IMG/VR virus record: IMGVR_UViG_3300017989_000052
Length of the DNA stretch: 64,000 nt
From: a virus
Taxonomy: Duplodnaviria > Heunggongvirae > Uroviricota > Caudoviricetes
Reading direction: 5' to 3' (one strand)
Shown: positions 1-64,000 of the stretch, one piece after another
How the letters are laid out: the number at the start of each line of letters is the position of its first letter
How positions within the stretch are numbered: the first letter of the stretch is position 1
Notes under the pieces: generated by a model
The model's database searches: none
The model's input: only the letters and a program-made list of their open reading frames with translations
Told to the model about the DNA's origin: nothing
Made by a program: the position numbers and the translations under genes

Positions 1-1
1 T

Positions 2-499
2 GGAGTTTACGCAGGATCGTTTGACCCCATCACAAAAGGGCACCTTGCTTTAATTTCAGTAGGTTCATCTCTGTTTGATGAGCTTATTGTTTTAGTTGCG
101 AATAACCCTAAGAAAAAATACTTATTCTCTACTACCCAACGCTTACTCCTCGTTAAAGACGCTATTAAGGAAATACAAGAACATATCTTAACAAATGTCC
201 GGGTCGAGTTGATGGAAGTTGGGTCAACTGCACGACATGCGAAGGCATTGGGGGCAAACTTCTTATTACGAGGGATGCGCAACGGTAAAGATTTTGAGGA
301 GGAGCGAGAGATAGATTTTATCAATAGGAAGCTTAACCCGGACCTTCAAACAATTTATCTTTTCACTTCGAAGGATCTTGGGGAAATCAGTTCTAGCTCT
401 GTAAAAGCATTGATGTCCATTTCTGCTCGTGACGTTGTCGAAGAAATGGTAACGAGAAATGTATATAGAGCGCTCTTGGGGGAATTTGAATGTCAATAG
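2..499 (+). CDS. coaD: phosphopantetheine adenylyltransferase (CoaD-like), 5' end just outside window
   Basis: Frame-2 translation GVYAGSFDPITKGHLALI...KKYLFS...FLLRGMRNGKDFEEE...SSVKAL matches the CoaD nucleotidyltransferase motifs (GxFDPxTxGH, KKP-F, RG-R-DFE-E); continues into ORF 209..499. Confidence 0.7.
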   Translation, partial: GVYAGSFDPITKGHLALISVGSSLFDELIVLVANNPKKKYLFSTTQRLLLVKDAIKEIQEHILTNVRVELMEVGSTARHAKALGANFLLRGMRNGKDFEEEREIDFINRKLNPDLQTIYLFTSKDLGEISSSSVKALMSISARDVVEEMVTRNVYRALLGEFECQ

Positions 500-1110
500 C
501 ACTTTTTGGGGGTGCCTTTAACCCTGTAACGCTAGGACATCTCCAAACCGCGAAATTCATTCTAGAGCACTGCCCTAGCATCAGCGAAGTCTGGTTAACC
601 CCTTGTTATAAACACCAATATGGAAAGGGCCTAGCCCCAGATAACCAAAGACTTGAGATGCTCACTTTAGCAACCGCGGAGGAAAAGCATATACAAGTCT
701 TTGATTACGAAATCGCTTATACCTTGCCGGGGGATACCTATACCTTTTTATCCCGGCTTCTCGTTGATCGGGCCTATGGGGAATTCCAATTTTATATGGC
801 AATTGGAATGGATAATGCTGCTACCTTTGCTCGATGGTATAGGGCGGAGGAGGTAAAGAAATTAGTTCCTTTCATAATTCTGCCACGAAAGGGGTATGAA
901 GCCCCACAAAATCCTTGGTATAAGCATGGAGAAGGGAACTTCCACTTAGACTTAACTCGAAAACCCCATCCGCCTATGGAAGTTTCTTCAACACAGGTAA
1001 GAGAAGCTATCGCTAAGCAAGATATCTCATATCTTAAAACCTCGTTGGACTTTAAGGTATTGGATTATATTATAACAAATAAACTTTATGGGCATAACGA
1101 TGGAATTTGA
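490..1110 (+). CDS. nadD: nicotinate/nicotinamide mononucleotide adenylyltransferase (NadD-like)
   Basis: MSIALFGGAFNPVTLGHL (H/TxGH motif), SSTQVREAI (SxTxIR) and the overall NadD layout; 4-nt overlap with the upstream gene. Confidence 0.75.
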   Translation: MSIALFGGAFNPVTLGHLQTAKFILEHCPSISEVWLTPCYKHQYGKGLAPDNQRLEMLTLATAEEKHIQVFDYEIAYTLPGDTYTFLSRLLVDRAYGEFQFYMAIGMDNAATFARWYRAEEVKKLVPFIILPRKGYEAPQNPWYKHGEGNFHLDLTRKPHPPMEVSSTQVREAIAKQDISYLKTSLDFKVLDYIITNKLYGHNDGI

Positions 1111-1532
1111 TTTTTCAATTAGTTTTAGCGATGAAAAAATTCAAGAGGAAATCGCTTGGAACCTTTCAGAAGCCGCGTCCCTTGACGTCTATGAGGGAAA
1201 AACTCTTCCAGAAAAAAACAGATAAGGTTATAGGAGAAATACGTAAAATGCGTAAAATGCTCTACACGTTAGGACATACTAAAAGCTATCTCCAATATTT
1301 TGAAGAAGATTCGCAACCAATGAAAAAAGGAAGGGATCTCTCAGAAAATTATCCTGGAGGATCCGTTTGGAAAACATTTAAAGAAGCGGAAGCCCATGCT
1401 AAACTGGATCCTGATTTTAGCGTCTTCGGTGTTGATGCTGATTGGGAAAAAGATACAGAACCATCTAAAGAAAAGGATGCTAACTGGAACGATCTTCTAT
1501 TTAATAAACCACTTATTAAATTAGAAATTTAA
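1107..1532 (+). CDS. hypothetical protein; likely member of the LLTH-VR motif family, with the motif after an in-frame TAA (1533-1598)
   Basis: ORF track; immediately after the TAA (1530-1532) the same frame reads MIEKYLTHSNLEVRKVIKKS before a TAG. Confidence 0.4.
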   Translation: MIFQLVLAMKKFKRKSLGTFQKPRPLTSMREKLFQKKTDKVIGEIRKMRKMLYTLGHTKSYLQYFEEDSQPMKKGRDLSENYPGGSVWKTFKEAEAHAKLDPDFSVFGVDADWEKDTEPSKEKDANWNDLLFNKPLIKLEI

Positions 1533-1620
1533 ATGATTGAAAAATATTTAACGCATTCAAATCTAGAAGTACGAAAAGTTATTAAAAAATCCTAGAGGAA
1601 GATAGACCAGTGAACCTATA

Positions 1621-2874
1621 ATGTCCGAGTTTCGAAAGGTATCCCTACCCAAAGGAAGAACTGAGATGAAGTCAACACACAAAGCATTTGTCGAGCCAAT
1701 TATTCTAAAGGAGCATCCCAATGCGGATTCCCTTTCGCTTGTAACAATTAAGGAAGTCTGGAATGTAGTTGTTCGGACTGAAGATTGGCAAGGGGTTGAC
1801 CGGGGGGTTTTCATCCAGCCGGATACCCTAGTTCCTGACACAGACCATTTTTCATTCCTCTTCAAAAAAACTTACCGTCTAAAGTCTGATAAAAATACGA
1901 GGGTTGCCGCAAGAACAATAGAAGAAGCTTTAGAGCTCCTAACAGAACAAGGGATTACTGTAACGGAGAAAGACCTTGAGACAGTTCTCTCAAATTCTCG
2001 TTATACAATGATGCCTGACGGGACCTCTATAAAAAGGGAAGATGGCGCATACGCGCGTGTCACTGTTAAAAAATTCAGAGGAATTAAATCTTTTGGGCTC
2101 CTGGTTCCAGCCCCAGAAGGAGCCGAGATCGGGGATAATTTAGCAGAGGAGCTCGGGCTCCAACATTACGAAGCCGCAATTAGCGCAGTAGGGGGAGAAA
2201 GCGAACGGGGACCCTCAGGTGTAACAGCTCCAAAATATGACGTTGACGCACTAAAGAATAACATCAAAGCTTTTGAAGAAGGGGAATTAGTTTCGATTTC
2301 TGAAAAAATTCACGGAACTAACGCTCGGTTCTTTTATGGGAAAGACTCTGATGAAGTGGAGAGGATGTTTTGCTCTTCTCATTATCATTGGAAAAAGGAT
2401 TCTCCCGCTTCTGTTTGGTGGCGAGCCCTCCGAGCACACCCCGAAGTTGAGCAATTTTGTAAAGAGAATCCTGACGTCGTAGTCTATGGGGAAGTCTACG
2501 GCAACCCGGTTCAAGGTTCTTACGATTATGGTCTTGACGACGCAGCCGTTGGTATCTTTGTCTTTGATCTTTTCCGGCTTCCAAAAGAAGGGGAGCCTCA
2601 AGGGCATTGGATCGATGTAAAGGAAGCCAGGGCAATTGGAAAAGATCTTCCTTGGGTTCCTTTGATCGCCCATGACGTCCCGTTTGACATGGAAAAAATC
2701 CTAGAGATGGCAGAAGGAAAGTCTACCGTTTCAGGAGTTCGGAAGGGGCATATCCGGGAAGGCGTTGTTGTTCGGCCAATGAAAGAGAGATCGATTACAG
2801 AATTAGGGCGGGTTTGTCTCAAAGTTGTTGGCTTCGGCTACTATGAGAAAAAACATAAAAAGAGAAACAAATGA
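1621..2874 (+). CDS. RNA ligase, Rnl2-type nucleotidyltransferase with N-terminal tRNA-binding-like OB domain
   Basis: Motif I EKIHGTN (as in T4 Rnl2), downstream VYGEVYG and GVVVRP ligase motifs; N-terminus carries KEHPNADSLSLVTI, which resembles the HPNADKL signature of Myf/CsaA/EMAP tRNA-binding domains. Confidence 0.65.
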   Translation: MSEFRKVSLPKGRTEMKSTHKAFVEPIILKEHPNADSLSLVTIKEVWNVVVRTEDWQGVDRGVFIQPDTLVPDTDHFSFLFKKTYRLKSDKNTRVAARTIEEALELLTEQGITVTEKDLETVLSNSRYTMMPDGTSIKREDGAYARVTVKKFRGIKSFGLLVPAPEGAEIGDNLAEELGLQHYEAAISAVGGESERGPSGVTAPKYDVDALKNNIKAFEEGELVSISEKIHGTNARFFYGKDSDEVERMFCSSHYHWKKDSPASVWWRALRAHPEVEQFCKENPDVVVYGEVYGNPVQGSYDYGLDDAAVGIFVFDLFRLPKEGEPQGHWIDVKEARAIGKDLPWVPLIAHDVPFDMEKILEMAEGKSTVSGVRKGHIREGVVVRPMKERSITELGRVCLKVVGFGYYEKKHKKRNK

Positions 2875-3188
2875 ATCTAGAATACCTCCTGGGTTTTGAT
2901 GACCTTGAGGAGAATCGTTTCTATTACATCGTCGTAAACAAGGATTCTCTTAAGAATGGTATTCCAAATTTGTTAACCCATAAGAATGAGAAAATCCGGT
3001 GGTGGGTGAAAGTAGAACATAACAAAGTTAACTTCTCGGGGGAGTGGCAACGTCTCTATAAAGAAAAACAGCTTCGGGTTATTTTTGTCGGACACACCCC
3101 TGAGAACGAGAAATCTTTTCAACAGAAGATTACCGATTGTCTCCTTTTGCGGGTACTAAAAGATATGACCGATCGTCTTGAGGCTTAG
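2871..3188 (+). CDS. hypothetical protein, LLTH-x-VR motif family
   Basis: NLLTHKNEKIRWW motif; ORF track. Confidence 0.4.
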   Translation: MNLEYLLGFDDLEENRFYYIVVNKDSLKNGIPNLLTHKNEKIRWWVKVEHNKVNFSGEWQRLYKEKQLRVIFVGHTPENEKSFQQKITDCLLLRVLKDMTDRLEA

Positions 3189-3289
3189 AAATGTAATAGA
3201 TAATCGCGATTAATTCTCATACCCTGGCCTTTCTTCCCCGACGCAAAAGGGTATAAAAAGAAAGGTTTTTTGGTATGAAGGATTAAAAG

Positions 3290-4306
3290 ATGGAAATTAA
3301 ATTCAAGGTAACAGAAAAAGATATTGGGGGTCTGTTACAGAAAGTTTTTGCGAGTAGGAAACCCAAAATACTTCGTTACTGGCGGCTTGAGAGCGAATCG
3401 CAATTTTTGATCCGGAACAATAAAATAATCGCTTCCTTCCCTTTAGCTTGTCAAGTGAATGAAAACTATTACATCTTTAAGCCTTTCCGGGTCATTTTAA
3501 GCGAGCCAGATTACCTTCCCCAAGATGCTACCTACGACAAATCGAAAAGGTCTATAAACCTGGCCCAGTTTTTAACGACAAAGGATGAGGTCGTTCGCAA
3601 AACTGCCCGATACGCTTTAAATAACCCTCCGATAACAGTTGATTGTAAATATGAAAGCCAGTATTTCCATAACGCCGCAGAGATTAAAAAGGCGATTTCG
3701 GGCTTTAGCGGGATTACAGTTAGGAAGAAACAAAAGCGGCGAGCGTTGTCCGACTTTAGAACAATTACTCTGAATTTTAGAAACAGGGTCTTTCTAAAGA
3801 TTAATGTTGATATTAAGAGCACAACAAAGCAAGAACTTTTACAAAGGGTAAAGGAAACAAAAGAAAAAGCAGAGAAAATCTATCCGGTACTTTTGAACAA
3901 AGATGTTCTATTTGAAGAATCCCAGGTAAATGAGGGCCATTATTGGTATGACCTGGCTCCAACTTATTTTTCAAAAGAAGCTGAGATTAAAGGGGTTACA
4001 CGAACAATAAGAACTTCTGTTTTCTTTGATTGTTATGAAATTGTTTTAGATGATATAGCGGGTATCGAATTTCTTTTACACCTACATGATTTAGTTCTAC
4101 CAACACTTCAAGCTTTCTTTAAAAACCAGAAGCAAGAATTTACTCTTCTTCTTGGGAAGGAAGATCTTAGGGTCTCAGCAGTTGACCTTAAAACGCGTAT
4201 TGTCCTGGGAACCTCTATTATAGATATATCCCAACCCGCAGACCTTGTTATCCAGGAATTGGAAGATCGCCTAAACGATTTAGAAACCGCATCTCTCCCG
4301 GTTTAA
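3290..4306 (+). CDS. hypothetical protein
   Basis: 338-aa ORF, coding-like composition, no motif recognised. Confidence 0.35.
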   Translation: MEIKFKVTEKDIGGLLQKVFASRKPKILRYWRLESESQFLIRNNKIIASFPLACQVNENYYIFKPFRVILSEPDYLPQDATYDKSKRSINLAQFLTTKDEVVRKTARYALNNPPITVDCKYESQYFHNAAEIKKAISGFSGITVRKKQKRRALSDFRTITLNFRNRVFLKINVDIKSTTKQELLQRVKETKEKAEKIYPVLLNKDVLFEESQVNEGHYWYDLAPTYFSKEAEIKGVTRTIRTSVFFDCYEIVLDDIAGIEFLLHLHDLVLPTLQAFFKNQKQEFTLLLGKEDLRVSAVDLKTRIVLGTSIIDISQPADLVIQELEDRLNDLETASLPV

Positions 4307-5419
4307 TTCAGGAACGTGTGCTTCCTTGTTATTCAGAATTGCATAGAGGCGAGAGAGTGGAACTTCATCCTCTATTTCAATTTCTTTATTATACCCGCGT
4401 TTCTTTAGCCATGCCTCTGCTTCTTCTGGGGAAAACTTTTCGAATTTTAATCTCTGTAGAGCACGTCCATCCCGAAGAAACGCAGAATCAATATCATCGA
4501 TATCATCATTTGTGGTAATAAGAAACATACACGAAAGCCCTTGGCCCAAGATCCCGTCTGTAAAGTTTAAGAGGCGGGCCATTCCATAAGTTTCATGGGA
4601 TCCACGAGCTTCCTGTAAAACTGTTCTTGGGCTATCCTCAAGAATAATTAGATTTCCCTTCTTCTCCTCTGGGGGGCCTTTTTCCGAAGGCATGGGCATT
4701 AAGCCCCCCGTTTCATTTTCTAGCAAAACCTCTTGGAGATACATTGGGTCCTTAAAAAATGCTTCTGGATCTATAATAACGTGGGGAGTTACTTTCTTTC
4801 GCCATTCCTGAAGTAGTGCCCGCAAACAATAAGTCTTGCCTGTTCCTGGGGCTCCCATCCAGAAAATCATTTTTCCAACATCCCATGGAGTTTTTAAACC
4901 AAGGAGATGTTTTATCTCAGGCTCGACTGCTGGATAATTTGCACTAATCTCATCGAAAATGGGGCATTGGATCTTCCGGGTGTAGTATGTCGCACCATTT
5001 CTTCCACGGAACCAAAACTTAACATTAATAGTATCCGCGTCATTATTAACTTCATACTTTTCAAGTAGCTTTTTAACCTCAGTGGAAACCTTAAAAAGTA
5101 ATTGCTTGTCTTCGCTGCTTATCTGGATACCAAAACCCATTTTACCACAGTCTAAGAAAAAACAAAACTTTTTATTTTCAATTTTTGTTTCCGCCATTTC
5201 ATAAAAGGGGAGATCATCTTCAAAGCATAGAAAATGAATTTTATGATCGTAGTTGTATCTATCTTTTAAGAATTGAAAAATATCATCATAGTCTTTATTC
5301 TTAAATTCGCCCCTAACGTCAATTCTATTATGGAAACAAACTTTTGGGTTATCGATATAGAATTGTTTTCTGAAAACGTCGGTGAAATCTCCGTTTGCCG
5401 GTAACACTCTTGTTCTCAT
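4280..5419 (-). CDS. AAA+ ATPase
   Basis: Walker A GAPGTGKT, Walker B LIILEDS, sensor-1 ITTND and arginine-finger region SAFLRDGRA. Confidence 0.6.
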   Translation of the reverse strand: MRTRVLPANGDFTDVFRKQFYIDNPKVCFHNRIDVRGEFKNKDYDDIFQFLKDRYNYDHKIHFLCFEDDLPFYEMAETKIENKKFCFFLDCGKMGFGIQISSEDKQLLFKVSTEVKKLLEKYEVNNDADTINVKFWFRGRNGATYYTRKIQCPIFDEISANYPAVEPEIKHLLGLKTPWDVGKMIFWMGAPGTGKTYCLRALLQEWRKKVTPHVIIDPEAFFKDPMYLQEVLLENETGGLMPMPSEKGPPEEKKGNLIILEDSPRTVLQEARGSHETYGMARLLNFTDGILGQGLSCMFLITTNDDIDDIDSAFLRDGRALQRLKFEKFSPEEAEAWLKKRGYNKEIEIEDEVPLSRLYAILNNKEAHVPELNRERCGF

Positions 5420-5522
5420 GGTTAAAACTCCTTTTTAATCTATTCTATTTATTATTACTTAGGAGATCCCTCGTAGAACTAAAAAATTCAACCATATATT
5501 AAATTAAGCTCGCCGGGTACCT

Positions 5523-6584
5523 ATGGAGTACCGCATTCCATCCATGTTAAGGAGAAACCAAATGCGCATCGAACGTTGGACTGTTAAGGTTGTTGAGGAG
5601 CTGGAAGTTTTTGTCATGGTGCAGGATCGGGTCAAAGGAACTACCGACGAGAAGTGGATGACCCATATCGAATTCCGAGCATACGCCGGACTCCCCGAAG
5701 ACCACAAAATACAGGAGAGGGAATCTCATACTATTAACGAAGAGATGCTCGAGAAGGGCGAGCGTGTCCTTAACGATGAGGAAAACGAAAGGGTCAAGGC
5801 GAGAAGAGAGGTTGAGAAGCTTCCCAAAGAAGCAATTGAGGCCTACCGAAACCTTTTCCGGGATTGCCGAGATGCCCACGATATCAAAGATACTTATGAG
5901 TCGGAGGCGTTTGCGGAACTTGTTAAGGAATATCCCCCATTCGGCGGATACAAGGACGTGCATCTTGAAGAGCTTGCTGATGACCTAAAGAAGGTTCGCC
6001 GTACCTTCGCAGATGACTTTGACCGCATACAAGTGGCATTGCTGCAAAAAGGAATTTCCGGAACGGCACGGAAAGCCCTAATTGATAATTTACGGCACTC
6101 TTGGACTCACCCCAGCATAAAAGATGCGGTTCTGGTGTATCCGGAGCTAACAGAACTCCTAGAACTCTTTGTCGCGGTGTTGGAAGATCCAGCGAAGCAG
6201 AAGGAAAATAAATGTGAGTGTGATTGTGGAGATGATGGGGAATGCCAAGAAGATTGTGCTTGCGCCGAAAAAGACAGCGCGCCGCAACCAAAGGATTTCT
6301 ACTTTGCCACAAGGGAAAAGGACCAGAAACTTTTTATTACGTGGCGCCAGTATTTCCAAGACAACGAAAAGCCCGCTGAAGATGAGAACTTCGGGTATCC
6401 CGAAGACAAAGGGGATGTGATGGAGGCTCTAATTGATGAGCTGCATTTCCCCTTTAGCCTAACAATCGCAGGAGATGGCGTTTTTAAATGGGAAAAAGCC
6501 ACAGAAGAGGAAGTCCGGGACTTTTTCCTGAAAGCAGGATTTATCCAGCAGAAGGACTTCGATGACAGGTGTGTTGAAGCCTAA
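5523..6584 (+). CDS. acidic hypothetical protein with Cys cluster (CECDCGDDGECQEDCAC)
   Basis: 353-aa D/E-rich ORF with a central Cys cluster. Confidence 0.4.
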   Translation: MEYRIPSMLRRNQMRIERWTVKVVEELEVFVMVQDRVKGTTDEKWMTHIEFRAYAGLPEDHKIQERESHTINEEMLEKGERVLNDEENERVKARREVEKLPKEAIEAYRNLFRDCRDAHDIKDTYESEAFAELVKEYPPFGGYKDVHLEELADDLKKVRRTFADDFDRIQVALLQKGISGTARKALIDNLRHSWTHPSIKDAVLVYPELTELLELFVAVLEDPAKQKENKCECDCGDDGECQEDCACAEKDSAPQPKDFYFATREKDQKLFITWRQYFQDNEKPAEDENFGYPEDKGDVMEALIDELHFPFSLTIAGDGVFKWEKATEEEVRDFFLKAGFIQQKDFDDRCVEA

Positions 6585-6661
6585 CCAACCATGCAGTGGG
6601 TTAAAAACCACTGCATTCTTTATGCAGTTGCATGGTCTGTGCTTAGACGAAGGACAAACGA

Positions 6662-7564
6662 ATGAGCTTCCAAATCAAGAACCACGTTGCTTCCGTTATC
6701 GAAGACAAGGATTTTTACGAGTTCCTTGTTATAAAATTGCTCCGAGAAAGGGTTCACTACGATAAAAGTAAAGGCCATATGATCCAACTTTATGGTGTAA
6801 AGATTTCAAACTTTAATTTTGAAGTTAGGAATATCTTTCACCCCCGGATTATTTCTTATCTCTTAACATTTGATATTTCAAATATCGCTTATAAAATCAA
6901 AGCAGCATCCCGCAAAGATTTTAGGGAAGTCTATGTTCCCGAAATCAAATTAAAAGTAAGTTTCTCTATTGGGTTTGACGAGGAAGAGAAAACTCTTTCT
7001 TATAAGGAAATTGATTATTTTAGCGCAGAAAACCCAAGGAATACCGGGGCTAGTTGGGGTTTTGGACGATACGGGAGACAGAAAAAGGCAATTAAACCAC
7101 TTAAAATTGATAGGAAAGCTGCTTTGACCGATAACGATGTCGGGAAAAGAGTGGTAGCGAAGAAACTAACATCGGCTGATATGCTTTACGAGCTAGTTTT
7201 CACGCGGGAACACACTATCAAAAAGAAGGAAGACTGGATTGTCTTTAATCAAAGAATTTTAGAAGAAATCAACGCCGATTTCCCAGAAGGGAAAATATTG
7301 ACCCCGGAACAAGCGGAAAAAAATAATAGACATTATATGGGCCACTCCCCAGCTACCTTTATTTTCCAGAACAAGGGCAGAATTGTAGCAGAGATTAAAT
7401 GCTATACGTTCAAGGGCATGCTAACGATCAAATTTAATTCCTATATGTCCGATACGAAAGCACATAACTTATATCTTTCCATGTTCGAGCCAAAGCAGGA
7501 AATGCAGCAAGCCGTTAGGAAATTCTACAAAACTCTCATAATTCCCCGGGTTATGGAAGCATAG
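6662..7564 (+). CDS. hypothetical protein
   Basis: 300-aa ORF. Confidence 0.4.
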   Translation: MSFQIKNHVASVIEDKDFYEFLVIKLLRERVHYDKSKGHMIQLYGVKISNFNFEVRNIFHPRIISYLLTFDISNIAYKIKAASRKDFREVYVPEIKLKVSFSIGFDEEEKTLSYKEIDYFSAENPRNTGASWGFGRYGRQKKAIKPLKIDRKAALTDNDVGKRVVAKKLTSADMLYELVFTREHTIKKKEDWIVFNQRILEEINADFPEGKILTPEQAEKNNRHYMGHSPATFIFQNKGRIVAEIKCYTFKGMLTIKFNSYMSDTKAHNLYLSMFEPKQEMQQAVRKFYKTLIIPRVMEA

Positions 7565-7789
7565 GGAAAAAGGGGAAAAGCAGGAACTTATTTTAAGGAA
7601 GGGAACTAAGATGTCTCGGGGTACAGGGCCACGCCAAATCCAAAACGGCTCGCCCCAAAAACTAAATAAGAAGTATAAAGAATAAGCAATAACTCACTTT
7701 ATAACAAAGGAAAATATAATGTTACAAAAATCCCCACCACGACAAAAGCGAACACATAACCTTGGGTTTGGCCGTGTTTCGTTCTTGCC

Positions 7790-8179
7790 GTGGAGGACCT
7801 AATGAATTTTAATTTCTTGGTACCAAAAGCCCAGAAGCTTTTAACAAAGAATGTCGAGAGCCGTTATCAGCATTTTACTTTTCTTCTGGGCAAGGGAAAT
7901 AAAGTTGTTTGTGTGGGGTGGAACCAAAAAACAACCCACCCAATTGCGGATGCGTATGGGTACGAAAGAAGTATTCATTCTGAAGTTCACTGTATACTAA
8001 AATCAAGACATTTTATTGGAGCAGAGCTTCGAAAATATACAATGGTAAATGTTTTGCTTAGAAAGAAACGAATAAAGATTAGCAAACCCTGCCCCCTTTG
8101 TCAGAACTTTTTACAAGATTTTATGCCTAAAGCCATTTACTACTCTTTGGAGGGTGGCGGTTGGGGGAGATTTAACTAA
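7790..8179 (+). CDS. cytidine/deoxycytidylate deaminase-fold zinc deaminase (tentative)
   Basis: HSEVHC (H-x-E) followed by PCPLC (PCxxC): the CDA-fold zinc ligand arrangement. Confidence 0.45.
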   Translation: MEDLMNFNFLVPKAQKLLTKNVESRYQHFTFLLGKGNKVVCVGWNQKTTHPIADAYGYERSIHSEVHCILKSRHFIGAELRKYTMVNVLLRKKRIKISKPCPLCQNFLQDFMPKAIYYSLEGGGWGRFN

Positions 8180-8604
8180 TGCAAGGAAAACTTGATTTAG
8201 CTAAAACGGTTGCTGCGGAAGAGGATGCCCTCTTACAAACAATATTAAAATTGATTTTGTATACTGATGTTGAAGTTGAGCGATTTTCCTTATTAGGTAA
8301 TGGGAAATTTAGCTTCTTCTTAAAGACGAAAGCGGTCGTACTTCATTTTTCTCGAATTGAAGACGATAAATTCAAGATTAAAATAACTACTTCTTCCGGG
8401 ATTACCCGAACGATACTATCAAGTGCGAATGATGTAATTCCAAAACTAAAATCCGTTCTAAACGAAATTAAGCAAACCAAAAATTCTTTCCAATGCCAGA
8501 TATGCGATTGCCCCACAGTTACAATAAAATCGAAAGAAAAATATTATGAGGTAAAATGCCTACATTGTGAACATGTCTGGGACCTAGCCAAAAGTCTCTC
8601 ATAG
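8179..8604 (+). CDS. hypothetical protein with C-terminal zinc ribbon
   Basis: CQICDC...CLHCEH; start overlaps the upstream stop (ATGA-type coupling). Confidence 0.35.
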   Translation: MQGKLDLAKTVAAEEDALLQTILKLILYTDVEVERFSLLGNGKFSFFLKTKAVVLHFSRIEDDKFKIKITTSSGITRTILSSANDVIPKLKSVLNEIKQTKNSFQCQICDCPTVTIKSKEKYYEVKCLHCEHVWDLAKSLS

Positions 8605-8910
8605 GAGCGATAAAATGGGACGGAAAGTAAAACGCGTACCTCTTGATTTTGATTGGCCACTAAATACCCGTTGGGATGGTTATGTGAATCCTTACGGGGA
8701 ACCCTGTGTCGATTGTAAGGGTTATGGGTATACAAGAGGATATAATTAATTGAGAAGCTCGCTCAAACCCTTTTATATGGGGCGAACACCTATGTACAAA
8801 TAAAGGAAAATCCTGAAAAACCCGTTGAAGGGGTTCGGTTTTCGTTTGACCACCATTACCGAGCGAGTGATTATATTTGCGATGATTTCGAAGTAGCTGA
8901 TAGAGGGGTT

Positions 8911-9477
8911 ATGCTTTGGAAAGGGATTTTACATAAAACTGGGAAAACTAAGGAAGAGATTTTCCAGGAAGAAGTTATGGATGATACAACCCTTGAGTTC
9001 ATCCAAGGTCTTGCCGGGGGGGACTTAAAACAAGATAGAGGAAGAATAGCACTACCCGCCGCAAAGGACGTTATCCACGTTATGTTAGTCTTTGCCAAGG
9101 CCGCCGGCATTATCGACTCCGTGGAAGAAGAGGATAAATTTACAGAGTGGGGAACATGCTCTACCTGTAAAGGAGAGGGCATTGCACCTGATTTTATCAA
9201 GGATTATGAAAGTTGGGCCCCAACGGCACCCCCAAAAGGGAAAGGGTACCAGATTTGGGAAACTGTGTCTGAAGGGTCTCCAATTTCTCCAGTTTTTGAA
9301 AAACCCGAGGACTTGGCACAATGGATGGTTTCTAACGATAGCCGGAAAGCAACTGCCGATATGACGTACGATAATTGGTTGGTTTTTATTACAAAAGGGC
9401 AGGTAGCGCCTACTGCCATTATTTGTAATGGAAAAATGACGTCGGGGACAAAAGCAGTAGCAGAGAAGAAAAAATAA
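8911..9477 (+). CDS. hypothetical protein
   Basis: 188-aa ORF; CSTCKGEG motif. Confidence 0.35.
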   Translation: MLWKGILHKTGKTKEEIFQEEVMDDTTLEFIQGLAGGDLKQDRGRIALPAAKDVIHVMLVFAKAAGIIDSVEEEDKFTEWGTCSTCKGEGIAPDFIKDYESWAPTAPPKGKGYQIWETVSEGSPISPVFEKPEDLAQWMVSNDSRKATADMTYDNWLVFITKGQVAPTAIICNGKMTSGTKAVAEKKK

Positions 9478-9491
9478 CTTTAGGTAATAGC

Positions 9492-9884
9492 ATGGCTTAC
9501 CGTGTAGTTCGCAAAGTATTGACTATTTGGGGTTGTGGCCACGGTTCATACGAGCGGGCTACCCTGAAAAAGTTTCTTAGAATATGGCTTCCGCATCCTG
9601 TTTTAGGCGATAGTCAACGGCAGCAGTTCCCTTTCCAGAGCCAAGTACGGATTTACAACGACTACATGCCGATAGCGGAATATGCTAAACTGATTAGCAT
9701 GCCAGGGGCGGAATTAGGCTCTATGATCCGTCCCCATGCTTTCTGGGTTGGTCACTTGGACATTTATCCTGAAGACGCCTCAGATTTCCGGTGCCCTAAG
9801 TGCCGGACTTCGACGATCTGTAGCATGCTACTTAAAAATCGTTTGAAGCATGAGAGCTCGCTAAAAGCAGAGGCGAAAAAATAA
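9492..9884 (+). CDS. hypothetical protein
   Basis: ORF track; CPKCRTSTIC zinc-ribbon-like C-terminus. Confidence 0.3.
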   Translation: MAYRVVRKVLTIWGCGHGSYERATLKKFLRIWLPHPVLGDSQRQQFPFQSQVRIYNDYMPIAEYAKLISMPGAELGSMIRPHAFWVGHLDIYPEDASDFRCPKCRTSTICSMLLKNRLKHESSLKAEAKK

Positions 9885-9965
9885 CATTCGTTTAATCTAG
9901 GGATTTCCCTATATATAAATATAGGGTAATTAGCAATCGCTTTTCACTTTTCCTGGGGAAAACCA

Positions 9966-10256
9966 ATGCGTAACTTTTTGCTGATTTCGAATGGCGATTA
10001 TTTTGGCAGCGATAAAGAAGTTTCAGCTGGGAAAGCAGAATCAGCTTGGGAATTTATCAAAGGAAGTTTCTTCGGGGAGGATAAGGACGCGGTTGAGGAG
10101 TTTCTGGAAGACTCGGGCAGGAAGGATAAAGAAATGAAAGGGATGAGTGATAAAGACCTCGCAAAAACCCTTGAAAACCTGTTTATGGGCGACGGAGAAG
10201 CAACCCGCACTCTTCTGGATATTACTGACCCGAATAACCCCAAAATCCTCGCATAA
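9966..10256 (+). CDS. hypothetical acidic protein
   Basis: ORF track. Confidence 0.3.
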   Translation: MRNFLLISNGDYFGSDKEVSAGKAESAWEFIKGSFFGEDKDAVEEFLEDSGRKDKEMKGMSDKDLAKTLENLFMGDGEATRTLLDITDPNNPKILA

Positions 10257-10259
10257 GCA

Positions 10260-10799
10260 ATGAAACCAGAAACGATCTATGGTTTCCCCCGCTCTTTAAT
10301 CACTTACCAAAAGGGGAGGATTAAGAAGAGCGCAGAGGGGGTCAACCTAACTTTTAAAAAAATTCGTCCTTACCTTTCCTTAAAAACCCAAAGTAACCTA
10401 GAGATCTTTACGAAGGTTAAACAAATTACGTGGAAAAAGGTATGGGTCTTTTTCGTAAAACGAAGACGACGAGAATATTCAAAAACAAAGGTTACGTATA
10501 AAGAATATGAAAGAGCCTCTATCCTCATTGAAGGAAAAGACGAAAAAGGAATCGTTTACCAATATTGGAGAAAAGAAACGGCCCACCCAGGAGCGGGACA
10601 GACTCTTTTATATACTGAAGGGCGGAAACCAAAGCAAGCAATGAATATCATTGGAAACTATGCTAACGCCCATATGAAAGTTAAGCGTGCGATTAAAAAG
10701 AACGAGCTAAAGTCTTTATTAACAGACGAAGATAAATTTGTGCGAACATTCGCAAAGGAAGCATTAGGAGAACAAGATGGCGACGAAATACCCGACTGA
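10260..10799 (+). CDS. hypothetical protein, LLTH-x-VR motif family (KSLLTDEDKFVRTFAKEALG)
   Basis: C-terminal HEAT/PBS-like motif. Confidence 0.4.
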   Translation: MKPETIYGFPRSLITYQKGRIKKSAEGVNLTFKKIRPYLSLKTQSNLEIFTKVKQITWKKVWVFFVKRRRREYSKTKVTYKEYERASILIEGKDEKGIVYQYWRKETAHPGAGQTLLYTEGRKPKQAMNIIGNYANAHMKVKRAIKKNELKSLLTDEDKFVRTFAKEALGEQDGDEIPD

Positions 10800-12801
10800 C
10801 CCTACGAAACTGTCTCAGCAGGAAATCGAGGGATTCCTCCAGGAATGGAGCGATTCTTATTATAACACGGAAGACGCTAAATCCATTGCCCCAGATAATG
10901 TCTATGACCTATTCAAGGACTATTTGGAAGCGCAGTACCCAGACTCGACCTTCTTAAAGGTTGTCGGTGCCCCTGTTAAAGTTTCTGAATGGGAAAAGAT
11001 GGAGCATGAAATCCCTATGGGGAGTCTTGATAAAGTCCACAACGTGGATGATATTAAGGCTTGGTCTAGTTCCATCGGCGCTAAAAATTTCTGGATCACT
11101 GAAAAGCTAGATGGCATTAGCATTGAACTTCTTTATGACGATGGAAACCTTACAGCAGCCATTACCCGAGGGAATGGTAAAGTAGGGGAAAATATCTTAG
11201 CTAATGTCCAGCGGATGAAGAACGTTAAGCGAAAATTGGCCATTCCTTTTAATGGGACAATCCGAGGCGAGATCATTCTAAGGAAAAGCGAGTTCGCTAA
11301 ACTTAGCAGCGATGGGTATTCTAACCCACGAAACGCGGCAAGCGGTATCGCTCGGCGGTACGATGGGACCCAAGCAGAGCACCTTGAAATTCTTTACTAT
11401 GATATTATTGCTTATGATACTGAGCATGAAGACCAGATTACCTCCGAAGCAAGCAAAATCAAATTTATAAAAGGGCTTGGGGTCAAAGCGCTCGAAGGGG
11501 AAGTAGTCGACCTTAAGAAAGCCGATAAAGTCTACGAAGACTATAAAGCAGCAAGACGAGCAAAACTTGATTATGAAATTGACGGCCTAGTTCTAAAAGT
11601 TAATGACCTAGACATTGCCAACAAGATTAACGATACCGCAACAAGCGATAACTCAAACCCGAAAGCCCAAAGGGCTTGGAAATTTGACCAACCAATGGGG
11701 ATCTCCAAGCTAAAGAAAATTCTTTGGAGTACGGGAAAAGGTGGAAGTGTAACCCCCGTTGCGTTTTTCGAGCCCATTAGTTTAGCTGGGGCTTCTGTGC
11801 AAATGGCATCAATGCACAATTTAAGCATTGCTGAAGACTTAAACGTGAACACCGGCGATGAAATTATCGTCATTCGCGCGAATGATGTCATTCCACAGGT
11901 GCTTGGAATCCATAAAAAGCATAATAATAAGAAAATTGAAGTTCCTACTGTTTGTGGAGAATGTGGGAAAAACCTACATCTTGAAACTTCCCAGACAAAA
12001 GATCGGGTAATTAAGACGCTTCATTGCATTAACGAGGACTGCCCAAAATTGAAACTTGGGAAAATTATCCGGCTTATCGAGGTCTTTGAAATTAAGGATT
12101 TTAGCGAGTCTCGGATCCAGGCTTTATATGATGCTGGTTTTGTAAAAGATGCGGCCGATTTGTTTACATTTGACCGCGCCAAGGCAGCAAACCTCGAAGG
12201 CTTTGGAAAACGAATCTTTGATAAATTGGATAAACACCTAGAAGAAAAATCAAAGGTTTCGCTATCGCAGTTTCTTGCGGCTCTAGGAATTCGAACCCTT
12301 GGCCGCCGGCAATGGAAGAAAGTAGTTGATGCTGGGCATGACTCGTGGGATAAGATCGAGACCTTGATGCACCTCCCAGAACAAAATTTCGTAACGGAGC
12401 TTAGCAAAATCAAAGGGCTGGGGGAAGAAATTTGTAAAATGATGTACCAAGGCTTAGTAAAAAATAAAAGCTTTGCATCTAAACTTCTCCAACACCTAAC
12501 GATTAAAAAATCTGGGACTGCTGATGGGAAACTCAGAGGGTTAAACCTTTGCTTTACGGGGTTGCGCAAATTCAACGGAGTTGACCTAGCAAAGCTTATT
12601 CAAAGCGAGGGTGGGGCAGTTCGGAACTCGGTTAGTAAAAACTTGGATATGCTAATCGTTGCAGATTTAAACTCCGGCAGCTCGAAGATGAAGAAGGCAA
12701 AGGATCAGGGAGTTAAGTGTATTGAAGTGGAAGACTTCTTTAAGCAGTTCGGATTTGAAGCTGAAAAACCCAAAGCAGACGAGGAAGAAGACATCATCTA
12801 G
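10777..12801 (+). CDS. ligA: NAD+-dependent DNA ligase
   Basis: Adenylation motif EKLDGISIEL, C4 zinc finger CGECGK...CINEDCP, HhH region and C-terminal BRCT-like tail; 674 aa, typical LigA size. Confidence 0.85.
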   Translation: MATKYPTDPTKLSQQEIEGFLQEWSDSYYNTEDAKSIAPDNVYDLFKDYLEAQYPDSTFLKVVGAPVKVSEWEKMEHEIPMGSLDKVHNVDDIKAWSSSIGAKNFWITEKLDGISIELLYDDGNLTAAITRGNGKVGENILANVQRMKNVKRKLAIPFNGTIRGEIILRKSEFAKLSSDGYSNPRNAASGIARRYDGTQAEHLEILYYDIIAYDTEHEDQITSEASKIKFIKGLGVKALEGEVVDLKKADKVYEDYKAARRAKLDYEIDGLVLKVNDLDIANKINDTATSDNSNPKAQRAWKFDQPMGISKLKKILWSTGKGGSVTPVAFFEPISLAGASVQMASMHNLSIAEDLNVNTGDEIIVIRANDVIPQVLGIHKKHNNKKIEVPTVCGECGKNLHLETSQTKDRVIKTLHCINEDCPKLKLGKIIRLIEVFEIKDFSESRIQALYDAGFVKDAADLFTFDRAKAANLEGFGKRIFDKLDKHLEEKSKVSLSQFLAALGIRTLGRRQWKKVVDAGHDSWDKIETLMHLPEQNFVTELSKIKGLGEEICKMMYQGLVKNKSFASKLLQHLTIKKSGTADGKLRGLNLCFTGLRKFNGVDLAKLIQSEGGAVRNSVSKNLDMLIVADLNSGSSKMKKAKDQGVKCIEVEDFFKQFGFEAEKPKADEEEDII

Positions 12802-12802
12802 A

Positions 12803-13063
12803 ATGACTAAAGAAAAAACAGAAGAACAAATATGTATTACTTGTGGGCAACCAATTCACCCATTGCGACTCAAAGCAATGCCAAACGCAAAGCAATGCGT
12901 CCAATGCGTACGCGGACTGGAAACTAGAAAAGGAGCCCCTCTTGGAGTTATGGTTTATGACCATAAAACCGGAGGACATATGCAAATTGTAAATTCTGAC
13001 CAATTGCTTGAGATGAACCGTATGGACCGTCGAGGAATTCCCCGAAAGAAATTAGAAAGATAA
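12803..13063 (+). CDS. DksA/TraR-type C4 zinc-finger protein
   Basis: CITCGQ-x17-CVQCV (CxxC-x17-CxxC); start taken at the ATG at 12803 inside track ORF 12722..13063. Confidence 0.5.
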   Translation: MTKEKTEEQICITCGQPIHPLRLKAMPNAKQCVQCVRGLETRKGAPLGVMVYDHKTGGHMQIVNSDQLLEMNRMDRRGIPRKKLER

Positions 13064-13070
13064 ATTTATA

Positions 13071-13313
13071 ATGAAAGACCGAGCAACCGCAGAAGAATAT
13101 TTAGAAAAGGTGCTCTCTAAAGTAACCTTGCCAGAGAAAGCAGATCTGAGAATTTACCAGGACCAGTCTGGGAATTATCGGCTCTCGATTTACTCTCGCC
13201 ATAATACAATGGCTATTCAAAAACTCGCCCAAAAATTAGAGACGTTGTTGCCCGGAGGCACAGCAGATTATGACGTAGCAATCTATGGTAAGACTAGGGT
13301 TAAGAAAAAATGA
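13071..13313 (+). CDS. hypothetical protein
   Basis: ORF track. Confidence 0.3.
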   Translation: MKDRATAEEYLEKVLSKVTLPEKADLRIYQDQSGNYRLSIYSRHNTMAIQKLAQKLETLLPGGTADYDVAIYGKTRVKKK

Positions 13314-13684
13314 AATTAACTTATTGGGGGATAGATGACGCTATCCGTTTTGTTGAGATAGATGATAAGTCTTATGTTATTTACAACACGTCGATTTGTC
13401 GGGTGCACTCCTTTCTAAAGGAAAGTTTTAAGACTTACGACCCAGAATACATCTTAACGATCCGAGCAACCCCAATGGCTCGCTTTTTGGCAGAGCTTGA
13501 TATCCTTGGAGAAACGAGCTGGATTGAGCTTGTAGTTGAGATAAATGAAAGGAACGAGGCAAAGTGGCAATACGAAGAAGAACTCGCGATGATAGCATAC
13601 GAAGCCTCAGCGTGGTTTGGTTCTAAGGGTCCCCCTTATTCCGATAGGGACCGTTTAATTGCTAAACGACCAAAAAGAAGTTAA
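13310..13684 (+). CDS. hypothetical protein
   Basis: ORF track, 4-nt overlap coupling. Confidence 0.3.
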   Translation: MKLTYWGIDDAIRFVEIDDKSYVIYNTSICRVHSFLKESFKTYDPEYILTIRATPMARFLAELDILGETSWIELVVEINERNEAKWQYEEELAMIAYEASAWFGSKGPPYSDRDRLIAKRPKRS

Positions 13685-13695
13685 GATGGCCTCAG

Positions 13696-15189
13696 ATGGC
13701 CTCAAAAAAGCAAAAGAGAAAAAACCAATCTGGGGAATTAAGCCCAGAGAAGAGCGCAAGGCAGCTTGGTTTTGCGTCTTTTGCGGATTACCGTGAGTTT
13801 TGCCAGCGGCATCAAATCAAGCCAGGATTTTGGCCCGCCGATAGGATTAAGGCAATTCGAAAAGAAGAAGCACTAAAGAAGGCGGTCAAGCAAAAAAGAA
13901 AAGGCAGAAAAACAAAAAACGTTATCGAACAAATCTTTAGTGCTACAGCAACAAGCGAAATCGTTGACGCACATAAATTGAATACGGGGGCACTGCTTAA
14001 GTATAAGAAATCACTCGGGGCGCAGGCACAAAAAGACCTACTTGACTTTATCCTTTACCTTGATAAGAAGTCTAAGCTTGTTAACGAAGAGTATCTTCCC
14101 AGTCTTTTATTATTCTTTAAGTATAAGAAGTTTTGGATTTCTGAGTACGAGGGGTGGAAAGCGCCTTCTCATAATAAAGATAAGCAACTTAGCTCCCTAG
14201 CCCGGCACTTGTTTACAAAATATCCAATTCCCACTTTTATGGATAAAGCCTGGCAAGATGGGCTTAACTACTTCGACTTAAAGATAGAAAGCGAAGAATA
14301 CCGAAAATATAGGGAATGGTTTATTGAGCTAGGAAATGGAAAGAATCTCAGAAAGCTTAACAACTTACCATTCCCAATAACGAAAAAAGTTGCCCACCAC
14401 TTCCTTAAAGCTCCTTCCCACTTTCGGATTATGGATGCTTTCCGTTGGGGGCAAGTCCATGCTTTAGGAGGGGATGGGAGGTTGGTAGGGTATTTGTTAG
14501 GCTCCTCCTTAAGACAAAATTACGCTCACCACGAATTTTGGGAAACGGTAATTAAGTTCTTTATCGATAATCCAATGCTTGATTACTCCCATGTCGGGCC
14601 TATTATTGATTACATTAAAAATCAAAAGTTTGAACAACAACAGACCTACGTTAATGGGCAATGGCAAACAGAACCACCACCGCAACCAAATTTCTGTATG
14701 CGGGGCCGTAACCCAGAAACTTTATTGCGTCAAGTTGAGGGGTGGCACCGGGCCCTGCAGAAGTTAAAGGGCTCCCCAGACTCTTCTTGGGAACACTCTA
14801 ACTTTAAGGACTATGAATATATAGAGAAAGCAGGAAAACAAAGAATTATCTGGAGAATTACTGAGTTATGTAATAAGAAAGAGCTTGCTGAAGAAGGGCG
14901 AAAAATGCACCACTGTGTTGGGTCCTACGCTTCTTCCTGTGCTAGACGCCGTGTCGGTATTTGGTCTCTCACGGGAGAAACGCGGGACTCAACCGAAATG
15001 CATGAAAATAAACCGCCAGCTCCAGATATAAGCAGAACTAAACGTTTCGCAACAATTGAAGTCGATTTAGAAAATAAAACGATTGTTCAAGCACGGGGTA
15101 AATATAATGAAAAGGTTTCGGGGAAAGCTCGGAATATTATGACAAGGTGGGCTGGAGTTGAAAAGTTAAAAGTTGGAAGATACTTCTAA
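13696..15189 (+). CDS. hypothetical 497-aa protein; C-terminal region possibly PcfJ-like (KMHHCVGSYASSCARRRVGIWSL)
   Basis: Long ORF; the motif is recalled only loosely, so this is a tentative assignment. Confidence 0.4.
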   Translation: MASKKQKRKNQSGELSPEKSARQLGFASFADYREFCQRHQIKPGFWPADRIKAIRKEEALKKAVKQKRKGRKTKNVIEQIFSATATSEIVDAHKLNTGALLKYKKSLGAQAQKDLLDFILYLDKKSKLVNEEYLPSLLLFFKYKKFWISEYEGWKAPSHNKDKQLSSLARHLFTKYPIPTFMDKAWQDGLNYFDLKIESEEYRKYREWFIELGNGKNLRKLNNLPFPITKKVAHHFLKAPSHFRIMDAFRWGQVHALGGDGRLVGYLLGSSLRQNYAHHEFWETVIKFFIDNPMLDYSHVGPIIDYIKNQKFEQQQTYVNGQWQTEPPPQPNFCMRGRNPETLLRQVEGWHRALQKLKGSPDSSWEHSNFKDYEYIEKAGKQRIIWRITELCNKKELAEEGRKMHHCVGSYASSCARRRVGIWSLTGETRDSTEMHENKPPAPDISRTKRFATIEVDLENKTIVQARGKYNEKVSGKARNIMTRWAGVEKLKVGRYF

Positions 15190-15266
15190 AGAAATAAAAA
15201 ACCAACGATAATCAAAGAGATTTCCCCATATAAAATAAAGGAGATAAAAAACCCCAAGGGAGGAGA

Positions 15267-15641
15267 ATGCTTCGGATGGACGACGTATATGAATTACGGA
15301 TTATCTTTCGGGAAGAAACTAGAGTTGTAGCATGTTATTATCTGAAAGAGATTCCATCCGAAACTGAAGTATTTGCGATGACCTTAAGTTTCATAAGCAC
15401 TCTTTATTATGTGACCGAAATAAAGATGGGGATTAGCCGGGGCCTCTTTTCGGTTAAACGAAAAAGACAGGTGTTTAGTGAGGTCCCCGGCTGGTCTTTT
15501 TATCGGGTAGAAGGACGAAAGATAGCAGCACAGAGACATAAACAATTTTGTCCTATACCAAACCTAAAAGAATTCCTGACTCACAAAGCTCCGGCAGTAC
15601 GAAACACTACCAAAAAATATTTAAATTTTTCTAAAAAATAG
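15267..15641 (+). CDS. hypothetical protein, LLTH-x-VR motif family (KEFLTHKAPAVRNTTKKYL)
   Basis: C-terminal motif. Confidence 0.35.
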   Translation: MLRMDDVYELRIIFREETRVVACYYLKEIPSETEVFAMTLSFISTLYYVTEIKMGISRGLFSVKRKRQVFSEVPGWSFYRVEGRKIAAQRHKQFCPIPNLKEFLTHKAPAVRNTTKKYLNFSKK

Positions 15642-16046
15642 AACGGAAGAAAGGAGTATTACTAAGTATGAATGCCAGAGGACCTCCGATTGGTTATTAA
15701 AGACCGACAGGAAAAACTAATGATGGCTCGATATCGAGCGGTGATTTCCTTATGGTTATTTCCCCTGCGGTATCAGCACGAAGATCTTAAGGTTAGTTTG
15801 TAGCAACCTTGTTGACTACCTTAGGGCTGCGAAAACGCTACAAAAGGCAACAACTAAAATGGAGAGTTAGCGATGCCTTAGGAAAGACTAGAACGAAGAC
15901 AAAGACAGAGGACAGTAAAAAATAATTGATGTGGCAAGGACGTGAAAACCTCGCTTGTTGCATACTAAATCTCGGGGTTCTTGAAGTATATAAGGGCCCG
16001 CCATATAAAGTAAGTGTATAAAAAGTAACGTTCGAAAAAACCGGCC

Positions 16047-16071
16047 TCACCTCATAGGGGTGGGGCCACTT
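16047..16071 (+). other. 9-bp stem hairpin immediately 5' of tRNA-Leu (possible processing or terminator element)
   Basis: GGCCTCACC / GGTGGGGCC stem around a TCATAGG loop. Confidence 0.3.
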
Positions 16072-16154
16072 GCCGGGGTGGCGAAATTGGCAGACGCGAC
16101 AGATTTAAGATCTGTTTCCCTTTGGGAGTGAGGGTTCAAATCCCTCCCCCGGCA
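16072..16154 (+). tRNA. tRNA-Leu (anticodon UAA), type II
   Basis: Hand-folded cloverleaf: acceptor GCCGGGG/CCCCGGC, anticodon arm ACAGA-TTTAAGA-TCTGT, long variable arm, T arm GAGGG-TTCAAAT-CCCTC, discriminator A; CCA not encoded. Confidence 0.8.
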
Positions 16155-16163
16155 TGTGAATAA

Positions 16164-16418
<255 letters not shown>

Positions 16419-16430
<12 letters not shown>

Positions 16431-17285
16431 CTTAAATTTATTTGGATTATGTTCTTCTCTATGGCAATTCCCACAAAGAAGAATACATTTTTCTAATTCT
16501 TTTCCCAACTTTGCTTTATTTTTATAATTACCAAGCAAGATGTTAATTTCTGAATCTTTTTCTCCATTATGGTGAAATTCTAAAATAGTTTTATTTACAG
16601 GCTTTAACCCACATTTGGAACATTTATTCCCAAGCTTGATTAAGGCTTCTTCTCTTATTTGTAACCTTCTAATTTTGCTTTGTAAATGAACTCTCTTATT
16701 ATCTGTTTTTCTTTTACATTCTTTCGAACAAAATTTGCTTCTAGCTTTAGGAAGTTTTACACCACAACAAACACATTTACCTTTTTCTTGGAAATATAGA
16801 GAATTCAGTTCCTCCTTAAGAAGTGCCCCTAGTTTTCCGGAGTGTATATTTCGATGACAATTTACGCAAGCTAAAATACACTTCTCCAACTCCTTTAAGA
16901 GAATTTCTCTTTTTCTATCTAATTTATCTGCGGACAGATTGAATTTTTTGCCTCCCCCTTCTTTATGGTGAAATTCTAACGCAGCGTAATTTTTATCGTA
17001 ACCACAAATAGAACATTTTCCCCCTAAAATGTTAATTAGCTCTATCCTTTTTTCCAAACGCCGCTTATTTTGATGGTCAACTATTTTTCTTAGGTTCCTT
17101 TTATTAGATAATTTCATCCGGCACTTTTCGGAGCAATATTTTCGTTGCTGCCCTTTTAGGGCTTTACCACAAACTAAGCAGTTTGTAGCTTTACAAAAAT
17201 CACAAATTTTTCGATACGAGGTTTTCCACCCCTCGGTAATAAATATTTGATTACAAGAAGTACATTTTCTTTTATATTTTTTCAT
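16419..17285 (-). CDS. HNH homing-type endonuclease (two HNH/zinc-finger modules)
   Basis: Repeated CxxC...EFHH...N...CxNCH motifs (CSICGYD...ALEFHHKEGGGKKFN...CVNCHRNIH and CSKCGLK...ILEFHHNGEKD...CGNCHREEH); start taken at the MKKYKRK ATG; the stop overlaps the tRNA-Arg 3' end on the opposite strand; markedly AT-rich compared with neighbours. Confidence 0.7.
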
Positions 17286-17336
17286 GATTCCCCTTCCTTC
17301 TAAAAAAGATAGAGTCATAAAATATTAACCGGAACA
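16434..17336. mobile_element. HNH endonuclease cassette bounded by a 14-bp direct repeat (TACCGGGTGTGCTT at 16420-16433 and 17337-17350)
   Basis: The left repeat copy is the 3' end of tRNA-Arg; the AT-rich insert is consistent with a mobile insertion that regenerates the tRNA 3' end. Confidence 0.45.
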
Positions 17337-17516
17337 TACCGGGTGTGCTTCGCGTACGTGTTTGCTCTCGGGAGTTTCCCGAAAAATCTCTTTTATAGAC
17401 ATACTTCGTAACTTTTACCCCTTGGGGTAAAAAATTGTGTGTCTATTATATTATTTTATCTATAAAAGATAAAATTGAGGAAACTTCGACGGCAAACACG
17501 TATAACAACTTTAGGT

Positions 17517-17768
17517 AGGCTATGATCAAGCTTCCTTCTACAATCTTTAAATGACTTTAGCTTGGTCGCTTCCCTACCCATAAACCTATCATTTTTAAGT
17601 GCAGGCTATGAGTGGTCTTCCTTCTAAATTTCACTCAATGAAGAAAATTAGGCCATTCGCTTTCCTGCACTTTTCAATTTTCGAGGGCTATGGATAAGCT
17701 TCCTTCTACTACTTAACTCAGCCGCAAGGCTGAATTCATACTTAGCTTTCCGCTTTCCCTCAACAAAA
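17517..17768 (+). repeat. three tandem ~84-bp repeats (units start at about 17517, 17603, 17686), each beginning AGGCTATGR..AGCTTCCTTCTA and ending GCTTTCCCTNC
   Basis: Read directly from the sequence; they lie in the 465-bp non-coding leader of the 722-aa gene. Confidence 0.5.
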
Positions 17769-17785
17769 AAACCCAAGAGGAGTTA

Positions 17786-19954
17786 ATGATGTTGAAGCAA
17801 ATTATCAAAAAGACTTTTCGTGTTCCTGTTACTACAAACTCCCCAGGCAAAGGATCAACGTTGGCGAGACAACTTGATGTTGCCTTGATGGGAAACGGCT
17901 TTAAACTCTCTGGACAACTCCTTGAATATTTAAGCGACCTACATCCCTCTTCCGTAAAAGGGATTGCAAAGTATATCCTCGACGCAGCAAAAGAATTAGT
18001 TGGAGGACATGTTAAGCACAATTCTTATTTTAAATCTTTCCCCAATAATATTCCGGATACAGAACAATTCTGGTTGGAGTGCATTATTAATGCTCTCTAT
18101 ACCCCGGAAAGCGCCGCCAAGGTTTCTTTTCAGCTAGAAACTGGGGTAGTTAATCTTCTTGATCTACCAACGTATGGACGCTACCAGCATACCTACGAGG
18201 AAATGTTGGAAGCACACGAGCAATTAATCGATTCTGCAAAAAATAAAATAAAGGTTCTCCATTTAGGGAAAGAATTAGCGGAGGAAACGGTTGCTCTATA
18301 TCACTCGCTTGCGGGAAGCCGAATCCCATTAAATGAGGAAGATCGCGCTTTGTTAGCAGAGCTAGCTGAATGTTGTATCGATGATGAACAGCCAGAACAA
18401 ATCCCGATTCGGGAAAACAAGGCGATTGTTAATAAAATTCGTATTGAGAATGCCCACGCAATTCTAGCAGACACTCCAACTGATGTTCTTCGTCTGGCGA
18501 GTTATTTGTCGGGGAATGATTCCACCTTGGATACAAAGCCTCGCTTTATTTCATTCCCAAAGAAAACGCGGCGGGTTCTTTTGGCGGCACTAAATCAGAT
18601 TGTCGACGAAAACCCAGCTAAGCTAGAAGAAGTCGTTCGTTATTCCGGGTATTGGAAACGGCTCGGAGAATTTCTCCACCCACGGGAATACGCAAACCGC
18701 TACGACAAGGCACAAGATATTTTTGCGATTGCTCGAGGGGATAAAAGGGTAAAGACCCACGCGGCGAAGGTAGAACTCGCTTTCATTAATAACGAGATTG
18801 CAAAAGCAGTTAAGTTATTAGAGCAAAAGCCGGGCGTATTTATCCGTAGCCTTGATCGGATCCTAAGGTCTGGGAAAGCACCAATTGTTCTGGGGAATAG
18901 CCTTACCTCTAGTATTGAACGGGTTTCTACCCGCGTAATTCTCTCTGTTCGGGAGCATCTAGCTAACCGGATTAAGGGAAATGTATCAAAACGCATTTTT
19001 GCGAATAGCAAAGGAACTGCCTGGACCGTCGCGGAAGACCGTGAACCCCTTCCAAAGATTGCGACGAAAAAGGTTATCGATATTCTCGATAAAGAAATTG
19101 TGCGGCGGATGCCAGTTCACAAGCACTTAGTTGTTGATGAAAAGGTGCTTAACCTAGCAATTCCGCTTAGCGATAAAGCAAAATCTACAGGATTTAATAT
19201 CTTGCCCCGTGGGTCTTTAATGCCCGCTCCGGAAGAAATCCTGCGCTTTTTCATCTATTGGAAGCAAAAGCAACACAGAACGGATTTTGATCTTTCAGCT
19301 ATTGCGTTGGATGAGAATTTCAATAGTTGCTTCCATCTCTCGTATACACATCTTTCGCATGGGGAACACGTCCATAGTGGCGACATTACGGAAGCACCAA
19401 GAGGGGCGTCCGAATTTATTGATGTCAAGTTGCCCTCGCTTTCAGCACAGTGCAAATATATTGTGCCACAAATTTATGTCTACTCCGGAGAGGGGTTCGA
19501 TGAAGTAGAAGAATCCTTCTTTGGGTACATGGCCCGAACCCAAGCTGAGATGGGCAGGCCATTTGAAGCAAAAACAGTTCAGGCTAAGTCCGATTTACGT
19601 GGACCCAACAAGGTTGCAATCCCATTGATCTTCGTTAAGAACGAGGATGGTTCCTGGGAAGCCAAGTGGGCTCATCTCTTTATCAAAGGACATGCTCGCT
19701 TTAATCGCGTAGAAGAAAATAAGGATACGGTTGGGAGCTTCGTACAAGCCATTGTCGAAAAAGAATACCTCAAGGTTGGGTATCTCTTTGATCTTGCAGC
19801 TAGTGCTAAGGCAGAGAAGTACTCTAAGTATCAAAAAGGTAAGGTTTACGAAGAGCCCATTACTTTTGTAGGTATAGAGGCCCCTGAAAACCTCCCGGAA
19901 GGTTCTAAAATAATTACGCTATCTAACCTTCATGAGTTCCTTCCGGAGGAATAA
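17786..19954 (+). CDS. large hypothetical protein with C-terminal TerD-like domain (tentative)
   Basis: The C-terminal FDLSAIALDENF...SGDITEAPRGASEFIDVKL...IVPQIYVYSG resembles the TerD/vWA-TerF calcium-binding fold pattern (DLD-S-LLD ... GDN-TG ... IRVDL ... IY). Confidence 0.4.
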   Translation: MMLKQIIKKTFRVPVTTNSPGKGSTLARQLDVALMGNGFKLSGQLLEYLSDLHPSSVKGIAKYILDAAKELVGGHVKHNSYFKSFPNNIPDTEQFWLECIINALYTPESAAKVSFQLETGVVNLLDLPTYGRYQHTYEEMLEAHEQLIDSAKNKIKVLHLGKELAEETVALYHSLAGSRIPLNEEDRALLAELAECCIDDEQPEQIPIRENKAIVNKIRIENAHAILADTPTDVLRLASYLSGNDSTLDTKPRFISFPKKTRRVLLAALNQIVDENPAKLEEVVRYSGYWKRLGEFLHPREYANRYDKAQDIFAIARGDKRVKTHAAKVELAFINNEIAKAVKLLEQKPGVFIRSLDRILRSGKAPIVLGNSLTSSIERVSTRVILSVREHLANRIKGNVSKRIFANSKGTAWTVAEDREPLPKIATKKVIDILDKEIVRRMPVHKHLVVDEKVLNLAIPLSDKAKSTGFNILPRGSLMPAPEEILRFFIYWKQKQHRTDFDLSAIALDENFNSCFHLSYTHLSHGEHVHSGDITEAPRGASEFIDVKLPSLSAQCKYIVPQIYVYSGEGFDEVEESFFGYMARTQAEMGRPFEAKTVQAKSDLRGPNKVAIPLIFVKNEDGSWEAKWAHLFIKGHARFNRVEENKDTVGSFVQAIVEKEYLKVGYLFDLAASAKAEKYSKYQKGKVYEEPITFVGIEAPENLPEGSKIITLSNLHEFLPEE

Positions 19955-19957
19955 ATA

Positions 19958-20485
19958 ATGGGGTATGAACTAAATCTCTACGTTGGGGAATTTTCCCTTG
20001 ATTACCTAAAGACCCCAGCCCTTCTCTGCCGACCTTTTGGTTTAATAGACCTTTGCAAAATTGGAATGTCGGAAATCTCGAAGCTCAATAATCTTCGTAA
20101 GGAAAAACCTCTAACCCAGCTTCAAGCATTTCTGTATGCTGAAGACGGGAATACGAAAATATTCGAAGATCCTATTGGAGAACCTCTTCGGGTTTGTACT
20201 TTCACTGAAACTCTTGCAGCACTAAAGACAGATGCTTCGCGTTCCAGCTATAGACGGTTCTCATGGGCTTTGGATTTATTAAGAGGAATTGAAAAAACAG
20301 AATTCGTCCCAGCCCTAACGTCCCAGCAACCCGAAATCAGAGCTTACGCAAAAAAACATTTCGAATTGCTTAAAAAGCTTGAACGAGATGGCGTGCGTTC
20401 AACCGCAATTCGGGAATTCCCTGCAGACAAAGAAAAATATATATTTGATATTCGTTGCGTTGGAGTGCTCCTTTTTGGGCACTAG
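19958..20485 (+). CDS. hypothetical protein
   Basis: ORF track. Confidence 0.35.
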   Translation: MGYELNLYVGEFSLDYLKTPALLCRPFGLIDLCKIGMSEISKLNNLRKEKPLTQLQAFLYAEDGNTKIFEDPIGEPLRVCTFTETLAALKTDASRSSYRRFSWALDLLRGIEKTEFVPALTSQQPEIRAYAKKHFELLKKLERDGVRSTAIREFPADKEKYIFDIRCVGVLLFGH

Positions 20486-20514
20486 TTATTTCGTTTCCGG
20501 ATTGGAGAAAACAA

Positions 20515-20820
20515 ATGGATACGACAACCTCGATTTCGCATGAAGAGTATCTTGAGATGGCCAGCCTTTTCCGCACACGCTTGCGTAATTGGGATAAAAC
20601 CCAACGCGAGTTGAAGCGGAAAGGGAATTCTGCCCGTTCAGAATTGTTTCAGAACCGGTATCGAATCTCTGCTCTGCTCAACTATTACCTCGCTTGGCGT
20701 GGGGTTGAGCCGAAACATGGGGTGCGTGAGAACTATTTCGCGTGCTGGATTTACCGGGAAGAGACAGAGAAACTAATGAAGGAATTCGGCGAGCCGAAGC
20801 CGAAGACCAGGGATTCCTAA
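20515..20820 (+). CDS. hypothetical protein
   Basis: Internal ATG with a GGAG ribosome-binding site chosen, so as not to overlap the upstream gene. Confidence 0.3.
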   Translation: MDTTTSISHEEYLEMASLFRTRLRNWDKTQRELKRKGNSARSELFQNRYRISALLNYYLAWRGVEPKHGVRENYFACWIYREETEKLMKEFGEPKPKTRDS

Positions 20821-20829
20821 ATCCTGGTT

Positions 20830-20922
20830 GGGGGACTAGCTCAATTGGTAGAGCAGCGGGTTTATGCCCCGTGTTAGTGTCTGATAAACACAAGGTTCTG
20901 GGTTCGAGTCCCAGGTCCCTCA
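20830..20922 (+). tRNA. atypical 93-nt tRNA-like gene with two candidate anticodon hairpins (GCGGG-TTTATGC-CCCGT = UAU, or GTGT-CTGATAA-ACAC = GAU, Ile)
   Basis: Acceptor GGGGGAC/GTCCCTC, D arm GCTC-AATTGGTA-GAGC, T arm CTGGG-TTCGAGT-CCCAG, discriminator A; 42 nt lie between the D and T arms instead of about 22. Confidence 0.5.
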
Positions 20923-20936
20923 TAAGAAAAAGAAAA

Positions 20937-21329
20937 ATGGAAGCGGTCTGGATGGCGGAGCTAGAAGCTACTGGGAAATTTAAGATCTCCCGTATGCGGC
21001 ATTTTAAGAAAGATCCCTCCATGCGCGAACTAGCTCTTTGGGCACTTCAAGAAGTCGAAAGATCTATACAGCATGACAAAATTTTAGACGTCTTTAATTT
21101 CCGAATACACCGCGATGTAAATAGCTATAAACCATTCTGTACAGATTTTTACATCGCCACGTCTGTTGGTTATGTTGAAGTCTCCGTAAAGAAAAAGAAA
21201 TGGGAAGTATTTGATAACCTGCCTTGTGAAGCTTATCTCACCGGCGAGGGCCAACAAACAAGAGGGATCGCAAAGAAAATTAGGGAGAAGAAAATCCTTA
21301 ACATTTCAAACGAACAATTAGAAGGATAG
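20937..21329 (+). CDS. hypothetical protein, possible small PD-(D/E)xK-type nuclease
   Basis: Start moved to the MEAVWM ATG just downstream of the tRNA; the TDFYIA...YVEVSVKKKK pattern is a weak nuclease-motif match. Confidence 0.3.
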   Translation: MEAVWMAELEATGKFKISRMRHFKKDPSMRELALWALQEVERSIQHDKILDVFNFRIHRDVNSYKPFCTDFYIATSVGYVEVSVKKKKWEVFDNLPCEAYLTGEGQQTRGIAKKIREKKILNISNEQLEG

Positions 21330-21333
21330 CTCC

Positions 21334-21591
21334 ATGTCTGTGGAATTAATCAGGATTAGCGTTAATGCAGGAAGGGAACTTGAGCAAAAAATTGAAGCTC
21401 TAGTTTCAATGACTGCCTTTTCTTTATTAGAAGAATATGGGGATTCTCTTCCAGAGGGTGCGCACAGTTCTCTTATTGAGACTTTTTCAAACTTAAAAGC
21501 CGAAGTGAATGACGCCGTTGATCACCAACTTCGGGAACAGAGACAACAGCTTGAAGAGTTATGGAAAACCCAGATAAAGAAAGAGGATTAA
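21334..21591 (+). CDS. hypothetical protein
   Basis: ORF track. Confidence 0.3.
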   Translation: MSVELIRISVNAGRELEQKIEALVSMTAFSLLEEYGDSLPEGAHSSLIETFSNLKAEVNDAVDHQLREQRQQLEELWKTQIKKED

Positions 21592-21791
21592 AGGTGTCTT
21601 TAACAATCAAAGACCTAATAAAGGCGTTTGAGAAGGGGTGGTCAGCCCACGTAGAAAGCCAGCAAACTAGTTATTATGGAGTTACGCCTCCACACCCAAG
21701 CGATTTAGCATCAGATGTATTCGACCGATTTATCCGAGACAAATATCCAGATTTAGTAGCTGAATGGGAAAAAACCGTAAGAGAAGAATAA
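21561..21791 (+). CDS. hypothetical protein
   Basis: ORF track. Confidence 0.3.
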   Translation: MENPDKERGLKVSLTIKDLIKAFEKGWSAHVESQQTSYYGVTPPHPSDLASDVFDRFIRDKYPDLVAEWEKTVREE

Positions 21792-21800
21792 TTTCACTTT

Positions 21801-22868
21801 TTGAAAAGGCGAAAGCACATGTTTAGTTTTAAAGTTTTGGGGAACAGAGTTAGTCTTGGCGACCATTTTTCGTTTTCAATTGAACGTACCCTACGTATTC
21901 CAGATGATGGTAAAGTTTATCCCCTTCCCCCAAGTTGCGGATCTTTCCCTATTTTTAAGGTTGAAGATTACCAAGATAGGGTACCCGCACATTGGGTAGA
22001 GCACGGTGGGATTTTCTTTCCGATGTACCAGCGAGAAGCTGCCTGGTTAAGTTTTAATGGAAGCTACGAAGTTCCTGTTGCAGTAATAGTTGCAGCGGGC
22101 AAGGTTTGTGCTGTCTCTGGTAAGCCTTGGTCCGGGGAACTTAATGCCGATCCGCAAAATTATTGTGTGGCAGGGGGGACCGACCCACAACATTGGATCG
22201 ATGGCTTTAAAACAGAAGATGGTTCGGTTTCTCAATTTGCAGCAATGCCCCTAGGAATGGGGTATACCGTCGAGAAGCAGATTACCGGGGAAGAAAAACA
22301 CGGCGGGATGCAGCTTCAGGTTTTTGAAATTAAAGAGGAGCACCGCAGGAAGCGCCCTATAACTCGTTCAAGAGGGCTAAGACTTGAAAGCGAAGGACTT
22401 GAAAGCTTTGGGGGTCAAATGCTTGCCTGTTGTGCGGCTTCTTTTGGAAGCCCAGAGGCTAGTCTAAGTAGCGCCGGAGCTGAAATGGGCCTTGGGGCAG
22501 GAGGCTCAATCGAACAAGCAATCAAAAAAGATCCCTATGGGGTCGACAAGTTCGACACAACCAAAACTGGAAAACTTTTTATCCATATCGTAAACTCTGT
22601 AATGTTCAAACAAATTACCGGACAGGCTCCACCAGACACTCCAATTGATGCTGCTTCTTATACTCGTCAAGGGTATCCTTGGTTCTCAACATACGAAGAG
22701 GACGCAGGAAAAGATATTAAACCACAGGAGGAGCTAGCCGAAATAAAGACGATTGCTGAAATTGATCAGCTAAAAGAAATTACTGGCCAGCAAAACGACT
22801 CAACGATCCCGATTCACGGAAACCAGGTCAAGCAAATTGGGAAAGACCCCAAAGGTGGAGAATGCTAA
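21801..22868 (+). CDS. hypothetical protein
   Basis: 355-aa ORF. Confidence 0.4.
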   Translation: MKRRKHMFSFKVLGNRVSLGDHFSFSIERTLRIPDDGKVYPLPPSCGSFPIFKVEDYQDRVPAHWVEHGGIFFPMYQREAAWLSFNGSYEVPVAVIVAAGKVCAVSGKPWSGELNADPQNYCVAGGTDPQHWIDGFKTEDGSVSQFAAMPLGMGYTVEKQITGEEKHGGMQLQVFEIKEEHRRKRPITRSRGLRLESEGLESFGGQMLACCAASFGSPEASLSSAGAEMGLGAGGSIEQAIKKDPYGVDKFDTTKTGKLFIHIVNSVMFKQITGQAPPDTPIDAASYTRQGYPWFSTYEEDAGKDIKPQEELAEIKTIAEIDQLKEITGQQNDSTIPIHGNQVKQIGKDPKGGEC

Positions 22869-23102
22869 ATGAAGAAGGAACAGGGGAACTTTCAAGCTCG
22901 GGACGAAGAAGGAGGTCTAAGTTACTTTGACACTTTCAGGGAAGCTTACGATTTCGCGAAAAAAAATCCTGAGGTTTGGAAAATTAGTTTTGTCATCGGG
23001 CCCGATCGCATTCGTCTTGTCCGGGGAGTAAACGAACAATTTGTCCTCGAACAATTCTCAGATATGTTAGCGGAGATGGACTCTGAGAAGCAAATCAGCT
23101 AA
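22869..23102 (+). CDS. hypothetical protein
   Basis: ORF track; TAAATG coupling. Confidence 0.3.
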   Translation: MKKEQGNFQARDEEGGLSYFDTFREAYDFAKKNPEVWKISFVIGPDRIRLVRGVNEQFVLEQFSDMLAEMDSEKQIS

Positions 23103-23254
23103 GGAAACAACAGCGAAAAGCAGGCCCCGATTTAGGGGTCTTCTTTTTTAGTTCAAAAAAAATAAAGTCTAATTCAATCGTTTATCATATAAAATTCATT
23201 TTATATTTAAAAGCAGTCCATGGCAAGCAGTTTTATACGCACAAGGAAGAACCA

Positions 23255-23791
23255 ATGAAACCTGAAAAAAAGCTAAAGACGATTGCAAAAAGAATTAAAA
23301 GCAGTAAATCGCCATTTCTGCCAAAGGAACGGGTGTTAAGATGCCCTGAAGATAATTTCTATTTAGGCTTGTCCGTCGATACACCGCAAAAGGCATGGGA
23401 AAGAGCAAGAGAAATTGCTCGGGAGAAAGGGGACATTGAAAGCAGTGAGTATCTCAAAGACCGGGGGGAATTTCATATCACAGTTCTTTCCCCAAAGGAA
23501 CTACGCAAAGTTCTAAAGGACCACCCCGAGCTTAAAGAAGAGCCTGTTAAAATAACAACCACAGGTAAAAACGGGGTTAAGTATTTAGGGATTGGGCGGG
23601 CCGAGAAAAATGGTAATGTAGCATATTTCATTGTTGTCGATTGGCCCGCAGCAAGAAAACTCAGAGCAAAATATCTTGGGGAAGAAGAGGCTAACAAGCA
23701 AGAATTCCATATCACGTTAGGATTTAAGGAAAAGGATGTTTTTGGCGACCCACCGTTAAAAGGCCCAGAATCCCTCGTGGAAAAGTGGTAG
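23255..23791 (+). CDS. 2H phosphoesterase (LigT / 2',3'-cyclic phosphodiesterase family)
   Basis: Two H-x-T-x motifs (EFHITVL and EFHITLG) about 80 aa apart. Confidence 0.6.
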   Translation: MKPEKKLKTIAKRIKSSKSPFLPKERVLRCPEDNFYLGLSVDTPQKAWERAREIAREKGDIESSEYLKDRGEFHITVLSPKELRKVLKDHPELKEEPVKITTTGKNGVKYLGIGRAEKNGNVAYFIVVDWPAARKLRAKYLGEEEANKQEFHITLGFKEKDVFGDPPLKGPESLVEKW

Positions 23792-24188
23792 CTTTTTTCG
23801 GGTGTGCAATGCCTGATATTATCATAAATAAGCCGACAGAAGAGGATCTCAAATCGCTCCCGGAATTCTGCAATATCGCAGTAATTAATGGAGCCCACAC
23901 AAAGTGGCTGCTCAGAGAATTCCAGGACGAAATTGGTTCTTTCTCTGTGGGTATCACGTTTATGCTAAATACTATTATCTAGACAACTACGCTTTAGTAG
24001 AAAATAATATAGAAGTCGAAGCGCGCTGTCTTGGGATACACGTATAGTAAGAATAAACCCCTCTTCCGTGATAAGAATCGCTGACTGGTTACCAGACCAT
24101 ATTCAAGCTATCCAATCAAATCCGCAGAGGTATTTAACCGGGGAAAGTGCAGTTACCCGAACCTTAGCTAAAACCTATTTAAAGCAAA

Positions 24189-24653
24189 ATGAATTACAAC
24201 TGGACAAAAAGCAAAGAGCGAATCCTTCTTTCTAAGCTCTTGACTTCTCAAAAATTTAATCATGGAGTTACCTGCTTTTTTGTTCCCCTAACAAAAGTAA
24301 TTGGGGCTAAGTTATTTGAACACTCTAAAGAACGAAACCAAGCTTTAACATTACAAAAGAAAGCCGCCAAGCATGGCCTAGCACCGAAGGCAGGGGAAAA
24401 GTTTTCTTTTTCTTGGAGAGTCTTTCCTTGGGATCTTTTTGAGGATGAACCCCAAGTTATAAAAATTTATGGGTATCTAACACAAATAGCAGAAACCCCC
24501 ATTACTTTATCCCCGAAGGAAGAGGAAGAGCTGGAAAAACGTCTTAGGGATATTGGAATTAGTGCTTTTGATTTACACGAAGATAATATTGGTAAAATCG
24601 GTAAAAATATTCTATGTATAGACTTCGACCACGAAAGCGTTGAAGCTATTTGA
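24189..24653 (+). CDS. hypothetical protein
   Basis: ORF track. Confidence 0.3.
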   Translation: MNYNWTKSKERILLSKLLTSQKFNHGVTCFFVPLTKVIGAKLFEHSKERNQALTLQKKAAKHGLAPKAGEKFSFSWRVFPWDLFEDEPQVIKIYGYLTQIAETPITLSPKEEEELEKRLRDIGISAFDLHEDNIGKIGKNILCIDFDHESVEAI

Positions 24654-24665
24654 AAAGGAAAATCA

Positions 24666-25610
24666 ATGGATTTGATTTTGGATGCGAATAATCTAGAATA
24701 CCGTAGTTTTTGGATTGGGAAAACTTTTGGGAAAAAGAATCCCAAGGAAGCAGAAGAGATCGAGATTTCCGAGGATGGAGAAAAGAAACCGGGATTCGGG
24801 GGTATTTATATCTTCCTTGGCACTTTGCGTAAACTAGTCGAAGAGTTTCGCCCCGAAAGGGTTTGGGCATGTTGGGATAAGAAATTAATCTGGCCTTCGT
24901 CTAATTTTAGAAAAGATATGCTGAAGGGAGAATATAAGGCAACAAGAGATAATGAAGCCGCATTCTCCGAGATGTATAGCCAAGAAGATCTCTTGATAGA
25001 GGTTTTAAAAGTTTTGGGCTGTATTAACATGCATCCCAGGGTTCTTGAGGCCGATGACGTTATTAGTTGGTTAAGCCGCAAGGCTCCAGCAGACAACATG
25101 GTTGTTAGTACTGATAATGACCTTTACCAGCTGATTTCTGAAAGAACTAGCTTCTATAACCTGAATAAGAAAAGTGTTATCTGTTTAGCGAATTTTGAGA
25201 GTGAAATTGGGATTGAGCCAGAACACTTTGTTAAGTGGAAATCGATCCAAGGCGACAAGTCCGATAATATTTCGGGATTAAAAGGTTTTGGGAAAAAGAA
25301 AGCAGCAAAGCTTGCGCGTGCCTGGGATACGGAAGCGGCTAAGCTTTCTCCAGAACAACAAGAACTTGTGGATAGAAATATTACCGTTATTGATTTAAGC
25401 AAAAGTTGGGAAATGGAAGACGGGGAGGAAGATTTTTATGACCTCCAGTTCGAGGACGCGAGATGCCAACAAGACCTGAGCGTTTTCAAAGGAATCTGTG
25501 AAAAAATGAACTTCCAAAGATTCCTGAAAAACTTCGATAAATGGGTGAGACCCTTTAAAAGTCTTACCGAAGCCCCCCAACCACTAGAAGTGGAAGACGA
25601 CTTGCTTTAG
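24666..25610 (+). CDS. 5'-3' exonuclease / flap endonuclease (T4 RNase H / FEN family)
   Basis: PIN-like N-terminal domain with acidic clusters (WDKK, ADDVIS, STDNDLYQL) and H3TH motif KWKSIQGDKSDNISGLKGFGKKKAAKL. Confidence 0.75.
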   Translation: MDLILDANNLEYRSFWIGKTFGKKNPKEAEEIEISEDGEKKPGFGGIYIFLGTLRKLVEEFRPERVWACWDKKLIWPSSNFRKDMLKGEYKATRDNEAAFSEMYSQEDLLIEVLKVLGCINMHPRVLEADDVISWLSRKAPADNMVVSTDNDLYQLISERTSFYNLNKKSVICLANFESEIGIEPEHFVKWKSIQGDKSDNISGLKGFGKKKAAKLARAWDTEAAKLSPEQQELVDRNITVIDLSKSWEMEDGEEDFYDLQFEDARCQQDLSVFKGICEKMNFQRFLKNFDKWVRPFKSLTEAPQPLEVEDDLL

Positions 25611-25621
25611 GAGAGTAAGAC

Positions 25622-26062
25622 ATGCCAGACAAAGAGATTAAATTCTACGGCCCTACTGACGAATACGGGTTCTTCTCAAACTTCTCCGCCCATCCGATTA
25701 GCCTAAAAGGAAAGGTCTGGCCTACCTCCGAGCATTACTACCAAGCACAGAAATTTGCGGGCACGGAAATCGAAGAAAAGATTCGATGGCTACCCGCTCC
25801 TGGAAAAGCCTTTCGGGAAGCTCGAAAACATAAATTGAGGGAGGACTGGGAAGAAGTAAAAGTTGATGTAATGCGCGATGCATTGCTTGCGAAATTCACC
25901 CAACACGGGGACCTTAGACGAATTCTTTTAGGGACTAAGGATGCCCTTTTAATCGAGCACACTCCCCGCGATTCTTTTTGGGGGGATGGCGGGGATGGTA
26001 GTGGAAAAAATATGCTCGGAACTCTTCTTATGGAACTGAGAGAAAAGCTAAGGGGACAATAA
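25622..26062 (+). CDS. NADAR-family protein (YbiA-like N-glycosidase / ADP-ribose processing)
   Basis: YGFFSNFS...VWPTSEHYYQAQKF...FWGDGGDGSGKNMLGTLLMELREKL is close to E. coli YbiA throughout. Confidence 0.8.
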   Translation: MPDKEIKFYGPTDEYGFFSNFSAHPISLKGKVWPTSEHYYQAQKFAGTEIEEKIRWLPAPGKAFREARKHKLREDWEEVKVDVMRDALLAKFTQHGDLRRILLGTKDALLIEHTPRDSFWGDGGDGSGKNMLGTLLMELREKLRGQ

Positions 26063-27214
26063 ATGGAATTGCCTTTGAAGGTTATCCTAGACCTTAACCC
26101 GTTAGCAGCAGAACTGTATGAAGAGTTAAAGTTCCCAACGGAGATTAGGGTTTGGCCTGATATGCAAAGAGTTTTTTCGGGCGAACAAAAACTTGCTTCC
26201 ATGAAAGGAGGTTTGGGATTTGCAAAACTTCCCGTAATCATTCAAGCAGATTTTGCATATCAAGTTTCCAGAACTATTTTTATGGATGTCCCTTTAGAGA
26301 TTAGAGGGGCGAACACGAGCGAGATAGTACTAAAACCCCGTAAAGTTTGTGGAGTCACGCGAAGTTTCATTGGGAAAATCCATGAAAATCTGACTTCAAA
26401 TATTCCAGAAATTCGAACACAAGTAAAACGCGCAGTTAAAACAGAGCCACAAATTTTCAGATTTCCTGAAGGGGAAGAGCATCTTCCAACACTCAAAATC
26501 TGCGAGAAATTAAACGACAAGCTACAACACTTTACTTTAGAGCCCCGGGAAGCGGTGGATCGAGAAACGGACGTAGATATTGTTTGTACTCTAGCTCCAG
26601 TTAACGTAACTGTGAGTGCTAAATCTCTCGGGACCCTCCGCGAAATTAAATTTTCAAAGATCTTAGAATTCTTCACCTCTCTTGATTGTTATTGTGCTCA
26701 GCTCGCGCAAACAACCCTAAATTACAAAATTACTGAGTTTGACCTTAGCTGCTGTATCTCTTATGAGCAGGAAGAGTTTACTGCCCATTGGACTGTAGAC
26801 CCAATTTTTGGGGTAAGCACTTACGGCCAAATGTTTAGAACAATATCTAACACTTTTGGAAATATCGATTTACTTGTAAGAGTGGAGAAAAACCCGGGGT
26901 TTGAGACTGGTTCTGATTTGGCGACGTACCTTATAACCCTTGAAATGTTTATTGCAGCCCTAAGCTCCCTCTGGGTGTCTAACCCATGTAGTATACATAA
27001 ATTTATTGCAATTAAATTTTCGCCCGGCAATGGGGAAGAATTAGAAGTATCCCTTATATCTCTAGCAATCTCGGTTGACCCCTGTAGTGGTTATAGTAAT
27101 AATCCCTATAACTATCACGACACGCTTCAGAGGTTGCTTGGGGATGAAAAAACGGGGAAGCGTCGGATGTCTCTTTATGCTTTTAATGATATGATTAGCG
27201 AAATAATCAATTAA
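26063..27214 (+). CDS. hypothetical protein
   Basis: 383-aa ORF. Confidence 0.35.
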   Translation: MELPLKVILDLNPLAAELYEELKFPTEIRVWPDMQRVFSGEQKLASMKGGLGFAKLPVIIQADFAYQVSRTIFMDVPLEIRGANTSEIVLKPRKVCGVTRSFIGKIHENLTSNIPEIRTQVKRAVKTEPQIFRFPEGEEHLPTLKICEKLNDKLQHFTLEPREAVDRETDVDIVCTLAPVNVTVSAKSLGTLREIKFSKILEFFTSLDCYCAQLAQTTLNYKITEFDLSCCISYEQEEFTAHWTVDPIFGVSTYGQMFRTISNTFGNIDLLVRVEKNPGFETGSDLATYLITLEMFIAALSSLWVSNPCSIHKFIAIKFSPGNGEELEVSLISLAISVDPCSGYSNNPYNYHDTLQRLLGDEKTGKRRMSLYAFNDMISEIIN

Positions 27215-27245
27215 TCTTATTTTCCTTAAAAAGGAAATAAGGACT

Positions 27246-27779
27246 ATGCTTTCTAAAAATATTCAAAAAATAGCTTTCGATTTAATCGCGAAATCCCAAA
27301 AAAGATGCGAATCGGCAGGGCTTTTCTTGCCCCTCCCGAAACATATTGCAAAGCATTTTCCCCATAAACCAGAAGATACATCTCCTCCCCATGTGACGCT
27401 ACTTTATATTGGGGATGTCCCCGAAGTAGATGCCATTCTTTATAAAAAGATAGCAGAAGTTGCTGCAGCAAAAAATCCCGTTGGGAAGATGAAACTAAAG
27501 GACCCTTCCTTCTTCAAAAATCAGCATGATCAATGGATAGCGCACAACCCAATCGAATGCCCAGGGCTAGAGGACCTACGCAAAGCAATCTGGGATGCTT
27601 GTGATAAAATTGGATTAGAAGTCCAAGATAGTTTCAAAAAGTTTAAGCCTCATGCCACATTAGCTTACCTTGATAAAAAGAAGTATGACGGAGATTTCTT
27701 TATTGGGGACTTCCAACCCACATCTGTCGAACTATGGGGCTTTGGAAAGAAACATAAAATCCCCTTAATCCCTAACTAA
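27246..27779 (+). CDS. 2H phosphoesterase, second copy
   Basis: PHVTLLY and PHATLAY HxTx motifs. Confidence 0.55.
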   Translation: MLSKNIQKIAFDLIAKSQKRCESAGLFLPLPKHIAKHFPHKPEDTSPPHVTLLYIGDVPEVDAILYKKIAEVAAAKNPVGKMKLKDPSFFKNQHDQWIAHNPIECPGLEDLRKAIWDACDKIGLEVQDSFKKFKPHATLAYLDKKKYDGDFFIGDFQPTSVELWGFGKKHKIPLIPN

Positions 27780-27817
27780 TTATAATCTAAAAATCCAACG
27801 AGGTACGAAGCAACCTC

Positions 27818-27837
27818 ATTATATATTTAAGGTAACC
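27818..27837 (+). promoter_or_regulatory. variant of the recurrent AATATATATAAGGTAGG promoter-like motif (ATTATATATTTAAGGTAACC)
   Basis: Lies 30 nt upstream of the sigma factor gene. Confidence 0.3.
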
Positions 27838-27866
27838 TACCCCAACTAAGGAAGTTCCCTTAAAAA

Positions 27867-28430
27867 ATGGATTATCAAAATCTCTATACAGAGCTGAGAA
27901 ATGGGACCCTAACCGAGGAAACACTCGAGGAGTTCCAAGGCTTGCTGGAGCTTCGGCTTCGCCAGAAGTACAAAAATGTTGCTCTCCTCGCATCTATTTT
28001 TGGTATGAGCCCACCTGATCTTATTCAGGAACTTTTAATTAAGGCGCTGCTCGCTGCTCGAACTTTCGATGAAGAAAAAACAGTTTTCACTACTTATCTC
28101 TACCGCTGTATAGATAACGAAATTTATAGTCGGCATCAAAGTTTTAGGCGAAACCTTAACAAAGGGGCTTTAGTCCAAAGGGAAGACGAAGACGTTCCTA
28201 TTACCGAACAAGGGTTTAATGAAATCGACAGTAAAGAGGAGTTAACTTTTCTTTTACAAAATCTCCCCAGACTTCCTGAGCGGGAGGAAATAATTCTCAG
28301 TTTAAGGTTGGTGGGCTTTACGTTTGAAAAGATTGGGAAAACGTTCGGCATATCTCGGGAAGCCGTGCATCAACGCTTCCATAAAAGCATCCTCCCGAAA
28401 TTGAGAGGCATCTTAAATGGGCGAATATAA
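27867..28430 (+). CDS. sigma-70 family (ECF-like) sigma factor
   Basis: Region 2-like FTTYLYRCIDNEIYS and region 4 HTH EREEIILSLRLVGFTFEKIGKTFGISREAVHQRF. Confidence 0.65.
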   Translation: MDYQNLYTELRNGTLTEETLEEFQGLLELRLRQKYKNVALLASIFGMSPPDLIQELLIKALLAARTFDEEKTVFTTYLYRCIDNEIYSRHQSFRRNLNKGALVQREDEDVPITEQGFNEIDSKEELTFLLQNLPRLPEREEIILSLRLVGFTFEKIGKTFGISREAVHQRFHKSILPKLRGILNGRI

Positions 28431-28827
28431 AATAGAAGAAATTAAGCAAGTAAGTTTTATTTTCACAGACGGCCTCCCTTTATGGGATTCGAATCTTACT
28501 TCTTTTCTTCTTACCGAAGATATAACAGTAAAAAGGCTTGGGCAAGCCTTGCTTTATTGCCTACAAGCAATGCCACCCCGCAAAGACCCTTCCAAGCTTA
28601 AAATTACCGAAATAATAGCAGGAAAGCTTTATAACCTTAGTTATTCTGTGGTTGATAAACTTTGTGGAGAACAGATAGAATATAGCAGCTCTTATGCTAT
28701 CAAGGTTAGCCCTTTTCTCCTCTCCCACTTTGTAAACACAACCACACTAAAAATCGCTCATGCAACTTCGCTGACATCGGAGATGATTGGGGCCCGGACA
28801 TTCGCCAAGGCGCTAAACAATGATTAA
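28417..28827 (+). CDS. hypothetical protein (weak LLTH family-like C-terminus)
   Basis: ORF track. Confidence 0.3.
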   Translation: MGEYKIEEIKQVSFIFTDGLPLWDSNLTSFLLTEDITVKRLGQALLYCLQAMPPRKDPSKLKITEIIAGKLYNLSYSVVDKLCGEQIEYSSSYAIKVSPFLLSHFVNTTTLKIAHATSLTSEMIGARTFAKALNND

Positions 28828-29239
28828 AGTTCTTTTCAGGCATTTTAAGGGCTATTACATCTCTTCCCCAGCATCCGTATTCTCTAAAATACTGGAAGTG
28901 CAGGATATCGAGGAGTCCACAATACGAGCCCTTGTGCTCAAAATGTTTGAACAAGAAATAGAAGAATTAGACGAACTTAAACTTATTCCGCCTTCTGCCT
29001 TAACTCTTGATGAATTAGCTCATTTTTCTACGGAAGAACAGAAAACCTTACGGGAGAGTGCTTTCCTTGTAAGAGCTAAGCTCTTGACCCCATCTGGAGA
29101 ATCCCAATATATAATTCAGTACCCAGAGGTTGAAGTATATATACCAGATTTCGCTGCAGTGAAATCTTTGCTTACCCATTCGCACCCAGGAATTAGAAAT
29201 TTTGCCAAAGAAACGTTGGGAGATTCTAATGACGACTGA
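28820..29239 (+). CDS. hypothetical protein, LLTH-x-VR motif family (SLLTHSHPGIRNFAKETLG)
   Basis: C-terminal motif. Confidence 0.4.
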   Translation: MIKVLFRHFKGYYISSPASVFSKILEVQDIEESTIRALVLKMFEQEIEELDELKLIPPSALTLDELAHFSTEEQKTLRESAFLVRAKLLTPSGESQYIIQYPEVEVYIPDFAAVKSLLTHSHPGIRNFAKETLGDSNDD

Positions 29240-29510
29240 CACCGACATTGAAGAACTTATCGATATAGAAACCGATACGGAGAACCCTTGGAAAGTTTTG
29301 CTTTTCAATGACGAAGACCATAGCTTTGATGAGGTAATTCTCCAGGTGCAAAAAGCCAAGGGCTGTACTCTTGAAGAAGCAATTGAGATTACACTAACAG
29401 CACACAGCTCAGGCCAAGCGATAGTTAAAGTAGATACAATGGAAGAATGTGAAAGGGTAGCGGGTGTGTTGCAACAAATTCAACTCCGTACTTGTATCGA
29501 GCGTGCTTAA
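29229..29510 (+). CDS. clpS: ClpS-like ATP-dependent Clp protease adaptor
   Basis: PWKVLLFNDEDHSFDEVILQVQKA...EEAIEITLTAHSSGQAIVKV...EECERVAGVLQ follows the ClpS core pattern ([20 protein letters not shown]...A.QLML.VH..G.A.CG). Confidence 0.6.
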   Translation: MTTDTDIEELIDIETDTENPWKVLLFNDEDHSFDEVILQVQKAKGCTLEEAIEITLTAHSSGQAIVKVDTMEECERVAGVLQQIQLRTCIERA

Positions 29511-29520
29511 AAGGAGAAAA

Positions 29521-30243
29521 ATGATGAATTGGCCACTAGTTCCCCATCGCCGCCCTGGTTTCCTTGACTTCGATCTGGAAGAAGACCTAGAAGAAGCATC
29601 CCACGCTGATATTTTGGCAGAATTTTTGAGGCTTGAGAAAAAAGCCGAGGACTTAAAGTTTAAGTTAAAGCAACAGTTTGGCATTAAGAGGGAAGAGTTT
29701 TCCCTTGAGCCGGAGACAACAAAAACCCCGTGTTTTAGAACAACAAGTTTAGTCGATGTGGATTCTTTTCTTGCTGGGGTCGCTGCCCAGAAAAAAGCAA
29801 CTCAAGATGAAGCGCGGTTAAAGGAAGCAAGCAAGCGCAGAGAAGAACAAGAGGAGCAATTGCGGGCACAAAAAATAAAAGCTCTTGGAGAACTTAAGGA
29901 GTGGTTAGAGAACTCAAAATTCGAGAAGCACGAAAAAGCATTAGCCACGGTACTATATAATGAATTCTTCGAAGGATCAGAGGGGTTTGTGGCGTGGTCG
30001 CTGACCAGTACTGATGTGCCACATGACGCAGCTCAATTCGACAGTTGCAATAAAATGCTCGTTAAAGCTCGTAATATCGATTTAGATAAGGCTAAAACAG
30101 CATTAGCTAAGTTAACCCCTGTTTCTTTACAGTGGGCAGCAATTGTCTCAAAGTGGGATGAGATCAAGTGGGTTTATAACTCTTCAAATAGAAACAGAAA
30201 AATCCAAGCTATTCTCAAAAAGGCAAAACGCCAGAAGAAATAA
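29521..30243 (+). CDS. hypothetical coiled-coil protein
   Basis: Start at the MMNWP ATG with an AAGGAG ribosome-binding site. Confidence 0.35.
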   Translation: MMNWPLVPHRRPGFLDFDLEEDLEEASHADILAEFLRLEKKAEDLKFKLKQQFGIKREEFSLEPETTKTPCFRTTSLVDVDSFLAGVAAQKKATQDEARLKEASKRREEQEEQLRAQKIKALGELKEWLENSKFEKHEKALATVLYNEFFEGSEGFVAWSLTSTDVPHDAAQFDSCNKMLVKARNIDLDKAKTALAKLTPVSLQWAAIVSKWDEIKWVYNSSNRNRKIQAILKKAKRQKK

Positions 30244-30316
30244 TCCTACCTCACAAGGTTAAATTACTTCCAGCTGAACAATTCTGGATAAGAGACTAGC
30301 TAATTCAGGAGAACCA

Positions 30317-30709
30317 ATGAGCCGGATTATTGATAAAGCTGTGGCTGATAATAAATTGCTGCTAATTGAAGTAGATGAGTGGGATACCTACCTAGTAGAC
30401 CCCTCAGAAATTGTAGTAGACGCTGAAACTCAAATGTTTCTAATTGCTACAGGAAGAATGCAGGCATTTGATTGTGATATGTATACAGTCGCTAAGCACT
30501 ACAAAACTGTAGAGTATATCACTATCCCATGTGCCGAGTGCAGGATTCAACTCCTAGACCGTCCTCCGCACTGGTCCTACGTGACTGTGGAAGAGGCTAA
30601 GCTTAGAGCAAGGCGTATGCGCTTTGTGAGGAAGCATAAGCCCTCTAATCCCATTCGGTGGATTAGTAAGAAGCTCATAAAGTTGTATCGCAGTATTGGT
30701 AAAAAATAA
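30317..30709 (+). CDS. hypothetical protein
   Basis: ORF track. Confidence 0.3.
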   Translation: MSRIIDKAVADNKLLLIEVDEWDTYLVDPSEIVVDAETQMFLIATGRMQAFDCDMYTVAKHYKTVEYITIPCAECRIQLLDRPPHWSYVTVEEAKLRARRMRFVRKHKPSNPIRWISKKLIKLYRSIGKK

Positions 30710-30885
30710 ACAAGGTTAAATTTATGATTTCCCTACCTTATATTATAGGGCATTATACCACGAAATTAGGAGGTCCGCCTGCCAGAGCAGAAATGAAAAA
30801 ATTGACAGCTTAGAAGGAAAGGAGTTTGGTAGCAAGAGATTTTTGAGTATCACAGATTCCCCCTATCCATTCAAAGGAGATTCGC

Positions 30886-31452
30886 ATGATCCGCACACTG
30901 ACCCTTCTCGCTTTTGTTGTCGTATTGTTTCTCGGTTGCACGAACGAGGAAACTCCTTCCCCTGAAGAGAGTGGGACCGTTGCTGAGGGAGAGGCCACTC
31001 TTGCAATTGATATTTACGAAGAATGCCTTCAAACAGCAACAGAAGTTAAGGGAGATAATCCCCAACTTGAGGAATGCTACGAACTTCTTCAGCGTGGGAA
31101 GTCGTATCTGGAGCAAGACCCCCCACGCTACATGCAAGCTTCCGAAATTCTAAACCTCATCTACAACTCGAACGAAACCAACGCAAAAAGCGTTGGCGAA
31201 ACCGGCGAGTTCTTCCAGTTGGTTTATGTCCGCGGCGAAGAACTTCACGAAGAAGTGTTACAAAACCTCAACTCCTGGGTGGAGCGCCTTAACGGCTTAG
31301 AGGAGGGACAAGCCGAATTTTATCGGGAAGAGATCTTCCCCCGTTTCGCTGGTCAAAGTAATTGTGCTCGTGGCATAATGATTGAGCTGGCGACCCTTGT
31401 GGAAGAAGAAGACTTTTGTGCCGCGAACATCGAAACCCTGTACACTGACTGA
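30886..31452 (+). CDS. putative lipoprotein
   Basis: Signal peptide with lipobox LFLGC. Confidence 0.45.
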   Translation: MIRTLTLLAFVVVLFLGCTNEETPSPEESGTVAEGEATLAIDIYEECLQTATEVKGDNPQLEECYELLQRGKSYLEQDPPRYMQASEILNLIYNSNETNAKSVGETGEFFQLVYVRGEELHEEVLQNLNSWVERLNGLEEGQAEFYREEIFPRFAGQSNCARGIMIELATLVEEEDFCAANIETLYTD

Positions 31453-31468
31453 AAGGAAAGGTAACCCA

Positions 31469-32623
31469 ATGGGCAGGACGAAAAAGAAAAAATCAAAACC
31501 CCCAATTCCGAAGGAGCCTGAAATGCCCGCATCATCCGACGAAGTGCCGAAGAAGCTAATCGCCTTGCTTATCCTCGGTTTCCTTTCCCTGGTTATCTTG
31601 CTTAACAGCTTCTCCTGCGTTGAGTCTGGGCACGTTAGGGTCGTGACTCAGTTTGACGCGGTACTGGATGATAATACCCTCTCAGAAGGGGCGAACTTCA
31701 TCTGGTTCTGGCGAGGAACTGTTGATGTGAATTGCCAGGCGCAAAACGAAAGCGTTGGGGCGACCTGGAGCGATCAAAAGGCAGCCGTCAGCCGCGATAC
31801 TCAATCGCTTGGGTTCCAGCTGGACATTGGGTGGTGTGTAAACAAACCCGCCGCGCCACATCTTGTTCGGCACTACTCGGCCTCAACGGAGACCTGGAGC
31901 GAAACAATCATTATTCACTGTATGTGGCAAGCAGTGAAAAATGTGATGTCGAACTACTCCGTCGTTGAAGTTACGCAGCAGCGGGAAACGGTGAAGAACG
32001 AGATCGAGGAACAGCTCGTGTTGCTTATTAATGAGCGGCTTGTTAATAAAGACCCGGTGCTGGAAAATGCGGTCACTATTACTCAGGTAAACCTTTCGAA
32101 TATTGAGTATAGTGACGGGTATGAGCAAGCCATTGAAGCAAAGCAAGTCTTGGAGCAAGAGGTGCAACGAGAGGAACGCGAATTAGAGCGTATCCGAATC
32201 AACGCACAACAGCAAGTTGCCCAGGCTGAGGCTGAGCGAGATGCTATGGTACAGCGGGCTAATGGTGAAGCCCTTTCACGGATTGTCCGGGCAGAGGCTG
32301 AAGTAAAAGCTTACCTTTGGCTTCTCCAAGTGGGCGTTGACCCTATGACAAACCGTTTTTATGATACTTGGGACGGAGTTGTTCCTACCGTTTGGGGTGG
32401 TGGGGGTGGGTCAATTGAGATGTTAATCCCGGCCTCCTGCGGGGAGAGCGGAATCTCCGCAGAAAACCTACAATTGCTGCTCCGCTCAATGCAAGAAGAA
32501 CGTGAGGCTATTGAAGAACGCATGACGCAGACCCAGGAGGATGAAGCAAACGCCCGGGAAACGCCTAACGCGGAGCCTCGTGAGGAGGAAGAAGAAACTC
32601 AGACCCAACCCGATGAGGAGTAA
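31469..32623 (+). CDS. SPFH/band-7 (prohibitin/stomatin-like) membrane protein
   Basis: N-terminal TM segment, then a band-7 core (VNLSNIEYSDGYEQAIEAKQVLEQE...AEAERDAMVQRANGEA), acidic tail; start at the MGRTKKKK ATG. Confidence 0.65.
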   Translation: MGRTKKKKSKPPIPKEPEMPASSDEVPKKLIALLILGFLSLVILLNSFSCVESGHVRVVTQFDAVLDDNTLSEGANFIWFWRGTVDVNCQAQNESVGATWSDQKAAVSRDTQSLGFQLDIGWCVNKPAAPHLVRHYSASTETWSETIIIHCMWQAVKNVMSNYSVVEVTQQRETVKNEIEEQLVLLINERLVNKDPVLENAVTITQVNLSNIEYSDGYEQAIEAKQVLEQEVQREERELERIRINAQQQVAQAEAERDAMVQRANGEALSRIVRAEAEVKAYLWLLQVGVDPMTNRFYDTWDGVVPTVWGGGGGSIEMLIPASCGESGISAENLQLLLRSMQEEREAIEERMTQTQEDEANARETPNAEPREEEEETQTQPDEE

Positions 32624-32661
32624 AACGCGGCTAAAAAGTTAGCCGAAGGTTGAGTAAAAAA

Positions 32662-32694
32662 GGGGGTGCCACAGACGTGGCACCCCCTTTTTTT
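32662..32694 (+). terminator. rho-independent terminator (bidirectional: A-run, 12-bp GC stem, T-run)
   Basis: GGGGGTGCCACAGACGTGGCACCCCC followed by TTTTTTT. Confidence 0.7.
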
Positions 32695-32731
32695 ATGAAG
32701 GGATTTACCATAAAGCAGGGTGAGCTGAAAA

Positions 32732-33025
32732 ATGAAAAAAGTATTAACCTTTATGGACGAAGATGCACACATGCATGTCTATGATGTTTCAACCGACGCA
32801 AAACTTGAAAATGTTATTTTCGCTATTCTCCAAACTCACCTTGAGGGAAATTATATCCGGGGGGAGGATGCGAAAAGGGCGAAGGAAGCAATTAAGGAAA
32901 AAGACGTAGACTCCGCAATTGATTTAATTGACGATTCGGATGGGGTTGGGTTTGAACGTAGCCGTGGCGGTAGAATGTATATTGTAGATGTTAAGTCCAA
33001 CTGGGACCAAAAAGCAGGATATTAA
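32732..33025 (+). CDS. hypothetical protein
   Basis: ORF track. Confidence 0.3.
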   Translation: MKKVLTFMDEDAHMHVYDVSTDAKLENVIFAILQTHLEGNYIRGEDAKRAKEAIKEKDVDSAIDLIDDSDGVGFERSRGGRMYIVDVKSNWDQKAGY

Positions 33026-33029
33026 AAAA

Positions 33030-33347
33030 ATGGATTATGTGATTCTATTTGGAATTGATAAAAATGTTAACCGGTGTGGTGTTATTTACAAAAAATTAGA
33101 AAATGCAATAGCTCAAGCAACAGGAACAGATAAGATTGTTAAAACACTAAATGGAGCAAAAATCTTAGACGCGTATGAACCCTTAAGAGATGTCCTCTTG
33201 GAGAAAGTACCCGAGCGGTACCAGACATCAGAGGCAATGACAAGAGTCTGGGAAAAGGACCAACAATGGAAAGTTAGTGTACTACAGGAACAGCTGGATC
33301 TTTTAATTGCGGAAGGTGGCACAGAGATTGTTGAGGTTAAAGTTTAA
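33030..33347 (+). CDS. hypothetical protein
   Basis: Internal ATG chosen, no overlap with the upstream gene. Confidence 0.3.
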   Translation: MDYVILFGIDKNVNRCGVIYKKLENAIAQATGTDKIVKTLNGAKILDAYEPLRDVLLEKVPERYQTSEAMTRVWEKDQQWKVSVLQEQLDLLIAEGGTEIVEVKV

Positions 33348-33602
33348 TGTTGAGGATGAAAAAGATAGAAGAGGGATGGCCCACGGTGGAAGCTACACGG
33401 ACATCATTATCCCTACTAAAATCCTCTCCGCCCTTATATTTGCACAAGAAAATGCCCCAAAACATTAGTTTACATTTGGGTCAAAGAAAATATAATATAA
33501 TGGCCCCCTAAAACCCTTGAAGCCAATGTAAATAAAAAACTAAAGTTGTTTTTATTTTACATTTAAGTTAGCCCCTTTAACCCCTGGCCAAAGGAGCCCA
33601 AA

Positions 33603-33788
33603 ATGAGCCCGATCCTTGTTCTTGCTTATTCCATGATTGCAGTTTCCCTCACCGCCGTCGCGATTTGCGGCGTTGTTTTCCTGAAAATCCAAGCACGGGA
33701 TAAGAAAAAGTTAGCAGAGCTTCAAGAAGCAGACACCTGGATTGGCGAACTCGATTCGGAGGCAAAAGAACTTTTACAAGGAAATTAG
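33603..33788 (+). CDS. small membrane protein
   Basis: Hydrophobic N-terminal TM helix. Confidence 0.3.
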   Translation: MSPILVLAYSMIAVSLTAVAICGVVFLKIQARDKKKLAELQEADTWIGELDSEAKELLQGN

Positions 33789-33789
33789 T

Positions 33790-34203
33790 ATGAACAAAGC
33801 GATAGAGGAAGTCTTAAATTGTAAACAGAGTATTGTAAATCTCACAGCTCAACATTTCTCTTACTCCTTGGAAGAAAAGAGGACACTAAAAAAATACAAG
33901 GAATTCTACGAGTATCTTGAAAATGCGTGTTGTGGTGTGGAGTTAGAGGCTCTTACGGAAGAAGATCTTTCGCGCCTAGGGTGGGGGAAGTGGGACGACG
34001 ATGGGTTGATGTTAGCCCCGCTCTATTGGTATAAAGCCTTGCTTAGGAAAGAACGGCTAATTTTGACGAGCATTAGTGGGGAGGATCGCGTTATTGGGAT
34101 CGACGAGATAGACAAGGATTCTCGTTTTGGTTGCCTAGCTTACGGAATTTTTCCAGGAAAGGTTAAATACGCTCCAGTCTTCCATGCCAAGGAGACAGGA
34201 TAA
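33790..34203 (+). CDS. hypothetical protein
   Basis: Start at the MNKAIEEV ATG. Confidence 0.3.
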   Translation: MNKAIEEVLNCKQSIVNLTAQHFSYSLEEKRTLKKYKEFYEYLENACCGVELEALTEEDLSRLGWGKWDDDGLMLAPLYWYKALLRKERLILTSISGEDRVIGIDEIDKDSRFGCLAYGIFPGKVKYAPVFHAKETG

Positions 34204-34204
34204 A

Positions 34205-34444
34205 ATGGGCTTAATTAAGAAGATAAGAGGGTTTTTCAAGAACCGGGCGATGGATATTGCAGCCGAAGATTTATCTGGCTTATTAGGCTCACTGGGGTAT
34301 AACGTAATTGAAGTGAATGCGCTTTACGAAGAAGAAAAACTAGAAGCGTTACTACAAAACCCTATCCTAGATAGAGTAAGAGCGTTATATCCTGTATATA
34401 GAGGGTATGAAGTAGTTTATGTCGCAGTTTCTGAGCCCATCTAA
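34205..34444 (+). CDS. hypothetical protein
   Basis: Start at the MGLIKK ATG. Confidence 0.3.
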   Translation: MGLIKKIRGFFKNRAMDIAAEDLSGLLGSLGYNVIEVNALYEEEKLEALLQNPILDRVRALYPVYRGYEVVYVAVSEPI

Positions 34445-34463
34445 AAAGACCTTAAAAAGAAAA

Positions 34464-34492
34464 AACCTCTCCATTTTCGGAGAGGTTTTTTC
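34464..34492. terminator. bidirectional rho-independent terminator between convergent genes
   Basis: AACCTCTCCATTTTCGGAGAGGTT flanked by an A-run and a T-run. Confidence 0.65.
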
Positions 34493-34505
34493 TTCGTTTT
34501 TATTT

Positions 34506-34979
34506 TTAACGGTCTAAAACATAAAATGTATAAGTTTTTTGATCCGTATTACTAAGCAAATCGCTCGCGCCAATTGTTAGCGATACCCCAGATAAGAGAT
34601 TTGATGTTGAAGTTCCGCTAATAACCCCACCGGAACTAAAGTTAAACCCAAAACCTGAAATTGACCCAGATACAATACTCCAAGAAACATCTCCATAAGC
34701 ATTTATCGAAGTTAGCTGGTAAGTATAAGGCTCGTTCGTAATAGCACCCGGCAAAACTTCTGTAGTGATCTGAAAGCTATTATCGGCAGGGCTATAGAAA
34801 GCATTAAAAGGATACAGCGAATCTTTATTATGGAATAAAGGGCTACTTCCTCGCCGGGGGTGGGCGGCAGAATATTTTGATGCGGCAGCAGCAAGGTCTC
34901 GCAGACTCTCGCCAATTAAACCATTACCTAAGGCCCCTCTTTCTTTTCTTAGGGCTTTTTCTCCTGGGTCTAATGTCAT
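34506..34979 (-). CDS. hypothetical protein with Gly/Ser-rich Ig-like C-terminus
   Basis: ORF track. Confidence 0.3.
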   Translation of the reverse strand: MTLDPGEKALRKERGALGNGLIGESLRDLAAAASKYSAAHPRRGSSPLFHNKDSLYPFNAFYSPADNSFQITTEVLPGAITNEPYTYQLTSINAYGDVSWSIVSGSISGFGFNFSSGGVISGTSTSNLLSGVSLTIGASDLLSNTDQKTYTFYVLDR

Positions 34980-34980
34980 T

Positions 34981-35538
34981 TTAAACCTCTTTTAGTTCCT
35001 TGAAAATATTATGAAGTTCTTGTAAAGAGTTTACTAAATCTTTGTTATTTTTAGCCTCTATCGCTCGATTATCAAACTCTCTTAAGGTCGGATGAATCCC
35101 AGTCCCAGGGAGCATCCCCAAAACTTCGCTTTTCTTATATAAGATATCTCTGATTTCCTTAAATAAGATATCAGCCTGCTCTTCGATAACTTTTAACACT
35201 CTTGGGTCATATTCTTCGATTATAGGAGGGACTTCTAAAACTTCTCTAAAGTTTTCCCACCTCAAAAGAATTTTTTCGAACGGGCGAGGCATCGGATCAA
35301 AAATATCTTGATTCTTAAAATAGAGATCTGCTAAAGCTCCCTCATTCCCATCAGAAAAGGCACTATACAAGGCAGCTGCAAGATCCACATGTTCTGGCAA
35401 GACCTTTCCAGGTTTATCTGATTTTTCCAGTAGTTTCCCTCGTAATAAATTATAAGCGAGACCGAAAATTGGAAAATCCGCTGCAAGAACCAAAGCTTTA
35501 GCCAGTTTTGTTAGTTTTGTTGATAGTTTCATTAGCAT
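34981..35538 (-). CDS. hypothetical protein
   Basis: ORF track. Confidence 0.35.
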   Translation of the reverse strand: MLMKLSTKLTKLAKALVLAADFPIFGLAYNLLRGKLLEKSDKPGKVLPEHVDLAAALYSAFSDGNEGALADLYFKNQDIFDPMPRPFEKILLRWENFREVLEVPPIIEEYDPRVLKVIEEQADILFKEIRDILYKKSEVLGMLPGTGIHPTLREFDNRAIEAKNNKDLVNSLQELHNIFKELKEV

Positions 35539-35585
35539 AGCATACCTCTTTTTAAAAGAAGGATTAACACAATATTAAGGAAAAA

Positions 35586-36107
35586 GTGATGAATCTAGAG
35601 AAATTCGAGCCAGTTGCATATTATGATTATGGCACTATTTCTTATGGCCTTTATGCTGAAGGTTGGGGCTATTACGCAGATGCTATATTTATGTTGTTGT
35701 GCTTTACTAAAAAGTGTAGGCTTCCACAACTCTTAACGAAAGATACGAATCAAATAGAAATATCAACACGGCCAGAAAAATTTAAGGGACTAAGGGAAGA
35801 ATGTGTTGGGAAGCAGCAATTTTTTAGGTGGGAACCTTCCCCAGCAGAATATAAACTAATTATTCATGAACTAGTTAGGGAGGTTACTGCTACAACAAGC
35901 GCAGAGCGGAGAAAAAAATATAAGGAGGGGCTAAATTGCTTACAAAAGAACAGAAAAAATAAAAGTAGGGAGGCATTCTCCTTAAAAGAGATTTATAATA
36001 AGGTACGTCAAAAACTTTACGAAGAGCGTCTAATTCTTATGGGAAGTTCAACGGGAGTTGGCACTACTTATATCATTTGCGACACGACTAATAGCACGGT
36101 GGGCTAA
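35586..36107 (+). CDS. hypothetical protein
   Basis: ORF track. Confidence 0.3.
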   Translation: MMNLEKFEPVAYYDYGTISYGLYAEGWGYYADAIFMLLCFTKKCRLPQLLTKDTNQIEISTRPEKFKGLREECVGKQQFFRWEPSPAEYKLIIHELVREVTATTSAERRKKYKEGLNCLQKNRKNKSREAFSLKEIYNKVRQKLYEERLILMGSSTGVGTTYIICDTTNSTVG

Positions 36108-36389
36108 AATTTGTAAACTGCGACGCTTGCTAGTTAGGTGAGCCGGGTCGGTTTGTAACTTTCTTAGGTGGTCTAAACAAGTTCCCGAGAAGAGACCATT
36201 TTTTGTGTCCCAAGGTAGAATCTTTATGTCGGCGCTATCCCGACGAAGTGTATACAAAGCCTTAGTAGATTTTACCTGAAAATAGGTGACTCTATCTTCG
36301 GAAACCTCTTCCACAACTCCATAGATAAAATGAGGGAGATCGTACGTTTCCATAATAACAAGGATGGGATCTCCCACTTTGAAAGTCAT
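36048..36389 (-). CDS. hypothetical protein
   Basis: ORF track. Confidence 0.3.
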   Translation of the reverse strand: MTFKVGDPILVIMETYDLPHFIYGVVEEVSEDRVTYFQVKSTKALYTLRRDSADIKILPWDTKNGLFSGTCLDHLRKLQTDPAHLTSKRRSLQILAHRAISRVANDISSANSR

Positions 36390-36500
36390 TTCATTTTCTC
36401 CTAATAATTATACAAAAGCCTACGAAGGTTCAAACGTAGTTCTAAAAAAATTCAAAATATAAATAATAACAGGGTGAATTGCCTAACGTAGGAGTATATA

Positions 36501-36806
36501 ATGCTGGAGAAGAAGGACCCCGAAGCTTGCCTTAATACGTTATTTTGGGTGAAAGAAAAGGGCTTTCCTCCCAAGTATTGGTATCTAACTGAAAAGCATT
36601 TTATCGTTTTAAAAGAAAACGAAATCCCCGATAACCAGATTAAAGCGTATAAAAAAGGGACAGCCGCGTATACGCAACACATAGAGATTATCTCTGGCAA
36701 AAAAGTCGACCTTGAGATAGAAATAAAAAAAGATACGATTAAAACATTACTGAGGTCCCCTTCGCGGTTAATCCGCCTCTGGGCTAATCAGGAAAGATAT
36801 ATTTAA
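36501..36806 (+). CDS. hypothetical protein, LLTH-x-VR family-like (IKTLLRSPSRLIRLWANQ)
   Basis: C-terminal motif. Confidence 0.35.
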   Translation: MLEKKDPEACLNTLFWVKEKGFPPKYWYLTEKHFIVLKENEIPDNQIKAYKKGTAAYTQHIEIISGKKVDLEIEIKKDTIKTLLRSPSRLIRLWANQERYI

Positions 36807-37051
36807 TGCAAGTAACAGCAAAGACACTAGAAAAGTTAGGGTTTCGTAAAATCCCCTGGAAGGAACAGGGTAAACGAGAAATAGCGTACCAGTACAAAAC
36901 CGTAACCTTAACCCAATACACTTTTCGAGAAGGCTTCTTTTATTCCTCTTGTGGCGAAGATACGCCGATCAGCTCCGAAGAACACTTACTAGCCGTTGTA
37001 GAAACCCTTCACGGAGAATCGTTAAATGCCTCTGGCGACTTACCTAAATGA
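36806..37051 (+). CDS. hypothetical protein
   Basis: ORF track. Confidence 0.3.
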   Translation: MQVTAKTLEKLGFRKIPWKEQGKREIAYQYKTVTLTQYTFREGFFYSSCGEDTPISSEEHLLAVVETLHGESLNASGDLPK

Positions 37052-38255
37052 GAACTTCCCTTCTAGCGATGGAATTGAAGAACATTTCATGGAAAAGTTT
37101 GGCGTAAAGGTCAAACAAGAAAATGATTTGTTTCTCTTTCAATATGATATGTTAGCCGCGAAGTGGTTAGAACCAATTACCCATGTATGCCGAGGCACGA
37201 TCCTTCGGCTTAGTGGTGGGTCTTGGGAAGTCCTTTCTCGCCCCTTTGATAAGTTCTTCAATCAAGGCGAAGGGCATTGCAAGCTTTTTGAGACTTCTGC
37301 GTTTGAAGCAGCAATAGGCTCTCTTGCTTTTATCGAAAAAGCAGATGGAACTTGCATCCAAGTCTGGTTCGACGATATTAAGGAAGAGTGGAGAATCTCT
37401 ACGCTGGGGACGATAACAACCTGGTATGCTGGGGATTCCAATTTGACCTTCGATCAGCTCTTCTTCCATGTTCTCGGGAAGGGCGAGCTTGAAATACCAA
37501 ACGAGCTCCGGGGGCATACTTTGCTATTCGAGCTTTGCAGCATTGAGAACCGCATAGTCACCCAGTACGAAAAAGATACGATCTTCCTGCTAGCAATTCG
37601 AAACATTAAAACTGGGGATTATGTAGACCGGGAACAGCTGAAGGGTGTTGCAGATACCCTAGGAGTTCGTGTACCCGCACAAGAAAAACTAACTTCCTTA
37701 GGCATTCAAACTCTCAAGGAAGCTGTCGCCTACGTCGAAAAAGAGAGCGAAAAGCATGAAAAATACGGGAATTACCCCGAGGGAATGGTAATTTATAAAG
37801 AAGGCGTGCCGGTCTGTAAAATGAAGAATGAGCGGTATGTCCAACTTCACCACGCAGTTGGTGCGGGGGATTTGCTTTGCACCCGGAATAAAATTATCGA
37901 AGCATACTTTTCCGGAAACATCGACGATCTTATGCCCGTGTTAATACCAACGATGGTGAAGTTTGCCGAGACAGTAAGAAGTTGGTGGGCATCCCAACTT
38001 GCCAAACTGTTACCCATTGTAGCGGAGTTGGCAGCGGATGAATACGAAACACAGAAAGACTACGCACTTAAGGTACAAGCGATAGTCCCTAAACAGTATA
38101 TGGGATTTTTCTTCGTCAATAAGGAAAAAATACTAGCACATGAAATAGATTCCGATTCCTTTGCTGCCTGGATGAAGCAAAACTCTCGGAAATTTGAGAA
38201 AGAGATAAAGGAGCTCTATCGCCCGGCAAATTCGGAAACTCCCAACAACAAGTAA
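37026..38255 (+). CDS. RNA ligase 1 (T4 RnlA-like tRNA repair ligase)
   Basis: VCRGTILRL...SRPFDKFFNQGE...IEKADGTCIQVWFDD lines up with T4 RnlA ECRGIMFEM...SRPMEKFFNLNE...LTKEDGSLVSTYLDGD (motif I KxDG). Confidence 0.7.
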   Translation: MPLATYLNENFPSSDGIEEHFMEKFGVKVKQENDLFLFQYDMLAAKWLEPITHVCRGTILRLSGGSWEVLSRPFDKFFNQGEGHCKLFETSAFEAAIGSLAFIEKADGTCIQVWFDDIKEEWRISTLGTITTWYAGDSNLTFDQLFFHVLGKGELEIPNELRGHTLLFELCSIENRIVTQYEKDTIFLLAIRNIKTGDYVDREQLKGVADTLGVRVPAQEKLTSLGIQTLKEAVAYVEKESEKHEKYGNYPEGMVIYKEGVPVCKMKNERYVQLHHAVGAGDLLCTRNKIIEAYFSGNIDDLMPVLIPTMVKFAETVRSWWASQLAKLLPIVAELAADEYETQKDYALKVQAIVPKQYMGFFFVNKEKILAHEIDSDSFAAWMKQNSRKFEKEIKELYRPANSETPNNK

Positions 38256-38256
38256 A

Positions 38257-38811
38257 ATGAAAACCACGGTATTTTTCAAACAAGTAAAGAATCCTGGAGT
38301 TTTAGGAACTCTTTTCAACTATATCCGAAAGTCTCTAACCCGGAATAAGGAAACAGCCGAAGATCTTATTCAAGAGGCGTTTTTTAGTGCTTGGAAAAAC
38401 CGGGAGAAATTAGAAGAGAAGAAACTTCTCTCATGGTTAAGGGTTGTAATAAAGAATCGGTTTATTGACCTTACTCGAAGAAAATGTGAAAAGGTTCCTA
38501 GAGATACTAGTTTCGATCTTTCGGATGACCCAAGAAGACACCCCGCCACAAAGGACCCCGCTTATGTAATAACCACAACGATGGCAGTGCTTTACGATCA
38601 AGATAAAATATTCGAAACGCTTGATGATGCTTTAGTTACCGCTATCAAGAGGCTAAATTCTCGCCGACGAGAAATTTTCTTATTGAGAACATTAGTAGAG
38701 CTTGATTACGAAATGCTTGCTAGCCGATATAAGCTCTCGGTGGGAGCAGTTAAAAAAGAAGTGTTTTATGCGAAAAAAGAAATTAAAGAAACGCTTGGGG
38801 AGCCTAGTTAA
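38257..38811 (+). CDS. sigma-70 family (ECF-like) sigma factor, second copy
   Basis: DLIQEAFFSAW region 2 and C-terminal region 4 HTH EIFLLRTLVELDYEMLASRYKLSVGAVKKEV. Confidence 0.6.
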   Translation: MKTTVFFKQVKNPGVLGTLFNYIRKSLTRNKETAEDLIQEAFFSAWKNREKLEEKKLLSWLRVVIKNRFIDLTRRKCEKVPRDTSFDLSDDPRRHPATKDPAYVITTTMAVLYDQDKIFETLDDALVTAIKRLNSRRREIFLLRTLVELDYEMLASRYKLSVGAVKKEVFYAKKEIKETLGEPS

Positions 38812-39121
38812 AGATAGGCAAGTATTTCTTTGCCCAGAAACGAACGGCCCCATGTTTATGTGTTAGCAAGGTATAGGGGTCAATAACATTTATATTATGA
38901 TGCAGAGTTAGCATTGTAAAGGTTGAGCCATATATAACATCTTTTTGATTTCCTCTAAGAAACCCAACTTTTTCAGGAATATCAAAGAGGTAACCAACCT
39001 GGACAAAATATTTTTTTGTTAGATAGATGAAATCTTCGCCCTTGACAAAGGGGGCCGATAGCAAACGATATATTTTGCCAAACTCTATTATAATATTACA
39101 GTTCTCATTTAAGCTCTTCAT
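38804..39121 (-). CDS. hypothetical protein, LLTH-x-VR motif family (YTLLTHKHGAVRFWAKKYL)
   Basis: C-terminal motif. Confidence 0.4.
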   Translation of the reverse strand: MKSLNENCNIIIEFGKIYRLLSAPFVKGEDFIYLTKKYFVQVGYLFDIPEKVGFLRGNQKDVIYGSTFTMLTLHHNINVIDPYTLLTHKHGAVRFWAKKYLPIFN

Positions 39122-39192
39122 TTTTCTTGAGGGGCTGAGTTTTACTCTTACAGAATAAGTTACACTTTATTCAATCAAAAGGAAACGGAAAA

Positions 39193-39483
39193 ATGAAACT
39201 CGGAACGCTAGTTGCAGTGAATCTCAACCACCTGGAAAAGGTACTCGGCAAAGTTGTTGAAAGAGGGATTTCTGAGGAAGAGCTTATTATAGCAACCCCA
39301 AGTGGGGTAAAGACAAAAGCTCTAAGGAGCCAACTTGAAGCTTTAGATAAAGATAAAAACCAGGAAGAGTTGAATCAATTAAGAATGCACGAACAGGATA
39401 TTATACTAAAAGGTATTTTCCCTCTTTATGGGCGGAATCTAGTTTTGGATGAAGGTTTCTACCCAGACAACTACATGGAGTAA
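39193..39483 (+). CDS. hypothetical protein
   Basis: ORF track. Confidence 0.3.
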   Translation: MKLGTLVAVNLNHLEKVLGKVVERGISEEELIIATPSGVKTKALRSQLEALDKDKNQEELNQLRMHEQDIILKGIFPLYGRNLVLDEGFYPDNYME

Positions 39484-39487
39484 CCCA

Positions 39488-39901
39488 ATGAAGCTTGCTA
39501 TTATCATGCGTGGTTTGCCCGGTTCGGGAAAAAGCACTTTGGCCCAGGAACTGGCGACCAAAGCCGAAACTTCAGCAATTTGTTCGGCAGACGACTTCTT
39601 TGTTGTTGCGGGGGAATACAAATTCAACCCCAATTGGCTACCGAGAGCACACCAGACCTGTAAAGATAAGTTTAAGTCCCACCTTCGAAAAGGGACTGAA
39701 ATAGTTATCGTTGATAACACCAATACCCGAAAGTGGGAATTTGCCGAGTACGTGAAGATGGCTAAGGCCCACAACTATAAGGTGGAAATCAAAACACCTC
39801 AAACCGACTGGGCTTTTGACCCGGAAGAATGTGCAAAGAAAAATTCCCACGGGGTTCCCGCAGAAGCGATCCAGCGGATGAAAGATCGCTGGGAAGACTA
39901 A
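39488..39901 (+). CDS. P-loop kinase (polynucleotide kinase / AAA_33-like kinase domain, tentative)
   Basis: GLPGSGKSTLA Walker A, IVDNTN Walker B-like; size and layout match stand-alone Pnk kinase domains. Confidence 0.5.
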   Translation: MKLAIIMRGLPGSGKSTLAQELATKAETSAICSADDFFVVAGEYKFNPNWLPRAHQTCKDKFKSHLRKGTEIVIVDNTNTRKWEFAEYVKMAKAHNYKVEIKTPQTDWAFDPEECAKKNSHGVPAEAIQRMKDRWED

Positions 39902-39946
39902 GTACAAAAGCCTGTGTCTCTCTTAACCCAACCTGGAGATGAAATA

Positions 39947-40249
39947 ATGTCAGACCAATACGATCCTCTTGGAATTGAATTGCTTCATGCTAACGCTTTG
40001 GAAAAGTTTAAGGAACACCAACAAAAAGAATCCGGGATTGAGGCTTTGCAATCGCTAAGAGACTCTTATCTCTGGCTCGTAGAGCAACTTTTTTCTCTTC
40101 AAACCGCTTTAGCAAAGAGAGTTGATAAAACAGCGATAATGAAAGAAATCCTGGAGAGGTTTAGTAACGGTTTAGACGCCGAGCAGTTTGACGCAGACGA
40201 ATGGGGCCCAACGCTTGAAGCGATTGAGAATATTTTTAAGAGCTATTAA
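39947..40249 (+). CDS. hypothetical protein
   Basis: Start at the MSDQYD ATG with a GGAG ribosome-binding site. Confidence 0.3.
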   Translation: MSDQYDPLGIELLHANALEKFKEHQQKESGIEALQSLRDSYLWLVEQLFSLQTALAKRVDKTAIMKEILERFSNGLDAEQFDADEWGPTLEAIENIFKSY

Positions 40250-40746
40250 TCCTTAACCTTAATATCCCGCATACAACGGAATTTTTCATCTAGGTCCATT
40301 CCATAACCCAAAACAAAACGATCCGGGATTTCAAACCCGACAAAATCAGGGGTAAATGGAATAACTCGTCTAGATGGTTTACTCAGTAAAACCGCTGTTA
40401 AAATTTCTTTAGCTCCCGCTTCCCTCAACTTTCGGGCTAGAGTTGAAAGGGTTAGACCCGTATCGATAATATCATCGAGCAACAAAATGGTCTTTTGAGA
40501 AACATCTGGGAATTCCCCAATTTGGATATCGCCCGTAGATTCTTCTCCTTCATAAGACCTAGCTTTGATAAACTCTAACTCGTAGTCTTCCATGTTAAGT
40601 TCTTGCATTAAGTCAGAGCAAAAGAACGCAGCTCCTTTTAGAAGGGCTAAAACCAACACGTCCTTATCTTGCAACTTAGGTAATATTCGCCTAGCAAGGC
40701 TTCTGATTCGAGCTTTTATATCATCATTACTAATAAATGTTCTCAT
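40246..40746 (-). CDS. hpt: hypoxanthine/xanthine-guanine phosphoribosyltransferase
   Basis: PRPP-binding motif ILLLDDIIDTGLT and type I PRTase layout. Confidence 0.75.
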   Translation of the reverse strand: MRTFISNDDIKARIRSLARRILPKLQDKDVLVLALLKGAAFFCSDLMQELNMEDYELEFIKARSYEGEESTGDIQIGEFPDVSQKTILLLDDIIDTGLTLSTLARKLREAGAKEILTAVLLSKPSRRVIPFTPDFVGFEIPDRFVLGYGMDLDEKFRCMRDIKVKD

Positions 40747-40804
40747 AAGTAAATCCCCACAGTAAATTTAAGTATATAACTATTACTACCGAAGAGGAGA
40801 AAGC

Positions 40805-42235
40805 ATGAATAAGAACCGAGAAAAAAGTAAGAAAGTGGCTTGTGACTTCTCTTCGAGAAGTTCCCCCCTTTTTCTTAAAACCAAGATGTTTAAAGCAGCA
40901 AACTATATCTTTGAAAAGTTAAATGCTGCTGGGCACTCCACTTATTTCGCGGGTGGTTGTGTGCGGGATTCAATCCTAAAACTATCTATTAATGATATCG
41001 ATATTGCCACTTCAGCAACCCCAGACGAAGTCCAAAAGCTTTTCAGGAAGTCTAAGGCGGTAGGGGCATCCTTCGGGGTTGTGCTTATTGATATTGATTC
41101 CATTCCGTTTGAAGTTGCTACTTTTAGGACTGATAGCTCTTATTCTGACGGGAGGCACCCCGATAAAGTAGAATACAGCAATGATCCCAAGATAGATATC
41201 CAACGTAGGGACTTCACAATCAACGGTCTTTTCTATGATGCTAAAACCGACGAAGTCCTTGATGTTGTGGGGGGTGTTAAAGACCTGGAAGCCGGAAAGG
41301 TGCGAGCAATTGGTAACCCGGAAGAAAGGTTTGCAGAAGATTACCTCCGGATGTTACGTGCTGTTCGGTTTGCTGCACGGTTTGGATTTGATATTGAGGA
41401 CGAAACTCTGTTAGCAATTCGAGGGAATGCCCATAAAATAAATGACTTAGCCGCCGAAAGGGTTAAAGCGGAGCTTACTAAAATTTGGGCCGGACCCAAC
41501 CCTCACTATGCTCTAGATCTACTTCGGACAACTGGGCTTCTCCAAGAAATATTACCGGAAGTCGCAGCTCTAGAGGGGGTGGAGCAGCCAAAGAAATTCC
41601 ACCCCGAGGGTGATGTTTATAATCATACATACTTTGCATTGAAAGCCATGTGGGAGGATTTGGGAGCTGATGTTTCTCCCACCCTTGCCTGGGGAGTTTT
41701 ACTCCACGACATTGGCAAACCACGGACTGCTAAGATAAATAGGAGTGGCCGGGTCAGTTTTAATGGGCATGACCACGTTGGTGCGAAAATGGCAGAAAGG
41801 GTTTGTGAGCGTTTGAAATTTTCAAATGAAGAACGAGATTTAATTATTACCTTAGTCCGCAACCATATGAAATTCTTGGTTGCCCGTAATATGAAAACCG
41901 TAACTCTTAAGAAGTTTTTACGAACTGAGGGTTTTGATCAACTCTTACAATTACATAAATATGATTCACTGTCGGGAATCGGGGACCTTTCAAACTATGA
42001 ATATACTCAACAAAAACTCGATGCTTTTGAAGCAGGCACCCTCCAAGACGGCCTCAGGCCGAAAATTCTCTTAAATGGCGAAAATTTGAAGGAATTGGGG
42101 TACGAACCGGGGCCCATGTTTGGCAAGTTCATTCGTGCTTTAGAGGACAAACAACTAAACGAAGAGATTAAGACTAAAGAAGAAGCAATTGGTTTTGCGC
42201 GAGTATACCTTGGGAAGGGTAAGAAGAATGTATAA
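40805..42235 (+). CDS. cca: tRNA nucleotidyltransferase (CCA-adding enzyme) with HD domain
   Basis: Pol-beta head GGCVRDSIL...DIDIAT, RxxRFAARF body, HD motif LLHDIGKP. Confidence 0.8.
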   Translation: MNKNREKSKKVACDFSSRSSPLFLKTKMFKAANYIFEKLNAAGHSTYFAGGCVRDSILKLSINDIDIATSATPDEVQKLFRKSKAVGASFGVVLIDIDSIPFEVATFRTDSSYSDGRHPDKVEYSNDPKIDIQRRDFTINGLFYDAKTDEVLDVVGGVKDLEAGKVRAIGNPEERFAEDYLRMLRAVRFAARFGFDIEDETLLAIRGNAHKINDLAAERVKAELTKIWAGPNPHYALDLLRTTGLLQEILPEVAALEGVEQPKKFHPEGDVYNHTYFALKAMWEDLGADVSPTLAWGVLLHDIGKPRTAKINRSGRVSFNGHDHVGAKMAERVCERLKFSNEERDLIITLVRNHMKFLVARNMKTVTLKKFLRTEGFDQLLQLHKYDSLSGIGDLSNYEYTQQKLDAFEAGTLQDGLRPKILLNGENLKELGYEPGPMFGKFIRALEDKQLNEEIKTKEEAIGFARVYLGKGKKNV

Positions 42236-43277
42236 ATTGCGAACCATCGCTGGGGATGAAGTAGCACTCTCTCTAGACAACCCCCTAAACCTTCTCGCTG
42301 AAATAAATAACGAATTGCGGGAAGAGGATATTCTTAAATGGGCTAAGCAAAATGATAAAAGTTTGCAACTCGCGAGATGTTTAGGAAAATTAGGCACTAC
42401 CAAATTCTACCTCACCTCCCTTAGAACTGGTATGGCGGTCGATTTGCTTCTCCCTCTTTTATCGGAAAAACTTCCTGCTAAGGTCATAGCAAAACTTCTA
42501 AAAGTTTGTGCCTTCTGCTCCGTAAACGATTCAAGGGTATTAAATCAGAGAATTAGAAGGTTTGCGACAAAATACTTGGGGAAAGAGGATGCGGCCTACG
42601 ACTTTGTTCTTCAAAAAAAGAGAAAAACTATTTCTCCCGACCTTTTCCTTGAAACTTTTAAGGACATTTCAAAGGAATTCCGGGAATTCCTTCGATCCTA
42701 CCCCTATCTCTTTGAAGGTTATCTTGAAAGGTTAACTACTGCATCAGAAAAAGAAACAAATTCTATTGTTGGGGCACTGGAAAATATTTTTGAGGAAGGA
42801 ATCAAAGAAAGTTACCCGAATACACTTACTATCGGCGTTTTAATTAAAAATAAGCGAGTCGTTCTAACGAAAAAAACGGTGGAGTTAAGGCTTAAGGCTC
42901 TTTTAAATGGAAAATGGATAGCGTACTGTCATAAATTTCTTGATGCCTATTTACGACAATATCGTCCAGAGTTCGTAAAAAAGAACATGGACTATGTTGA
43001 TAAAATTACTGTTCAGGTAATTCAAAAAGGCGATAAGAAAAATAAGGCGGCGATTCAATCAGCAGTCAAGAGGGTGAATAACCCTCGTACCCTAGTTAGC
43101 TTATTCACCCATACGGATCAAGTAATCCGAAAGATTGCGAAGCAAACAATTAAAAAGGGTAAAGCAGAGTTTATATATGAAGCCCTTAAGCAAAGAGTTA
43201 AAGAAGAGGTAGATCTCAATTGGGAAGAAATCCTTTCAACTGAAATTTACGAGCTTTTAACCTCTAAAGAGTTTTAG
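42228..43277 (+). CDS. hypothetical protein
   Basis: Start at the MYKLRT ATG overlapping the cca stop. Confidence 0.35.
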   Translation: MYKLRTIAGDEVALSLDNPLNLLAEINNELREEDILKWAKQNDKSLQLARCLGKLGTTKFYLTSLRTGMAVDLLLPLLSEKLPAKVIAKLLKVCAFCSVNDSRVLNQRIRRFATKYLGKEDAAYDFVLQKKRKTISPDLFLETFKDISKEFREFLRSYPYLFEGYLERLTTASEKETNSIVGALENIFEEGIKESYPNTLTIGVLIKNKRVVLTKKTVELRLKALLNGKWIAYCHKFLDAYLRQYRPEFVKKNMDYVDKITVQVIQKGDKKNKAAIQSAVKRVNNPRTLVSLFTHTDQVIRKIAKQTIKKGKAEFIYEALKQRVKEEVDLNWEEILSTEIYELLTSKEF

Positions 43278-43333
43278 CATCAAACGAAGAACAAAAAAAA
43301 TTCAATATATATAAATAACTAAAGGGTAACCGC

Positions 43334-43612
43334 TTGCCATTCTCTTTTAAATGGAGGCAAGTTATGACGTACCGAGAAGAAGAATTACGAACAAGGATAG
43401 ACGGAATTCAAAGGCTTGAGGCGAAAGCTAAATGCCCAGAATACCGACGGATTCTCCAAGAACGGAGGTACCGGGTTGAGCGCTCGCTTAATTCCGAGCG
43501 CAGACGAGCTATCTTTTTAGTAAAGGATACAGAATGCCAAATTTTGAATAAAGTGATTCTTGCAATGGTATTTTTAGGGGTTTGTTTTCTGTTATTCTAT
43601 TTTGGGAAATAA
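43334..43612 (+). CDS. hypothetical protein with C-terminal TM helix
   Basis: ORF track. Confidence 0.3.
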   Translation: MPFSFKWRQVMTYREEELRTRIDGIQRLEAKAKCPEYRRILQERRYRVERSLNSERRRAIFLVKDTECQILNKVILAMVFLGVCFLLFYFGK

Positions 43613-43617
43613 CCACA

Positions 43618-44034
43618 ATGAAAAGTATCTACTACCGGAAGGGGTGGTGGGAAAAACTTTCTGGCACATCTCGCAAACAAATCCGAGATTTATCCTTCCG
43701 CTCTGAGGGCGACTTTTGTGCCTCGATTATGGAAGACCCGCCTTATATTATAAGGCTATTTAACCAGTCAAAACTAATTGGCTGGGTGGCGTATTTTCCC
43801 AACCTCAACGAAATTAATACATATATTCGCAAGTCCGAAAGGCGCAAAGGACATGGACGGCGTCTTATGAAAAGGATGGCGGCGTTTTTGGAAGAAAGAA
43901 ACAAGAGAAACAAGAAAGGGTTACCAATCGTTTGGAATTGGGATGCTACAAGTGGCCCGTTCTTCCACACCTTGAGCCAGGAACTGGGAAACCAAAAAAC
44001 CTTCCTAATTCGAAATGCGGACCCTTTCCCCTAG
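43618..44034 (+). CDS. hypothetical protein (possible GNAT-like fold, weak)
   Basis: ORF track. Confidence 0.3.
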   Translation: MKSIYYRKGWWEKLSGTSRKQIRDLSFRSEGDFCASIMEDPPYIIRLFNQSKLIGWVAYFPNLNEINTYIRKSERRKGHGRRLMKRMAAFLEERNKRNKKGLPIVWNWDATSGPFFHTLSQELGNQKTFLIRNADPFP

Positions 44035-44086
44035 TGCGTTCCCTGCATGGTGCTATGAAGTGCCGATCTTTAAGGAGAGATGACTC

Positions 44087-44587
44087 ATGAGTTGGAAATC
44101 GCTTGAGACCGCTGCTGAGCGTGGCCCGATCCGGTTAGGGTGTGCGATCATTGTTGTTGTGGCGGTGTTGGGAGGCATCGTCGGCATCCTTGGGTATGGG
44201 TGTGGCCTTTTTGGGGAAGCGGCGAGTGTGACCCAAGAGGAATTCGGGCCGAGAGCACTGCTCGAAAAGTACGAGCTTTTCAAAGATATGCATGCCCAGC
44301 TCGACAGCAAACTCGCCTCTATTGAGGTCTACCGCCAGAGGGTAACTCGGTTTGAGGAAGATTTTGCAGATGTCCCTCGGCCCGAGTGGGATCGGCATGC
44401 TCGGTCTGAGTACGATTTGCTTACGGCGGAATTGACAGGAATGGTCGCCGCATATAACAGCCTTGCAGCCGAGTACAACGCAGCAATGGCAAAGTTTAAC
44501 TACCGTTTCTGTAACACAGGAACTTTACCGGAGGGAGCTACCCAAACATTGCCAAGGGAAGTTGCGCCGTACGAATACGGGTATTAA
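44087..44587 (+). CDS. hypothetical membrane-anchored protein
   Basis: N-terminal TM, ORF track. Confidence 0.35.
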   Translation: MSWKSLETAAERGPIRLGCAIIVVVAVLGGIVGILGYGCGLFGEAASVTQEEFGPRALLEKYELFKDMHAQLDSKLASIEVYRQRVTRFEEDFADVPRPEWDRHARSEYDLLTAELTGMVAAYNSLAAEYNAAMAKFNYRFCNTGTLPEGATQTLPREVAPYEYGY

Positions 44588-44638
44588 ACACGCCCGTTGT
44601 CCTGCTACCCGTTTTATCTTTCCCAAAAGGAAATCCCA

Positions 44639-45208
44639 ATGCGCACCTCAACTTTCTTTTTCCTCCTAGCCCTCGTCTGTTCCTTGTTTATGCTCAGCTG
44701 CGACGAAGGGTCTAAGGATGGGCCTGTTTCGCGAACAAACGTTTCTCAGGCCACTGCGAACATCCCGGTCGGGTCCGATGGGCTGACGACCGAACAACGA
44801 AATATTCGACAGCGCCTAGAGATGGACAACACGCCTGGCAGTATCAAACATCTTTATATCATCAGCGCAATGTCTGGGCAGGTAATCCTTTACAGCACTG
44901 TTGCTGGGAAAGTTACTTCGTCTGGCAAGCGCCTCAGCCCATACGGGGTTGTTGCTACTGATGGACAGCACGTCGATAGCGAGCACCAGGGAATCCCAGT
45001 TAGTATTGGAGGCGAGACCCACCACACGTCTGAAGTTCTTCAAGACGATGGGACCTATGGGCACAGCATTCCTTATCTCTATTGGTGGGACCAGCGGGGT
45101 GTTTATCATCAACATTATGTTACCGGCGGGCAGATCGTGCACATTGGAAACGAACCGCTACGAGTCGGAGAAATCATCATCAATATCGAAGAGATGGCGA
45201 GCGAATAA
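44639..45208 (+). CDS. putative lipoprotein
   Basis: Signal peptide with lipobox FMLSC. Confidence 0.4.
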   Translation: MRTSTFFFLLALVCSLFMLSCDEGSKDGPVSRTNVSQATANIPVGSDGLTTEQRNIRQRLEMDNTPGSIKHLYIISAMSGQVILYSTVAGKVTSSGKRLSPYGVVATDGQHVDSEHQGIPVSIGGETHHTSEVLQDDGTYGHSIPYLYWWDQRGVYHQHYVTGGQIVHIGNEPLRVGEIIINIEEMASE

Positions 45209-45288
45209 TTCTCGCTTTCCATCAAAAACCCTGACCAGTCTTGGGTATTAAAGACTGGAGCTATGATCCCTAACCGGAGGAGCTGAAA

Positions 45289-45576
45289 ATGGCACAACAA
45301 CCGCAAGAAACGAAGTCGAAGGGCCGGCCTGACCCCAATCTTTGGAGTCCAGTGAAGGAGCTTCTGTCGCCCCCTCTTCCCAAAACCCCCAAGTGGAGCA
45401 AATTGTCCGTTAAGGACAAGCTCGCCTACTGGAACACGCGTCTGAAGGTGATCGCGAAACGAGAATCCGCAGGGATGTCTTGCACCCGCGAAAAGGCGCG
45501 GGTTAACAAGCGCATCGACGAACTAAAAGGCGCGGGGAAGCGTGAAAAGAAGGTGGAAGAAGAGGCGCAGGAATAG
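45289..45576 (+). CDS. hypothetical basic protein
   Basis: ORF track. Confidence 0.3.
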   Translation: MAQQPQETKSKGRPDPNLWSPVKELLSPPLPKTPKWSKLSVKDKLAYWNTRLKVIAKRESAGMSCTREKARVNKRIDELKGAGKREKKVEEEAQE

Positions 45577-45641
45577 AAAGATTTGACAACGTAGTTTTCA
45601 TCTCGATATACTTCTAAGATTCTTTCTCTACGTTGTCGGTT

Positions 45642-45713
45642 AAGCCGGTAGCTCAATTGGTTAGAGCGTCTGTCTTCCGGCGGATGATATGGGTTCGAAC
45701 CCCACCCGGCTTA
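45642..45713 (+). tRNA. atypical 72-nt tRNA-like gene; no canonical 7-nt anticodon loop, the best fold gives an 8-nt loop TCTTCCGG
   Basis: Perfect 7-bp acceptor AAGCCGG/CCGGCTT, D arm GCTC-AATTGGTTA-GAGC, T arm ATGGG-TTCGAAC-CCCAC, discriminator A; the anticodon stem pairs only as GTCTG/CGGAT with 2 G·U pairs. Confidence 0.45.
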
Positions 45714-45763
45714 TTTCAAAAAATTCCGGTTCACCTAACTTGGGTTTCTTAGGGTTAAAACAA

Positions 45764-46192
45764 ATGAAGCACTCAACGATCTGGCATGAAATTCCTCCGG
45801 AAGACACGGGCGCGATGAAGTGGCATACATTTCCGAAGTGGCTGGAAAAGGCACTCCGGAAATGGGCACGAAAAAATCTCGGTTTCTTCAAAAGCTTGTG
45901 GAGCACCCCCCAAGGCTTATTCGATCAACTGATTTTGGGTATCAACCACGAACACGGGATACCCGAATTTCATTGGCTTGATCATTGGGGAGCATCCATC
46001 GCTGAAATCGATGGGGAAGTGTTAGACGTACTTTCTACCGAACCTTATACCCATTCCGATACCGAAGCAGGGTATAAGGCTTTTGCGGAAAGGCTTGAAC
46101 TTGAATACCGAGAAGTTTCTCCTGGGATTTACTTCCCGGGAGGAAAGAGATGTGTCTTTTATGAAAAACGTAGTTTAACTATCGCTTTTTAG
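45764..46192 (+). CDS. hypothetical protein
   Basis: Start moved to MKHSTIW downstream of the tRNA. Confidence 0.3.
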   Translation: MKHSTIWHEIPPEDTGAMKWHTFPKWLEKALRKWARKNLGFFKSLWSTPQGLFDQLILGINHEHGIPEFHWLDHWGASIAEIDGEVLDVLSTEPYTHSDTEAGYKAFAERLELEYREVSPGIYFPGGKRCVFYEKRSLTIAF

Positions 46193-46234
46193 TTAACCCT
46201 CTACCATTTAACCTATTCCTTAAAGGAAAAGAAA

Positions 46235-46789
46235 ATGCGTTTATCTTTCCGTATAGCGATTGAAGAAGAAGTAGATGGGGTCGTTCACGCAAAGTGCGTG
46301 AATTTAAAAGAAGCGTTTGTGGAAGAAGCCGATTTTAAAACAGCCCTCTCCAAAATGCAAGAAACAATCGTAGAAAAGGCACAAGCATATATCCAGGCAG
46401 GTGAAAAGGTGCCTTGGGAAAGACCTAAAAAACGAGGGTCGCGTGGAAGTGATGGCGCAAACCAAGTCCTTTGGGCTGACCTTGATAATATAGAAGAGGA
46501 TAACCTTCCCCCTGGAAATGTTATTGTAACTTGTATTTCGTGTGGAAAAAAACTCCACTGTGAGGACGTAGAGGATGATAATGTCCCAACAATCGTCCAT
46601 GACGGGATAATCTGCCAGTCTCATGGAAACTATGGCAGCACTCAATACGATTTAGATGATGGAGAATTAGTCATTTATCTTTGTGACGACTGCTTAGTTA
46701 AGAAGGCTGATATAGTTCGGCATGTCTTATGGAAACAAACTAAAACCGCAGGCCAAGTTCGAACATTCCGGGAACTTAAAACAAGGTAA
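46235..46789 (+). CDS. hypothetical protein with Cys-rich zinc-ribbon region
   Basis: ORF track. Confidence 0.3.
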   Translation: MRLSFRIAIEEEVDGVVHAKCVNLKEAFVEEADFKTALSKMQETIVEKAQAYIQAGEKVPWERPKKRGSRGSDGANQVLWADLDNIEEDNLPPGNVIVTCISCGKKLHCEDVEDDNVPTIVHDGIICQSHGNYGSTQYDLDDGELVIYLCDDCLVKKADIVRHVLWKQTKTAGQVRTFRELKTR

Positions 46790-46793
46790 GAAA

Positions 46794-47108
46794 ATGGCGA
46801 AAAAGAAAGAGGATAGCTGGCTCAGCGAAATACACGGAAGCCTTGAACAGGATAGAAAAAAAAGGGACCAAGACCGCAAGGAATTTAACGAGAAGTTAGG
46901 GAATCCCGATCTTTTTATTTTAGATAATGAAGACCCCTTTGGCGATGAACGCGGGGTAGGGTACTGGCGGGTCGAGGAAGGTATCCTAACCGTTCGACGC
47001 CCGAATATAAAATATGGATTCGACCCCAATACCCAAGAACTTTTGGATGAGGGGTGGATTCTAAAAATGGAAAAGCTTCTAGCGAAAAAACCCCGGTCGT
47101 TTGAATAA
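46794..47108 (+). CDS. hypothetical protein
   Basis: Start at the MAKKKEDSW ATG. Confidence 0.3.
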   Translation: MAKKKEDSWLSEIHGSLEQDRKKRDQDRKEFNEKLGNPDLFILDNEDPFGDERGVGYWRVEEGILTVRRPNIKYGFDPNTQELLDEGWILKMEKLLAKKPRSFE

Positions 47109-47136
47109 CCCCTCGGAACCCTAAAAGGAGATTAAC

Positions 47137-47487
47137 ATGTCTGGAACTGGCGAATACGAAAAAGTCCTTGACAAAACTGCCGAGCTATGTGACACTGCTA
47201 AACGGTTGATCGCCGCTGGGTATTTCGGCATTTCAATTCATTCTGCTGATGGGCATCGCTGGATTGAAATTAACGAAGAAGTCGAAACGAATCTCCAGGA
47301 GATGCTATCGCAAGCACAATTAACCCCAATTAGAAGTAAAGTTTACGGCTCTATCCTGGATGCTCTCGACCGGGTTGATGGTGCCCTGAAAACTTTGGGA
47401 CAACTCTCTCTACTCGAGACTTTCGAGAGTTATGATGAATGGGATGCGTGGGGATTAGCTCCCGCTGAAACGGGCCCTGAAAACTAG
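47137..47487 (+). CDS. hypothetical protein
   Basis: ORF track. Confidence 0.3.
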   Translation: MSGTGEYEKVLDKTAELCDTAKRLIAAGYFGISIHSADGHRWIEINEEVETNLQEMLSQAQLTPIRSKVYGSILDALDRVDGALKTLGQLSLLETFESYDEWDAWGLAPAETGPEN

Positions 47488-47520
47488 GCCCATTAACAAT
47501 CTACAGCCTAAAAAGAAAAA

Positions 47521-47543
47521 GGAGCCAGTTTCGGCTCCTTTTT
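47521..47543 (+). terminator. rho-independent terminator
   Basis: GGAGCCAGTTTCGGCTCC followed by TTTTT. Confidence 0.6.
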
Positions 47544-47656
47544 CTTTGCTTTAATTTTTGCAAGGCCATGAAATTCAAAGGTAATTTTGGGGGCAAGCCA
47601 TTAAAATAGTTCTTTTTTGTTTGCCCCTTGTTTTTTATTTACATTTAAGACAAAGC

Positions 47657-47688
47657 CAAAAAAGGCCCCCAGCTAGGGGCCTTTTTTG
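47657..47688. terminator. bidirectional rho-independent terminator
   Basis: AAAAAA-AGGCCCCCAGCTAGGGGCCT-TTTTTT. Confidence 0.65.
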
Positions 47689-47710
47689 TTACCAATGTAA
47701 CCCAATGTAA

Positions 47711-48607
47711 TTAAATTTTTTCAAGAAAATTGAGAGCAATTTTCTTAGCGCCAAACGCAGCAAAGGAAACTATTGCTGTGGGGGTCTCCCCCTCTATTAT
47801 TTTCTGAACAAACCCTTCCCCGAATTTGGAATGCCTAACTGGGTCTCCTTCAGAAATAGTTTCTTTAATAGTTTTCTCAATATACTCTGGTTCTATTTCT
47901 GTTCCCCAGTCTAAACCCCTTATAACCCCTTCTACCTCGCTTGCTATGAAGGAGCAGATCTCCTTGGATATCCCAGGATAGTGAACCTCGCCTTTAAGTT
48001 TTGGAAATTTGAAAGGAGCTGGCGCACCAAGGTTAACGCGATTGAATTGCTTTTGAACATTTTCTAAAATTCTCAATGCTTCCTGTTTAAGGGCGAAACT
48101 TTTTATCTCCGAGTCGATAAATTCAGCAAGTTTTAGGGACAGTTCCCCTACGGGGAATTCATCCGGGTCGTCCCCTATTTCATCTGTTACCTCCGTTATT
48201 GCATCTCTAACGGCTAGAACAAAGTTAGAAAGAATTTTCATCTCTTTATCTGTAAGAACAGCCCGCTCTATTTTAGTTGTCTGGCTTTTTGTATATTGTT
48301 TACGTGTTTCCCCCCGAACATCAGCTGGCTTTTCATCTAAAAGGATTAAGTTAGTTTCTGTTGGGATTTTTGCAACATTTCTTGCCGTCTGTTTAATCTC
48401 GCTTAGAGTTGCAGCGGGAGTATGTTCAATTGCTGAATGCCCCCCTGTTGCGAAATCGACTACAAAGCTAAAACCTGTTTCGGTTGGCCAGCATCTAATG
48501 CCTTTTGCTTGTGGCCGGTCATCCCCCCGCTGCCTTCGCTGGGAAGCAAGCTTTTCAATCTCAAGAATAATTCGGTATAACTGTTTAGAAAAAGCTCGTT
48601 TATCCAT
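47711..48607 (-). CDS. hypothetical protein (N-terminal KRAFSKQLYRIILEIEKLA helix motif)
   Basis: ORF track; the ATG abuts the upstream stop (TAAATG). Confidence 0.4.
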   Translation of the reverse strand: MDKRAFSKQLYRIILEIEKLASQRRQRGDDRPQAKGIRCWPTETGFSFVVDFATGGHSAIEHTPAATLSEIKQTARNVAKIPTETNLILLDEKPADVRGETRKQYTKSQTTKIERAVLTDKEMKILSNFVLAVRDAITEVTDEIGDDPDEFPVGELSLKLAEFIDSEIKSFALKQEALRILENVQKQFNRVNLGAPAPFKFPKLKGEVHYPGISKEICSFIASEVEGVIRGLDWGTEIEPEYIEKTIKETISEGDPVRHSKFGEGFVQKIIEGETPTAIVSFAAFGAKKIALNFLEKI

Positions 48608-48835
48608 TTAAGTCAAGTCCTTTATTTTCTTCTTATACTTTGAGATTCTTTTCTCAAGCATCTTTACCCAGCCCCCGTTATTTGTTGCTTTTGCCCGCTC
48701 CATATGCTTATATGCCGTCTTTTTCTTTTCTCGCCAGTATTTCAATTCTTCTGTCATAGTTTCAAATTTTTTGGCTAACTTTGCTAGCCCATCAGCGACT
48801 TTATATAATTGAGAAGCATAAGCTTTCTTATTCAT
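48608..48835 (-). CDS. hypothetical protein (N-terminal KKAYASQLYKVADGLAKLAKK motif)
   Basis: ORF track. Confidence 0.35.
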   Translation of the reverse strand: MNKKAYASQLYKVADGLAKLAKKFETMTEELKYWREKKKTAYKHMERAKATNNGGWVKMLEKRISKYKKKIKDLT

Positions 48836-49604
48836 TGTATTTCTTTTCTAAGTCACTAGCAACCCGGTAAAGAAGTTTTGCTAGGTGTGTTTTCTTTTCT
48901 ATCCCGTCTTCTTCTGCCTTTGGCTCTGGAGCCTTACTCGGCTTAGGTGGCTGGAATGGATTCCTTTTGGGCTCTCGCTTGGGGGGATCTGTTTTCGGGT
49001 CTGTTTTCGGTTTCGTTGGGGCAGATGGTGCGGGTGATGTTGCAAGTTTTTTCTGAGCTGCCTGTTTATTCTCGGATGTATTTTTTCTTAACATCTCTTT
49101 CATCTCCTCTGGATTATCGATGATTCGACTAATGGTCGTATGCAATTCATCCGGCTCTAGTAAGGCCAAAAACATAATCGCTTCTGCTTTTTCTTTAGGG
49201 TTTGTGGGCAGAACTTTCAAAAGTTTTCGCCACAAGGCAGGTCCAGTATGAAAATGGTAAATCTCGTGTTCTAATTTATCTGCGTACTCATAAACTTTTG
49301 CTAATTCCGTAGGGTTTTCTGGAAGGCCGTGTGCTGTTAAAACTTCCATAACGCCTTTTGATAGTTCCTGTAAAAGGACTGGGAAGATGATCCCATGTGC
49401 CTTAACAATTACTTTCTCCTCGCCGTCCGCTTCCTGCCACTCAATTTCTTCACTGCCCGCTTTTTGTCCTAACTGTGTTGGGTTAGGGAGGGGAATGAAC
49501 CAAACACTATAGGCCATCCCGGCGATATTCTGGTCATATAATTTAAGCAAATTCTCGTCGATTTGCCTTAGCTTCTCCCCTGCCAGATGATGCAATGTTT
49601 TCAT
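48828..49604 (-). CDS. hypothetical protein (C-terminal KTHLAKLLYRVASDLEKK motif); possibly continuous with the upstream ORF through an in-frame TGA
   Basis: ORF track. Confidence 0.4.
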   Translation of the reverse strand: MKTLHHLAGEKLRQIDENLLKLYDQNIAGMAYSVWFIPLPNPTQLGQKAGSEEIEWQEADGEEKVIVKAHGIIFPVLLQELSKGVMEVLTAHGLPENPTELAKVYEYADKLEHEIYHFHTGPALWRKLLKVLPTNPKEKAEAIMFLALLEPDELHTTISRIIDNPEEMKEMLRKNTSENKQAAQKKLATSPAPSAPTKPKTDPKTDPPKREPKRNPFQPPKPSKAPEPKAEEDGIEKKTHLAKLLYRVASDLEKKYNE

Positions 49605-49748
49605 CGCATTAATCGCAGAGCCCTGTGTTAGATTATTTAAGGTGATTCGTTTATCAATAAGCTTTTTGATATTTTCGGGGATCTCTCCTTCGAAAATTTT
49701 GTCTGCATCAAAATCAATTTCATCAGCACGCTGATCTGCTCCTTGTAC

Positions 49749-50066
49749 TCACCCACCTCCTGGGCCTAAGCATGCTTGAAATTCTATTTCATCTGTTATT
49801 CCCCATAATTCTTTTGTAATTTGGATTGCTAAATCCTCAAGTTTCTTTCTATGCGGGGTTTCTATCTCAATTGCTTGTGGGACTAACGGCATCAAACTTG
49901 ATGGGTTAAATTGAGTATGGCCATGAACTTTTTCGTGGTGAGCCTTTGCGTGCTCAAACTCCCCTTCTTCCCCGACAGCTAAATCCTCTCCATGGATCCT
50001 GAAAATAGGATGTTTCTTAAAAGGATGCGTTGCGTCTTCATATGTTCTTTTTACGCTGGGGTGCAT
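49749..50066 (-). CDS. hypothetical His-rich protein
   Basis: ORF track. Confidence 0.35.
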   Translation of the reverse strand: MHPSVKRTYEDATHPFKKHPIFRIHGEDLAVGEEGEFEHAKAHHEKVHGHTQFNPSSLMPLVPQAIEIETPHRKKLEDLAIQITKELWGITDEIEFQACLGPGGG

Positions 50067-50382
50067 TTTTTATTCCTATACCAATAGCAAAGTTAAAGTA
50101 AGCTTATAAATTGAAAATCTATTAACGGATTATTTCAATTAGGCAATTTTAAAATTGCCCCTTATATTTGTTTTAATTTTACACTAGTTGTAGCCCTTTT
50201 TGTACCTATAACAAATAGTTTAGGGTAGCCCTGGCCCCAAACCAAATTGATTCCCAAGCTAATTAAAAACAATAGGTTGTGAAAAAATAAACTCTAACGT
50301 TAAACAAAGGGAAGTCGTTATATTTTAAATAGGAAGCCCACCAGGGGTAGCTGTTCTTTTAGGCCGAAACCGGGGATAAACC

Positions 50383-50598
50383 ATGCAAGTCACTGTTAAC
50401 GTTAACGAAGAACGTGGGGGGGTTGAACTTGTTTTCGATACGAAGCCTGGCAAAGCGGTGCGGAAAGCTCTGCTGGATGAAAACTTCCGATGGCACCCCA
50501 AGAAAAAGCTCTGGTACATCAAGCAAAGCTACCTCGAGCGAGATATCAGCGACATTGTCGAGGACCTACATCAAATCGCGGAGGACGCAACCGATTAA
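50383..50598 (+). CDS. hypothetical protein
   Basis: ORF track. Confidence 0.3.
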   Translation: MQVTVNVNEERGGVELVFDTKPGKAVRKALLDENFRWHPKKKLWYIKQSYLERDISDIVEDLHQIAEDATD

Positions 50599-50624
50599 CC
50601 AAAAAATAAGAACAAAAAGAAAAG

Positions 50625-50651
50625 GGCGCTTTCCAGCGCCCTTTTCTTTTA
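50625..50651. terminator. bidirectional rho-independent terminator
   Basis: GGGCGCTTTCCAGCGCCC followed by TTTTCTTTT, A-run upstream. Confidence 0.65.
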
Positions 50652-50668
50652 CGTAAAAATCTATAGGG

Positions 50669-50944
50669 TCATGAATTATCTTCGATGAATTCGTCTAAAG
50701 CCTCTTCAATATCCTTACCCCCATCGGAATATTCTTTGGAAGCTTTCGCAAACTCTTCTGGGTAGTTTTCAGAAAGCCATTGCATTATCTCATTTACCGG
50801 AAGTTGTGGGGGTTGGGAGTTTGGTTTTAAAAGTTCCCGGAGAAGTTTTGCAGCTTCAACCTTAATTTCTTCTCTACAACAAGTTCCTTCTGTTGCATAG
50901 CCCATTAACCTTCTTAAAATAATGGATGTCTCGTTACAATGCAT
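50669..50944 (-). CDS. hypothetical protein
   Basis: ORF track. Confidence 0.3.
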   Translation of the reverse strand: MHCNETSIILRRLMGYATEGTCCREEIKVEAAKLLRELLKPNSQPPQLPVNEIMQWLSENYPEEFAKASKEYSDGGKDIEEALDEFIEDNS

Positions 50945-51029
50945 TTTTTTAACCTTTCAATTTAATAAGATAATCTTATGCTATTTATACGAATCTCTCA
51001 TATACTGAAGGCAAAAAGAAAAGAAAAAG

Positions 51030-51542
51030 TTAATCTTTTTCTGGGACCCAATAGATAAATTCCCCATTCTCATTGCAGGTCATCTCTAAGTAGTTAAGTT
51101 GCGTCCAAACCTTAATTGCTTTATTTGTGAAAATCTTCGCCGCATAATCTGGGAGATGTAACTTTTCTTGGGCTACCCGCACCATATCGTTAAAGGTGAA
51201 GGAGTCTCTCGACACTAGGTCTTGGACAACCCCAAACTCTGGAGCTTTTTGGATCGATTCTTCTAAAACTCTTCCTCTTAGATTAAAGAAACCCCGCATA
51301 AGATTAAAGTAATATTCTCGAACATCCTCAGGAAGGTTATGTACGTTTTCAATAGACACTTCATAAATCTTAATCTCTGCTTCTTTTATACTCTGCCCAT
51401 AAAGATTCTCTGCCATCTCTAAGATTTCTGTATCTTGAGGCAGCTTAACCTTTACGAAATGGAACAAGATTTTTTTGGGAAGTCGTTTTTCGGTTTCCTC
51501 CGGGGTACTCCACTGAATATTTGATATCTTTGCTATGATCAT
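51030..51542 (-). CDS. hypothetical protein
   Basis: ORF track. Confidence 0.35.
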   Translation of the reverse strand: MIIAKISNIQWSTPEETEKRLPKKILFHFVKVKLPQDTEILEMAENLYGQSIKEAEIKIYEVSIENVHNLPEDVREYYFNLMRGFFNLRGRVLEESIQKAPEFGVVQDLVSRDSFTFNDMVRVAQEKLHLPDYAAKIFTNKAIKVWTQLNYLEMTCNENGEFIYWVPEKD

Positions 51543-51571
51543 CTATCTTTGTCCTTCGTTCCCTAGTAGGA

Positions 51572-51838
51572 TTATAAAACATAATCCGCATAGTATGCTT
51601 CAAAATCCTTTTTGATTCGGAGAAAGCAAGCCTCACAGATTACCGGATATCGTTCTCCGTCAACATTTAGGGTTTCATCGTCGCTACCAACATCAGGTTG
51701 GTCTAGTACTTCCCCCAACAGATTCTCAGGGTCCTCAATTTCAGCTAACCAAGCTCTAAAGCTTTCTATAATTTCAAGTGCGATGATTCCATTAAGTCTC
51801 TTTTCACAGCTTGGGCATTGTTTCAAAACATCAACCAT
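51572..51838 (-). CDS. hypothetical protein with zinc-ribbon (CPSCEK...CEACF)
   Basis: ORF track. Confidence 0.3.
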   Translation of the reverse strand: MVDVLKQCPSCEKRLNGIIALEIIESFRAWLAEIEDPENLLGEVLDQPDVGSDDETLNVDGERYPVICEACFLRIKKDFEAYYADYVL

Positions 51839-51902
51839 GATTACACCTCAACGTTTTTGGTTTTCCAAGTTATAATACTATATATAATTGAACTAAAAGG
51901 TA

Positions 51903-52106
51903 CTACGAATGTCCTTTGTTTTTTGACATTGATGAAAAATCTCCACACCAATCATTCTTTGATGTTTCGGGCCACCTCGCCTTTAGTGGTTGGCCGTCGC
52001 AATAATCCGGGGCGGGGGACTTAACTCTGCATAAACCAACTTCAGTTCCCGCCGGACCCTGCCTATCCCAAAACTTACAATTGTAACAAGTATCCCTTCT
52101 TCTCAT
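51903..52106 (-). CDS. hypothetical small Cys-rich protein
   Basis: ORF track. Confidence 0.25.
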   Translation of the reverse strand: MRRRDTCYNCKFWDRQGPAGTEVGLCRVKSPAPDYCDGQPLKARWPETSKNDWCGDFSSMSKNKGHS

Positions 52107-52469
52107 CCTAAAACTCCCTCTAACCTTAAAAAAGCGATTTCAAAGTTCTGTTTGATACATATTTTTAACTCTTCGATCCTATCTTTTTCCCCTAAAACGT
52201 AGATGACGTTTGTTGTCCGCCTTCTCTGGAAAAAACCGTGCTTTTTTGATTGGAGCACCCCATTTTTAAAGTTTCCGAAAAAGACTTAGAGAAAATCTGA
52301 CGTAGATTCAAAATCTAAATATGTAAACTAAACGATCTAAAAACAATCTTTTATCTTATTTATACAGATGCTTTTCGGACTATATACAAAAGTTTTAATT
52401 GTTGCCCTCGTTTACTTTTGATGGCATGCTATGATAGGTTTCGTAAGTTTGGATAAGTTTTTGATCGGT

Positions 52470-52769
52470 CTAAAAAATTTTATTCATATAGCCCTTGGCA
52501 AAATTCCGAACGGTTTTATTTTCATGGGTAAGGAGGGATTCTGCCCGTACCTCTTTATAATCATAAGCTTTAAGGGAGGAACCATTAGAGAGGGTCACAA
52601 GATTATAGAAGAATTGATAAAATTCAGAACCCCTAACTAGGATATCGAAAAAATAGGATTTTTCATTGAAAGTATAGGTTACGTAAACTCGTTCGTCCTT
52701 AACGAAAGAAAAGACAACAAGAAAAAACGAGGTCTGGTTTCCTCTGCTTTGATATAGTTGCGAGTACAT
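52470..52769 (-). CDS. hypothetical protein, LLTH-x-VR motif family (ESLLTHENKTVRNFAKGYM)
   Basis: C-terminal motif. Confidence 0.4.
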   Translation of the reverse strand: MYSQLYQSRGNQTSFFLVVFSFVKDERVYVTYTFNEKSYFFDILVRGSEFYQFFYNLVTLSNGSSLKAYDYKEVRAESLLTHENKTVRNFAKGYMNKIF

Positions 52770-52794
52770 TCTTATTTTTTGCTTTCAAGATGTA

Positions 52795-52830
52795 AAATAC
52801 ACCGGTGTAAATCTATACACCGGTGTATTT
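52795..52830. promoter_or_regulatory. operator-like double palindrome: two copies of TACACCGGTGTA (52798-52809, 52816-52827) inside a larger inverted repeat
   Basis: Read directly; located in the promoter region of the minus-strand gene 52470..52769. Confidence 0.45.
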
Positions 52831-52835
52831 TAGGG

Positions 52836-53303
52836 TCATTCCTGGTATTCCCGCACAAAATCCCGAACAGCTTTATTTTCGTGCGTTAAAAGACTTTGAA
52901 TATTTGGAGCTTCGATTTTTTCACGTTCTATAACCTTGAAAACAATCTGTTCCTTTACGAGAAACGGTTTTCCTTTATGTTCTGCAACAAATTGTAGGTG
53001 AGCCTGGGCGGAAGGGGGGTGCCCAAAAAGCTTCTCGTAAAAAGTAACGGGGGGCTTAAGAGCAAGTTTATCAAAGGTAAAGTATAGAATTTTTGTTACG
53101 TTAGCATATCTCTGTGTTACTAATTTTGTAAGCACTATATAGGCTAATTGTTCCTTTGTAACAGAGTCAGAATCCGTTTCTAAAAGATAAGATTGTTTTT
53201 CTCTCCGGGGCGAATCAAAGCCCCCTAGCTTTTCCTGGGAGTTTCCTTCCTGGTCATTTCTTGAAAAAGTTGTAACCCTAACTATAACCTGAAAGTATGT
53301 CAT
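52836..53303 (-). CDS. hypothetical protein, LLTH-x-VR motif family (QSLLTHENKAVRDFVREY)
   Basis: C-terminal motif. Confidence 0.4.
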   Translation of the reverse strand: MTYFQVIVRVTTFSRNDQEGNSQEKLGGFDSPRREKQSYLLETDSDSVTKEQLAYIVLTKLVTQRYANVTKILYFTFDKLALKPPVTFYEKLFGHPPSAQAHLQFVAEHKGKPFLVKEQIVFKVIEREKIEAPNIQSLLTHENKAVRDFVREYQE

Positions 53304-53454
53304 GCATTTTCTCCGTTATATAAGATAAGGGTTATCTAAAATCTCCCTTAACAATTATACAAACCGCAAAAAAGAAATCCAGAGACGAACGAAAACAAAA
53401 TCATATCTTAAATTATGGTTAAATCGATGTATAATCTAGAAAAGGATAAATACC

Positions 53455-53850
53455 ATGCTAAACAAAACTGAACTTGAAGATGCTTTCGCACACTCATCAA
53501 CCTTAATCTTAGAGCCCAATGCTGATAGTCTTAAAGCCGTGCAACAGCTTGCTGACGCATTAAATGTTGATTTTGATTTTGATGAGGAAACTGGAGGTTT
53601 AATAGTTGTTGAAGCTCTTGATATGATAGATTCTATAGACGAATTAGAGCTCGCAGTAAATTGTATTAACCCTTATATTTTGAAAGAGGGATACATTTCA
53701 TTAATAAACGGGGCTACCTTCGCTGCAGTTATTTATTTCATTCCGGGAGAGACCCCACAATTAATTACTCCTTGCTCTGTTAAAGCAAAGTTTGAAGCGC
53801 CCAATGGAAAACTGGAAGTAAGTCTATACGACGAACAAGATGATGTTTAA
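53455..53850 (+). CDS. hypothetical acidic protein
   Basis: ORF track. Confidence 0.3.
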   Translation: MLNKTELEDAFAHSSTLILEPNADSLKAVQQLADALNVDFDFDEETGGLIVVEALDMIDSIDELELAVNCINPYILKEGYISLINGATFAAVIYFIPGETPQLITPCSVKAKFEAPNGKLEVSLYDEQDDV

Positions 53851-54307
53851 CCTTGAAAACGTCTATATCTTCGAAGAGGTTAAGGGAAGGCTTCAAAAGA
53901 ATGTGAAGTTTTTCATGGGACTGGAGGACGAAGAACTCTACTATGATTCCTTAGTTGATTTTTCCCGGAGTTGGAATCTTGATTTTTCTTGTTTCTTAGT
54001 TAAAAATAAACAAGAATATGCCGAACTCATACAAATCTTTTCCAAGATTAAGACGTTAACAAGGGGGGAAAGTTTTATTTGTACGAGGGTTTATCCGGAA
54101 CCTTTTCCTTTATTTTTCTTTATACGTGACTTTGAAGAGGATGACGTAATAGTCCGAGAAAAGTCGGTACCTAAGATTTTAAGCGAGACCGCACTGTTAC
54201 TTAAAGCAATCCAGGATAGCGATGTGTGTATGAAAGAATACCTTACCCATGAAGATCCCTCAACCCGATCAGCAGCGAAATACCATATAGACTTACGCAA
54301 ATCCTAA
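53840..54307 (+). CDS. hypothetical protein, LLTH-x-VR motif family (KEYLTHEDPSTRSAAKYH)
   Basis: C-terminal motif. Confidence 0.4.
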   Translation: MMFNLENVYIFEEVKGRLQKNVKFFMGLEDEELYYDSLVDFSRSWNLDFSCFLVKNKQEYAELIQIFSKIKTLTRGESFICTRVYPEPFPLFFFIRDFEEDDVIVREKSVPKILSETALLLKAIQDSDVCMKEYLTHEDPSTRSAAKYHIDLRKS

Positions 54308-54315
54308 AAAAACCC

Positions 54316-54334
54316 TAATATATATAAGGTAGGC
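54316..54334 (+). promoter_or_regulatory. conserved promoter-like motif TAATATATATAAGGTAGGC
   Basis: Near-identical copies at 56156-56176 and 58960-58980, each 15-35 nt upstream of a plus-strand ATG. Confidence 0.45.
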
Positions 54335-54349
54335 GCACCAAAGGGTGGC

Positions 54350-54904
54350 TTGAAAAATGCTGTCTCTAAAAAAGGGGAAAGTATGAGTCTTGTGTCTTAC
54401 CTAGTACAACGGTGTAGCTCGTATAATCTTGATGCTCTTGCGGAGAAAAAAACCCTCTTAGCAATAGAGGAAAGCCGCACTCCTACAATTTACGAGCTAC
54501 TGGCTTTCGACTATATGGGTTCTTCCGAGTTTGAGTGGGGGGCAATTCCTAAAGCTGTCAGGACCTTAGAATCCCAAAAAGATTTCGCTATCAAACAAAT
54601 CCCGGAGTTAAAGAATTTCGCAGGAGATCCTGTTTTTGTTTACTGCTCCTCCCAACACTTTGACGAGATTATTGAATTTATCGAATCTCTCTCAAAGATG
54701 GACTACAGGCTAAAGGAACCCACCTACTTCGATCACTATTTCGCTGGCCTAAGGAAATGGCATCGAATTGACTTTTGGTTTGCGATAGACGGTGTCGGCG
54801 GGGGTTTCGTTTGGTCCTTTGACGAAAGCCTTTTACAAGAATTTGTTAAGGGCCTTCCTGCCACGATCTCTTACCTAAACGCAAAGAAAGCCGCCGGGAA
54901 ATAA
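54350..54904 (+). CDS. hypothetical protein
   Basis: ORF track. Confidence 0.35.
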   Translation: MKNAVSKKGESMSLVSYLVQRCSSYNLDALAEKKTLLAIEESRTPTIYELLAFDYMGSSEFEWGAIPKAVRTLESQKDFAIKQIPELKNFAGDPVFVYCSSQHFDEIIEFIESLSKMDYRLKEPTYFDHYFAGLRKWHRIDFWFAIDGVGGGFVWSFDESLLQEFVKGLPATISYLNAKKAAGK

Positions 54905-54908
54905 AACA

Positions 54909-55199
54909 ATGCCGATGTTCCAAAAAGACCAGTATCTAACCCTTCTCACTCCTAACGACGAGATTCTTGAACAAATCTCTTTCCAAGGTACCCTTTCAAC
55001 CCCGGACCTTCTCTCGCTAAGAGGGATGTTCAGAAGAGCCTTCCCTGAAATGCCCGAGTTCCGGCTTAAGATTCTTACGTCCGGCGAAACCCGGCGATAC
55101 CTTGATGAGGGCGAACGAAAAAAAATGCATGAAAGGCAAGAAGCGGAACGCTCCAGAATGCGGGAAGAAATTAAGAAGAGGCGTAAAGAACAAGACTAA
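54909..55199 (+). CDS. hypothetical protein
   Basis: ORF track. Confidence 0.3.
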   Translation: MPMFQKDQYLTLLTPNDEILEQISFQGTLSTPDLLSLRGMFRRAFPEMPEFRLKILTSGETRRYLDEGERKKMHERQEAERSRMREEIKKRRKEQD

Positions 55200-55232
55200 C
55201 ACCCCAATTTCTCTCCAAAATAGAAAAGAACA

Positions 55233-56126
55233 ATGGATCTAACCTCTGACATGCTGATACGTGGGCTGACCCTTGCTTCCACTATTATAGAAAATGGGGA
55301 GAAGCTTCCAAGCGAATGCCTTGAAACAGCTTTCATCTTGGAATTCACAGACGCAGAAACTGCTAAAGAATTCATTGGGAAAGACCCCACAAAAATCGAA
55401 GACTTTGTTGTCCGCCTTGTAACTCGGGCCTGTAAGACCTATAACCTTTTTGATCGGGTCCGCGCTTTTGATCCCCTAAAACTCAGCGAGGAACTTGCTC
55501 AAGACGAAGCCGATGTTAACATACTAGGATTAGGTTTCGTTATGCTCAAAAGCCGCACTATGAAACAAATTATGGATGATCGAAACGACTCGGAATTTGG
55601 GTGTTCGGTTGGGAAATATCTAGGCATTCTCGAAGACCTTAAATTCGAGCTTGTTATGGAACTCCCCATTAAAGATAAGGATAAGTTTTACGTCTTCTAC
55701 CGCCCAGATGGGCTTCTCCTTCGCTTTGATACATACCAAGGTAAAAGCGTCAACAGCGCAACGGTTTATTATAATTGGAAGCCGAATCCAGGATATTGGG
55801 ACCAAAAGCTTTACTGCCCTACTGGAAGTGGGGGCTGGGAACATCCGGACGATAAGAAACCTGAAGACCTGCGTATAGAGCGGCGAAGGGAAGAACTTAT
55901 CCGGGTTGGGTCCTTCGATGCCCGTGAAGGTATTCGCGGAACAATCCAAGAGCTTGAAAAGCATGGGAGGTTTCTTGCGAAATGGATAAAGCACCCTTCG
56001 CTGTGGCTTTGCCACTATGGGGACACGGAAAAGAAGCCACACAATTATACTTATTACGACGAAGTAAAGGAAACGCGGAAAAAGATGTTACCCCAACGCG
56101 TTCAAGAGATGATTGGGGACGATTAA
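55233..56126 (+). CDS. hypothetical protein
   Basis: 297-aa ORF. Confidence 0.35.
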   Translation: MDLTSDMLIRGLTLASTIIENGEKLPSECLETAFILEFTDAETAKEFIGKDPTKIEDFVVRLVTRACKTYNLFDRVRAFDPLKLSEELAQDEADVNILGLGFVMLKSRTMKQIMDDRNDSEFGCSVGKYLGILEDLKFELVMELPIKDKDKFYVFYRPDGLLLRFDTYQGKSVNSATVYYNWKPNPGYWDQKLYCPTGSGGWEHPDDKKPEDLRIERRREELIRVGSFDAREGIRGTIQELEKHGRFLAKWIKHPSLWLCHYGDTEKKPHNYTYYDEVKETRKKMLPQRVQEMIGDD

Positions 56127-56155
56127 AAGCCTCTATCAAAAATCAATAAGAAACT

Positions 56156-56176
56156 CCCAATATATATAAGGTAGGC
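56156..56176 (+). promoter_or_regulatory. conserved promoter-like motif CCCAATATATATAAGGTAGGC
   Basis: See 54316; lies 20 nt upstream of the 56197 ATG. Confidence 0.45.
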
Positions 56177-56196
56177 AGACACCTGGAGAAGGATCT

Positions 56197-56643
56197 ATGC
56201 TTCCCAAACACGTAGAAGACGCAATCTATCGCTGGACTGAAAATAGGGATGTTCGCTATAAGTGGGAACAATCCTACCTCCAAGCCGATCGGCTTGGGCG
56301 TGCCCGAATCACTTATATTCTTAATCGAGTTTCCCTCCCCACCTTCTTTGATTTCTACTACAAAGGGGAATTGCGGGAATTAATCCTGATTAAGGTATTT
56401 GCCGAACATGGCAATGTTTATCTTTGCGGTTTGGACGGAAATAAAAATGGGGAATGGCGTAAATTCAGGTTAGACCGGATTTCTCGGCTCCCCAAGATTT
56501 ATACGATACAAGAGTCCTGGGCGCAAGAAATTCGACGTCGAAAATTACGAAGGGATCAAGTAGACCCTTCATTCCTGCCGAGGGAAGTTGATATTAACGC
56601 GCTTCCTTTTGTTTCTGAGATAGGAGAAAGCCAATGTTCGTAA
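56197..56643 (+). CDS. hypothetical protein
   Basis: ORF track. Confidence 0.35.
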   Translation: MLPKHVEDAIYRWTENRDVRYKWEQSYLQADRLGRARITYILNRVSLPTFFDFYYKGELRELILIKVFAEHGNVYLCGLDGNKNGEWRKFRLDRISRLPKIYTIQESWAQEIRRRKLRRDQVDPSFLPREVDINALPFVSEIGESQCS

Positions 56644-57125
56644 GACCACGTGAAGAAACACTTCAAAATCTTCGGAAAATGCAACAGGCGGCTTGTGTTT
56701 ACAACAACACTCCCTGTGATTGTAAATATGGCGCATCTGGGGGGGAACAAACCGGCTGTCCGGAATTGCGTACAGCTATCCTGCTGCTGGAAAACATGAG
56801 CGACGAACAGTACGCTGAGTTGACCAGTAGCCGCCGAGAACAACCCAAACTGACATTGCCCCAACTCTATACCCTTAAATGCACCTGTTCTTGTCCGAGG
56901 GCGGTTCATGCCCATGTTGGGTGTATGGGGATGGGCTGTAATTGCCAACATGGCATTCCAGCAGTGAAAGAGCATTTGCTTCTCGGGTTCTCAGAAGAAG
57001 AGATTGAACCGTGGGACAAGAAAAAATTTGGGGACGGTTGGAAAGCTGACAACCCTGAAATGTCTGCGGAAGAATGGGCCCGGAAAGAATTCGCAGAACT
57101 CAAAAAACTATTAAAAGATGGTTAA
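56634..57125 (+). CDS. hypothetical Cys-rich protein
   Basis: Multiple CxC/CxxC clusters. Confidence 0.35.
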   Translation: MFVRPREETLQNLRKMQQAACVYNNTPCDCKYGASGGEQTGCPELRTAILLLENMSDEQYAELTSSRREQPKLTLPQLYTLKCTCSCPRAVHAHVGCMGMGCNCQHGIPAVKEHLLLGFSEEEIEPWDKKKFGDGWKADNPEMSAEEWARKEFAELKKLLKDG

Positions 57126-57480
57126 GTTTTATAAGATTGATACGAAGATGCCTACTAATATTCAATTAGGGGTATCTCTACAGTCCGGGGGAGATCGGGT
57201 TCTCGTAAAATATCTAGGGTACTATAATGCTTTCCCGGATACTTTCAACAAAAAAAATACACTCCTCGGGCCACTCGTCCCAATCCACCCATCCCTTGTT
57301 TGGGAAGGGGGTTTTGTGCTTGCAGGATGTGGGATCTTTAAAGAAGTTCCGTATCAGTTCTTCTTAACATCCCCTGATCCTCTAATTAGAAGCCTCTCAC
57401 GACGATATAGGCAGGACCCACAAAGCTTTATCTTGGAGGCGAGGGGGTTTAAAAAGTATAGGGAGGGCCAGAAACCTTAA
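57118..57480 (+). CDS. hypothetical protein
   Basis: ORF track. Confidence 0.3.
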   Translation: MVKFYKIDTKMPTNIQLGVSLQSGGDRVLVKYLGYYNAFPDTFNKKNTLLGPLVPIHPSLVWEGGFVLAGCGIFKEVPYQFFLTSPDPLIRSLSRRYRQDPQSFILEARGFKKYREGQKP

Positions 57481-57530
57481 AGGAAAGACCATAGAGGCCA
57501 GAAACATATAACTTTCACAAGGAGGAAATA

Positions 57531-57755
57531 ATGCGTATTTTTGCTAACGTTGTGCTTGGTCTAATTTCTGCCATACTAACTGCCTTAGTAGTTGGTGTTT
57601 TAGTTATGTTCCTCTGGAATGCATGCCTAGTTGGAACCGTCGCAGGAATTAAGATTATTGGTTTCTGGAAAGCATTCGGAATCAGCCTTCTGTGTAATCT
57701 ACTTTTCAAAAATAGTCTTTCAGTGCGGGCAAGTTCCAAGGAAAGGCACGGCTAA
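57531..57755 (+). CDS. small membrane protein (two TM helices)
   Basis: Hydrophobic profile. Confidence 0.3.
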   Translation: MRIFANVVLGLISAILTALVVGVLVMFLWNACLVGTVAGIKIIGFWKAFGISLLCNLLFKNSLSVRASSKERHG

Positions 57756-57931
57756 AAAGAAAATAAATTTCGAACATTTTTCCCAAGATTTCTTTTATAT
57801 ATTAGGTACCAAAGGGGGGCAGCAAACGCCCACCAGTAATACCCGGTAGCCGGGATTAAAACTGAGGCATTGCTTGTTACGGCCATGTGCCGTACGGCAC
57901 TTTCTGGAGCCCAAAAGCTCCTGCCTCAGAT

Positions 57932-58016
57932 GGGTGCGTCGCTCAGTTCGGCCGAGAGCACTGGCCTTTTAAGCCAGCGGAGTAATCCCACGTAGGTTCG
58001 AATCCTACCGCACCCA
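57932..58016 (+). tRNA. tRNA-Lys-like (anticodon UUU) with atypical 11-nt D loop and 14-nt variable region
   Basis: Acceptor GGGTGCG/CGCACCC, anticodon arm CTGGC-CTTTTAA-GCCAG (canonical Lys loop), T arm GTAGG-TTCGAAT-CCTAC, discriminator A. Confidence 0.6.
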
Positions 58017-58166
58017 TGAGCGATAGTTTAATAGGTTGTGGTTCTAGCTTAACCAAAGCATTCGGCTTAATCCCGAAAGATTTGGGTTAGAGTCCCAAGA
58101 CCACAGTCCGCAAAATACCAGGCACTCGCCAGCCTGGAGATGCAGGTTCAAATCCTGCTCGCTCAA
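58017..58166 (+). ncRNA. 150-nt composite tRNA-like RNA: 7-bp acceptor TGAGCGA (58017-58023) / TCGCTCA (58159-58165) and T arm GCAGG-TTCAAAT-CCTGC, enclosing an embedded tRNA-like unit (58037-58106)
   Basis: Hand-folded. The embedded unit has acceptor TGTGGTT/GACCACA, anticodon arm TTCGG-CTTAATC-CCGAA and T arm TTGGG-TTAGAGT-CCCAA. The outer unit has a 6-bp hairpin CCAGGC-ACTCGCCA-GCCTGG in the anticodon-arm position. Confidence 0.35.
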
Positions 58167-58172
58167 GTGGTT

Positions 58173-58255
58173 GGGGGAGTGGTGGAATGGCAGACACTGG
58201 GGCCTTAAAAGCCCTTGACCGTACGGTCGTGTGGGTTCGAATCCCACCTCCCCTA
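58173..58255 (+). tRNA. tRNA-Leu (anticodon UAA), type II, second copy
   Basis: Acceptor GGGGGAG/CTCCCCT, anticodon arm GGGGC-CTTAAAA-GCCCT, 15-nt variable arm with GACCG/CGGTC stem, T arm GTGGG-TTCGAAT-CCCAC. Confidence 0.65.
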
Positions 58256-58632
58256 CTTCTTTGAGAGGTTACGGGACCAGGCTAAGAACCCGTTAACCGG
58301 CCGTAGTATTTTCGTCTGGGAGAATGCTACTGGGTCTGGCCCAGCCGAGAATGGGCTATCAAAATTTGATCTGCTGCGGTGGTCCCTACCACTGTCGGTT
58401 TGGGTGGTCACTACCACTTGGTTGCTACCTCTAGGTTGGAAAGGGTAGAGCAGTTCAATGAAACGCGGTGGCCTGCTTACGGAGTGCCAAACGTCGATGG
58501 CAATGACGTAAAAAACACCATTATAGCGAGACTGGGCCTAAGCTGGATAATGAGGTCGCTATAACGTGGGTACTACGTGAGTGTACCTAGGACCAATGGT
58601 TCCCGACATTGGACACCGAAACAAGCGGGAAA
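58256..58632 (+). ncRNA. 375-nt non-coding, hairpin-rich segment inside the tRNA cluster (candidate structured RNA of unknown class)
   Basis: No ORF longer than 77 aa (those present overlap tRNA antisense); many local stems, for example CTGGGTCTGGCCCAG, GGTGGTCACTACCAC, CTACCTCTAGGTTGGAAAGGGTAG. Confidence 0.3.
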
Positions 58633-58705
58633 GGGCCGGTAGCTCAATGGTTAGAGCAGTTGACTCATAATCAATTGGCTGGGGGTTCGAATCCCTCTCG
58701 GCCCA
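58633..58705 (+). tRNA. tRNA-Met/Ile2 (anticodon CAU), elongator type
   Basis: Acceptor GGGCCGG/TCGGCCC with G1-C72, D arm GCTC-AATGGTTA-GAGC, anticodon arm GTTGA-CTCATAA-TCAAT, T arm GGGGG-TTCGAAT-CCCTC. Confidence 0.75.
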
Positions 58706-58707
58706 TC

Positions 58708-58855
58708 GCGCCTGTGGACTGCTGGAAGTCCTTGCCGCTGTCTCGCGCAAAGGCAGCGGACAAACTAGAAATCAATGGATTATCGCGCTTTCCTTAGGTT
58801 TCTGGGGGAAACTTACAATAGTAGGTTGGCGCAGGTTCAATTCCTGCCTGGCGCG
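58708..58855 (+). ncRNA. 148-nt tRNA-like RNA (acceptor GCGCCTG/CTGGCGC, D arm GGAC-TGCTGGAA-GTCC, T arm GCAGG-TTCAATT-CCTGC) with a ~95-nt internal insertion containing 2 hairpins
   Basis: Hand-folded; starts 3 nt after tRNA-Met and is followed by a terminator. Confidence 0.35.
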
Positions 58856-58863
58856 CTTGAAAA

Positions 58864-58896
58864 GGGAGGAGCTAATCGCGGCTCCTCCCTTTTTTT
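58864..58896 (+). terminator. rho-independent terminator closing the tRNA cluster
   Basis: GGGAGGAGCTAATCGCGGCTCCTCCC followed by TTTTTTT. Confidence 0.75.
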
Positions 58897-58959
58897 CACT
58901 AAAAAACATAATGTCAAAATACGAAGTTTCTAAAAATCTATCGAAATTCTATAAAAATT

Positions 58960-58980
58960 CCCAATATAATTAAGGTAGGA
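58960..58980 (+). promoter_or_regulatory. conserved promoter-like motif CCCAATATAATTAAGGTAGGA
   Basis: See 54316. Confidence 0.4.
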
Positions 58981-59013
58981 ACGCTTATTTTTCCTCCACA
59001 CAAAGGAAATCAA

Positions 59014-59229
59014 ATGAACACCAACCGCACAATTTACCACGGGAACTGGGGGATTACTTTTCTTAAAGACGGGAACCGGGTAGGTACCTTCTATTTTCCT
59101 GTTGGCCCACAAGGACCTGTAGATCCTTCGTATAATGAAGTAAGGACGATGCGTAATTGTTGGCTGTTTAATGGGGAATTGCCCGATGACGTTGTTTTAC
59201 ATGAAACATTGGAGATAAATAATGGATGA
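59014..59229 (+). CDS. hypothetical protein
   Basis: ORF track. Confidence 0.3.
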   Translation: MNTNRTIYHGNWGITFLKDGNRVGTFYFPVGPQGPVDPSYNEVRTMRNCWLFNGELPDDVVLHETLEINNG

Positions 59230-59818
59230 GGCAGCAATCGCAAAAAAGTTGGTTGATACATTAAAGAAACTGGGATATACGGTTTCCTGTGCTGAATCCT
59301 GTACAGGGGGACTTGTTACCCATCTCATTACCAGGGTTTCTGGGGCTTCTGACTGCCTAAATGAAAGTATCATAACTTATAGCAACTTGGCAAAGGCCAA
59401 GTATTTAGACATCCCTCTGAAAGTTATCGAAGAATCTGGGGCTGTTTCCCAGACTGTGGCAGTTAAAATGGCCGAGGGCATTTGCAAAATCTCCAAAGCC
59501 AATGTAGGAATTGCTATAACTGGAATAGCTGGTCCAGGGGGAGGAACGGCCCTGAAGCCTGTGGGTACAGTTTGGTTAGGGGTTTGTGTTAACGGCAAAA
59601 CCTTGACAGCACTAGTACCCCCCGAACAGGGCTCAACGTACATACCGACAACTATTGATATGGAGGGCCAAAAGAAGACATCGGGGGTATTTCAACCCAT
59701 AAAGAAAGGCATGGGGCGCACTGCTATCCAGAAGGCATCCGCATATAACGCTTTGTCTCTGGCCCTTCTCGCACTATCTGAAGAAAACCTAAATAAAGGA
59801 GAAACATGTTCAAACTAA
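59222..59818 (+). CDS. pncC: CinA C-terminal domain protein / NMN deamidase (PncC-like)
   Basis: VSCAESCTGGLV...ITYSNLAKAKYL...GAVSQTVAVKMAEG...AITGIAGPGGG...KPVGTVW are the hallmark CinA/PncC motifs. Confidence 0.75.
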   Translation: MDEAAIAKKLVDTLKKLGYTVSCAESCTGGLVTHLITRVSGASDCLNESIITYSNLAKAKYLDIPLKVIEESGAVSQTVAVKMAEGICKISKANVGIAITGIAGPGGGTALKPVGTVWLGVCVNGKTLTALVPPEQGSTYIPTTIDMEGQKKTSGVFQPIKKGMGRTAIQKASAYNALSLALLALSEENLNKGETCSN

Positions 59819-60057
59819 TACAATCCCTCTTTCGGAAGAACCAAAGCAAAAAGAATAAGGTTAGGTACACTATTTTTTCCTTTATCGAGGATGGCAGAAA
59901 AAGAACATTCGGCCTCACTCGGATACATGGGATGTCCCGCAAAGACACTTTGATTGAGGTTGAAGCAGCAGGCTTTCCACATATGCTCCACCTAAAGCCT
60001 GACGACCCTAAGGACATCGAACGTATTTGGGAAATTCTACACCGGCCCAAAAGCTAA
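59806..60057 (+). CDS. hypothetical protein
   Basis: ORF track. Confidence 0.3.
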   Translation: MFKLIQSLFRKNQSKKNKVRYTIFSFIEDGRKRTFGLTRIHGMSRKDTLIEVEAAGFPHMLHLKPDDPKDIERIWEILHRPKS

Positions 60058-60518
60058 GGTATTTTCAATATCGGGAGGGAACTATGTCTTTTGAGGGGTA
60101 TGATCAAATCCTATGCGTGAATGGGCATTATCACACGCAGGATGTTTATTGTTCTGGGGATCTCAGCAAATGGACCTGCTTTTGCGGGGGAAGGTGTGCT
60201 TGGTATAACGTAGTCGACGAAACAAACGGAACACATGACCCCGATACGGGGGAACGGATTGACAATTATATCGAATTAGAAGCCCAGGAGAAAAGCCGCC
60301 CGTGCAATAGCCTCGCCGAGAAAACACAGAAACAGCTTAGCAGCTTACCTGTGGGAGTTCTTAGTGTTGATGTTGCGCAGTTTCTCAAAGACCTCATACA
60401 ACCTTTGCTTCTCTCCACCTACGAGGAGGACTCGGAAAAGCCACAAGTTTTCAAGATACCCACGGGCAAAGGCCATAGAATAAGCGAACCATCCTTGAGA
60501 TGGCCTTCTTCCCCCTAA
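60027..60518 (+). CDS. hypothetical Cys-rich protein
   Basis: ORF track. Confidence 0.3.
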   Translation: MGNSTPAQKLRYFQYREGTMSFEGYDQILCVNGHYHTQDVYCSGDLSKWTCFCGGRCAWYNVVDETNGTHDPDTGERIDNYIELEAQEKSRPCNSLAEKTQKQLSSLPVGVLSVDVAQFLKDLIQPLLLSTYEEDSEKPQVFKIPTGKGHRISEPSLRWPSSP

Positions 60519-60532
60519 CGAAGAGGTAAGCC

Positions 60533-60976
60533 ATGCACCGGAATTGCACACACGATTTCGCCTTTTTTGCCGCGCTCAAGCAGTACCTTGATTCCAGCCA
60601 CTGGTTCGAAGGAATGTTGGGCAACGGATGCCTTTCGGAAGGGAAGAAGAAAATTATTCGGGCACAGCTATTCCATTGGCTGGGTTTCGATAGCTCCTGG
60701 CTGGAGCTTGTTGCTGATACCCATCTCGGCTTAATTATTATCAAACAAGACGAAGAAGTACCCGACCATCTTCTTCTGCGCCTAAGTGCTCACTCAAGTC
60801 TGGAAGAAAACCCGGTGTGGCAGGAAGCATGGGAGGCCCTAAAGAGTGAGCTTGGGGCTCTTTTCCCTTATATGGAGGCCTCGATCCAAGATTTTAATCC
60901 GCTAGAACATGACTTCGAGACATATTGCGAAAAAGCGAGGAAGTTAACAAAAGGATGTCCGGCTAAGCAACAATAA
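60533..60976 (+). CDS. hypothetical protein
   Basis: ORF track. Confidence 0.3.
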   Translation: MHRNCTHDFAFFAALKQYLDSSHWFEGMLGNGCLSEGKKKIIRAQLFHWLGFDSSWLELVADTHLGLIIIKQDEEVPDHLLLRLSAHSSLEENPVWQEAWEALKSELGALFPYMEASIQDFNPLEHDFETYCEKARKLTKGCPAKQQ

Positions 60977-60997
60977 CTGGTATTCCGGGCAAAAGAA

Positions 60998-61029
60998 AAG
61001 AGGGCAACTGCTGCCCTCTTTTCTTTTTG
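60998..61029 (+). terminator. rho-independent terminator
   Basis: AAGAGGGCAACTGCTGCCCTCTT followed by TTCTTTTTG. Confidence 0.65.
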
Positions 61030-61099
61030 TTACATCTCAATAAAGTCATGAAAATCAAAGTATTAGAAGAAGAAAGTTTTATCTTTTCAGGAGAAAAAA

Positions 61100-61972
61100 A
61101 TGGGCTGTATTGAAAAAATCTATAGTGTTTCTGCTCTTACAGGGAATGGGGCTTGTAACGCAAATTGTGCGTTTTGTGCCGGGAAGTATTTGAGGGAAGA
61201 AGCAAAAGCAAGCGATAAAAACTCTTATGATCGCCTGTTGGAAGCATCCATTAAACTTTCTGCGCGGTACGGTGGATGGTCTCTTTCCTTTACTTCAAGC
61301 GGCGAGCCTACCTGTGACCCAGAGGCTGTTACTTCTGCTTTACAAATCTATTCTAAGTGCGCAAAGGAAGGGGCATATTTCCCAAACGTTAATCTGTTCA
61401 CAAATGGTATTCTTTTCGGGGATACTCCTTTCTGCACGAAATACCTACCGCTTTGGAAAGAATTAGGGTTAAGCAATATTGTAGTTTCTGTTTTTGACGA
61501 AGACGAGAAAAACCAAGCAAAAGCGTATGGCTTAAAAACATACCCTGATTATACAAAGATTGTCGAAAACGCCCGAAAACATGGAATAGGAGTAAGAGCA
61601 ACTTTATTGCTTGGAAAAGGTGGGGTTGAGAATGGTAAGAAGTACGAGCAAGCAGTAACCACTCTTATCTCAAAAGGAATTAAGAATATTACATCCTGGC
61701 CAGTTGGAAATCCCGATGGATCAAGGAATGAATTTACCCCATCCCGACTAGGGCTTCTAAGTATTCGATGGTGGCTTTTTAGAAATGCAAAGAAATGTCA
61801 TGGACATGTTTGGGGTGGTGGGGTTTATGATTATAAGGGTAGCATTTTAAGATATACAGATTATGTAACAAAGCATGACCCTAAGAAGGATTTTGTGCGC
61901 CAGCTTGTTGTTTTTCAAAATGATGTTGTGGCATATTCATGGATCAGGGAAGGCGCTCTATGTCTAAAGTAA
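61100..61972 (+). CDS. radical SAM enzyme (CxxxCxxC), function unknown
   Basis: GACNANCAFCAG cluster and SGEPT glycine-rich SAM motif. Confidence 0.6.
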   Translation: MGCIEKIYSVSALTGNGACNANCAFCAGKYLREEAKASDKNSYDRLLEASIKLSARYGGWSLSFTSSGEPTCDPEAVTSALQIYSKCAKEGAYFPNVNLFTNGILFGDTPFCTKYLPLWKELGLSNIVVSVFDEDEKNQAKAYGLKTYPDYTKIVENARKHGIGVRATLLLGKGGVENGKKYEQAVTTLISKGIKNITSWPVGNPDGSRNEFTPSRLGLLSIRWWLFRNAKKCHGHVWGGGVYDYKGSILRYTDYVTKHDPKKDFVRQLVVFQNDVVAYSWIREGALCLK

Positions 61973-62745
61973 CTAGCTTATCCCTTTTTGTAGGGACAGG
62001 AAAATGTAATGCGAAGTGTAAACACTGTGCCGGAGTGCCCCTTCGAGAATATGCTCCTAAGACAGATGGTGACGTTGACCTAGAACATCTTTTTCAAGTC
62101 CTACAAGAATGCGCCGCAAAAGGCGCTCACTATCTCTCAATAACTAGCAGTGGGGAACCGACGCTCTCCCCGGAGTCGTTAACTAAGGTTCTACAATTTA
62201 TTAAAGATAAGAAATTTAGGTTTTCGCCTATTAACCTTTACACTAATGGAATTCGAATCGGAGAAGACCTAGAATTTAGTAACCGTTTTCTACCTTTATG
62301 GGCAAGTCTTGGGTTAACATCCCTATATGTCACCATTCACAGTATAGATGAAAAAGTGAATGCAAAAACATATGGGGTTGGGCAATACCCTCCCTTAAAA
62401 CTTATCTTAGAAAGAATACACCGAGCGGGATTATTGATGAGAGCGAATATTATGTTGCATAAAGCTGGGATTTTTTCTTTACAAGATTTTCAATTAACTA
62501 CCCAGCACCTACTTGCTCTTGGGGTTGACAAGATTTCTGCTTGGCCCATCAGGAATCTTAAGGATAAAGTTGACTTAGACTTAGCCCCTTCTATAAAGGT
62601 ATTAGGCTCCATTGAATCCTGGATAAAGAAGCAGGATTTAGATGAAAGGATAAAACTTACCCAAGCAAAGGGAAAGAAGTCAAAGGTTGGGGGGAAACTT
62701 ACTTTGTTTCCAAACGGAAAGCTTTCCAGTTCCTGGTGTAATTAG
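61939..62745 (+). CDS. radical SAM enzyme, paralogue of the upstream gene
   Basis: GKCNAKCKHCAG and SSGEPT, with conserved blocks shared with 61100..61972 (LFTNGI/LYTNGI, LPLWxxLGL). Confidence 0.6.
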   Translation: MDQGRRSMSKVTSLSLFVGTGKCNAKCKHCAGVPLREYAPKTDGDVDLEHLFQVLQECAAKGAHYLSITSSGEPTLSPESLTKVLQFIKDKKFRFSPINLYTNGIRIGEDLEFSNRFLPLWASLGLTSLYVTIHSIDEKVNAKTYGVGQYPPLKLILERIHRAGLLMRANIMLHKAGIFSLQDFQLTTQHLLALGVDKISAWPIRNLKDKVDLDLAPSIKVLGSIESWIKKQDLDERIKLTQAKGKKSKVGGKLTLFPNGKLSSSWCN

Positions 62746-62834
62746 TCTAAAGGTCCTTCGAATATCCGGGGGGATTCTTTATATTTTAGGTATATAAACA
62801 GCGAAATTTATTATTTAAGGGGGTTCATGCTGAG

Positions 62835-63125
62835 TTGAGCAGCAGGCTCTCCCCCATTCGGACAGGAGGACTCAAAATGAAAGTGACAGAGGAACAAATA
62901 AATAAATTAGATAAGCTTCAGGCACAAGAAAACGACGGGAGAGGGGTTAGCTGTGTTAGGTCAATTATATCTTGTCTTCGAAGGGGTCAATATAATGACG
63001 GATTAGCAGGCTGTATTAATGAAAGCGATAAGATCCGAAGCTATCCGGAAATCTACGCCTTTATGGAAGAAATTTTTCCTGAATTCAAACAATTTAACGA
63101 TCGTTTGCGGACCCTCTTTGGTTAG
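62835..63125 (+). CDS. hypothetical small Cys-containing protein
   Basis: ORF track. Confidence 0.3.
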   Translation: MSSRLSPIRTGGLKMKVTEEQINKLDKLQAQENDGRGVSCVRSIISCLRRGQYNDGLAGCINESDKIRSYPEIYAFMEEIFPEFKQFNDRLRTLFG

Positions 63126-63136
63126 GAGCCTTCACT

Positions 63137-64000
63137 TTGGATAATAGTTTACAGAAATCGTTCAATTTTAGTTTTTCTTTAGAAGAAATTGCAGAGCTTT
63201 TAAAGATTAAGTTTTTCGCGAAAAAACCAAAGAAAATCCACCTTTGGACCTTCCAGGAAAACCTTGAATTTTCTGCTCATGGAAATAGCTATACTGAAAA
63301 TTCAGAGATACTTGCAACGTTTCCAGCTATTGTTAAGATTGAGTTTGCCCGAAAAACGGATATTTGGTATTACCCGAATTTTACAGTCTACTGGGAATTA
63401 AACAAGGATCAAATAAAGATATCCAAATTTTATGAAGGGAATGGAGGAAAGCAAGGGAAAGAAAAACTTGCAAATTTTTTAACAGCGGGGGCTGAAGTCC
63501 GAGCTAGGACTAAGGAAGCCTTAGAAGAAAAGCCTTTTATTCTTGAGTGTAAAGAAGATGATTCTCTTCTTAGGAATAAAGACCAGTTCGTAACTGAGAT
63601 GCGAGCACATTACCCCGACCTAGAGTTTGACCTATATAAAGGAAATCTTGTAATTTCGGGCAAAGGGTTTTCTTTTGAAGACCGCTTCCGGTTAACTCGG
63701 AAGACTAGGATCAAGGCGGTAGCCGTAGAAAAATTTAAGGTGAAAATTAAGGTTGCAAGAGTTTTAGGAAATCTTGTTCCGGACGGCTACGCCTTAAACC
63801 TTACTTCGCCTTTAGAGAGGGACGGGGGCGTTATTTTCTTTGGATTGAGGCTAGCCCTGGGCGAAAAATACAAGATACCAATGTATTTAACAGTGGCACA
63901 AATTCGGGATGCCGCACTTTTCCCACATTATGTTTCAGAAAAGATTAAAGAAATAAAGAAAAGCATCCAAGTGCTTGATGAGATCGAGAATTACTTTAAG
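63137..64000 (+). CDS. hypothetical protein, 3'-partial, probable TTG start
   Basis: The frame is open from 63137 to the window end (288 codons); AGGAG ribosome-binding site at 63123-63127; absent from the ATG-based ORF track. Confidence 0.4.
   Translation, partial: MDNSLQKSFNFSFSLEEIAELLKIKFFAKKPKKIHLWTFQENLEFSAHGNSYTENSEILATFPAIVKIEFARKTDIWYYPNFTVYWELNKDQIKISKFYEGNGGKQGKEKLANFLTAGAEVRARTKEALEEKPFILECKEDDSLLRNKDQFVTEMRAHYPDLEFDLYKGNLVISGKGFSFEDRFRLTRKTRIKAVAVEKFKVKIKVARVLGNLVPDGYALNLTSPLERDGGVIFFGLRLALGEKYKIPMYLTVAQIRDAALFPHYVSEKIKEIKKSIQVLDEIENYFK

Follow-up and report, generated by a model that had tools for sequence, protein, structure and literature searches.

Predicted RNA end-processing enzymes and tRNA genes dispersed in an uncultured jumbo-phage genome

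Introduction

The DNA examined here, called the window, is a 64,000-nucleotide stretch of an uncultured metagenomic jumbo phage whose contig measures 335 kb and of which other copies reach up to 384 kb. It carries genes for two RNA ligases, two 2H phosphoesterases, a kinase and a CCA-adding-type enzyme, as well as tRNA genes. The question raised by this locus is whether these genes form one repair kit against host nucleases that cut tRNAs, as a preliminary description proposed. The idea that jumbo phages repair tRNAs in response to host attack is already published: Iyer, Anantharaman, Krishnan, Burroughs and Aravind described the RNA repair repertoire of these phages and its logic in 2021 (PMC7824862, section 3.4.9). 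The reading that we prefer, with a probability of roughly 55%, is that the window is an accessory-gene region with RNA end-processing enzymes whose genes are dispersed and not arranged in an operon, a kind of set already catalogued for jumbo phages.

Gene content and layout

Six enzyme genes were annotated; the sources of each assignment are given in brackets.

1621..2874, plus strand: Rnl5-clade ATP-dependent RNA ligase (Pfam, NCBIfam, PDB, motifs)
23255..23791, plus strand: stand-alone 2H phosphoesterase of the 2H-SAK family (Pfam PF22547)
27246..27779, plus strand: LigT/ThpR-like 2H phosphoesterase (Pfam PF13563/PF02834, NCBIfam, AF2 and Foldseek)
37026..38255, plus strand: Rnl1-clade (T4 RnlA family) RNA ligase (Pfam, PHROG, PDB, TIGR02308, motifs)
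39488..39901, plus strand: stand-alone P-loop kinase, 137 aa (Pfam, PHROG, PDB, synteny)
40805..42235, plus strand: class II CCA-adding-type tRNA nucleotidyltransferase (Pfam, PHROG, NCBIfam, motifs)

All six are intact open reading frames with Pfam family matches far beyond chance and complete catalytic motifs, which bears out the preliminary description on this point. They do not form a single cluster. The genes are spread over 40 kb and several transcription units, and only one stretch of 5.2 kb brings three of them together, those of the Rnl1-clade ligase, the kinase and the CCA enzyme. Even this stretch, in which the ligase and kinase genes are 1.2 kb apart, is split by two intervening minus-strand ORFs into at least three transcription units. 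Such dispersal is what would be expected if the six genes had independent housekeeping or accessory functions and co-occurred as jumbo phages accumulate such genes, an explanation that we consider possible but rather unlikely. The CCA enzyme would then mature CCA-less tRNAs, the tRNAs would compensate for codon usage, the Rnl5-type ligase would serve DNA replication or repair at RNA-DNA junctions, and true repair may be confined to the pair of Rnl1-clade ligase and kinase. Against this, these families are co-distributed in jumbo phages according to comparative surveys (PMC7824862).

An Rnl1-clade ligase and a Pnk-like kinase

The ligase at 37026-38255 matches RNA_lig_T4_1 (Pfam PF09511, E 7.8e-17), PHROG 562 (4e-47) and the structure of T4 Rnl1 (PDB 2c5u, 5.5e-10), and TIGR02308 covers residues 36-392. 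It contains K105 in the KADG sequence of motif I, E252-G and K265-M-K267, together with the N-subdomain residues R56, K76 and F77. The kinase ORF starts at 39449 or 39488, where a GGAG ribosome-binding site precedes the ATG, and ends at 39901. It is recognized as AAA_33 (Pfam, E 4.4e-20) and as PHROG 505 'polynucleotide kinase' (2e-17), and it matches T4 Pnk (PDB 1ly1) at 1e-4. The motifs G-LPGSGKST and SADD, the latter with a candidate base Asp, are present and a phosphatase domain is missing.

Homologues of the two proteins are linked in other phages. In another jumbo contig, L008, the gene immediately upstream of an Rnl1 homologue encodes an AAA_33+HAD Pnkp, and the kinase half of this Pnkp shares 33% identity (E 1e-19) with the kinase of the window. 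In Pseudomonas phage PAK_P1 and Aeromonas phage phiA047, stand-alone kinase homologues are encoded directly downstream of Rnl1-family ligases, with a phosphoesterase gene upstream of the pair, and in a further relative (L009) an AAA_33 kinase is found 3.6 kb downstream of Rnl1. The gene neighbourhoods of Rnl1 homologues differ widely. The recurrence of the kinase-Rnl1 linkage across unrelated phages argues against fully independent functions. The Rnl1-clade ligase and the Pnk-like 5' kinase could credibly act together in healing and sealing; tRNA repair is the physiological role of T4 Rnl1 (PMC6379707).

A second ligase of the Rnl5 type

The ligase at 1621-2874 matches RNA_ligase (Pfam PF09414, E 2.6e-21) and the PHA02142 OB domain. 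It had been classed as Rnl2-type, but its nucleotidyltransferase domain is C-terminal (aa 224-403) and follows an N-terminal OB fold (aa 30-97), which assigns it to Rnl5 instead. The best matches agree with this order: TIGR02306 (DRB0094/DraRnl) at 6e-35 compared to 7e-4 for Rnl2, and in the PDB the Rnl5 exemplar NgrRnl from Naegleria (5cot/6vt4, E about 1e-12). Motif I (K229-IHG), GEVYG, EGVVVRP and LK401VV are all present. The protein differs from the DraRnl family in scoring 120.7 bits against an NCBIfam cut-off of 151.15, and from DraRnl and NgrRnl in having about 50 extra aa inserted where the OB fold is joined to the nucleotidyltransferase domain.

Ligases of the DraRnl/NgrRnl clade seal nicks in duplex substrates. 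The Rnl5-type ligase most likely would act on nicked RNA duplexes or RNA-DNA substrates and would be no backup for Rnl1; the redundancy that had been suggested for the system is unlikely because the two ligases fall in different clades. A gene for an NAD-dependent DNA ligase lies 8 kb from the Rnl5-type gene, within the window. In phage Tunturi_3 the Rnl5-type homologue is located among replication genes, between a helicase and a primase/helicase gene. Both positions are in line with a separate function of this ligase in DNA replication or repair.

Phage tRNAs and the CCA enzyme

A search with ARAGORN and Rfam gave tRNAs with the anticodons UAA (three times), UAU, UUU and CAU and one with a 6-nt anticodon loop; a split tRNA-Arg gene was resolved by in-silico splicing.

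16072..16154, plus strand: tRNA-Leu(UAA), class II (ARAGORN; Rfam 60.2 bits)
16164..16430, plus strand: tRNA-Arg(UCU), split gene (Rfam RF00028 87.6 bits; in-silico splicing and ARAGORN)
20830..20922, plus strand: tRNA with anticodon UAU (Ile/AUA), 93 nt (Rfam 56.6 bits; fold)
45642..45713, plus strand: tRNA with 6-nt anticodon loop CUUCCG, possibly UCC (ARAGORN; Rfam 50.7 bits)
57932..58016, plus strand: tRNA with anticodon UUU, Lys by anticodon (Rfam 61.7 bits)
58038..58105, plus strand: atypical tRNA-like molecule, 68 nt, anticodon UAA (Rfam 45.2 bits; fold)
58173..58255, plus strand: tRNA-Leu(UAA), class II (Rfam 55.8 bits)
58633..58705, plus strand: tRNA with anticodon CAU, Met, or Ile if lysidine-modified (Rfam 73.7 bits)

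Apart from the split tRNA-Arg, several of these molecules are structurally atypical. The tRNA-Arg is real only as a split gene, in which a 193-nt group I intron (16201-16393) separates the exons 16164-16200 and 16394-16430; the intron is inserted after U36 and ends in G, and splicing yields a canonical tRNA of 75 nt. The UUU tRNA has a class II-like variable arm of 14 nt (3-bp stem, GUAA loop), A73 and a fold z of -3.3, and the 68-nt UAA molecule has U37 and a reduced D loop. The UAU tRNA has a long variable-arm hairpin, and the loop of this hairpin, CUGAUAA, is built like the anticodon loop of a tRNA-Ile(GAU); three divergent homologues of the tRNA show compensatory stem changes and all three occur in tRNA arrays.

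The description of this set as targets of anticodon nucleases is overstated, as the set does not point to such targets in particular. Except for the CAU tRNA, every tRNA whose anticodon loop has the regular 7 nt carries a U34 anticodon. These anticodons read the A-ending codons UUA, AGA, AAA and AUA, which account for 19-61% of their respective families in the genes of the window. GGA, with 28% of its family in the same genes, may be read by the tRNA with the 6-nt loop. For this reason the set fits a supply of decoding capacity for A-ending codons, which is also what independent functions would predict. The T4 tRNA set is similar.

The protein at 40805-42235 comprises a PolyA_pol head, an RNA-binding region, an HD domain and tRNA_NucTran2_2 (Pfam, E 2.4e-36) and belongs to PHROG 2244 (5.6e-84). 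CCA tRNA nucleotidyltransferases are its best NCBIfam match (261 bits versus 207 bits for PcnB), and GGCVRD, DIDIAT, RRDFTING and EDYLR are present, with the C-terminal HD dyad at 301-302. Since none of the eight phage tRNA genes encodes CCA, maturation of these tRNAs alone would justify the enzyme, a housekeeping role that again is compatible with independent functions.

The 2H phosphoesterases and their possible part in 3'-end healing

The protein at 23255-23791 is a 2H-SAK member (PF22547, E 9.8e-24) of a family with 1823 cluster representatives, most of 145-250 aa. It has two HxT motifs, H74-I-T and H152-I-T, of which His and Thr are invariant (alignment A1); its AF2 model was poor. A homologue elsewhere adjoins a gene for a PolyA_pol-type (CCA-type) nucleotidyltransferase, a linkage that weighs against independent functions.

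The protein at 27246-27779 belongs to 2_5_RNA_ligase2/LigT (PF13563/PF02834, E 4.5e-12; TIGR02258, 9.6e-11) and carries H49-V-T-L-L-Y and H136-A-T-L-A-Y. The second motif lacks an arginine that is essential in E. coli ThpR (PMC4201822). The AF2 model (pLDDT 86) resembles RNA 2',3'-cyclic phosphodiesterases most closely, the top PDB matches in Foldseek being the D. radiodurans CPDase (5h7e) and E. coli LigT (5ldm/4qak). The 2'-5' phosphodiesterases rotavirus VP3 and MHV ns2 are also significant matches, at ranks 12-37, with lower TM-scores than the bacterial enzymes.

A NADAR gene (25622-26062) is located one ORF upstream of the LigT-like gene, and NadD-like (490-1110) and CinA/PncC-like (59222-59818) genes are present in the window. 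The two 2H proteins could accordingly belong to an NAD-centred gene set and destroy nucleotide immune signals or ADP-ribose-derived products. These neighbours, the NAD-dependent ligase, the viral structural matches and the missing ThpR arginine would suit such a role, and signal-degrading 2H enzymes have been proposed for jumbo phages (PMC7824862). We consider it unlikely in view of the better match to the bacterial RNA phosphodiesterases, the 2H-SAK homologue next to a tRNA nucleotidyltransferase, and a PHROG search in which the 2H proteins found no family beyond a weak 'RNA ligase' match.

The proposal that the 2H enzymes replace Pnk is weakened by their chemistry. The 2H enzymes that have been studied leave a phosphomonoester, a 2'-phosphate in the ThpR type (PMC4201822), so they would not fully replace the Pnk phosphatase and a chemical gap would exist. 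The window contains no 3'-phosphatase, HAD phosphatase, Tpt1/KptA, RtcB, RlaP or Thg1, and Tpt1/KptA is also not found in the 10 kb to its right; a calcineurin-like metallophosphoesterase gene lies about 4 kb beyond the right edge.

A further reading, which the 2'-phosphate ends left by ThpR-type enzymes would suit, is that the kit follows the fungal and plant Trl1 route, split into separate proteins. A 2H enzyme would produce 3'-OH/2'-PO4, the kinase 5'-PO4 and the ligase a junction with a 2'-phosphate, which Tpt1/KptA of host or phage would strip using NAD+. An Rnl1-superfamily ligase, a P-loop kinase and a 2H phosphoesterase are the Trl1 domain set (PMC6379707), separate enzymes are known in Mucorales (PMC10680797), and NAD-salvage genes occur in the window. 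Apart from the missing Tpt1/KptA, the ligase argues against this route: it matches T4 Rnl1 including the C-terminal region, it retrieves no Trl1 ligase structure among PDB matches at E below 0.01, and no RxxR motif follows motif V. The route is improbable.

Possible mechanism

The preferred reading is a dispersed set of RNA end-processing enzymes. Gene identities, motifs and the synteny of homologues were observed directly; the substrates, the sequence of steps and a connection with host defence are inferred. The core module would consist of the Rnl1-clade ligase and the Pnk-like kinase. How the 3' end would be healed is uncertain: the cyclic phosphate would be opened by one of the 2H phosphoesterases or by both, after which the monoester would be removed by something else. 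A host enzyme, the HD domain of the CCA enzyme and the metallophosphoesterase encoded beyond the right edge are candidates for this removal. The CCA enzyme would first of all mature the phage's own tRNAs but could also rebuild 3' tails trimmed by the host. Similarly, the tRNAs would help to decode A-ending codons and may also stand in for cleaved host tRNAs. A repair function against nucleases is partly supported: it draws support from the Rnl1-kinase linkage and the 2H-SAK gene beside a CCA-type enzyme in other genomes, and is weakened by the gene dispersal, the 3'-phosphatase gap, the missing ThpR arginine of the LigT-like protein, the varied neighbourhoods of Rnl1 homologues, the housekeeping explanation for the CCA enzyme and the codon-supply explanation for the tRNAs.

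Comparison with known systems

As in the T4 Pnkp and Rnl1 pair, the nucleotidyltransferase motifs of the ligase are complete, the N-subdomain residues specific to Rnl1 are present and the C-terminal region is T4-like; the best solved relative of the kinase is the T4 Pnk kinase domain, and both phages encode tRNAs. Different from T4, a DxDxT phosphatase domain is not fused to the kinase, and the genes of ligase and kinase are not adjacent. Identities to phage relatives of at best 26-28% were noted for the two proteins, the kinase reaching 33-35% with the homologues in L008, PAK_P1 and phiA047. The T4 system reverses PrrC cleavage of tRNA-Lys; a comparable role of the set described here is putative.

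In the Pakpunavirus (PAK_P1) and phiA047 cassette, an Rnl1-family ligase is likewise accompanied by a kinase homologue that stands alone (about 135 aa, 34-35% identity). There, phosphoesterase, ligase and kinase genes are contiguous, the ligase has about 300 aa without the C-terminal domain, and a calcineurin-like phosphoesterase is the 3'-healing candidate; in the window the genes lie apart, the ligase has its full length, and 2H proteins are the sole candidates for the 3' end. Trl1 combines the same three chemistries, which are on separate proteins here as in Mucorales, but the phage ligase is Rnl1-clade rather than Rnl6, and neither the RxxR 2'-phosphate site nor the Tpt1 partner was found. 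The second ligase shares with DraRnl and NgrRnl its domain order and best HMM and PDB matches.

The closest parallel is the repertoire of Iyer et al. (PMC7824862), which includes Rnl1 with a second ATP-dependent ligase, polynucleotide kinase, 2H phosphoesterases, CCA-adding enzyme, tRNAs and NAD-related genes, and for which the same purpose, countering host attack on tRNAs, was proposed. This genome is outside their surveyed set, its second ligase is specifically Rnl5-type, and the window lacks the HAD phosphatase, RlaP, RtcB, Thg1 and KptA of that repertoire. Because such kits have already been described for giant phages, the RNA-end and tRNA-tail repair set of this phage is a confirmed and fairly ordinary example.

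Candidate RNA-repair genes in the window

The six genes assigned to tRNA repair in the preliminary description are real, with family matches and catalytic residues in place in all of them. They are:

1621-2874, +, Rnl5-type RNA ligase (PF09414, E 2.6e-21, following a PHA02142 OB fold)
23255-23791, +, 2H-SAK phosphoesterase (PF22547, E 9.8e-24)
27246-27779, +, LigT-like 2H phosphoesterase (PF13563/LigT, E 4.5e-12)
37026-38255, +, Rnl1-type RNA ligase (PF09511, E 7.8e-17; PHROG 562, E 4e-47; T4 Rnl1 structures are the sole PDB relatives)
39488-39901, +, Pnk-like kinase, 137 aa (AAA_33, E 4.4e-20; PHROG 'polynucleotide kinase', 2e-17; best PDB relative the T4 Pnk kinase domain)
40805-42235, +, class II CCA-type enzyme with HD domain (full class II CCA-enzyme architecture)

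The strongest functional link predicted within this set is that of the Rnl1-type ligase with the kinase. The nucleotidyltransferase motifs of the ligase are complete and consist of K105-ADG with the nucleophile (KxDG), E252-G (motif IV) and K265-M-K267 (motif V). In the N-terminal subdomain, R56, K76 and F77, aligned with CRG and EKFFN of T4, are the equivalents of T4 Arg54, Lys75 and Phe76, for which roles have been described (PMC6379707). A T4-type C-terminal domain, which confers tRNA specificity, is possible: in the alignment with TIGR02308, residues 36-392 cover model positions 32-366 of 373, with a score of 74 bits where the cut-off is 242. A scan of IMG/VR gave no Rnl1 relatives. The kinase carries a GLPGSGKST P-loop and the candidate catalytic Asp in SADD, and can be aligned over its full length with the kinase domain of T4 Pnk (1ly1, E 1e-4). 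A fused DxDxT (HAD) 3'-phosphatase domain is absent from this kinase-only protein, whereas its homologue on another jumbo contig (L008) does have HAD_PNKP. The kinase half of that AAA_33+HAD Pnkp is 33% identical to the window kinase (E 1e-19), and its gene lies directly upstream of an Rnl1 homologue and a second RNA ligase. In Pseudomonas phage PAK_P1 and Aeromonas phage phiA047, an Rnl1-family ligase is preceded by a calcineurin-like phosphoesterase and followed directly by a stand-alone kinase (34-35% identity), and a 48%-identical Rnl1 relative is followed by an AAA_33 kinase at 3.6 kb. The stand-alone kinase is common, with a homologue in 911 phage records.

Motifs and gene order taken together, the most likely role of the ligase and kinase would be the repair of breaks in RNA, probably tRNA, to which we assign a probability of about 0.55. 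The tRNA-repair reading of the preliminary description is partly supported, through this pairing and the synteny of homologues; its claims of a replaced Pnk, redundant ligases and tRNAs of the kinds that nucleases cleave fail or go too far.

The other ligase had been described as Rnl2-type. RNA ligase clades are set by the domains that are joined to the nucleotidyltransferase core (PMC6379707). ORF 1621-2874 has an OB fold at residues 30-97 followed by a C-terminal nucleotidyltransferase domain at residues 224-403, with the motif I lysine in K229-IHG. It matches TIGR02306 (DraRnl) at 6e-35 versus 7e-4 for TIGR02307 (Rnl2), and structures of Naegleria NgrRnl are the sole PDB matches (E ~1e-12). 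The Rnl2 clade was ruled out by the C-terminal rather than N-terminal position of the nucleotidyltransferase domain and by the poor score of the Rnl2 model, and the protein is Rnl5-type instead. Since its 120.7 bits fall below the curated equivalog cut-off of 151.15, it would at best be a divergent member of the Rnl5 clade. The two ligases thus belong to separate clades, and a homologue of the Rnl5-type enzyme lies amid helicase and primase genes in phage Tunturi_3, which argues against redundancy. The Rnl5-type ligase occurs in seven deposited phage records.

2H phosphoesterases and possible 3'-end healing

Each 2H protein possesses two HxT motifs, H74-I-T and H152-I-T in the 2H-SAK protein and H49-V-T and H136-A-T in the LigT-like protein, and these are invariant across homologues in alignments of the two families (A1 and A2, respectively). 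The 2H-SAK family, which like RlaP was reportedly defined by Burroughs and Aravind in 2016, comprises 1823 cluster representatives that are mostly stand-alone. Among deposited phage genomes a stand-alone 2H-SAK protein is present in just three, all larger than 630 kb. In two contigs a 2H-SAK homologue is encoded directly 3' of a PolyA_pol-type nucleotidyltransferase. The AlphaFold model of the 2H-SAK protein is poor (pLDDT 47). The model of the LigT-like protein is confident (pLDDT 86), with Deinococcus and E. coli RNA 2',3'-cyclic phosphodiesterases as nearest solved folds and viral 2'-5' phosphodiesterases ranking behind. A search for an Acb1-like identity of the 2H proteins gave no PHROG match, and T4 Acb1 is absent from the top 50 PDB fold matches of the LigT-like model.

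The proposal that the 2H enzymes and the kinase take the place of bifunctional Pnk has a gap, as the phosphatase step would be uncovered. With the LigT prototype, ThpR of E. coli, the product from RNA>p is a 2'-phosphate end and not a 2',3'-diol (PMC4201822), so such a 2H enzyme together with a kinase is no substitute for the Pnk phosphatase. Moreover, of the extended ThpR/LigT motifs HxTxxF and HxTxxR, the latter contains an Arg that is essential in E. coli ThpR (PMC4201822); the corresponding motifs of the LigT-like protein are HVTLLY and HATLAY, without this Arg. Of the marks of a Trl1-type heal-and-seal pathway, a Tpt1/KptA 2'-phosphotransferase gave no Pfam match on the called genes of the window and the adjoining 10 kb to the right, and a 2'-PO4-binding RxxR is absent after motif V of the Rnl1-type ligase. 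A HAD phosphatase was found in neither region.

Two candidates can be considered for the missing step. One is the HD domain of the CCA-type enzyme; the HD domain of the E. coli CCA enzyme has phosphatase and cyclic phosphodiesterase activities. The other is a calcineurin-like metallophosphoesterase of 225 aa encoded about 4 kb past the right edge of the window, on DNA reaching beyond that edge (L033:16060-16737, equal to about 67998-68675), and therefore outside the view of the preliminary description. It shares its superfamily with the phosphoesterase found ahead of the Rnl1-kinase pair in PAK_P1 and phiA047, resembles the PAK_P1 enzyme at the motif level only, and may serve as a 3'-end phosphatase. 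The 2H proteins, the Rnl5-type ligase and the CCA-type enzyme may also take part in a break-repair pathway, the evidence that ties the 2H proteins to it being thinner than that for the link of Rnl1 with the kinase.

CCA-type enzyme and tRNA genes

The CCA-type enzyme combines the Pfam domains PolyA_pol, PolyA_pol_RNAbd and tRNA_NucTran2_2 with the motifs GGCVRD, DIDIAT, RRDFTING and EDYLR (GGxVRD, DxD, RRD and EDxxR) and an HD motif. The top scores, 261 and 257 bits, go to CCA models but remain under their cut-offs, with PcnB at 207 bits. The closest CCA enzyme is that of Tunturiibacter phage Tunturi_5 (44% identity), where the gene order is not shared; the closest bacterial CCA enzymes, at 31-33% identity to MAGs of Bdellovibrionales, Moraniibacteriota and Bacteroidales, give no clear host signal. 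A 3' CCA is encoded in none of the eight tRNA genes of the window, the three bases past the discriminators being TGT, CTT, TAA, TTT, TGA, GTC, CTT and TCG, so the enzyme would be needed simply for maturation of the phage's own tRNAs. These genes are:

16072-16154, tRNA-Leu(UAA)
16164-16430, tRNA-Arg(UCU), split by an intron
20830-20922, tRNA with anticodon UAU (Ile/AUA), 93 nt
45642-45713, tRNA with a 6-nt anticodon loop
57932-58016, tRNA with anticodon UUU (Lys)
58038-58105, atypical tRNA-like molecule of 68 nt, anticodon UAA
58173-58255, tRNA-Leu(UAA)
58633-58705, tRNA with anticodon CAU

The preliminary list of Lys-UUU, Arg, Leu and Met tRNAs requires revision. Automatic tools report the anticodons UAA (three times), UAU, UUU and CAU and the tRNA with a 6-nt loop; Arg(UCU) stands only as a gene split by a group I intron. 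This intron of 193 nt (16201-16393; Rfam, 87.6 bits) follows U36 and ends in G, and splicing in silico (16164-16200 joined to 16394-16430) gives a canonical tRNA-Arg. The alternative register Gln(UUG), proposed by ARAGORN in intron mode, was rejected because the intron would end in C, while group I introns require G. A 2014 review places every phage group I intron known at that time in a protein-coding gene and none in a phage tRNA gene (PMC3984707). The opposite strand carries a 299-aa ORF (16419-17318, -) with a treble-clef zinc motif (DUF2116-like) that runs into the final 12 bases of the tRNA-Arg gene. This ORF may encode a protein like a homing endonuclease, an idea with no family match behind it.

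Apart from the CAU and 6-nt-loop tRNAs, the anticodons have U34 and read A-ending codons, which are well used in the window genes: UUA makes up 22% of Leu, AGA 20% of Arg, AAA 61% of Lys and AUA 19% of Ile codons. GGA, possibly read by the 6-nt-loop tRNA, accounts for 28% of Gly. This is a classic codon-supply pattern, and the T4 tRNA set resembles it. The suggestion that the tRNAs are present as specific targets of nucleases fits no better than codon compensation, two hypotheses that have been contrasted before (PMC10264068).

The less expected part of the window is its tRNA genes, with the group I intron in tRNA-Arg and a recurrent two-hairpin tRNA-Ile(UAU). The latter has a long variable-arm hairpin whose 7-nt loop, CUGAUAA, has the form of the anticodon loop in a tRNA-Ile(GAU). 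Contigs from other metagenomes carry three divergent homologues (L030:177-271, L031:397-492 and L032:958-1053), which differ in their acceptor stems and show compensatory changes in the stems of both hairpins; as the loops were fixed in the pattern used for the search, loop conservation is no independent evidence. All three lie within dense tRNA arrays, which on L032 reach 14 tRNAs in 7.7 kb. The UUU tRNA has a class II-like variable arm of 14 nt (3-bp stem, GUAA loop) and A73. Pattern scans of IMG/VR gave no match to either the Ile or the Lys tRNA. In the tRNA at 45642-45713 the anticodon loop has 6 nt (CUUCCG), or 8 nt with the closing U-G pair open; the 3' part of this tRNA and the beginning of a called ORF (45689-46192) overlap, and GC is raised in this region (0.51 over 44-46 kb). 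The 68-nt molecule is nested in a larger structure (58017-58166, fold z-score -4.2) with a 7-bp acceptor-like stem UGAGCGA/UCGCUCA, a T-arm GCAGG-UUCAAAU-CCUGC and a 6-bp hairpin. For this stretch ARAGORN in intron mode proposes a Trp(CCA) candidate with a 79-nt intron, and for 58708-58856 a candidate intron-containing 'Asn' gene. Further RNAs may be encoded between tRNAs at 58260-58630, where there are no ORFs.

A more elaborate reading, which we regard as unlikely, replaces the single redundant kit by two specialised lines. The kinase and Rnl1 would act on anticodon-loop breaks, and tRNA 3' tails cut by tail-targeting immune nucleases would be restored by the 2H-SAK protein, which may open the terminal cyclic phosphate, together with the HD-containing CCA enzyme. 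Cas12a3 is a recently described nuclease of this type. Alongside, remodelled tRNAs might escape host tRNases: the UUU tRNA with its long variable arm, the UAU tRNA with its second Ile-anticodon-like hairpin, and the intron-split Arg-UCU. Compatible with two lines are the adjacency of 2H-SAK and CCA-type genes in unrelated contigs and the recurrence of the odd Ile tRNA in other phage-like tRNA arrays.

Genome context

A metagenome contig of 335,479 bp (ena:ERZ27256770:k141_416325) encodes the window proteins identically, with window base 1 at position ~210,818, and further copies extend up to 384 kb. With two 7-kb pieces of the window as queries, no near-identical DNA was found among 50,697 deposited phage genomes and records. 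The genes present are those expected of a jumbo phage, among them an NAD-dependent DNA ligase, a flap endonuclease, an SPFH protein, ClpS and two radical-SAM proteins, besides many ORFs without known relatives. The repair genes are spread over 40 kb, and two minus-strand ORFs interrupt even the stretch from Rnl1 through the kinase to the CCA gene. ORFs flanking the repair genes have no significant Pfam or PHROG match, including a 383-aa ORF between the NADAR and LigT-like genes and a 362-aa ORF after the CCA gene, for both of which a PDB sequence search also gave no match.

Two sigma-70-like genes are present in the window and a third just outside (L033:13457-13993). One (38257-38811) begins 1 nt past the Rnl1 stop codon and the other (27867-28430) is located 87 nt after the LigT-like gene; this proximity points to possible co-transcription of RNA-repair genes with those of phage sigma factors. 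A theme of NAD and nucleotide salvage is also seen across the window:

490-1110, NadD-like NaMN/NMN adenylyltransferase
10777-12801, NAD-dependent DNA ligase
25622-26062, NADAR protein, one ORF upstream of the LigT-like gene
40246-40746, -, HGPRT-like phosphoribosyltransferase
59222-59818, CinA/PncC-like NMN deamidase

Comparison with known repair systems

If the proposed repair role is correct, the phage adds a divergent, phosphatase-less variant of the classic T4 heal-and-seal system. Its proteins would then be test cases for phage answers to tRNA-targeting immunity and, as natural stand-alone enzymes, possible reagents: ligases of the Rnl1 and Rnl5 clades, a 137-aa RNA kinase and two small 2H proteins. 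In a survey of 224 jumbo phages, Iyer et al. (2021) found any combination of ligases from Rnl1, the Rnl2 superfamily and RtcB, 'probably not redundant', together with polynucleotide kinases, KptA, RlaP, CCA-adding enzymes and tRNAs, 2H phosphoesterases that clear cyclic ends, and HAD, calcineurin and HD phosphatases, and read this repertoire as an answer to host attacks on tRNA (PMC7824862). The set in the window is thus a further example of a described kind. With the concept established for T4 and catalogued for jumbo phages, it lengthens the list and opens no new question. What is particular to the window, compared with the jumbo-phage repertoire, is the stand-alone kinase, the stand-alone 2H-SAK protein and the Rnl5-type ligase.

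Follow-up and report, generated by a model that had tools for sequence, protein, structure and literature searches.

A lineage-specific HEAT/ARM-like motif on otherwise unrelated proteins of a probable jumbo phage: a candidate docking tag

Introduction

HEAT and ARM repeats (PF02985, PF13646 HEAT_2, PF13513 HEAT_EZ; PBS-lyase type 'LLxDxDxxVRxxAxxALG') occur in tandem arrays that form solenoids. A different use of small modules is found in terminal-tag systems, where one conserved module at the end of otherwise variable proteins is read by a common machine. Such systems include the T4 capsid-targeting sequence, the cargo-loading peptides of encapsulins, the C-terminal helix-turn-helix of P22 scaffolding protein, the XVIPCD domain of Xanthomonas T4SS effectors and the T9SS C-terminal domain. 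In Bacillus phage G, about 35 copies of a zinc ribbon represent a lineage-specific jumbo-phage expansion (Iyer et al., 2021, PMC7824862). In this study, we describe a short protein motif in a window of 64,000 nucleotides (the whole stretch of DNA that was analysed) and in its flanks on the source contig, ENA k141_416325 (~335 kb), which is probably a jumbo phage. The motif is carried by about one sixth of the genes in the window, on otherwise unrelated proteins without known function or homologues (Table 1).

Table 1. Motif-carrying ORFs of the window. Strong, moderate, weak and degenerate refer to the motif copy; 'relaxed' is the relaxed regular expression given in the text.
ORF	Strand	Carrier	Motif copy	Motif position (nt)	Support	Context
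1536-1595	+	mini-ORF, 20 codons	MIEKYLTHSNLEVRKVIKKS; strong, motif only	1536-1595	34.8 bits, seed HMM	ATG immediately after TAA of ORF 1107-1532, same frame
2871-3188	+	105-aa ORFan	LLTHKNEKIRWWVK; strong, internal	2961-3020	31.3 bits	Called as gene in public annotation; overlaps stop of RNA ligase gene 1621-2874
3290-4306	+	338-aa ORFan	FLTTKDEVVRKTARYAL; moderate, internal	3563-3619	13.8 bits, strong-only HMM; 10 bits reached in 0/100 residue shuffles	
10260-10799	+	179-aa basic ORFan	SLLTDEDKFVRTFAKEALG; strong, C-terminal; most canonical HEAT-like copy	10707-10766		Overlaps start of NAD-dependent DNA ligase gene
15267-15641	+	124-aa ORFan	FLTHKAPAVRNTTKKYL; strong, C-terminal	15564-15623	32.0 bits	
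19958-20485	+	175-aa ORFan	ALTSQQPEIRAYAKKHF; weak, probable degenerate copy given its score	20309-20362	relaxed; only 4.4 bits, strong-only HMM	Immediately 3' of 722-aa TerD-family gene
20937-21329	+	130-aa ORFan	YLTGEGQQTRGIAKKI; weak	21225-21284	relaxed; not detected by strong-only HMM	Coordinates of public gene call, because longer ORF from 20742 crosses tRNA-Ile gene
24068-24235	+	55-codon ORF	YLTGESAVTRTLAKTYL; weak	24125-24181	relaxed	Absent from public annotation; gene status uncertain
28417-28827	+	136-aa ORFan	SLTSEMIGARTFAKALNND; weak, C-terminal		relaxed	Immediately 3' of sigma-70-type factor gene
28820-29239	+	139-aa ORFan	SLLTHSHPGIRNFAKETLG; strong, C-terminal	29159-29218		Followed by ClpS homologue gene 29202-29510 (Pfam ClpS, E 2e-16)
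36501-36806	+	101-aa ORFan	TLLRSPSRLIRLWANQERYI; degenerate, C-terminal		loosest regex only	
38804-39121	-	105-aa ORFan	TLLTHKHGAVRFWAKKYL; strong, C-terminal	38819-38875	34.5 bits	Convergent with second sigma factor gene
42189-43277	+	362-aa protein	SLFTHTDQVIRKIAKQTI; moderate	43092-43151	11.7 bits	Predicted all-helical (low confidence); partial second copy RIRRFATKYLG, residues 119-130; truncated half-motif IYELLTSKEF at extreme C-terminus
52470-52769	-	99-aa ORFan	SLLTHENKTVRNFAKGYM; strong, C-terminal	52485-52541		
52836-53303	-	155-aa ORFan	SLLTHENKAVRDFVREYQE; strong, C-terminal	52842-52901		
53840-54307	+	155-aa ORFan	YLTHEDPSTRSAAKYHI; strong, C-terminal	54230-54289	30.3 bits	
57118-57480	+	120-aa ORFan	FFLTSPDPLIRSLSRRYR; weak	57352-57411	relaxed	

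Results and discussion

The motif follows the consensus [LFY]-L-T-[HSG]-x4-[VIT]-R-x-[FWL]-A-K-x-[YA]-L. It belongs to a module of ~20-26 residues in which a short predicted helix closes with [LFY]-L and is followed by a turn, T-[HSG]-x-[ND]-[PK], and by a predicted helix 2, x-[VI]-R-x-[FWL]-A-K-x-Y-L. T is invariant and H frequent. Helix 2 is basic, and in the frequency table of 25 copies its R is invariant and its K nearly so. The smallest carrier is the mini-ORF at 1536, and its TAA-ATG junction is also present in the Logan assembly of another sequencing run (99.99-100% identical).

In total, 25 copies were found in the 82 kb (about a quarter) of the contig that were read, including 8 further copies in the flanks of the window. 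Within the window, nine copies are strong (30-37 bits with the seed HMM, compared with a maximum of 13.5 in 30 Markov-2 shuffles), and two additional ones (3563+ and 43092+) were detected by an HMM that had not been trained on them. For the six weaker copies, support exists solely at the group level, through a pattern picked after copies had been seen. This amounts to at least 11 well-supported carriers, and up to 17 if the weak copies are included. The expression LT[HD]x5Rxx[AVTI][KR] gave 10 six-frame matches and 0 in each of 30 shuffles, and the relaxed expression LT.{5}[VITA]R.{2}[AS][KR], which was chosen post hoc, matched 11 times in 104 called ORFs versus 0.018 expected from residue shuffles. 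Copies in the contig flanks, which lay outside the HMM training set, scored 19-28 bits, and shuffles produced <0.1 match of >=12 bits per 64 kb. The original prediction of a real motif family in at least 11 ORFs is borne out by these controls, which give essentially zero expected matches at the DNA and the protein level. Nine of its 11 copies are the strong ones, but those in ORFs 36501 (LLRSPSRLIRLWAN) and 28417 (SLTSEMIGARTFAK) are degenerate and undetected by the strong-only HMM; the relaxed expression fits 28417 and not 36501. Its list lacked the copies at 3563+ and 43092+ as well as the weaker ones at 20309+, 21225+, 24125+ and 57352+, and the motif of ORF 2871, which had been described as C-terminal, is actually internal, 55 residues before the stop.

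The codons for Leu, Thr, Arg and Ala vary freely between copies at synonymous sites, and no direct-repeat family was found at the motif sites; a repeated DNA element read in frame was rejected on these grounds. Two orthologue pairs are about 57% identical in amino-acid sequence and 65% in DNA sequence. In both pairs, the 13-residue core has one change, at a variable position, next to 3-6 silent codon differences, and the residues immediately before the core have diverged. The motif is conserved and under selection at the protein level. Chance or composition is refuted as its origin, and so is the translation of a DNA repeat (promoter, terminator or mobile repeat, for example): the shuffle controls are near zero, the motif is in frame with an ORF in every case, whichever the strand, and it is kept in diverged orthologues. 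We assign this origin practically no probability.

The copies are strongly biased towards the C-terminus, 17 of the 25 ending <=20 residues from the stop when 6 were expected (17 was reached in 0 of 200,000 simulations). Usually the module lies 1-20 residues from the C-terminus and is preceded by a short variable linker; in some carriers it is internal. There is a single motif HMM match per carrier. The ORFs had been called otherwise dissimilar, and in pairwise BLAST their similarity indeed extends no further than the motif and the handful of residues preceding it. They had also not been recognised as a family, in agreement with the lack of a Pfam or PHROG family among the carriers. In an exhaustive phmmer search with one member against 1.84 billion representatives, only the member itself and a spurious repeat protein were retrieved.

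Alternatively, the carriers might be one fast-evolving paralogous family, of which no more than a structurally constrained C-terminal helical cap can still be recognised and which has neither a common partner nor a tag function. In some pairs, weak similarity extends 15-30 residues upstream of the motif (a 'YKEV' or 'P-x3-5' lead-in), the most conserved motif residues (L, L, V/I, R and A) are those that define the HEAT fold, and jumbo phages are known to have expanded small domains within single lineages (PMC7824862), all in line with such a family. However, the shortest carrier has 20 residues and the longest 362, the motif sits at very different relative positions, one copy is a standalone mini-ORF, and outside the motif region no two carriers give an alignment with a convincing E-value. 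The L014 orthologues of ORFs 52470 and 52836 both keep the motif. In the 52470 pair, the N-terminal domain is conserved as well and the linker between the two has diverged, so that this protein looks like two modules rather than one domain. We consider common descent of the whole carriers unlikely, though the least so among the alternatives.

A terminal tag on diverse cargo could also be a virion-packaging or ejection signal. Here, a basic C-terminal helix-turn-helix would bind the procapsid interior or the scaffold, and the proteins would be injected with the DNA. P22 scaffolding protein binds coat protein via a C-terminal helix-turn-helix in which basic residues are essential, and T4 internal proteins and encapsulin cargo use short terminal targeting peptides. 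The C-terminal bias and the conserved R and K on helix 2 agree with this, but the carriers stand amid RNA-repair, NAD-salvage, ligase and sigma-factor genes and not structural genes, no capsid, portal or scaffold gene is present in the 82 kb read, and nothing ties the motif to the virion. A packaging function is quite unlikely.

The likeness to HEAT repeats proposed in the original prediction holds at the family level, whereas no single copy is significant alone and no carrier protein by itself matches Pfam HEAT. Concatenations of 9 and 12 strong copies matched HEAT (E 9.5e-12 and 1.9e-12) and HEAT_2 (E 2e-8 and 5e-8). The match persisted when the most HEAT-like copy was left out, and a concatenation shuffled within segments matched neither HEAT nor HEAT_2. 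In a PDB profile search, designed armadillo repeats were the top match ('LVELLTHDDSKV'). When the larger carriers were scanned for domains at a low threshold, no tandem HEAT array and no periodic extra copies were revealed, with the exception of fragmentary ones in ORF 42189. AF2, run on the single sequence of ORF 28820, predicted the motif as helix 111-119, a turn and helix 123-133 (mean pLDDT 43.7); this low-confidence model also includes beta strands. With pLDDT values of 38-44 in the structure predictions, the hairpin conformation is weakly supported. Since the most conserved residues define the HEAT fold and mark no obvious binding surface, the conservation could reflect folding alone.

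The motif also bears a local likeness, over about 11 residues, to the U1-type zinc finger (PF06220; 'YLTHDSPSVRK'). A U1-type C2H2 zinc finger was rejected, as neither a 17-sequence alignment nor the 25-copy table contains conserved Cys/His ligands. The resemblance is most likely coincidental. More generally, the motif might be a small nucleic-acid-binding helix-turn-helix and the carriers DNA- or RNA-binding regulators. The basic helix 2 and several very basic carriers, such as ORF 10260, would suit such a role, as would the weak summed likeness to U1-C (zf-U1 22 bits summed; PDB E 0.14-0.7). This likeness spans just 11 profile positions, however, zinc ligands are missing at conserved positions, no HTH family was matched and the HEAT match is far stronger, making nucleic-acid binding highly improbable.

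Outside the contig, five related phage loci with 118 kb in total gave no HMM match of >=12 bits, and only one small orthologous contig with the motif was detected in JGI metagenomes. In 185,579 GTDB species genomes, the pattern TH[ESK][NH][KPG][ATG][VI]R[NDF][FW] gave 44 matches, of which 0 were confirmed; this pattern is narrow, and diverged host versions could therefore be missed. The original prediction had considered that the motif might be a generic feature of unrelated genomes, and with narrow patterns it was seen neither in GTDB nor in INPHARED and IMG/VR. A short linear docking motif common to binders of a host hub, as in the clamp-binding and SSB-tail-binding motifs, was rejected as well, given a GTDB scan with this narrow pattern and no confirmed match. 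By these searches, the motif is restricted to the lineage of k141_416325.

ClpS recognises N-terminal residues, not C-terminal helices. In the window, a ClpS homologue gene lies directly 3' of two carrier genes, and many carriers resemble small accessory proteins. The motif might be recognised in timed proteolysis or another kind of post-translational control, for example by the phage ClpS-like adaptor, and the whole class would then be removed together. Apart from the N-terminal specificity of ClpS, the variable extreme C-termini of the carriers, the structured HEAT-like character of the motif, which differs from a short unstructured degron, and the fact that merely 2 of the 25 copies adjoin clpS make this reading very improbable.

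We tentatively favour a lineage-specific, portable HEAT/ARM-like hairpin with which the carriers may be tagged in common for docking or targeting. A short protein module bearing the signature of one HEAT/ARM-type helical hairpin would have expanded within this lineage. A lone HEAT hairpin cannot form a solenoid and the carrier bodies are unrelated; from this, we infer a docking role and a single common partner. The module would pack as a portable tag against one common receptor surface. It is tempting to speculate that this receptor is a phage or host scaffold, perhaps solenoid-like itself, which would gather many small proteins at one place or machine. No HEAT, ARM or TPR array protein is listed among the precomputed Pfam annotations for the 82 kb that were read. 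The role originally proposed for the motif, a docking helix constant among diversified effector or anti-defence proteins, would fit the anatomy seen in the sequences.

Comparison with known systems

In their logic, the motif carriers would resemble terminal-tag systems by analogy, while the motif has no sequence similarity to any of them. With the HEAT/ARM families it shares a sequence signature in which L-L closes helix A, a polar turn follows and helix B carries V-R-x-x-A-x-x-L, and designed armadillo repeats contain 'LLTHDDSKV', which is like the motif. It differs in that T is invariant and H frequent where HEAT repeats have variable residues or D, and in its arrangement: in contrast to the tandem arrays of HEAT/ARM proteins, there is one C-terminally biased copy per carrier, with perhaps 2-3 degenerate copies in ORF 42189. 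Compared with the zinc ribbons of phage G, the motif is a putative helical hairpin without metal ligands and a terminal appendage on unrelated proteins, whereas the zinc ribbon is the core of each paralogue. Nevertheless, both are small modules that have been multiplied within a single huge-phage lineage.

Copy number and anatomy of the motif

The original prediction held that eleven otherwise dissimilar ORFs, named here by their window coordinates, end in one shared motif, which resembles a single HEAT/PBS-lyase repeat. Translation of these ORFs showed the motif where it had been placed; nine of the copies are strong, those of ORFs 36501 and 28417 are degenerate, and in ORF 2871 the motif is not C-terminal but internal, 55 residues before the stop codon. 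The pattern LT[HD]x5Rxx[AVTI][KR] gave ten six-frame matches against none in each of 30 second-order Markov shuffles, and an HMM built from the nine copies scored them at 30-37 bits, while the best shuffle match averaged 8 bits and never exceeded 13.5. With an HMM built from strong copies only, further copies were detected in ORF 3290-4306 (13.8 bits) and ORF 42189-43277 (11.7 bits); when the residues of the 104 called ORFs were shuffled 100 times, no score of 10 bits was obtained. The pattern LT.{5}[VITA]R.{2}[AS][KR] matched 11 called ORFs, where 0.018 were expected, and added ORFs 19958, 20937-21329, 24068, 28417 and 57118; since it was picked after the weak copies had been seen, these are supported as a group and not singly. 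The two 10-kb flanks of the window on this contig hold copies outside the HMM training set that scored 19-28 bits (for example SLLTHPSKEVRKTAKKVLS*, YLTNKNSEVRSLAKN, FLTHTNRTVRNAAK and FLTHDSPVVRHIARAYL), and four weaker ones besides. Altogether, the 82.3 kb contain 25 copies, which is about one every 3.3 kb or one gene in six; extrapolated, this density suggests some 100 copies genome-wide.

The 25-copy consensus reads hydrophobic-x-x-[LFY]-L-T-[HSG]-x-[NDS]-[PK]-x-[VI]-R-x-[FLW]-A-K-x-[YA]-L, with YKEVRAESLLTHENKTVRNFAKGYM as an example of the peptide. The R is invariant, T occurs in 24 and L in 23 of the copies, and Pro or Asp is frequent 4-7 residues ahead of LT. Seventeen of the 25 lie within 20 residues of a stop codon, compared with six expected at random placement (0 of 200,000 simulated runs reached 17). 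As predicted, the proteins bearing the motif (carriers) are without mutual resemblance outside it, and none matched a Pfam or PHROG family. A homologue search of 5.8 billion sequences with the motif alignment returned the first query protein alone and is uninformative, because a 20-column profile cannot reach significance against so many sequences; 15 carriers concatenated as one query gave no matches, not even to the carriers themselves. When 1.84 billion cluster representatives were searched exhaustively by phmmer with ORF 52836, the only match apart from itself was a 3954-aa mucin-like repeat protein, which was judged spurious, as a unit of weak similarity, present 13 times, inflates its score.

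One copy, originally placed after the stop of ORF 1107, proved to be a 20-codon ORF, MIEKYLTHSNLEVRKVIKKS, that consists of the motif and nothing else (window 1530-1595). It begins with an ATG placed in frame immediately after the TAA of ORF 1107-1532, and this TAA-ATG junction is identical in the assembly of a different sequencing run. Stop-codon reassignment is unlikely here, as TAA, TAG and TGA all terminate ordinary ORFs in the window. The mini-ORF could be part of a split gene, one half of a termination-reinitiation pair, or the source of a free motif peptide.

Conservation at the protein level

The codons of the conserved Leu, Thr, Arg and Ala vary freely from copy to copy, and no direct-repeat families were found at the motif sites. 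Conservation thus acts at the protein level, and chance and DNA-repeat explanations are excluded. The sole diverged relative found is the 1217-bp JGI contig Ga0180433_10319905 (L014), which holds orthologues of ORFs 52836 and 52470; identities are about 57% for amino acids and 65% for DNA. Within the 13-residue core LLTHxNKxVR[DN]F, each pair shows one residue change, at a variable position, and the compared 18-codon stretches contain three and six silent codon differences. The 52470 pair retains both the N-terminal domain and the motif, and the intervening roughly 20 residues have diverged, as would be expected of a module on a linker. A third ORF of L014 (735-1139) contains an internal motif variant, LLTHNYRILRYLAQ, and is without an equivalent in the window; between relatives, the genes of this cluster turn over.

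Resemblance to HEAT and ARM repeats

No single carrier matched Pfam HEAT. However, an artificial concatenation of the nine strong copies matched HEAT with an E-value of 9.5e-12 (44.5 bits) and HEAT_2 with 2e-8. When twelve strong copies were joined without the most canonical one (ORF 10260, SLLTDEDKFVRTFAKEALG), the values were 1.9e-12 and 5e-8, with weaker matches to HEAT_EZ (0.003) and, below cut-offs, to two TOG/CLASP families; internally shuffled segments of the twelve-copy set matched none of these. A 17-copy profile searched against PDB sequences ranked designed armadillo repeats first ('LVELLTHDDSKV', summed E 0.002). Next came the segment 'YLTHDSPSVRK' of the U1-C zinc finger (E 0.14), a likeness considered coincidental, as it covers only 11 positions and the motif family has no Cys/His ligands. 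The HEAT/ARM signature is therefore a property of the family.

In an AF2 single-sequence model of ORF 28820, the motif is predicted as a helix (111-119), a turn and a second helix (123-133), with a mean pLDDT of only 43.7; that of ORF 42189 is all-helical, with a pLDDT of only 38, and both are too poor for fold comparison. That the motif is a small nucleic-acid-binding helix-turn-helix is highly improbable. What defines HEAT/ARM architecture, the tandem array, is lacking, each carrier having one motif. ORF 42189-43277 (362 aa) is a partial exception in that it holds one clear motif plus fragments of two further copies, RIRRFATKYLG at residues 119-130 and IYELLTSKEF*, cut by the stop codon. This protein may be related to the single-copy carriers as a degenerate multi-repeat form.

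Distribution

No match of at least 12 bits was obtained in 118 kb from five phage loci that share a TerD-family protein with the window (41-54% identity), among them a 327-kb contig and the 485-kb LR745208; the relatives with 54% identity show no synteny with the window. When 50,697 INPHARED genomes were searched by tblastn with the concatenated motifs, no match was obtained at E up to 1, and narrow pattern scans of IMG/VR and of 185,579 GTDB species genomes yielded no confirmed match. Two IMG/VR matches to a degenerate DNA pattern were both non-coding chance. Among JGI metagenome contigs, narrow patterns recovered L014 and one other match, SLLTHENKTVRF in a 239-aa ORF of unknown function on a high-GC bacterial contig (L015), which was also judged chance. 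Such scans are narrow, and diverged versions of the motif would escape them; within this limit, the family is restricted to this phage lineage. The motif stands out from shuffled sequence and, within the same limit, is not a generic feature of other genomes, in line with the original prediction.

Source replicon and gene surroundings

The window is contained, identically, in the ENA metagenome contig ERZ27256770:k141_416325 (335,479 bp), window position 17786 corresponding to record position 228603, and the region recurs in Logan assemblies of three other sequencing runs with 99.99-100% identity. GC content is near 42%, and the + strand carries most of the genes. The closest INPHARED match is the 485-kb uncultured huge phage LR745208.1 (46% amino-acid identity, TerD-family protein). 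Because the 82 kb readable, about a quarter of the genome, holds no structural gene, we only infer that the replicon is a jumbo phage. That the motif is a virion-packaging signal is improbable.

Positions of the features in the window, unless a further locus is named, are collected in the table.

Motif copies, carriers and neighbouring features
Feature	Position	Strand	Remark
Strong motif copy	1536	+	
Strong motif copy	2961	+	
Strong motif copy	10707	+	
Strong motif copy	15564	+	
Strong motif copy	29159	+	
Strong motif copy	38819	-	
Strong motif copy	52485	-	
Strong motif copy	52842	-	
Strong motif copy	54230	+	
Carrier	2871		3' of RNA ligase gene
Carrier	10260		5' of DNA ligase gene
Carrier	19958		3' of TerD-family gene
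Carriers	28417, 28820		between sigma factor gene and clpS
Carrier	38804		convergent with sigma factor gene
Carrier	42189		3' of CCA-adding enzyme gene
Sigma-70-type factor	27867-28430		
Sigma-70-type factor	38257-38811		
Sigma-70-type factor	L009 13457-13993		downstream flank
ClpS homologue	29202-29510		
NAD-salvage/RNA-repair genes	490-2874		
NAD-salvage/RNA-repair genes	10777-12801		
NAD-salvage/RNA-repair genes	27246-27779		
NAD-salvage/RNA-repair genes	37026-38255		
NAD-salvage/RNA-repair genes	40805-42235		
NAD-salvage/RNA-repair genes	L005 5902-10621		
PcfJ-like protein	13696-15189		just 5' of carrier ORF 15267
Three 24-nt repeats	17518-17709		
TerD-family protein	17786-19954		722 aa
tRNA-Ile(TAT), 95 nt	20829-20923		inside ORF 20742-21329
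tRNA call, two-base anticodon	45641-45714		odd call
Putative promoter element	54310-54333	+	
Putative promoter element	56152-56175	+	
Putative promoter element	58956-58979	+	
tRNA cluster	57931-58705		Leu(TAA), Lys, Met

On inspection, many carrier genes overlap or abut enzyme or sigma factor genes. At least three sigma-70-type factors are encoded in the 82 kb, and carriers adjoin two of their genes and clpS. The position of clpS is the only hint that the motif could be a handle for timed proteolysis, which is highly improbable. Scanning for promoters and terminators near the carriers was uninformative.

NAD+ salvage genes are dense in the region (NAPRTase, NAD synthase, Nudix and two NMN-adenylyltransferase-like genes, of which one is in the upstream flank), the remaining salvage set lying immediately upstream of the window. 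RNA repair and ligation genes are likewise dense, with PNKP, three RNA ligases, a LigT-like 2',5' RNA ligase, a CCA-adding enzyme and tRNAs (seven predicted), besides an NAD-dependent DNA ligase. Together, the NAD-salvage and RNA-repair genes look like an island of counter-defence functions directed at NAD depletion and tRNA cleavage. A 5'-3' exonuclease and radical SAM enzymes were also recognised, as was a PcfJ-like protein (497 aa, Pfam PF14284, E 3e-12). The TerD-family protein has no Pfam match by itself, and its family occurs widely, in Streptomyces and further actinobacteria (46-48% identity) and in huge phages. In the 470-nt gap 5' of its gene, the 24-nt sequence GGCTATGATCAAGCTTCCTTCTAC occurs three times (75-100% identity) at a spacing of 82-86 nt. 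A conserved intergenic element, CC-n-AATATA(T/A)(A/T)TAAGGTAGG, lies three times just upstream of genes, where chance would give none, and is probably a phage promoter with a ribosome-binding site. As tRNA-Ile(TAT), called by ARAGORN, lies within a long ORF, the true start of that carrier gene is 20937. The tRNA cluster includes two of the window's three tRNA-Leu(TAA) genes.

Discussion

A single HEAT-type hairpin is not stable as a fold on its own. Here it is joined to unrelated bodies via short variable linkers, mostly C-terminally, is under purifying selection and has spread through one genome. In the simplest reading, which we favour tentatively, it would be a portable module with the same purpose in all carriers, packing against one common surface, perhaps that of a phage or host scaffold or hub. 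It is tempting to go further and regard the motif as the address tag of an undescribed phage system, in which the hairpin would complete or dock onto one receptor and so direct dozens of small, unrelated proteins to a single site; this is possible, if rather doubtful. A solenoid-like scaffold, the interior of the capsid or a host hub might serve as the receptor, and no candidate was seen in the readable quarter of the genome. Potentially, the free 20-residue peptide of the mini-ORF could act as a competitor or regulator of such docking. A caveat to docking is that conservation is strongest at the residues that define the fold of HEAT repeats. That the carriers, dissimilar elsewhere, form a paralogous family in which the motif is conserved only as a structural cap is unlikely.

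Huge phages are rich in proteins without known relatives and offer few starting points for their study; here, a short selected module is found in roughly a sixth of the genes. Should it be a tag for docking or targeting, dozens of unknown proteins become accessible through one handle, its receptor would place the whole class functionally, and the motif could double as a portable 20-residue tag. Given a common receptor, this would amount to a phage protein-addressing system of a new kind and would offer a practical way into many proteins whose function is unknown. Even if the tag reading fails, the motif is a rare example of one solenoid repeat unit used outside an array, across unrelated proteins of one viral lineage.

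Lineage-specific expansions of small domains in jumbo phages are known (PMC7824862), and the HEAT/ARM repeat type itself is already known. In the literature, no earlier description was found of one phage in which a solenoid repeat unit is used singly and terminally on dozens of orphan proteins that are otherwise unrelated. HEAT/ARM proteins are built as tandem arrays, whereas the carriers have one copy per protein.

Follow-up and report, generated by a model that had tools for sequence, protein, structure and literature searches.

Homing endonucleases spread via break repair, normally leaving no duplication, and the F-Tfl endonucleases of phage T5 are of the HNH type. The genes for F-TflI and F-TflII, as well as that for F-TflIV, are placed in the tRNA cluster of T5 (PMC2330249). 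The gene for T4 SegB is also located in a tRNA cluster, and SegB recognises the T-psi-C motif and drives the inheritance of the tRNA region (PMC2330249). Characteristic of SegB are the near-100% inheritance of itself and the neighbouring tRNAs and a statistical association with tRNAs across phages (PMC2330249, PMC13096335), and where SegB breaks are combined with microhomology, tRNA-segB units become rearranged (PMC13096335). Also described are collaborative and trans homing (PMC2988022, PMC3984707), as with the psbA intron of cyanophage S-PM2 and F-CphI, or T4 mobE and the defunct I-TevIII intron. The host genes of these pairs are protein genes, and, according to a 2014 review, phage introns in tRNA genes were unknown at that time (PMC3984707). 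A further class comprises integrase-dependent islands and prophages at tRNA 3' ends, in which a direct repeat reproduces the tRNA 3' end and the tRNA is kept intact.

The locus described here lies in a 64,000-nt stretch of phage DNA, analysed as a whole and called the window. It contains a tRNA-Arg gene interrupted by a group I intron and, on the opposite strand, an HNH endonuclease gene that overlaps the 3' end of the same tRNA; a 14-bp direct repeat of that end brackets the endonuclease gene. This arrangement resembles the T5 F-Tfl loci in that free-standing endonuclease genes are found among phage tRNA genes, and the segB loci of T4 and T6, where the gene lies between tRNA genes and the end of its ORF adjoins a tRNA (PMC2330249, PMC13096335). 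It differs from the F-Tfl loci, as these have been described, in the intron of the neighbouring tRNA and the tRNA-end duplication. SegB has a GIY-YIG fold, in contrast to the HNH fold in the window, and its rearrangements amplify whole tRNA-segB units, whereas the 14-bp duplicate brackets the nuclease gene only. Our preferred reading, to which we assign a probability of roughly 0.6, takes the cassette for a free-standing homing-endonuclease gene (HEG), which encodes a single-chain tandem HNH nuclease from a family specialised on phage tRNA genes, and the repeat for a one-off scar. The features of the locus are as follows.

16071..16155, plus strand: tRNA-Leu(UAA), directly upstream of tRNA-Arg (ARAGORN and Rfam)
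16164..16200, plus strand: tRNA-Arg(UCU) exon 1, acceptor 5' strand through U36 (spliced fold in ARAGORN; the Rfam intron alignment begins inside the exon)
16201..16393, plus strand: ORF-less group I intron of 193 nt, between anticodon position 36 and position 37 (Rfam RF00028)
16394..16430, plus strand: tRNA-Arg(UCU) exon 2, to discriminator G73, CCA not encoded (tRNA reconstruction)
16419..17285, minus strand: tandem-HNH homing-endonuclease gene, 288 aa from MKKYK (PHROG HNH families, motifs, composition)
about 16791-17285 and about 16419-16790, minus strand: N-terminal and C-terminal HNH modules, respectively (comparison of the halves)
16420..16433, plus strand: direct repeat copy 1, comprising TAC as the last 3 nt of the T stem, CGGGTGT of the acceptor 3' strand, the discriminator G at 16430 and the CTT trailer
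17286..17325, minus strand: leader of the HNH gene with RBS GAAGGAAGGGG and a predicted hairpin enclosing the RBS and AUG (sequence; RNA fold)
17337..17350, plus strand: direct repeat copy 2, an exact match to copy 1
17365..17386, plus strand: candidate terminator hairpin (TCGGGA-GTT-TCCCGA), then A/T-rich sequence (sequence; 9-bp helix in RNA fold)

Regarding the tRNA genes, tRNA-Leu(UAA) and tRNA-Arg form a two-tRNA cluster, hosted by a 335-kb phage. ARAGORN misses tRNA-Arg on the unspliced sequence, and the joining of 16164-16200 to 16394-16430 yields a canonical tRNA-Arg(tct) cloverleaf with the same program. The intron matches RF00028 over 16188-16386 with 87.6 bits (gathering score 50) and an E-value of 5.6e-21; its ends were set by the tRNA reconstruction, with a U before the 5' splice site and a G before the 3' splice site. 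The position between 36 and 37 is the usual intron site in bacterial tRNA-Arg (PMC13011429). The HNH gene is intergenic and lies outside the intron.

The window contains exactly two copies of the repeated 14-mer, TACCGGGTGTGCTT, with no third copy even when two mismatches are allowed. Read on the minus strand, copy 1 spells out the four final codons (K-H-T-R) of the HNH ORF together with two bases of its TAG stop codon (16419-16421), and in other convergent family members the last codons of the HNH gene likewise run into the tRNA end. Beyond the 14 bp the repeat extends imperfectly to 18/21, just 4 of the 7 positions upstream of copy 2 being matched; this extension brings no statistical gain. 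The segment separating the copies is 903 bp long and has a GC content of 0.319, compared with 0.422 for the window. GC drops sharply on the left side of the cassette, where one repeat copy ends right at the composition break. The right flank is an AT-rich spacer (GC 0.38), with no sharp GC step. Both copies are present at 100% identity in an independent Logan assembly (L010), and the repeat is therefore not an assembly artefact. The HNH gene is the only ORF of at least 60 aa lying entirely inside the cassette. Searches of the cassette against Pfam and PHROGs revealed no integrase, recombinase or transposase, and no terminal inverted repeats were found at its two termini. Thus, the repeat coordinates, the assignment of copy 1 to the T stem, acceptor 3' end and trailer of tRNA-Arg, and the low-GC segment with a double-HNH protein on the opposite strand, all proposed in a first-pass annotation made from the sequence alone, agree with the present analysis, the tRNA reconstruction bearing out the second of these.

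The terminator-like hairpin starts 15-20 nt past copy 2, and by analogy with a hairpin located just after tRNA-Asn at a related locus (L058), it is a candidate for the original terminator of the tRNA-Leu/tRNA-Arg unit, from which the cassette would now separate it. A second perfect hairpin is found at 17413-17432, and scans for sigma-70 promoters and terminators gave background levels only.

The HNH protein is a tandem duplication of a [zinc ribbon + HNH] unit, the halves being 42% identical (E 8e-15); an alternative ATG at 17318 would give 299 aa. PHROGs labels it as an HNH endonuclease (phrog_2255, E 2.6e-32) over two stretches, and Pfam PF01844 matches each half marginally, at 21.0 and 17.9 bits, just under the cut-off of 21.4. 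The two C-x2-C...HH...N...C-x2-C-H...H motif sets show no variation among 20 homologs, and, as judged from these residues, the HNH (beta-beta-alpha-metal) catalytic motif appears intact in both halves. The closest solved relatives by sequence are McrA and the En domains of group II introns. An AF2 model (pLDDT 85, pTM 0.73) gave only non-significant Foldseek matches against the PDB, though nearly all of these were HNH-type nucleases. The ORF is the lowest in both GC (0.323) and GC3 (0.263) among the 64 ORFs of the window (z = -2.5), and has no paralog elsewhere in it; the cassette is compositionally foreign. As the closest homolog is merely 38% identical, no donor can be named. The minus-strand RNA fold of 17270-17440 has an energy of -43.6 kcal/mol (z = -3.3). 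Homing-endonuclease genes of T4 are known to be controlled through sequestration of the RBS (PMC2988022), and the predicted leader hairpin may by analogy play the same role here.

The family to which this protein belongs is tied to phage tRNA genes. At least 455 family loci in IMG/VR were confirmed by tblastn, and of the 80 included in the tRNA-distance count, 55 lie no more than 600 bp from a tRNA; searches with Rfam brought in a tRNA at L032, L033 and L053 and a tmRNA at L080. Antiparallel pairs of the HNH gene and its nearest tRNA are convergent in 12 cases and divergent in 1. The HNH stop codon lies 0-9 nt from the tRNA 3' end, or within the tRNA, at eight of these loci (L021, L025, L029, L034, L039, L071, L074 and L053) as well as in the window. 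Family HNH genes are often placed between two tRNAs, and each of the three closest double-HNH homologs adjoins tRNAs in arrays. The nearest relatives of the window protein adjoin tRNA-Met, and a tRNA-Arg-specific lineage containing it was not found. Among cultured phages, annotated homologs are also located within the tRNA clusters of the jumbo Yersinia phage fHe-Yen9-04 and of the T5-like Salmonella phage OSY-STA, in the latter between tRNA-Lys and tRNA-Pro. The OSY-STA homolog has a single HNH and is ~37% identical over one domain, unlike the tandem duplicate in the window.

None of the ~84 other family loci, including the 12 convergent ones, carries a tRNA-end duplication flanking the HNH gene, and this also holds for the double-HNH members L015, L018, L019 and L059. 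The long flank repeats seen at family loci are only the T-loop consensus common to two different tRNAs. At L089, two tRNA-Asn genes flanking the HNH gene were considered as a parallel duplication and rejected, the second copy being unconvincing. The 14-mer itself is absent from all unrelated family loci and is not an unrelated recurrent motif, a case that the first-pass annotation had named as refuting its proposal. That annotation had further taken the tRNA-end repeat as the signature of a mobile element that targets a tRNA gene and regenerates its 3' end. A mobile insertion at a tRNA is upheld, targeting and regeneration are plausible but unproven, resting on one junction, and the repeat fails as a signature of the element type.

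Several relatives show the family to be mobile. In L059, tRNA-Asn contains a group-I-like intron of ~207 nt and is separated from tRNA-Glu by an additional family HNH gene. The related L058 lacks this intron and this gene, with identical tRNA exons, and the two represent the filled and empty alleles of a family member. Near-identical HNH blocks also occur in unrelated flanks, in L047 and L095 (96% over 781 bp) and in L026 and L037. The proposal that the tRNA-Arg locus bears selfish elements stands, since the ORF-less intron and the HEG occur there together, a combination also seen in L053 and L059; phage tRNA genes with a group I intron beside a family nuclease are found in the window, L053, L059 and L034. 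At L071, a nuclease of the same HNH lineage as that of L053 lies beside an intron-less tRNA-Arg(UCU). Therefore, the intron is not required for coexistence, and strict collaborative homing is weakened.

The empty site corresponding to the cassette would be tRNA-Arg followed directly by CGCGTACGTG / CGCGTACG, with the junction sequence ...GGTTCGAATCCTACCGGGTGTGCTTCGCGTACGTG..., and an excised cassette would have the circle junction ...TATTAACCGGAACATACCGGGTGTGCTTAAATTTATTTGG.... The junction pattern is absent from GTDB genomes and IMG/VR. An INPHARED blastn search gave tRNA and intron-core matches only, an IMG/VR scan with the tRNA 3' half gave 5 matches, all unrelated tRNAs, and a JGI metagenome scan gave 3 matches to unrelated bacterial tRNAs. 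Loci encoding the neighbouring proteins are only 41-43% identical and lack tRNAs, the closest homolog of the TerD-like neighbour is 54% identical and belongs to a non-syntenic phage, and exact-protein look-ups returned the same phage only. Thus, no close relative of the window phage was found in the searched collections, which is why no empty site, tRNA-Arg followed by CGCGTACGTG as the first-pass annotation had predicted for related phages, could be found, and the insertion and its direction are read from one genome.

Under the preferred reading of a free-standing HEG, we infer the activity and target of the nuclease, the direction of transfer, the position of the break and the hitch-hiking of the intron by analogy with described systems. 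As in T4 SegB and T5 F-Tfl, the nuclease would cut alleles that lack the HEG, either within the tRNA gene or beside it, and break repair would use the HEG-carrying genome as template and copy the HEG and adjoining tRNA sequence. Only 26 nt separate the proposed break from the ORF-less intron, which may then be co-converted and hitch-hike, by collaborative or trans homing. The 14-bp repeat would fall outside this normal mechanism, as the scar that a single ectopic event left when the gene entered the lineage. The recipient tRNA-Arg would have been broken at about 16419/16420, at the T-stem/acceptor boundary, and the left end repaired from a donor in which a like tRNA 3' end is fused to a convergent HNH gene. 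Copy 1 would now come from donor DNA, and so would the four final HNH codons and the functional 3' end of the tRNA. On the right side there would be no homology, and therefore the new DNA would have been attached by non-homologous joining to the broken end of the recipient itself. We propose that copy 2, which precedes the old terminator hairpin, is what remains of this end, the displaced original 3' end and trailer of the recipient tRNA-Arg. The duplicated CTT trailer counts against this model, as it requires the donor and recipient trailers to be the same, which for an unrelated donor locus would be a 1 in 64 coincidence. As the repeat is absent from ~84 related loci and the cassette has neither a recombinase nor terminal inverted repeats, the repeat is read as the scar of a single event rather than as a family signature or an att site.

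Other origins of the repeat were weighed against this reading. Copy 2 could be the remnant of a second tRNA gene, if the HNH gene had taken the place of the downstream member of an ancestral tandem tRNA-Arg(UCU) pair, or of a local duplication of the 3' region, except for its final 14 nt. Tandem tRNA-Arg(tct) pairs do exist in related arrays (L019), the frequent placement of family HNH genes between two tRNAs is in line with this origin, and the weak extension of the repeat into the T loop could be decayed homology. However, identity falls abruptly from 14/14 to 4/7 to nothing, the conserved GGTTCGAAT T loop is absent, the identical CTT trailer suits duplication of the same locus and not a paralog, and other family loci show no such remnant, leaving this origin unlikely. 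It is very unlikely that the repeat is a coincidence and the HNH gene merely lies beside a tRNA. In the window, exact direct repeats of at least 14 bp are indeed frequent, with 26 pairs where 15 are expected and, within 1.5 kb, 6 where 0.73 are expected, and the first-pass annotation was a search for patterns, but a repeat bracketing one ORF reached 14 bp in only 6 of 3000 trials (~0.002) when mismatched flanks of related tRNA-rich loci served as the null. Base composition puts the chance at about 2e-5 to 3e-4, and the analytical probability for a repeat around this ORF is 1e-4 or less. In addition, the repeat is GC-rich in AT-rich surroundings, and its coincidence with the composition break points in the same direction.

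Three further origins assign the repeat a function or a mechanism. A tRNA-3'-end direct repeat around foreign DNA is the classic attL/attR picture, which would make the cassette a mini integrative element with a 14-bp core and a recombinase encoded elsewhere. The 903 bp hold no integrase and no second ORF, att-like repeats are found in no family relative, and a 0.9-kb element with a nuclease as its sole gene suits homing; integrase-dependent islands and prophages differ from the cassette in the same points and in that the cassette resides in a phage genome, and this origin appears highly improbable. Alternatively, the two HNH domains, whose catalytic motif sets are both conserved, might nick the strands ~14 bp apart at the tRNA end, with ligation of the cassette and fill-in duplicating 14 bp, a length within the range of transposon target duplications. 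The missing terminal inverted repeats and the lack of flanking duplications in the other members, the double-HNH ones included, speak against such a target-site duplication, and to our knowledge there is no precedent for HNH homing enzymes inserting DNA by a staggered cut and fill-in; we consider it extremely improbable. A domesticated nuclease would be kept because the recombination or amplification that it provokes at the tRNA locus counters host defences directed at tRNAs, with the repeat as microhomology substrate. SegB of T6 acts in this way via tRNA/segB microhomology (PMC13096335), and the HNH family is similarly tRNA-linked. Nevertheless, a repeat-bounded 917-bp unit without a complete tRNA would not raise tRNA dosage on amplification, and a selfish gene that arrived recently is suggested by the low GC and the patchy distribution, so that domestication is distinctly unlikely here.

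We consider it likely that the locus represents a fairly ordinary homing-endonuclease insertion of a known kind, as exemplified by T5 F-Tfl and T4 SegB, with an unusual junction, and not a new type of tRNA-targeting element. As a single locus it carries little weight, being another instance of a homing-endonuclease gene within a phage tRNA cluster, and it illustrates how a nuclease gene can enter a new tRNA locus with the tRNA left undestroyed. The tRNA linkage of the HNH clade resembles that recently shown for SegB. Tentatively, and at odds well below even, the window may be one case of a large, essentially undescribed guild of (often tandem) HNH endonucleases on phage tRNA genes that co-mobilise ORF-less group I introns into these tRNAs, their ectopic jumps from one tRNA gene to another occasionally regenerating the tRNA 3' end and leaving duplications. 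The co-variation of intron and HNH gene between L058 and L059 resembles the collaborative and trans homing pairs mentioned above, which differ in that the host gene here is a phage tRNA and in that the nuclease of L071 has no intron beside it. If the guild exists, it would represent collaborative homing in a class of host genes for which the 2014 review knew no phage introns. Experimental confirmation would extend collaborative homing to phage tRNA genes and would provide an HNH counterpart to the SegB-type nuclease-driven remodelling of phage tRNA arrays.

The 903 bp between the two copies of the direct repeat have a GC content of 31.9%, as against 42.2% for the window, and their single substantial ORF lies on the minus strand among neighbouring genes that are nearly all on the plus strand, which bears out the low-GC segment encoding a double-HNH protein on the opposite strand described in the first-pass annotation. 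The features of the locus are as follows.

16188-16386: group I intron match by Rfam (87.6 bits; gathering score 50); the intron of tRNA-Arg(UCU) is 193 nt, without an ORF, and lies between positions 36 and 37
16419-17285, minus strand: tandem-HNH ORF, 288 aa from MKKYK, its start preceded by GAAGGAAGGGG
16420-16433: copy 1 of the direct repeat TACCGGGTGTGCTT
17337-17350: copy 2 of TACCGGGTGTGCTT, an exact match

The HNH ORF is compositionally foreign, ranking lowest of the 64 window ORFs in GC (0.323) and GC3 (0.263), with z = -2.5. Its product is an internal tandem duplication with halves 42% identical (E 8e-15), each of which has an HNH domain preceded by a Cys-rich zinc-ribbon segment. Two stretches of the protein matched HNH endonuclease families in PHROGs (best E 2.6e-32), and the halves alone scored 21.0 and 17.9 bits with Pfam HNH against a cut-off of 21.4. 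Alignment with 19 homologs sharing the two-domain architecture revealed no variation in either motif set (C-x2-C, HH, N, C-x2-C-H, H). Among solved structures, the protein is closest by sequence to McrA and to the En domains found in group II intron proteins. A confident AlphaFold model (pLDDT 85, pTM 0.73), searched against the PDB with Foldseek, gave only non-significant matches, nearly all of them HNH-type nucleases. With two intact catalytic centres in one chain, the enzyme may be able to cleave both strands. A predicted hairpin encloses the ribosome-binding site and AUG of the HNH gene, resembling the way in which translation of T4 endonuclease genes is controlled (PMC2988022). The cassette gene is very probably a free-standing homing gene. 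Free-standing endonuclease genes in phage tRNA clusters are an already known type; F-TflI, F-TflII as well as F-TflIV reside in the T5 tRNA cluster (PMC2330249), and the window represents a known situation.

ARAGORN called no tRNA at the site of copy 1; joining 16164-16200 to 16394-16430, on either side of the intron, yields a canonical 74-75-nt tRNA-Arg(UCU). The junction between positions 36 and 37 is the usual intron site in bacterial tRNA-Arg (PMC13011429). None of the tRNAs of this phage encodes CCA. Copy 1 consists of the final three T-stem nucleotides, the acceptor 3′ strand, the discriminator G (16430) and a CTT trailer, and it also holds the final four HNH codons; the TAG stop occupies 16419-16421, and the ORF overlaps tRNA-Arg by 12 nt. 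A Logan assembly of the same phage (L010) breaks inside the tRNA-Arg intron, its position 1 corresponding to window 16295, as would be expected if similar intron copies exist elsewhere in the 335-kb genome. ARAGORN also reported a 95-nt tRNA-Ile(tat) at 20829-20923, an 87-nt tRNA-Lys(ttt) at 57931-58017 and, at 45641-45714, a "tRNA-???" whose anticodon was called as two bases. All three reach the Rfam tRNA gathering score and may contain small insertions.

The window belongs to a 335-kb contig (ENA ERZ27256770 k141_416325), and no close relative of the phage, and hence no empty-site allele of the kind named in the first-pass annotation, was found in INPHARED, IMG/VR, JGI metagenomes or GTDB genomes. 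The conserved TerD-like neighbour has its best homolog, at 54% identity, in a non-syntenic 327-kb phage. In the 327-kb phage ZHAN22-2 scaffold_1 (L011, 10520-11989), RtcB is called as two adjacent ORFs of 181 and 242 aa, approximately 200 nt apart, which points to an intervening element such as an intron in this huge, distantly related phage. Upstream of the TerD-like gene, the 435-bp spacer contains three copies of GGCTATGR-N5-CTTCCTTCTA (17518-17540, 17604-17626 and 17686-17708; spacing 86 and 82 bp), to which the motif is confined in the window (0.09 expected). Each full copy opens a mini-ORF of the form M-x-x-L-P-S (MIKLPSTIFK*, MSGLPSKFHS... and MDKLPSTT*), and a partial, weaker fourth copy at 17284-17304 lies across the ribosome-binding site and start of the HNH gene, on the opposite strand. 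Leader peptides, operators and remnants of earlier insertions are possible identities for these copies. At 54317 and 56159, 1.8 kb apart, AATATATATAAGGTAGGC recurs as an exact 18-nt direct repeat and may be a recurrent promoter or RBS-type motif.

The nearest homologs of the HNH protein are just 30-38% identical, and all three double-HNH homologs examined adjoin tRNA genes directly in phage tRNA arrays. A profile-guided IMG/VR scan returned 80 loci of this family (L021-L100), in 55 of which ARAGORN places a tRNA no more than 600 bp from the HNH match; by our calculation, approximately 10% of window positions are equally close to a tRNA. Rfam added tRNAs in L032, L033 and L053 and a permuted tmRNA in L080. 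The nearest tRNA is tRNA-Asn(GTT) in 16 and tRNA-Met(CAT) in 8 of the 55 tRNA-adjacent loci, well above their shares of all tRNAs in the surveyed loci (29/366 and 28/366, respectively); the preferred site of SegB in T2L is likewise in tRNA-Asn (PMC2330249). Antiparallel pairs of HNH gene and tRNA are convergent in 12 cases and divergent in one. In the convergent loci, the HNH stop codon lies 0-9 nt from the tRNA 3′ end or inside it, as in the window (L021, L025, L029, L034, L039, L071, L074 and L053). In cultured phages, homologs annotated as HNH endonuclease occur within the tRNA clusters of Salmonella phage OSY-STA, which is T5-like, and of the jumbo Yersinia phage fHe-Yen9-04. Phage-encoded tmRNA genes, too, have family HNH genes as immediate neighbours: the permuted one in L080 (2694-3041, 104.5 bits) and a standard one in L031 (3084-3621, 66 bits).

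The mobility of the family is illustrated by two related phages with approximately 83% nucleotide identity. In L058 (1969-2084), an intact tRNA-Asn(GTT) is followed by 43 nt with a terminator hairpin and then tRNA-Glu. In L059 (1811-3039), identical tRNA-Asn exons are split at 35/36 by a group-I-like intron of approximately 207 nt, and the tRNA-Asn terminator is separated from tRNA-Glu by an additional double-HNH gene of 252 aa. The intron was identified by nhmmer against the window intron (E 1.7e-6) and by its precise position; an Rfam scan of L059 did not reach E 0.001 for it. L059 has both intron and nuclease gene and L058 neither, forming a natural filled/empty pair. The layout of the window recurs in L053 (2210-3060), in which a tRNA-Arg(UCU) bearing a group I intron at 33/34 (Rfam, 75.6 bits) converges on a family HNH gene whose ORF enters the tRNA 3′ end, in antisense, for approximately 39 nt. 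The same HNH lineage lies beside an intron-less tRNA-Arg(UCU) in L071, indicating that the intron is not obligatory; the stretch shared by the two loci, 355 bp at 72% nucleotide identity, stops precisely at the anticodon. L034 contains a group I intron (59 bits) located at a nearby tRNA position, and L015 a sub-threshold one. Near-identical HNH blocks in unrelated flanks, namely the 781-bp block shared at 96% identity by L047 (2281-3061) and L095 (2282-3061) and that shared by L026 and L037, indicate recent transfer. A tRNA-like 5′ half (GGACCTATAGCTCAG...) opens the L047/L095 block, and the T arm and acceptor 3′ strand that match it (...GGTTCAAAGCCCTCTAGGTCCA) close the block; between them lie a tRNA-like element of approximately 80 nt and a family HNH ORF. 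Rfam finds no group I intron in the block, only a weak tmRNA-like match, and the HNH gene may be nested in a split tRNA or tmRNA-like gene.

Exact direct repeats of at least 14 bp are as such not rare in the window (26 pairs vs approximately 15 in Markov shuffles; 6 vs 0.73 expected within 1.5 kb), and a repeat by chance is one of the rival explanations. This one brackets a particular ORF, one copy ending exactly at the composition break and the other lying 51 nt upstream of the HNH start codon. Only 6 of 3000 null trials (mismatched flanks, 77 related tRNA-rich loci) gave a repeat of at least 14 bp, and our composition-based estimate for a bracketing repeat is 1e-4 or lower; we therefore conclude that the repeat is a real duplication, and chance is quite unlikely. 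The 64-kb window contains no further match to TACCGGGTGTGCTT at up to two mismatches, and no unrelated family locus has the 14-mer, so that the recurrent motif considered as a possible refutation in the first-pass annotation was not encountered. The boundary is sharp, an imperfect extension to 18/21 being not significant. An assembly artefact was rejected because both copies are present in the independent Logan contig L010; the window sequence recurs identically in independent Logan and JGI assemblies. The repeat is likewise not a family signature, and it is neither an att core accompanied by an integrase of the cassette nor the footprint of a transposon, since in no other family locus, including the 12 convergent ones and the filled site of L059, is the HNH gene flanked by a duplicated tRNA end, and the cassette contains no recombinase or transposase gene and no terminal inverted repeats. 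Longer flank repeats elsewhere are only the T-loop consensus of two different tRNAs and the 10-bp promoter-like GGTATAATCC in L059. Integration by a recombinase acting in trans is slightly less probable even than chance, and a true target-site duplication, for which the tandem nuclease would have to cut with a stagger of approximately 14 bp, is the least likely of all. Of the original proposal, the duplication and a mobile insertion at a tRNA hold, targeting of the tRNA with regeneration of its 3′ end is plausible, and the duplication as the signature of an element type does not hold.

The preferred explanation, with a probability of roughly 0.6, is that a rare ectopic event brought in a free-standing HNH homing-endonuclease gene. 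The ORF ends inside the tRNA 3′ end, in convergent family members and at copy 1 of the window, and 15-20 nt past copy 2 there is a hairpin that looks like an old tRNA terminator; a break-repair history is therefore the most economical. The recipient tRNA-Arg would have been broken near 16419/16420, and repair on the left side would have copied the donor tRNA 3′ end and the HNH gene. With no homology on the right side, the new DNA would have been joined to the recipient's own broken end, which would persist as copy 2. The tRNA is still functional, which would explain survival of the event, and the intron, 26 nt from the proposed break, would be co-converted; the HNH gene would later spread by ordinary homing. 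This particular scar mechanism for the repeat is tentative and rather doubtful. The anatomy of the locus, the HNH identity of the protein, the foreign composition, the tRNA linkage and the uniqueness of the repeat are demonstrated; nuclease activity, target, position of the break and transfer direction are inferences. Copy 2, beside its terminator-like hairpin, could also be the remnant of a second tRNA-Arg copy, which is improbable. SegB, which recognises the T-psi-C motif, drives the tRNA region's inheritance (PMC2330249, PMC2988022), and its statistical tRNA association and part in microhomology-mediated rearrangement were reported in 2026 (PMC13096335); a domesticated SegB-like role of the cassette gene, with the repeat as recombination substrate, is somewhat more improbable still.

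What is new in the window is a distant family gene with a tandem-domain architecture and an unusual junction. The family level is judged more interesting: this HNH clade is linked to tRNAs much as SegB is. Group I introns are found here in phage tRNA genes, where a 2014 review regarded introns as unknown (PMC3984707), and the phage pair with co-varying intron and nuclease gene is also of interest for the family.
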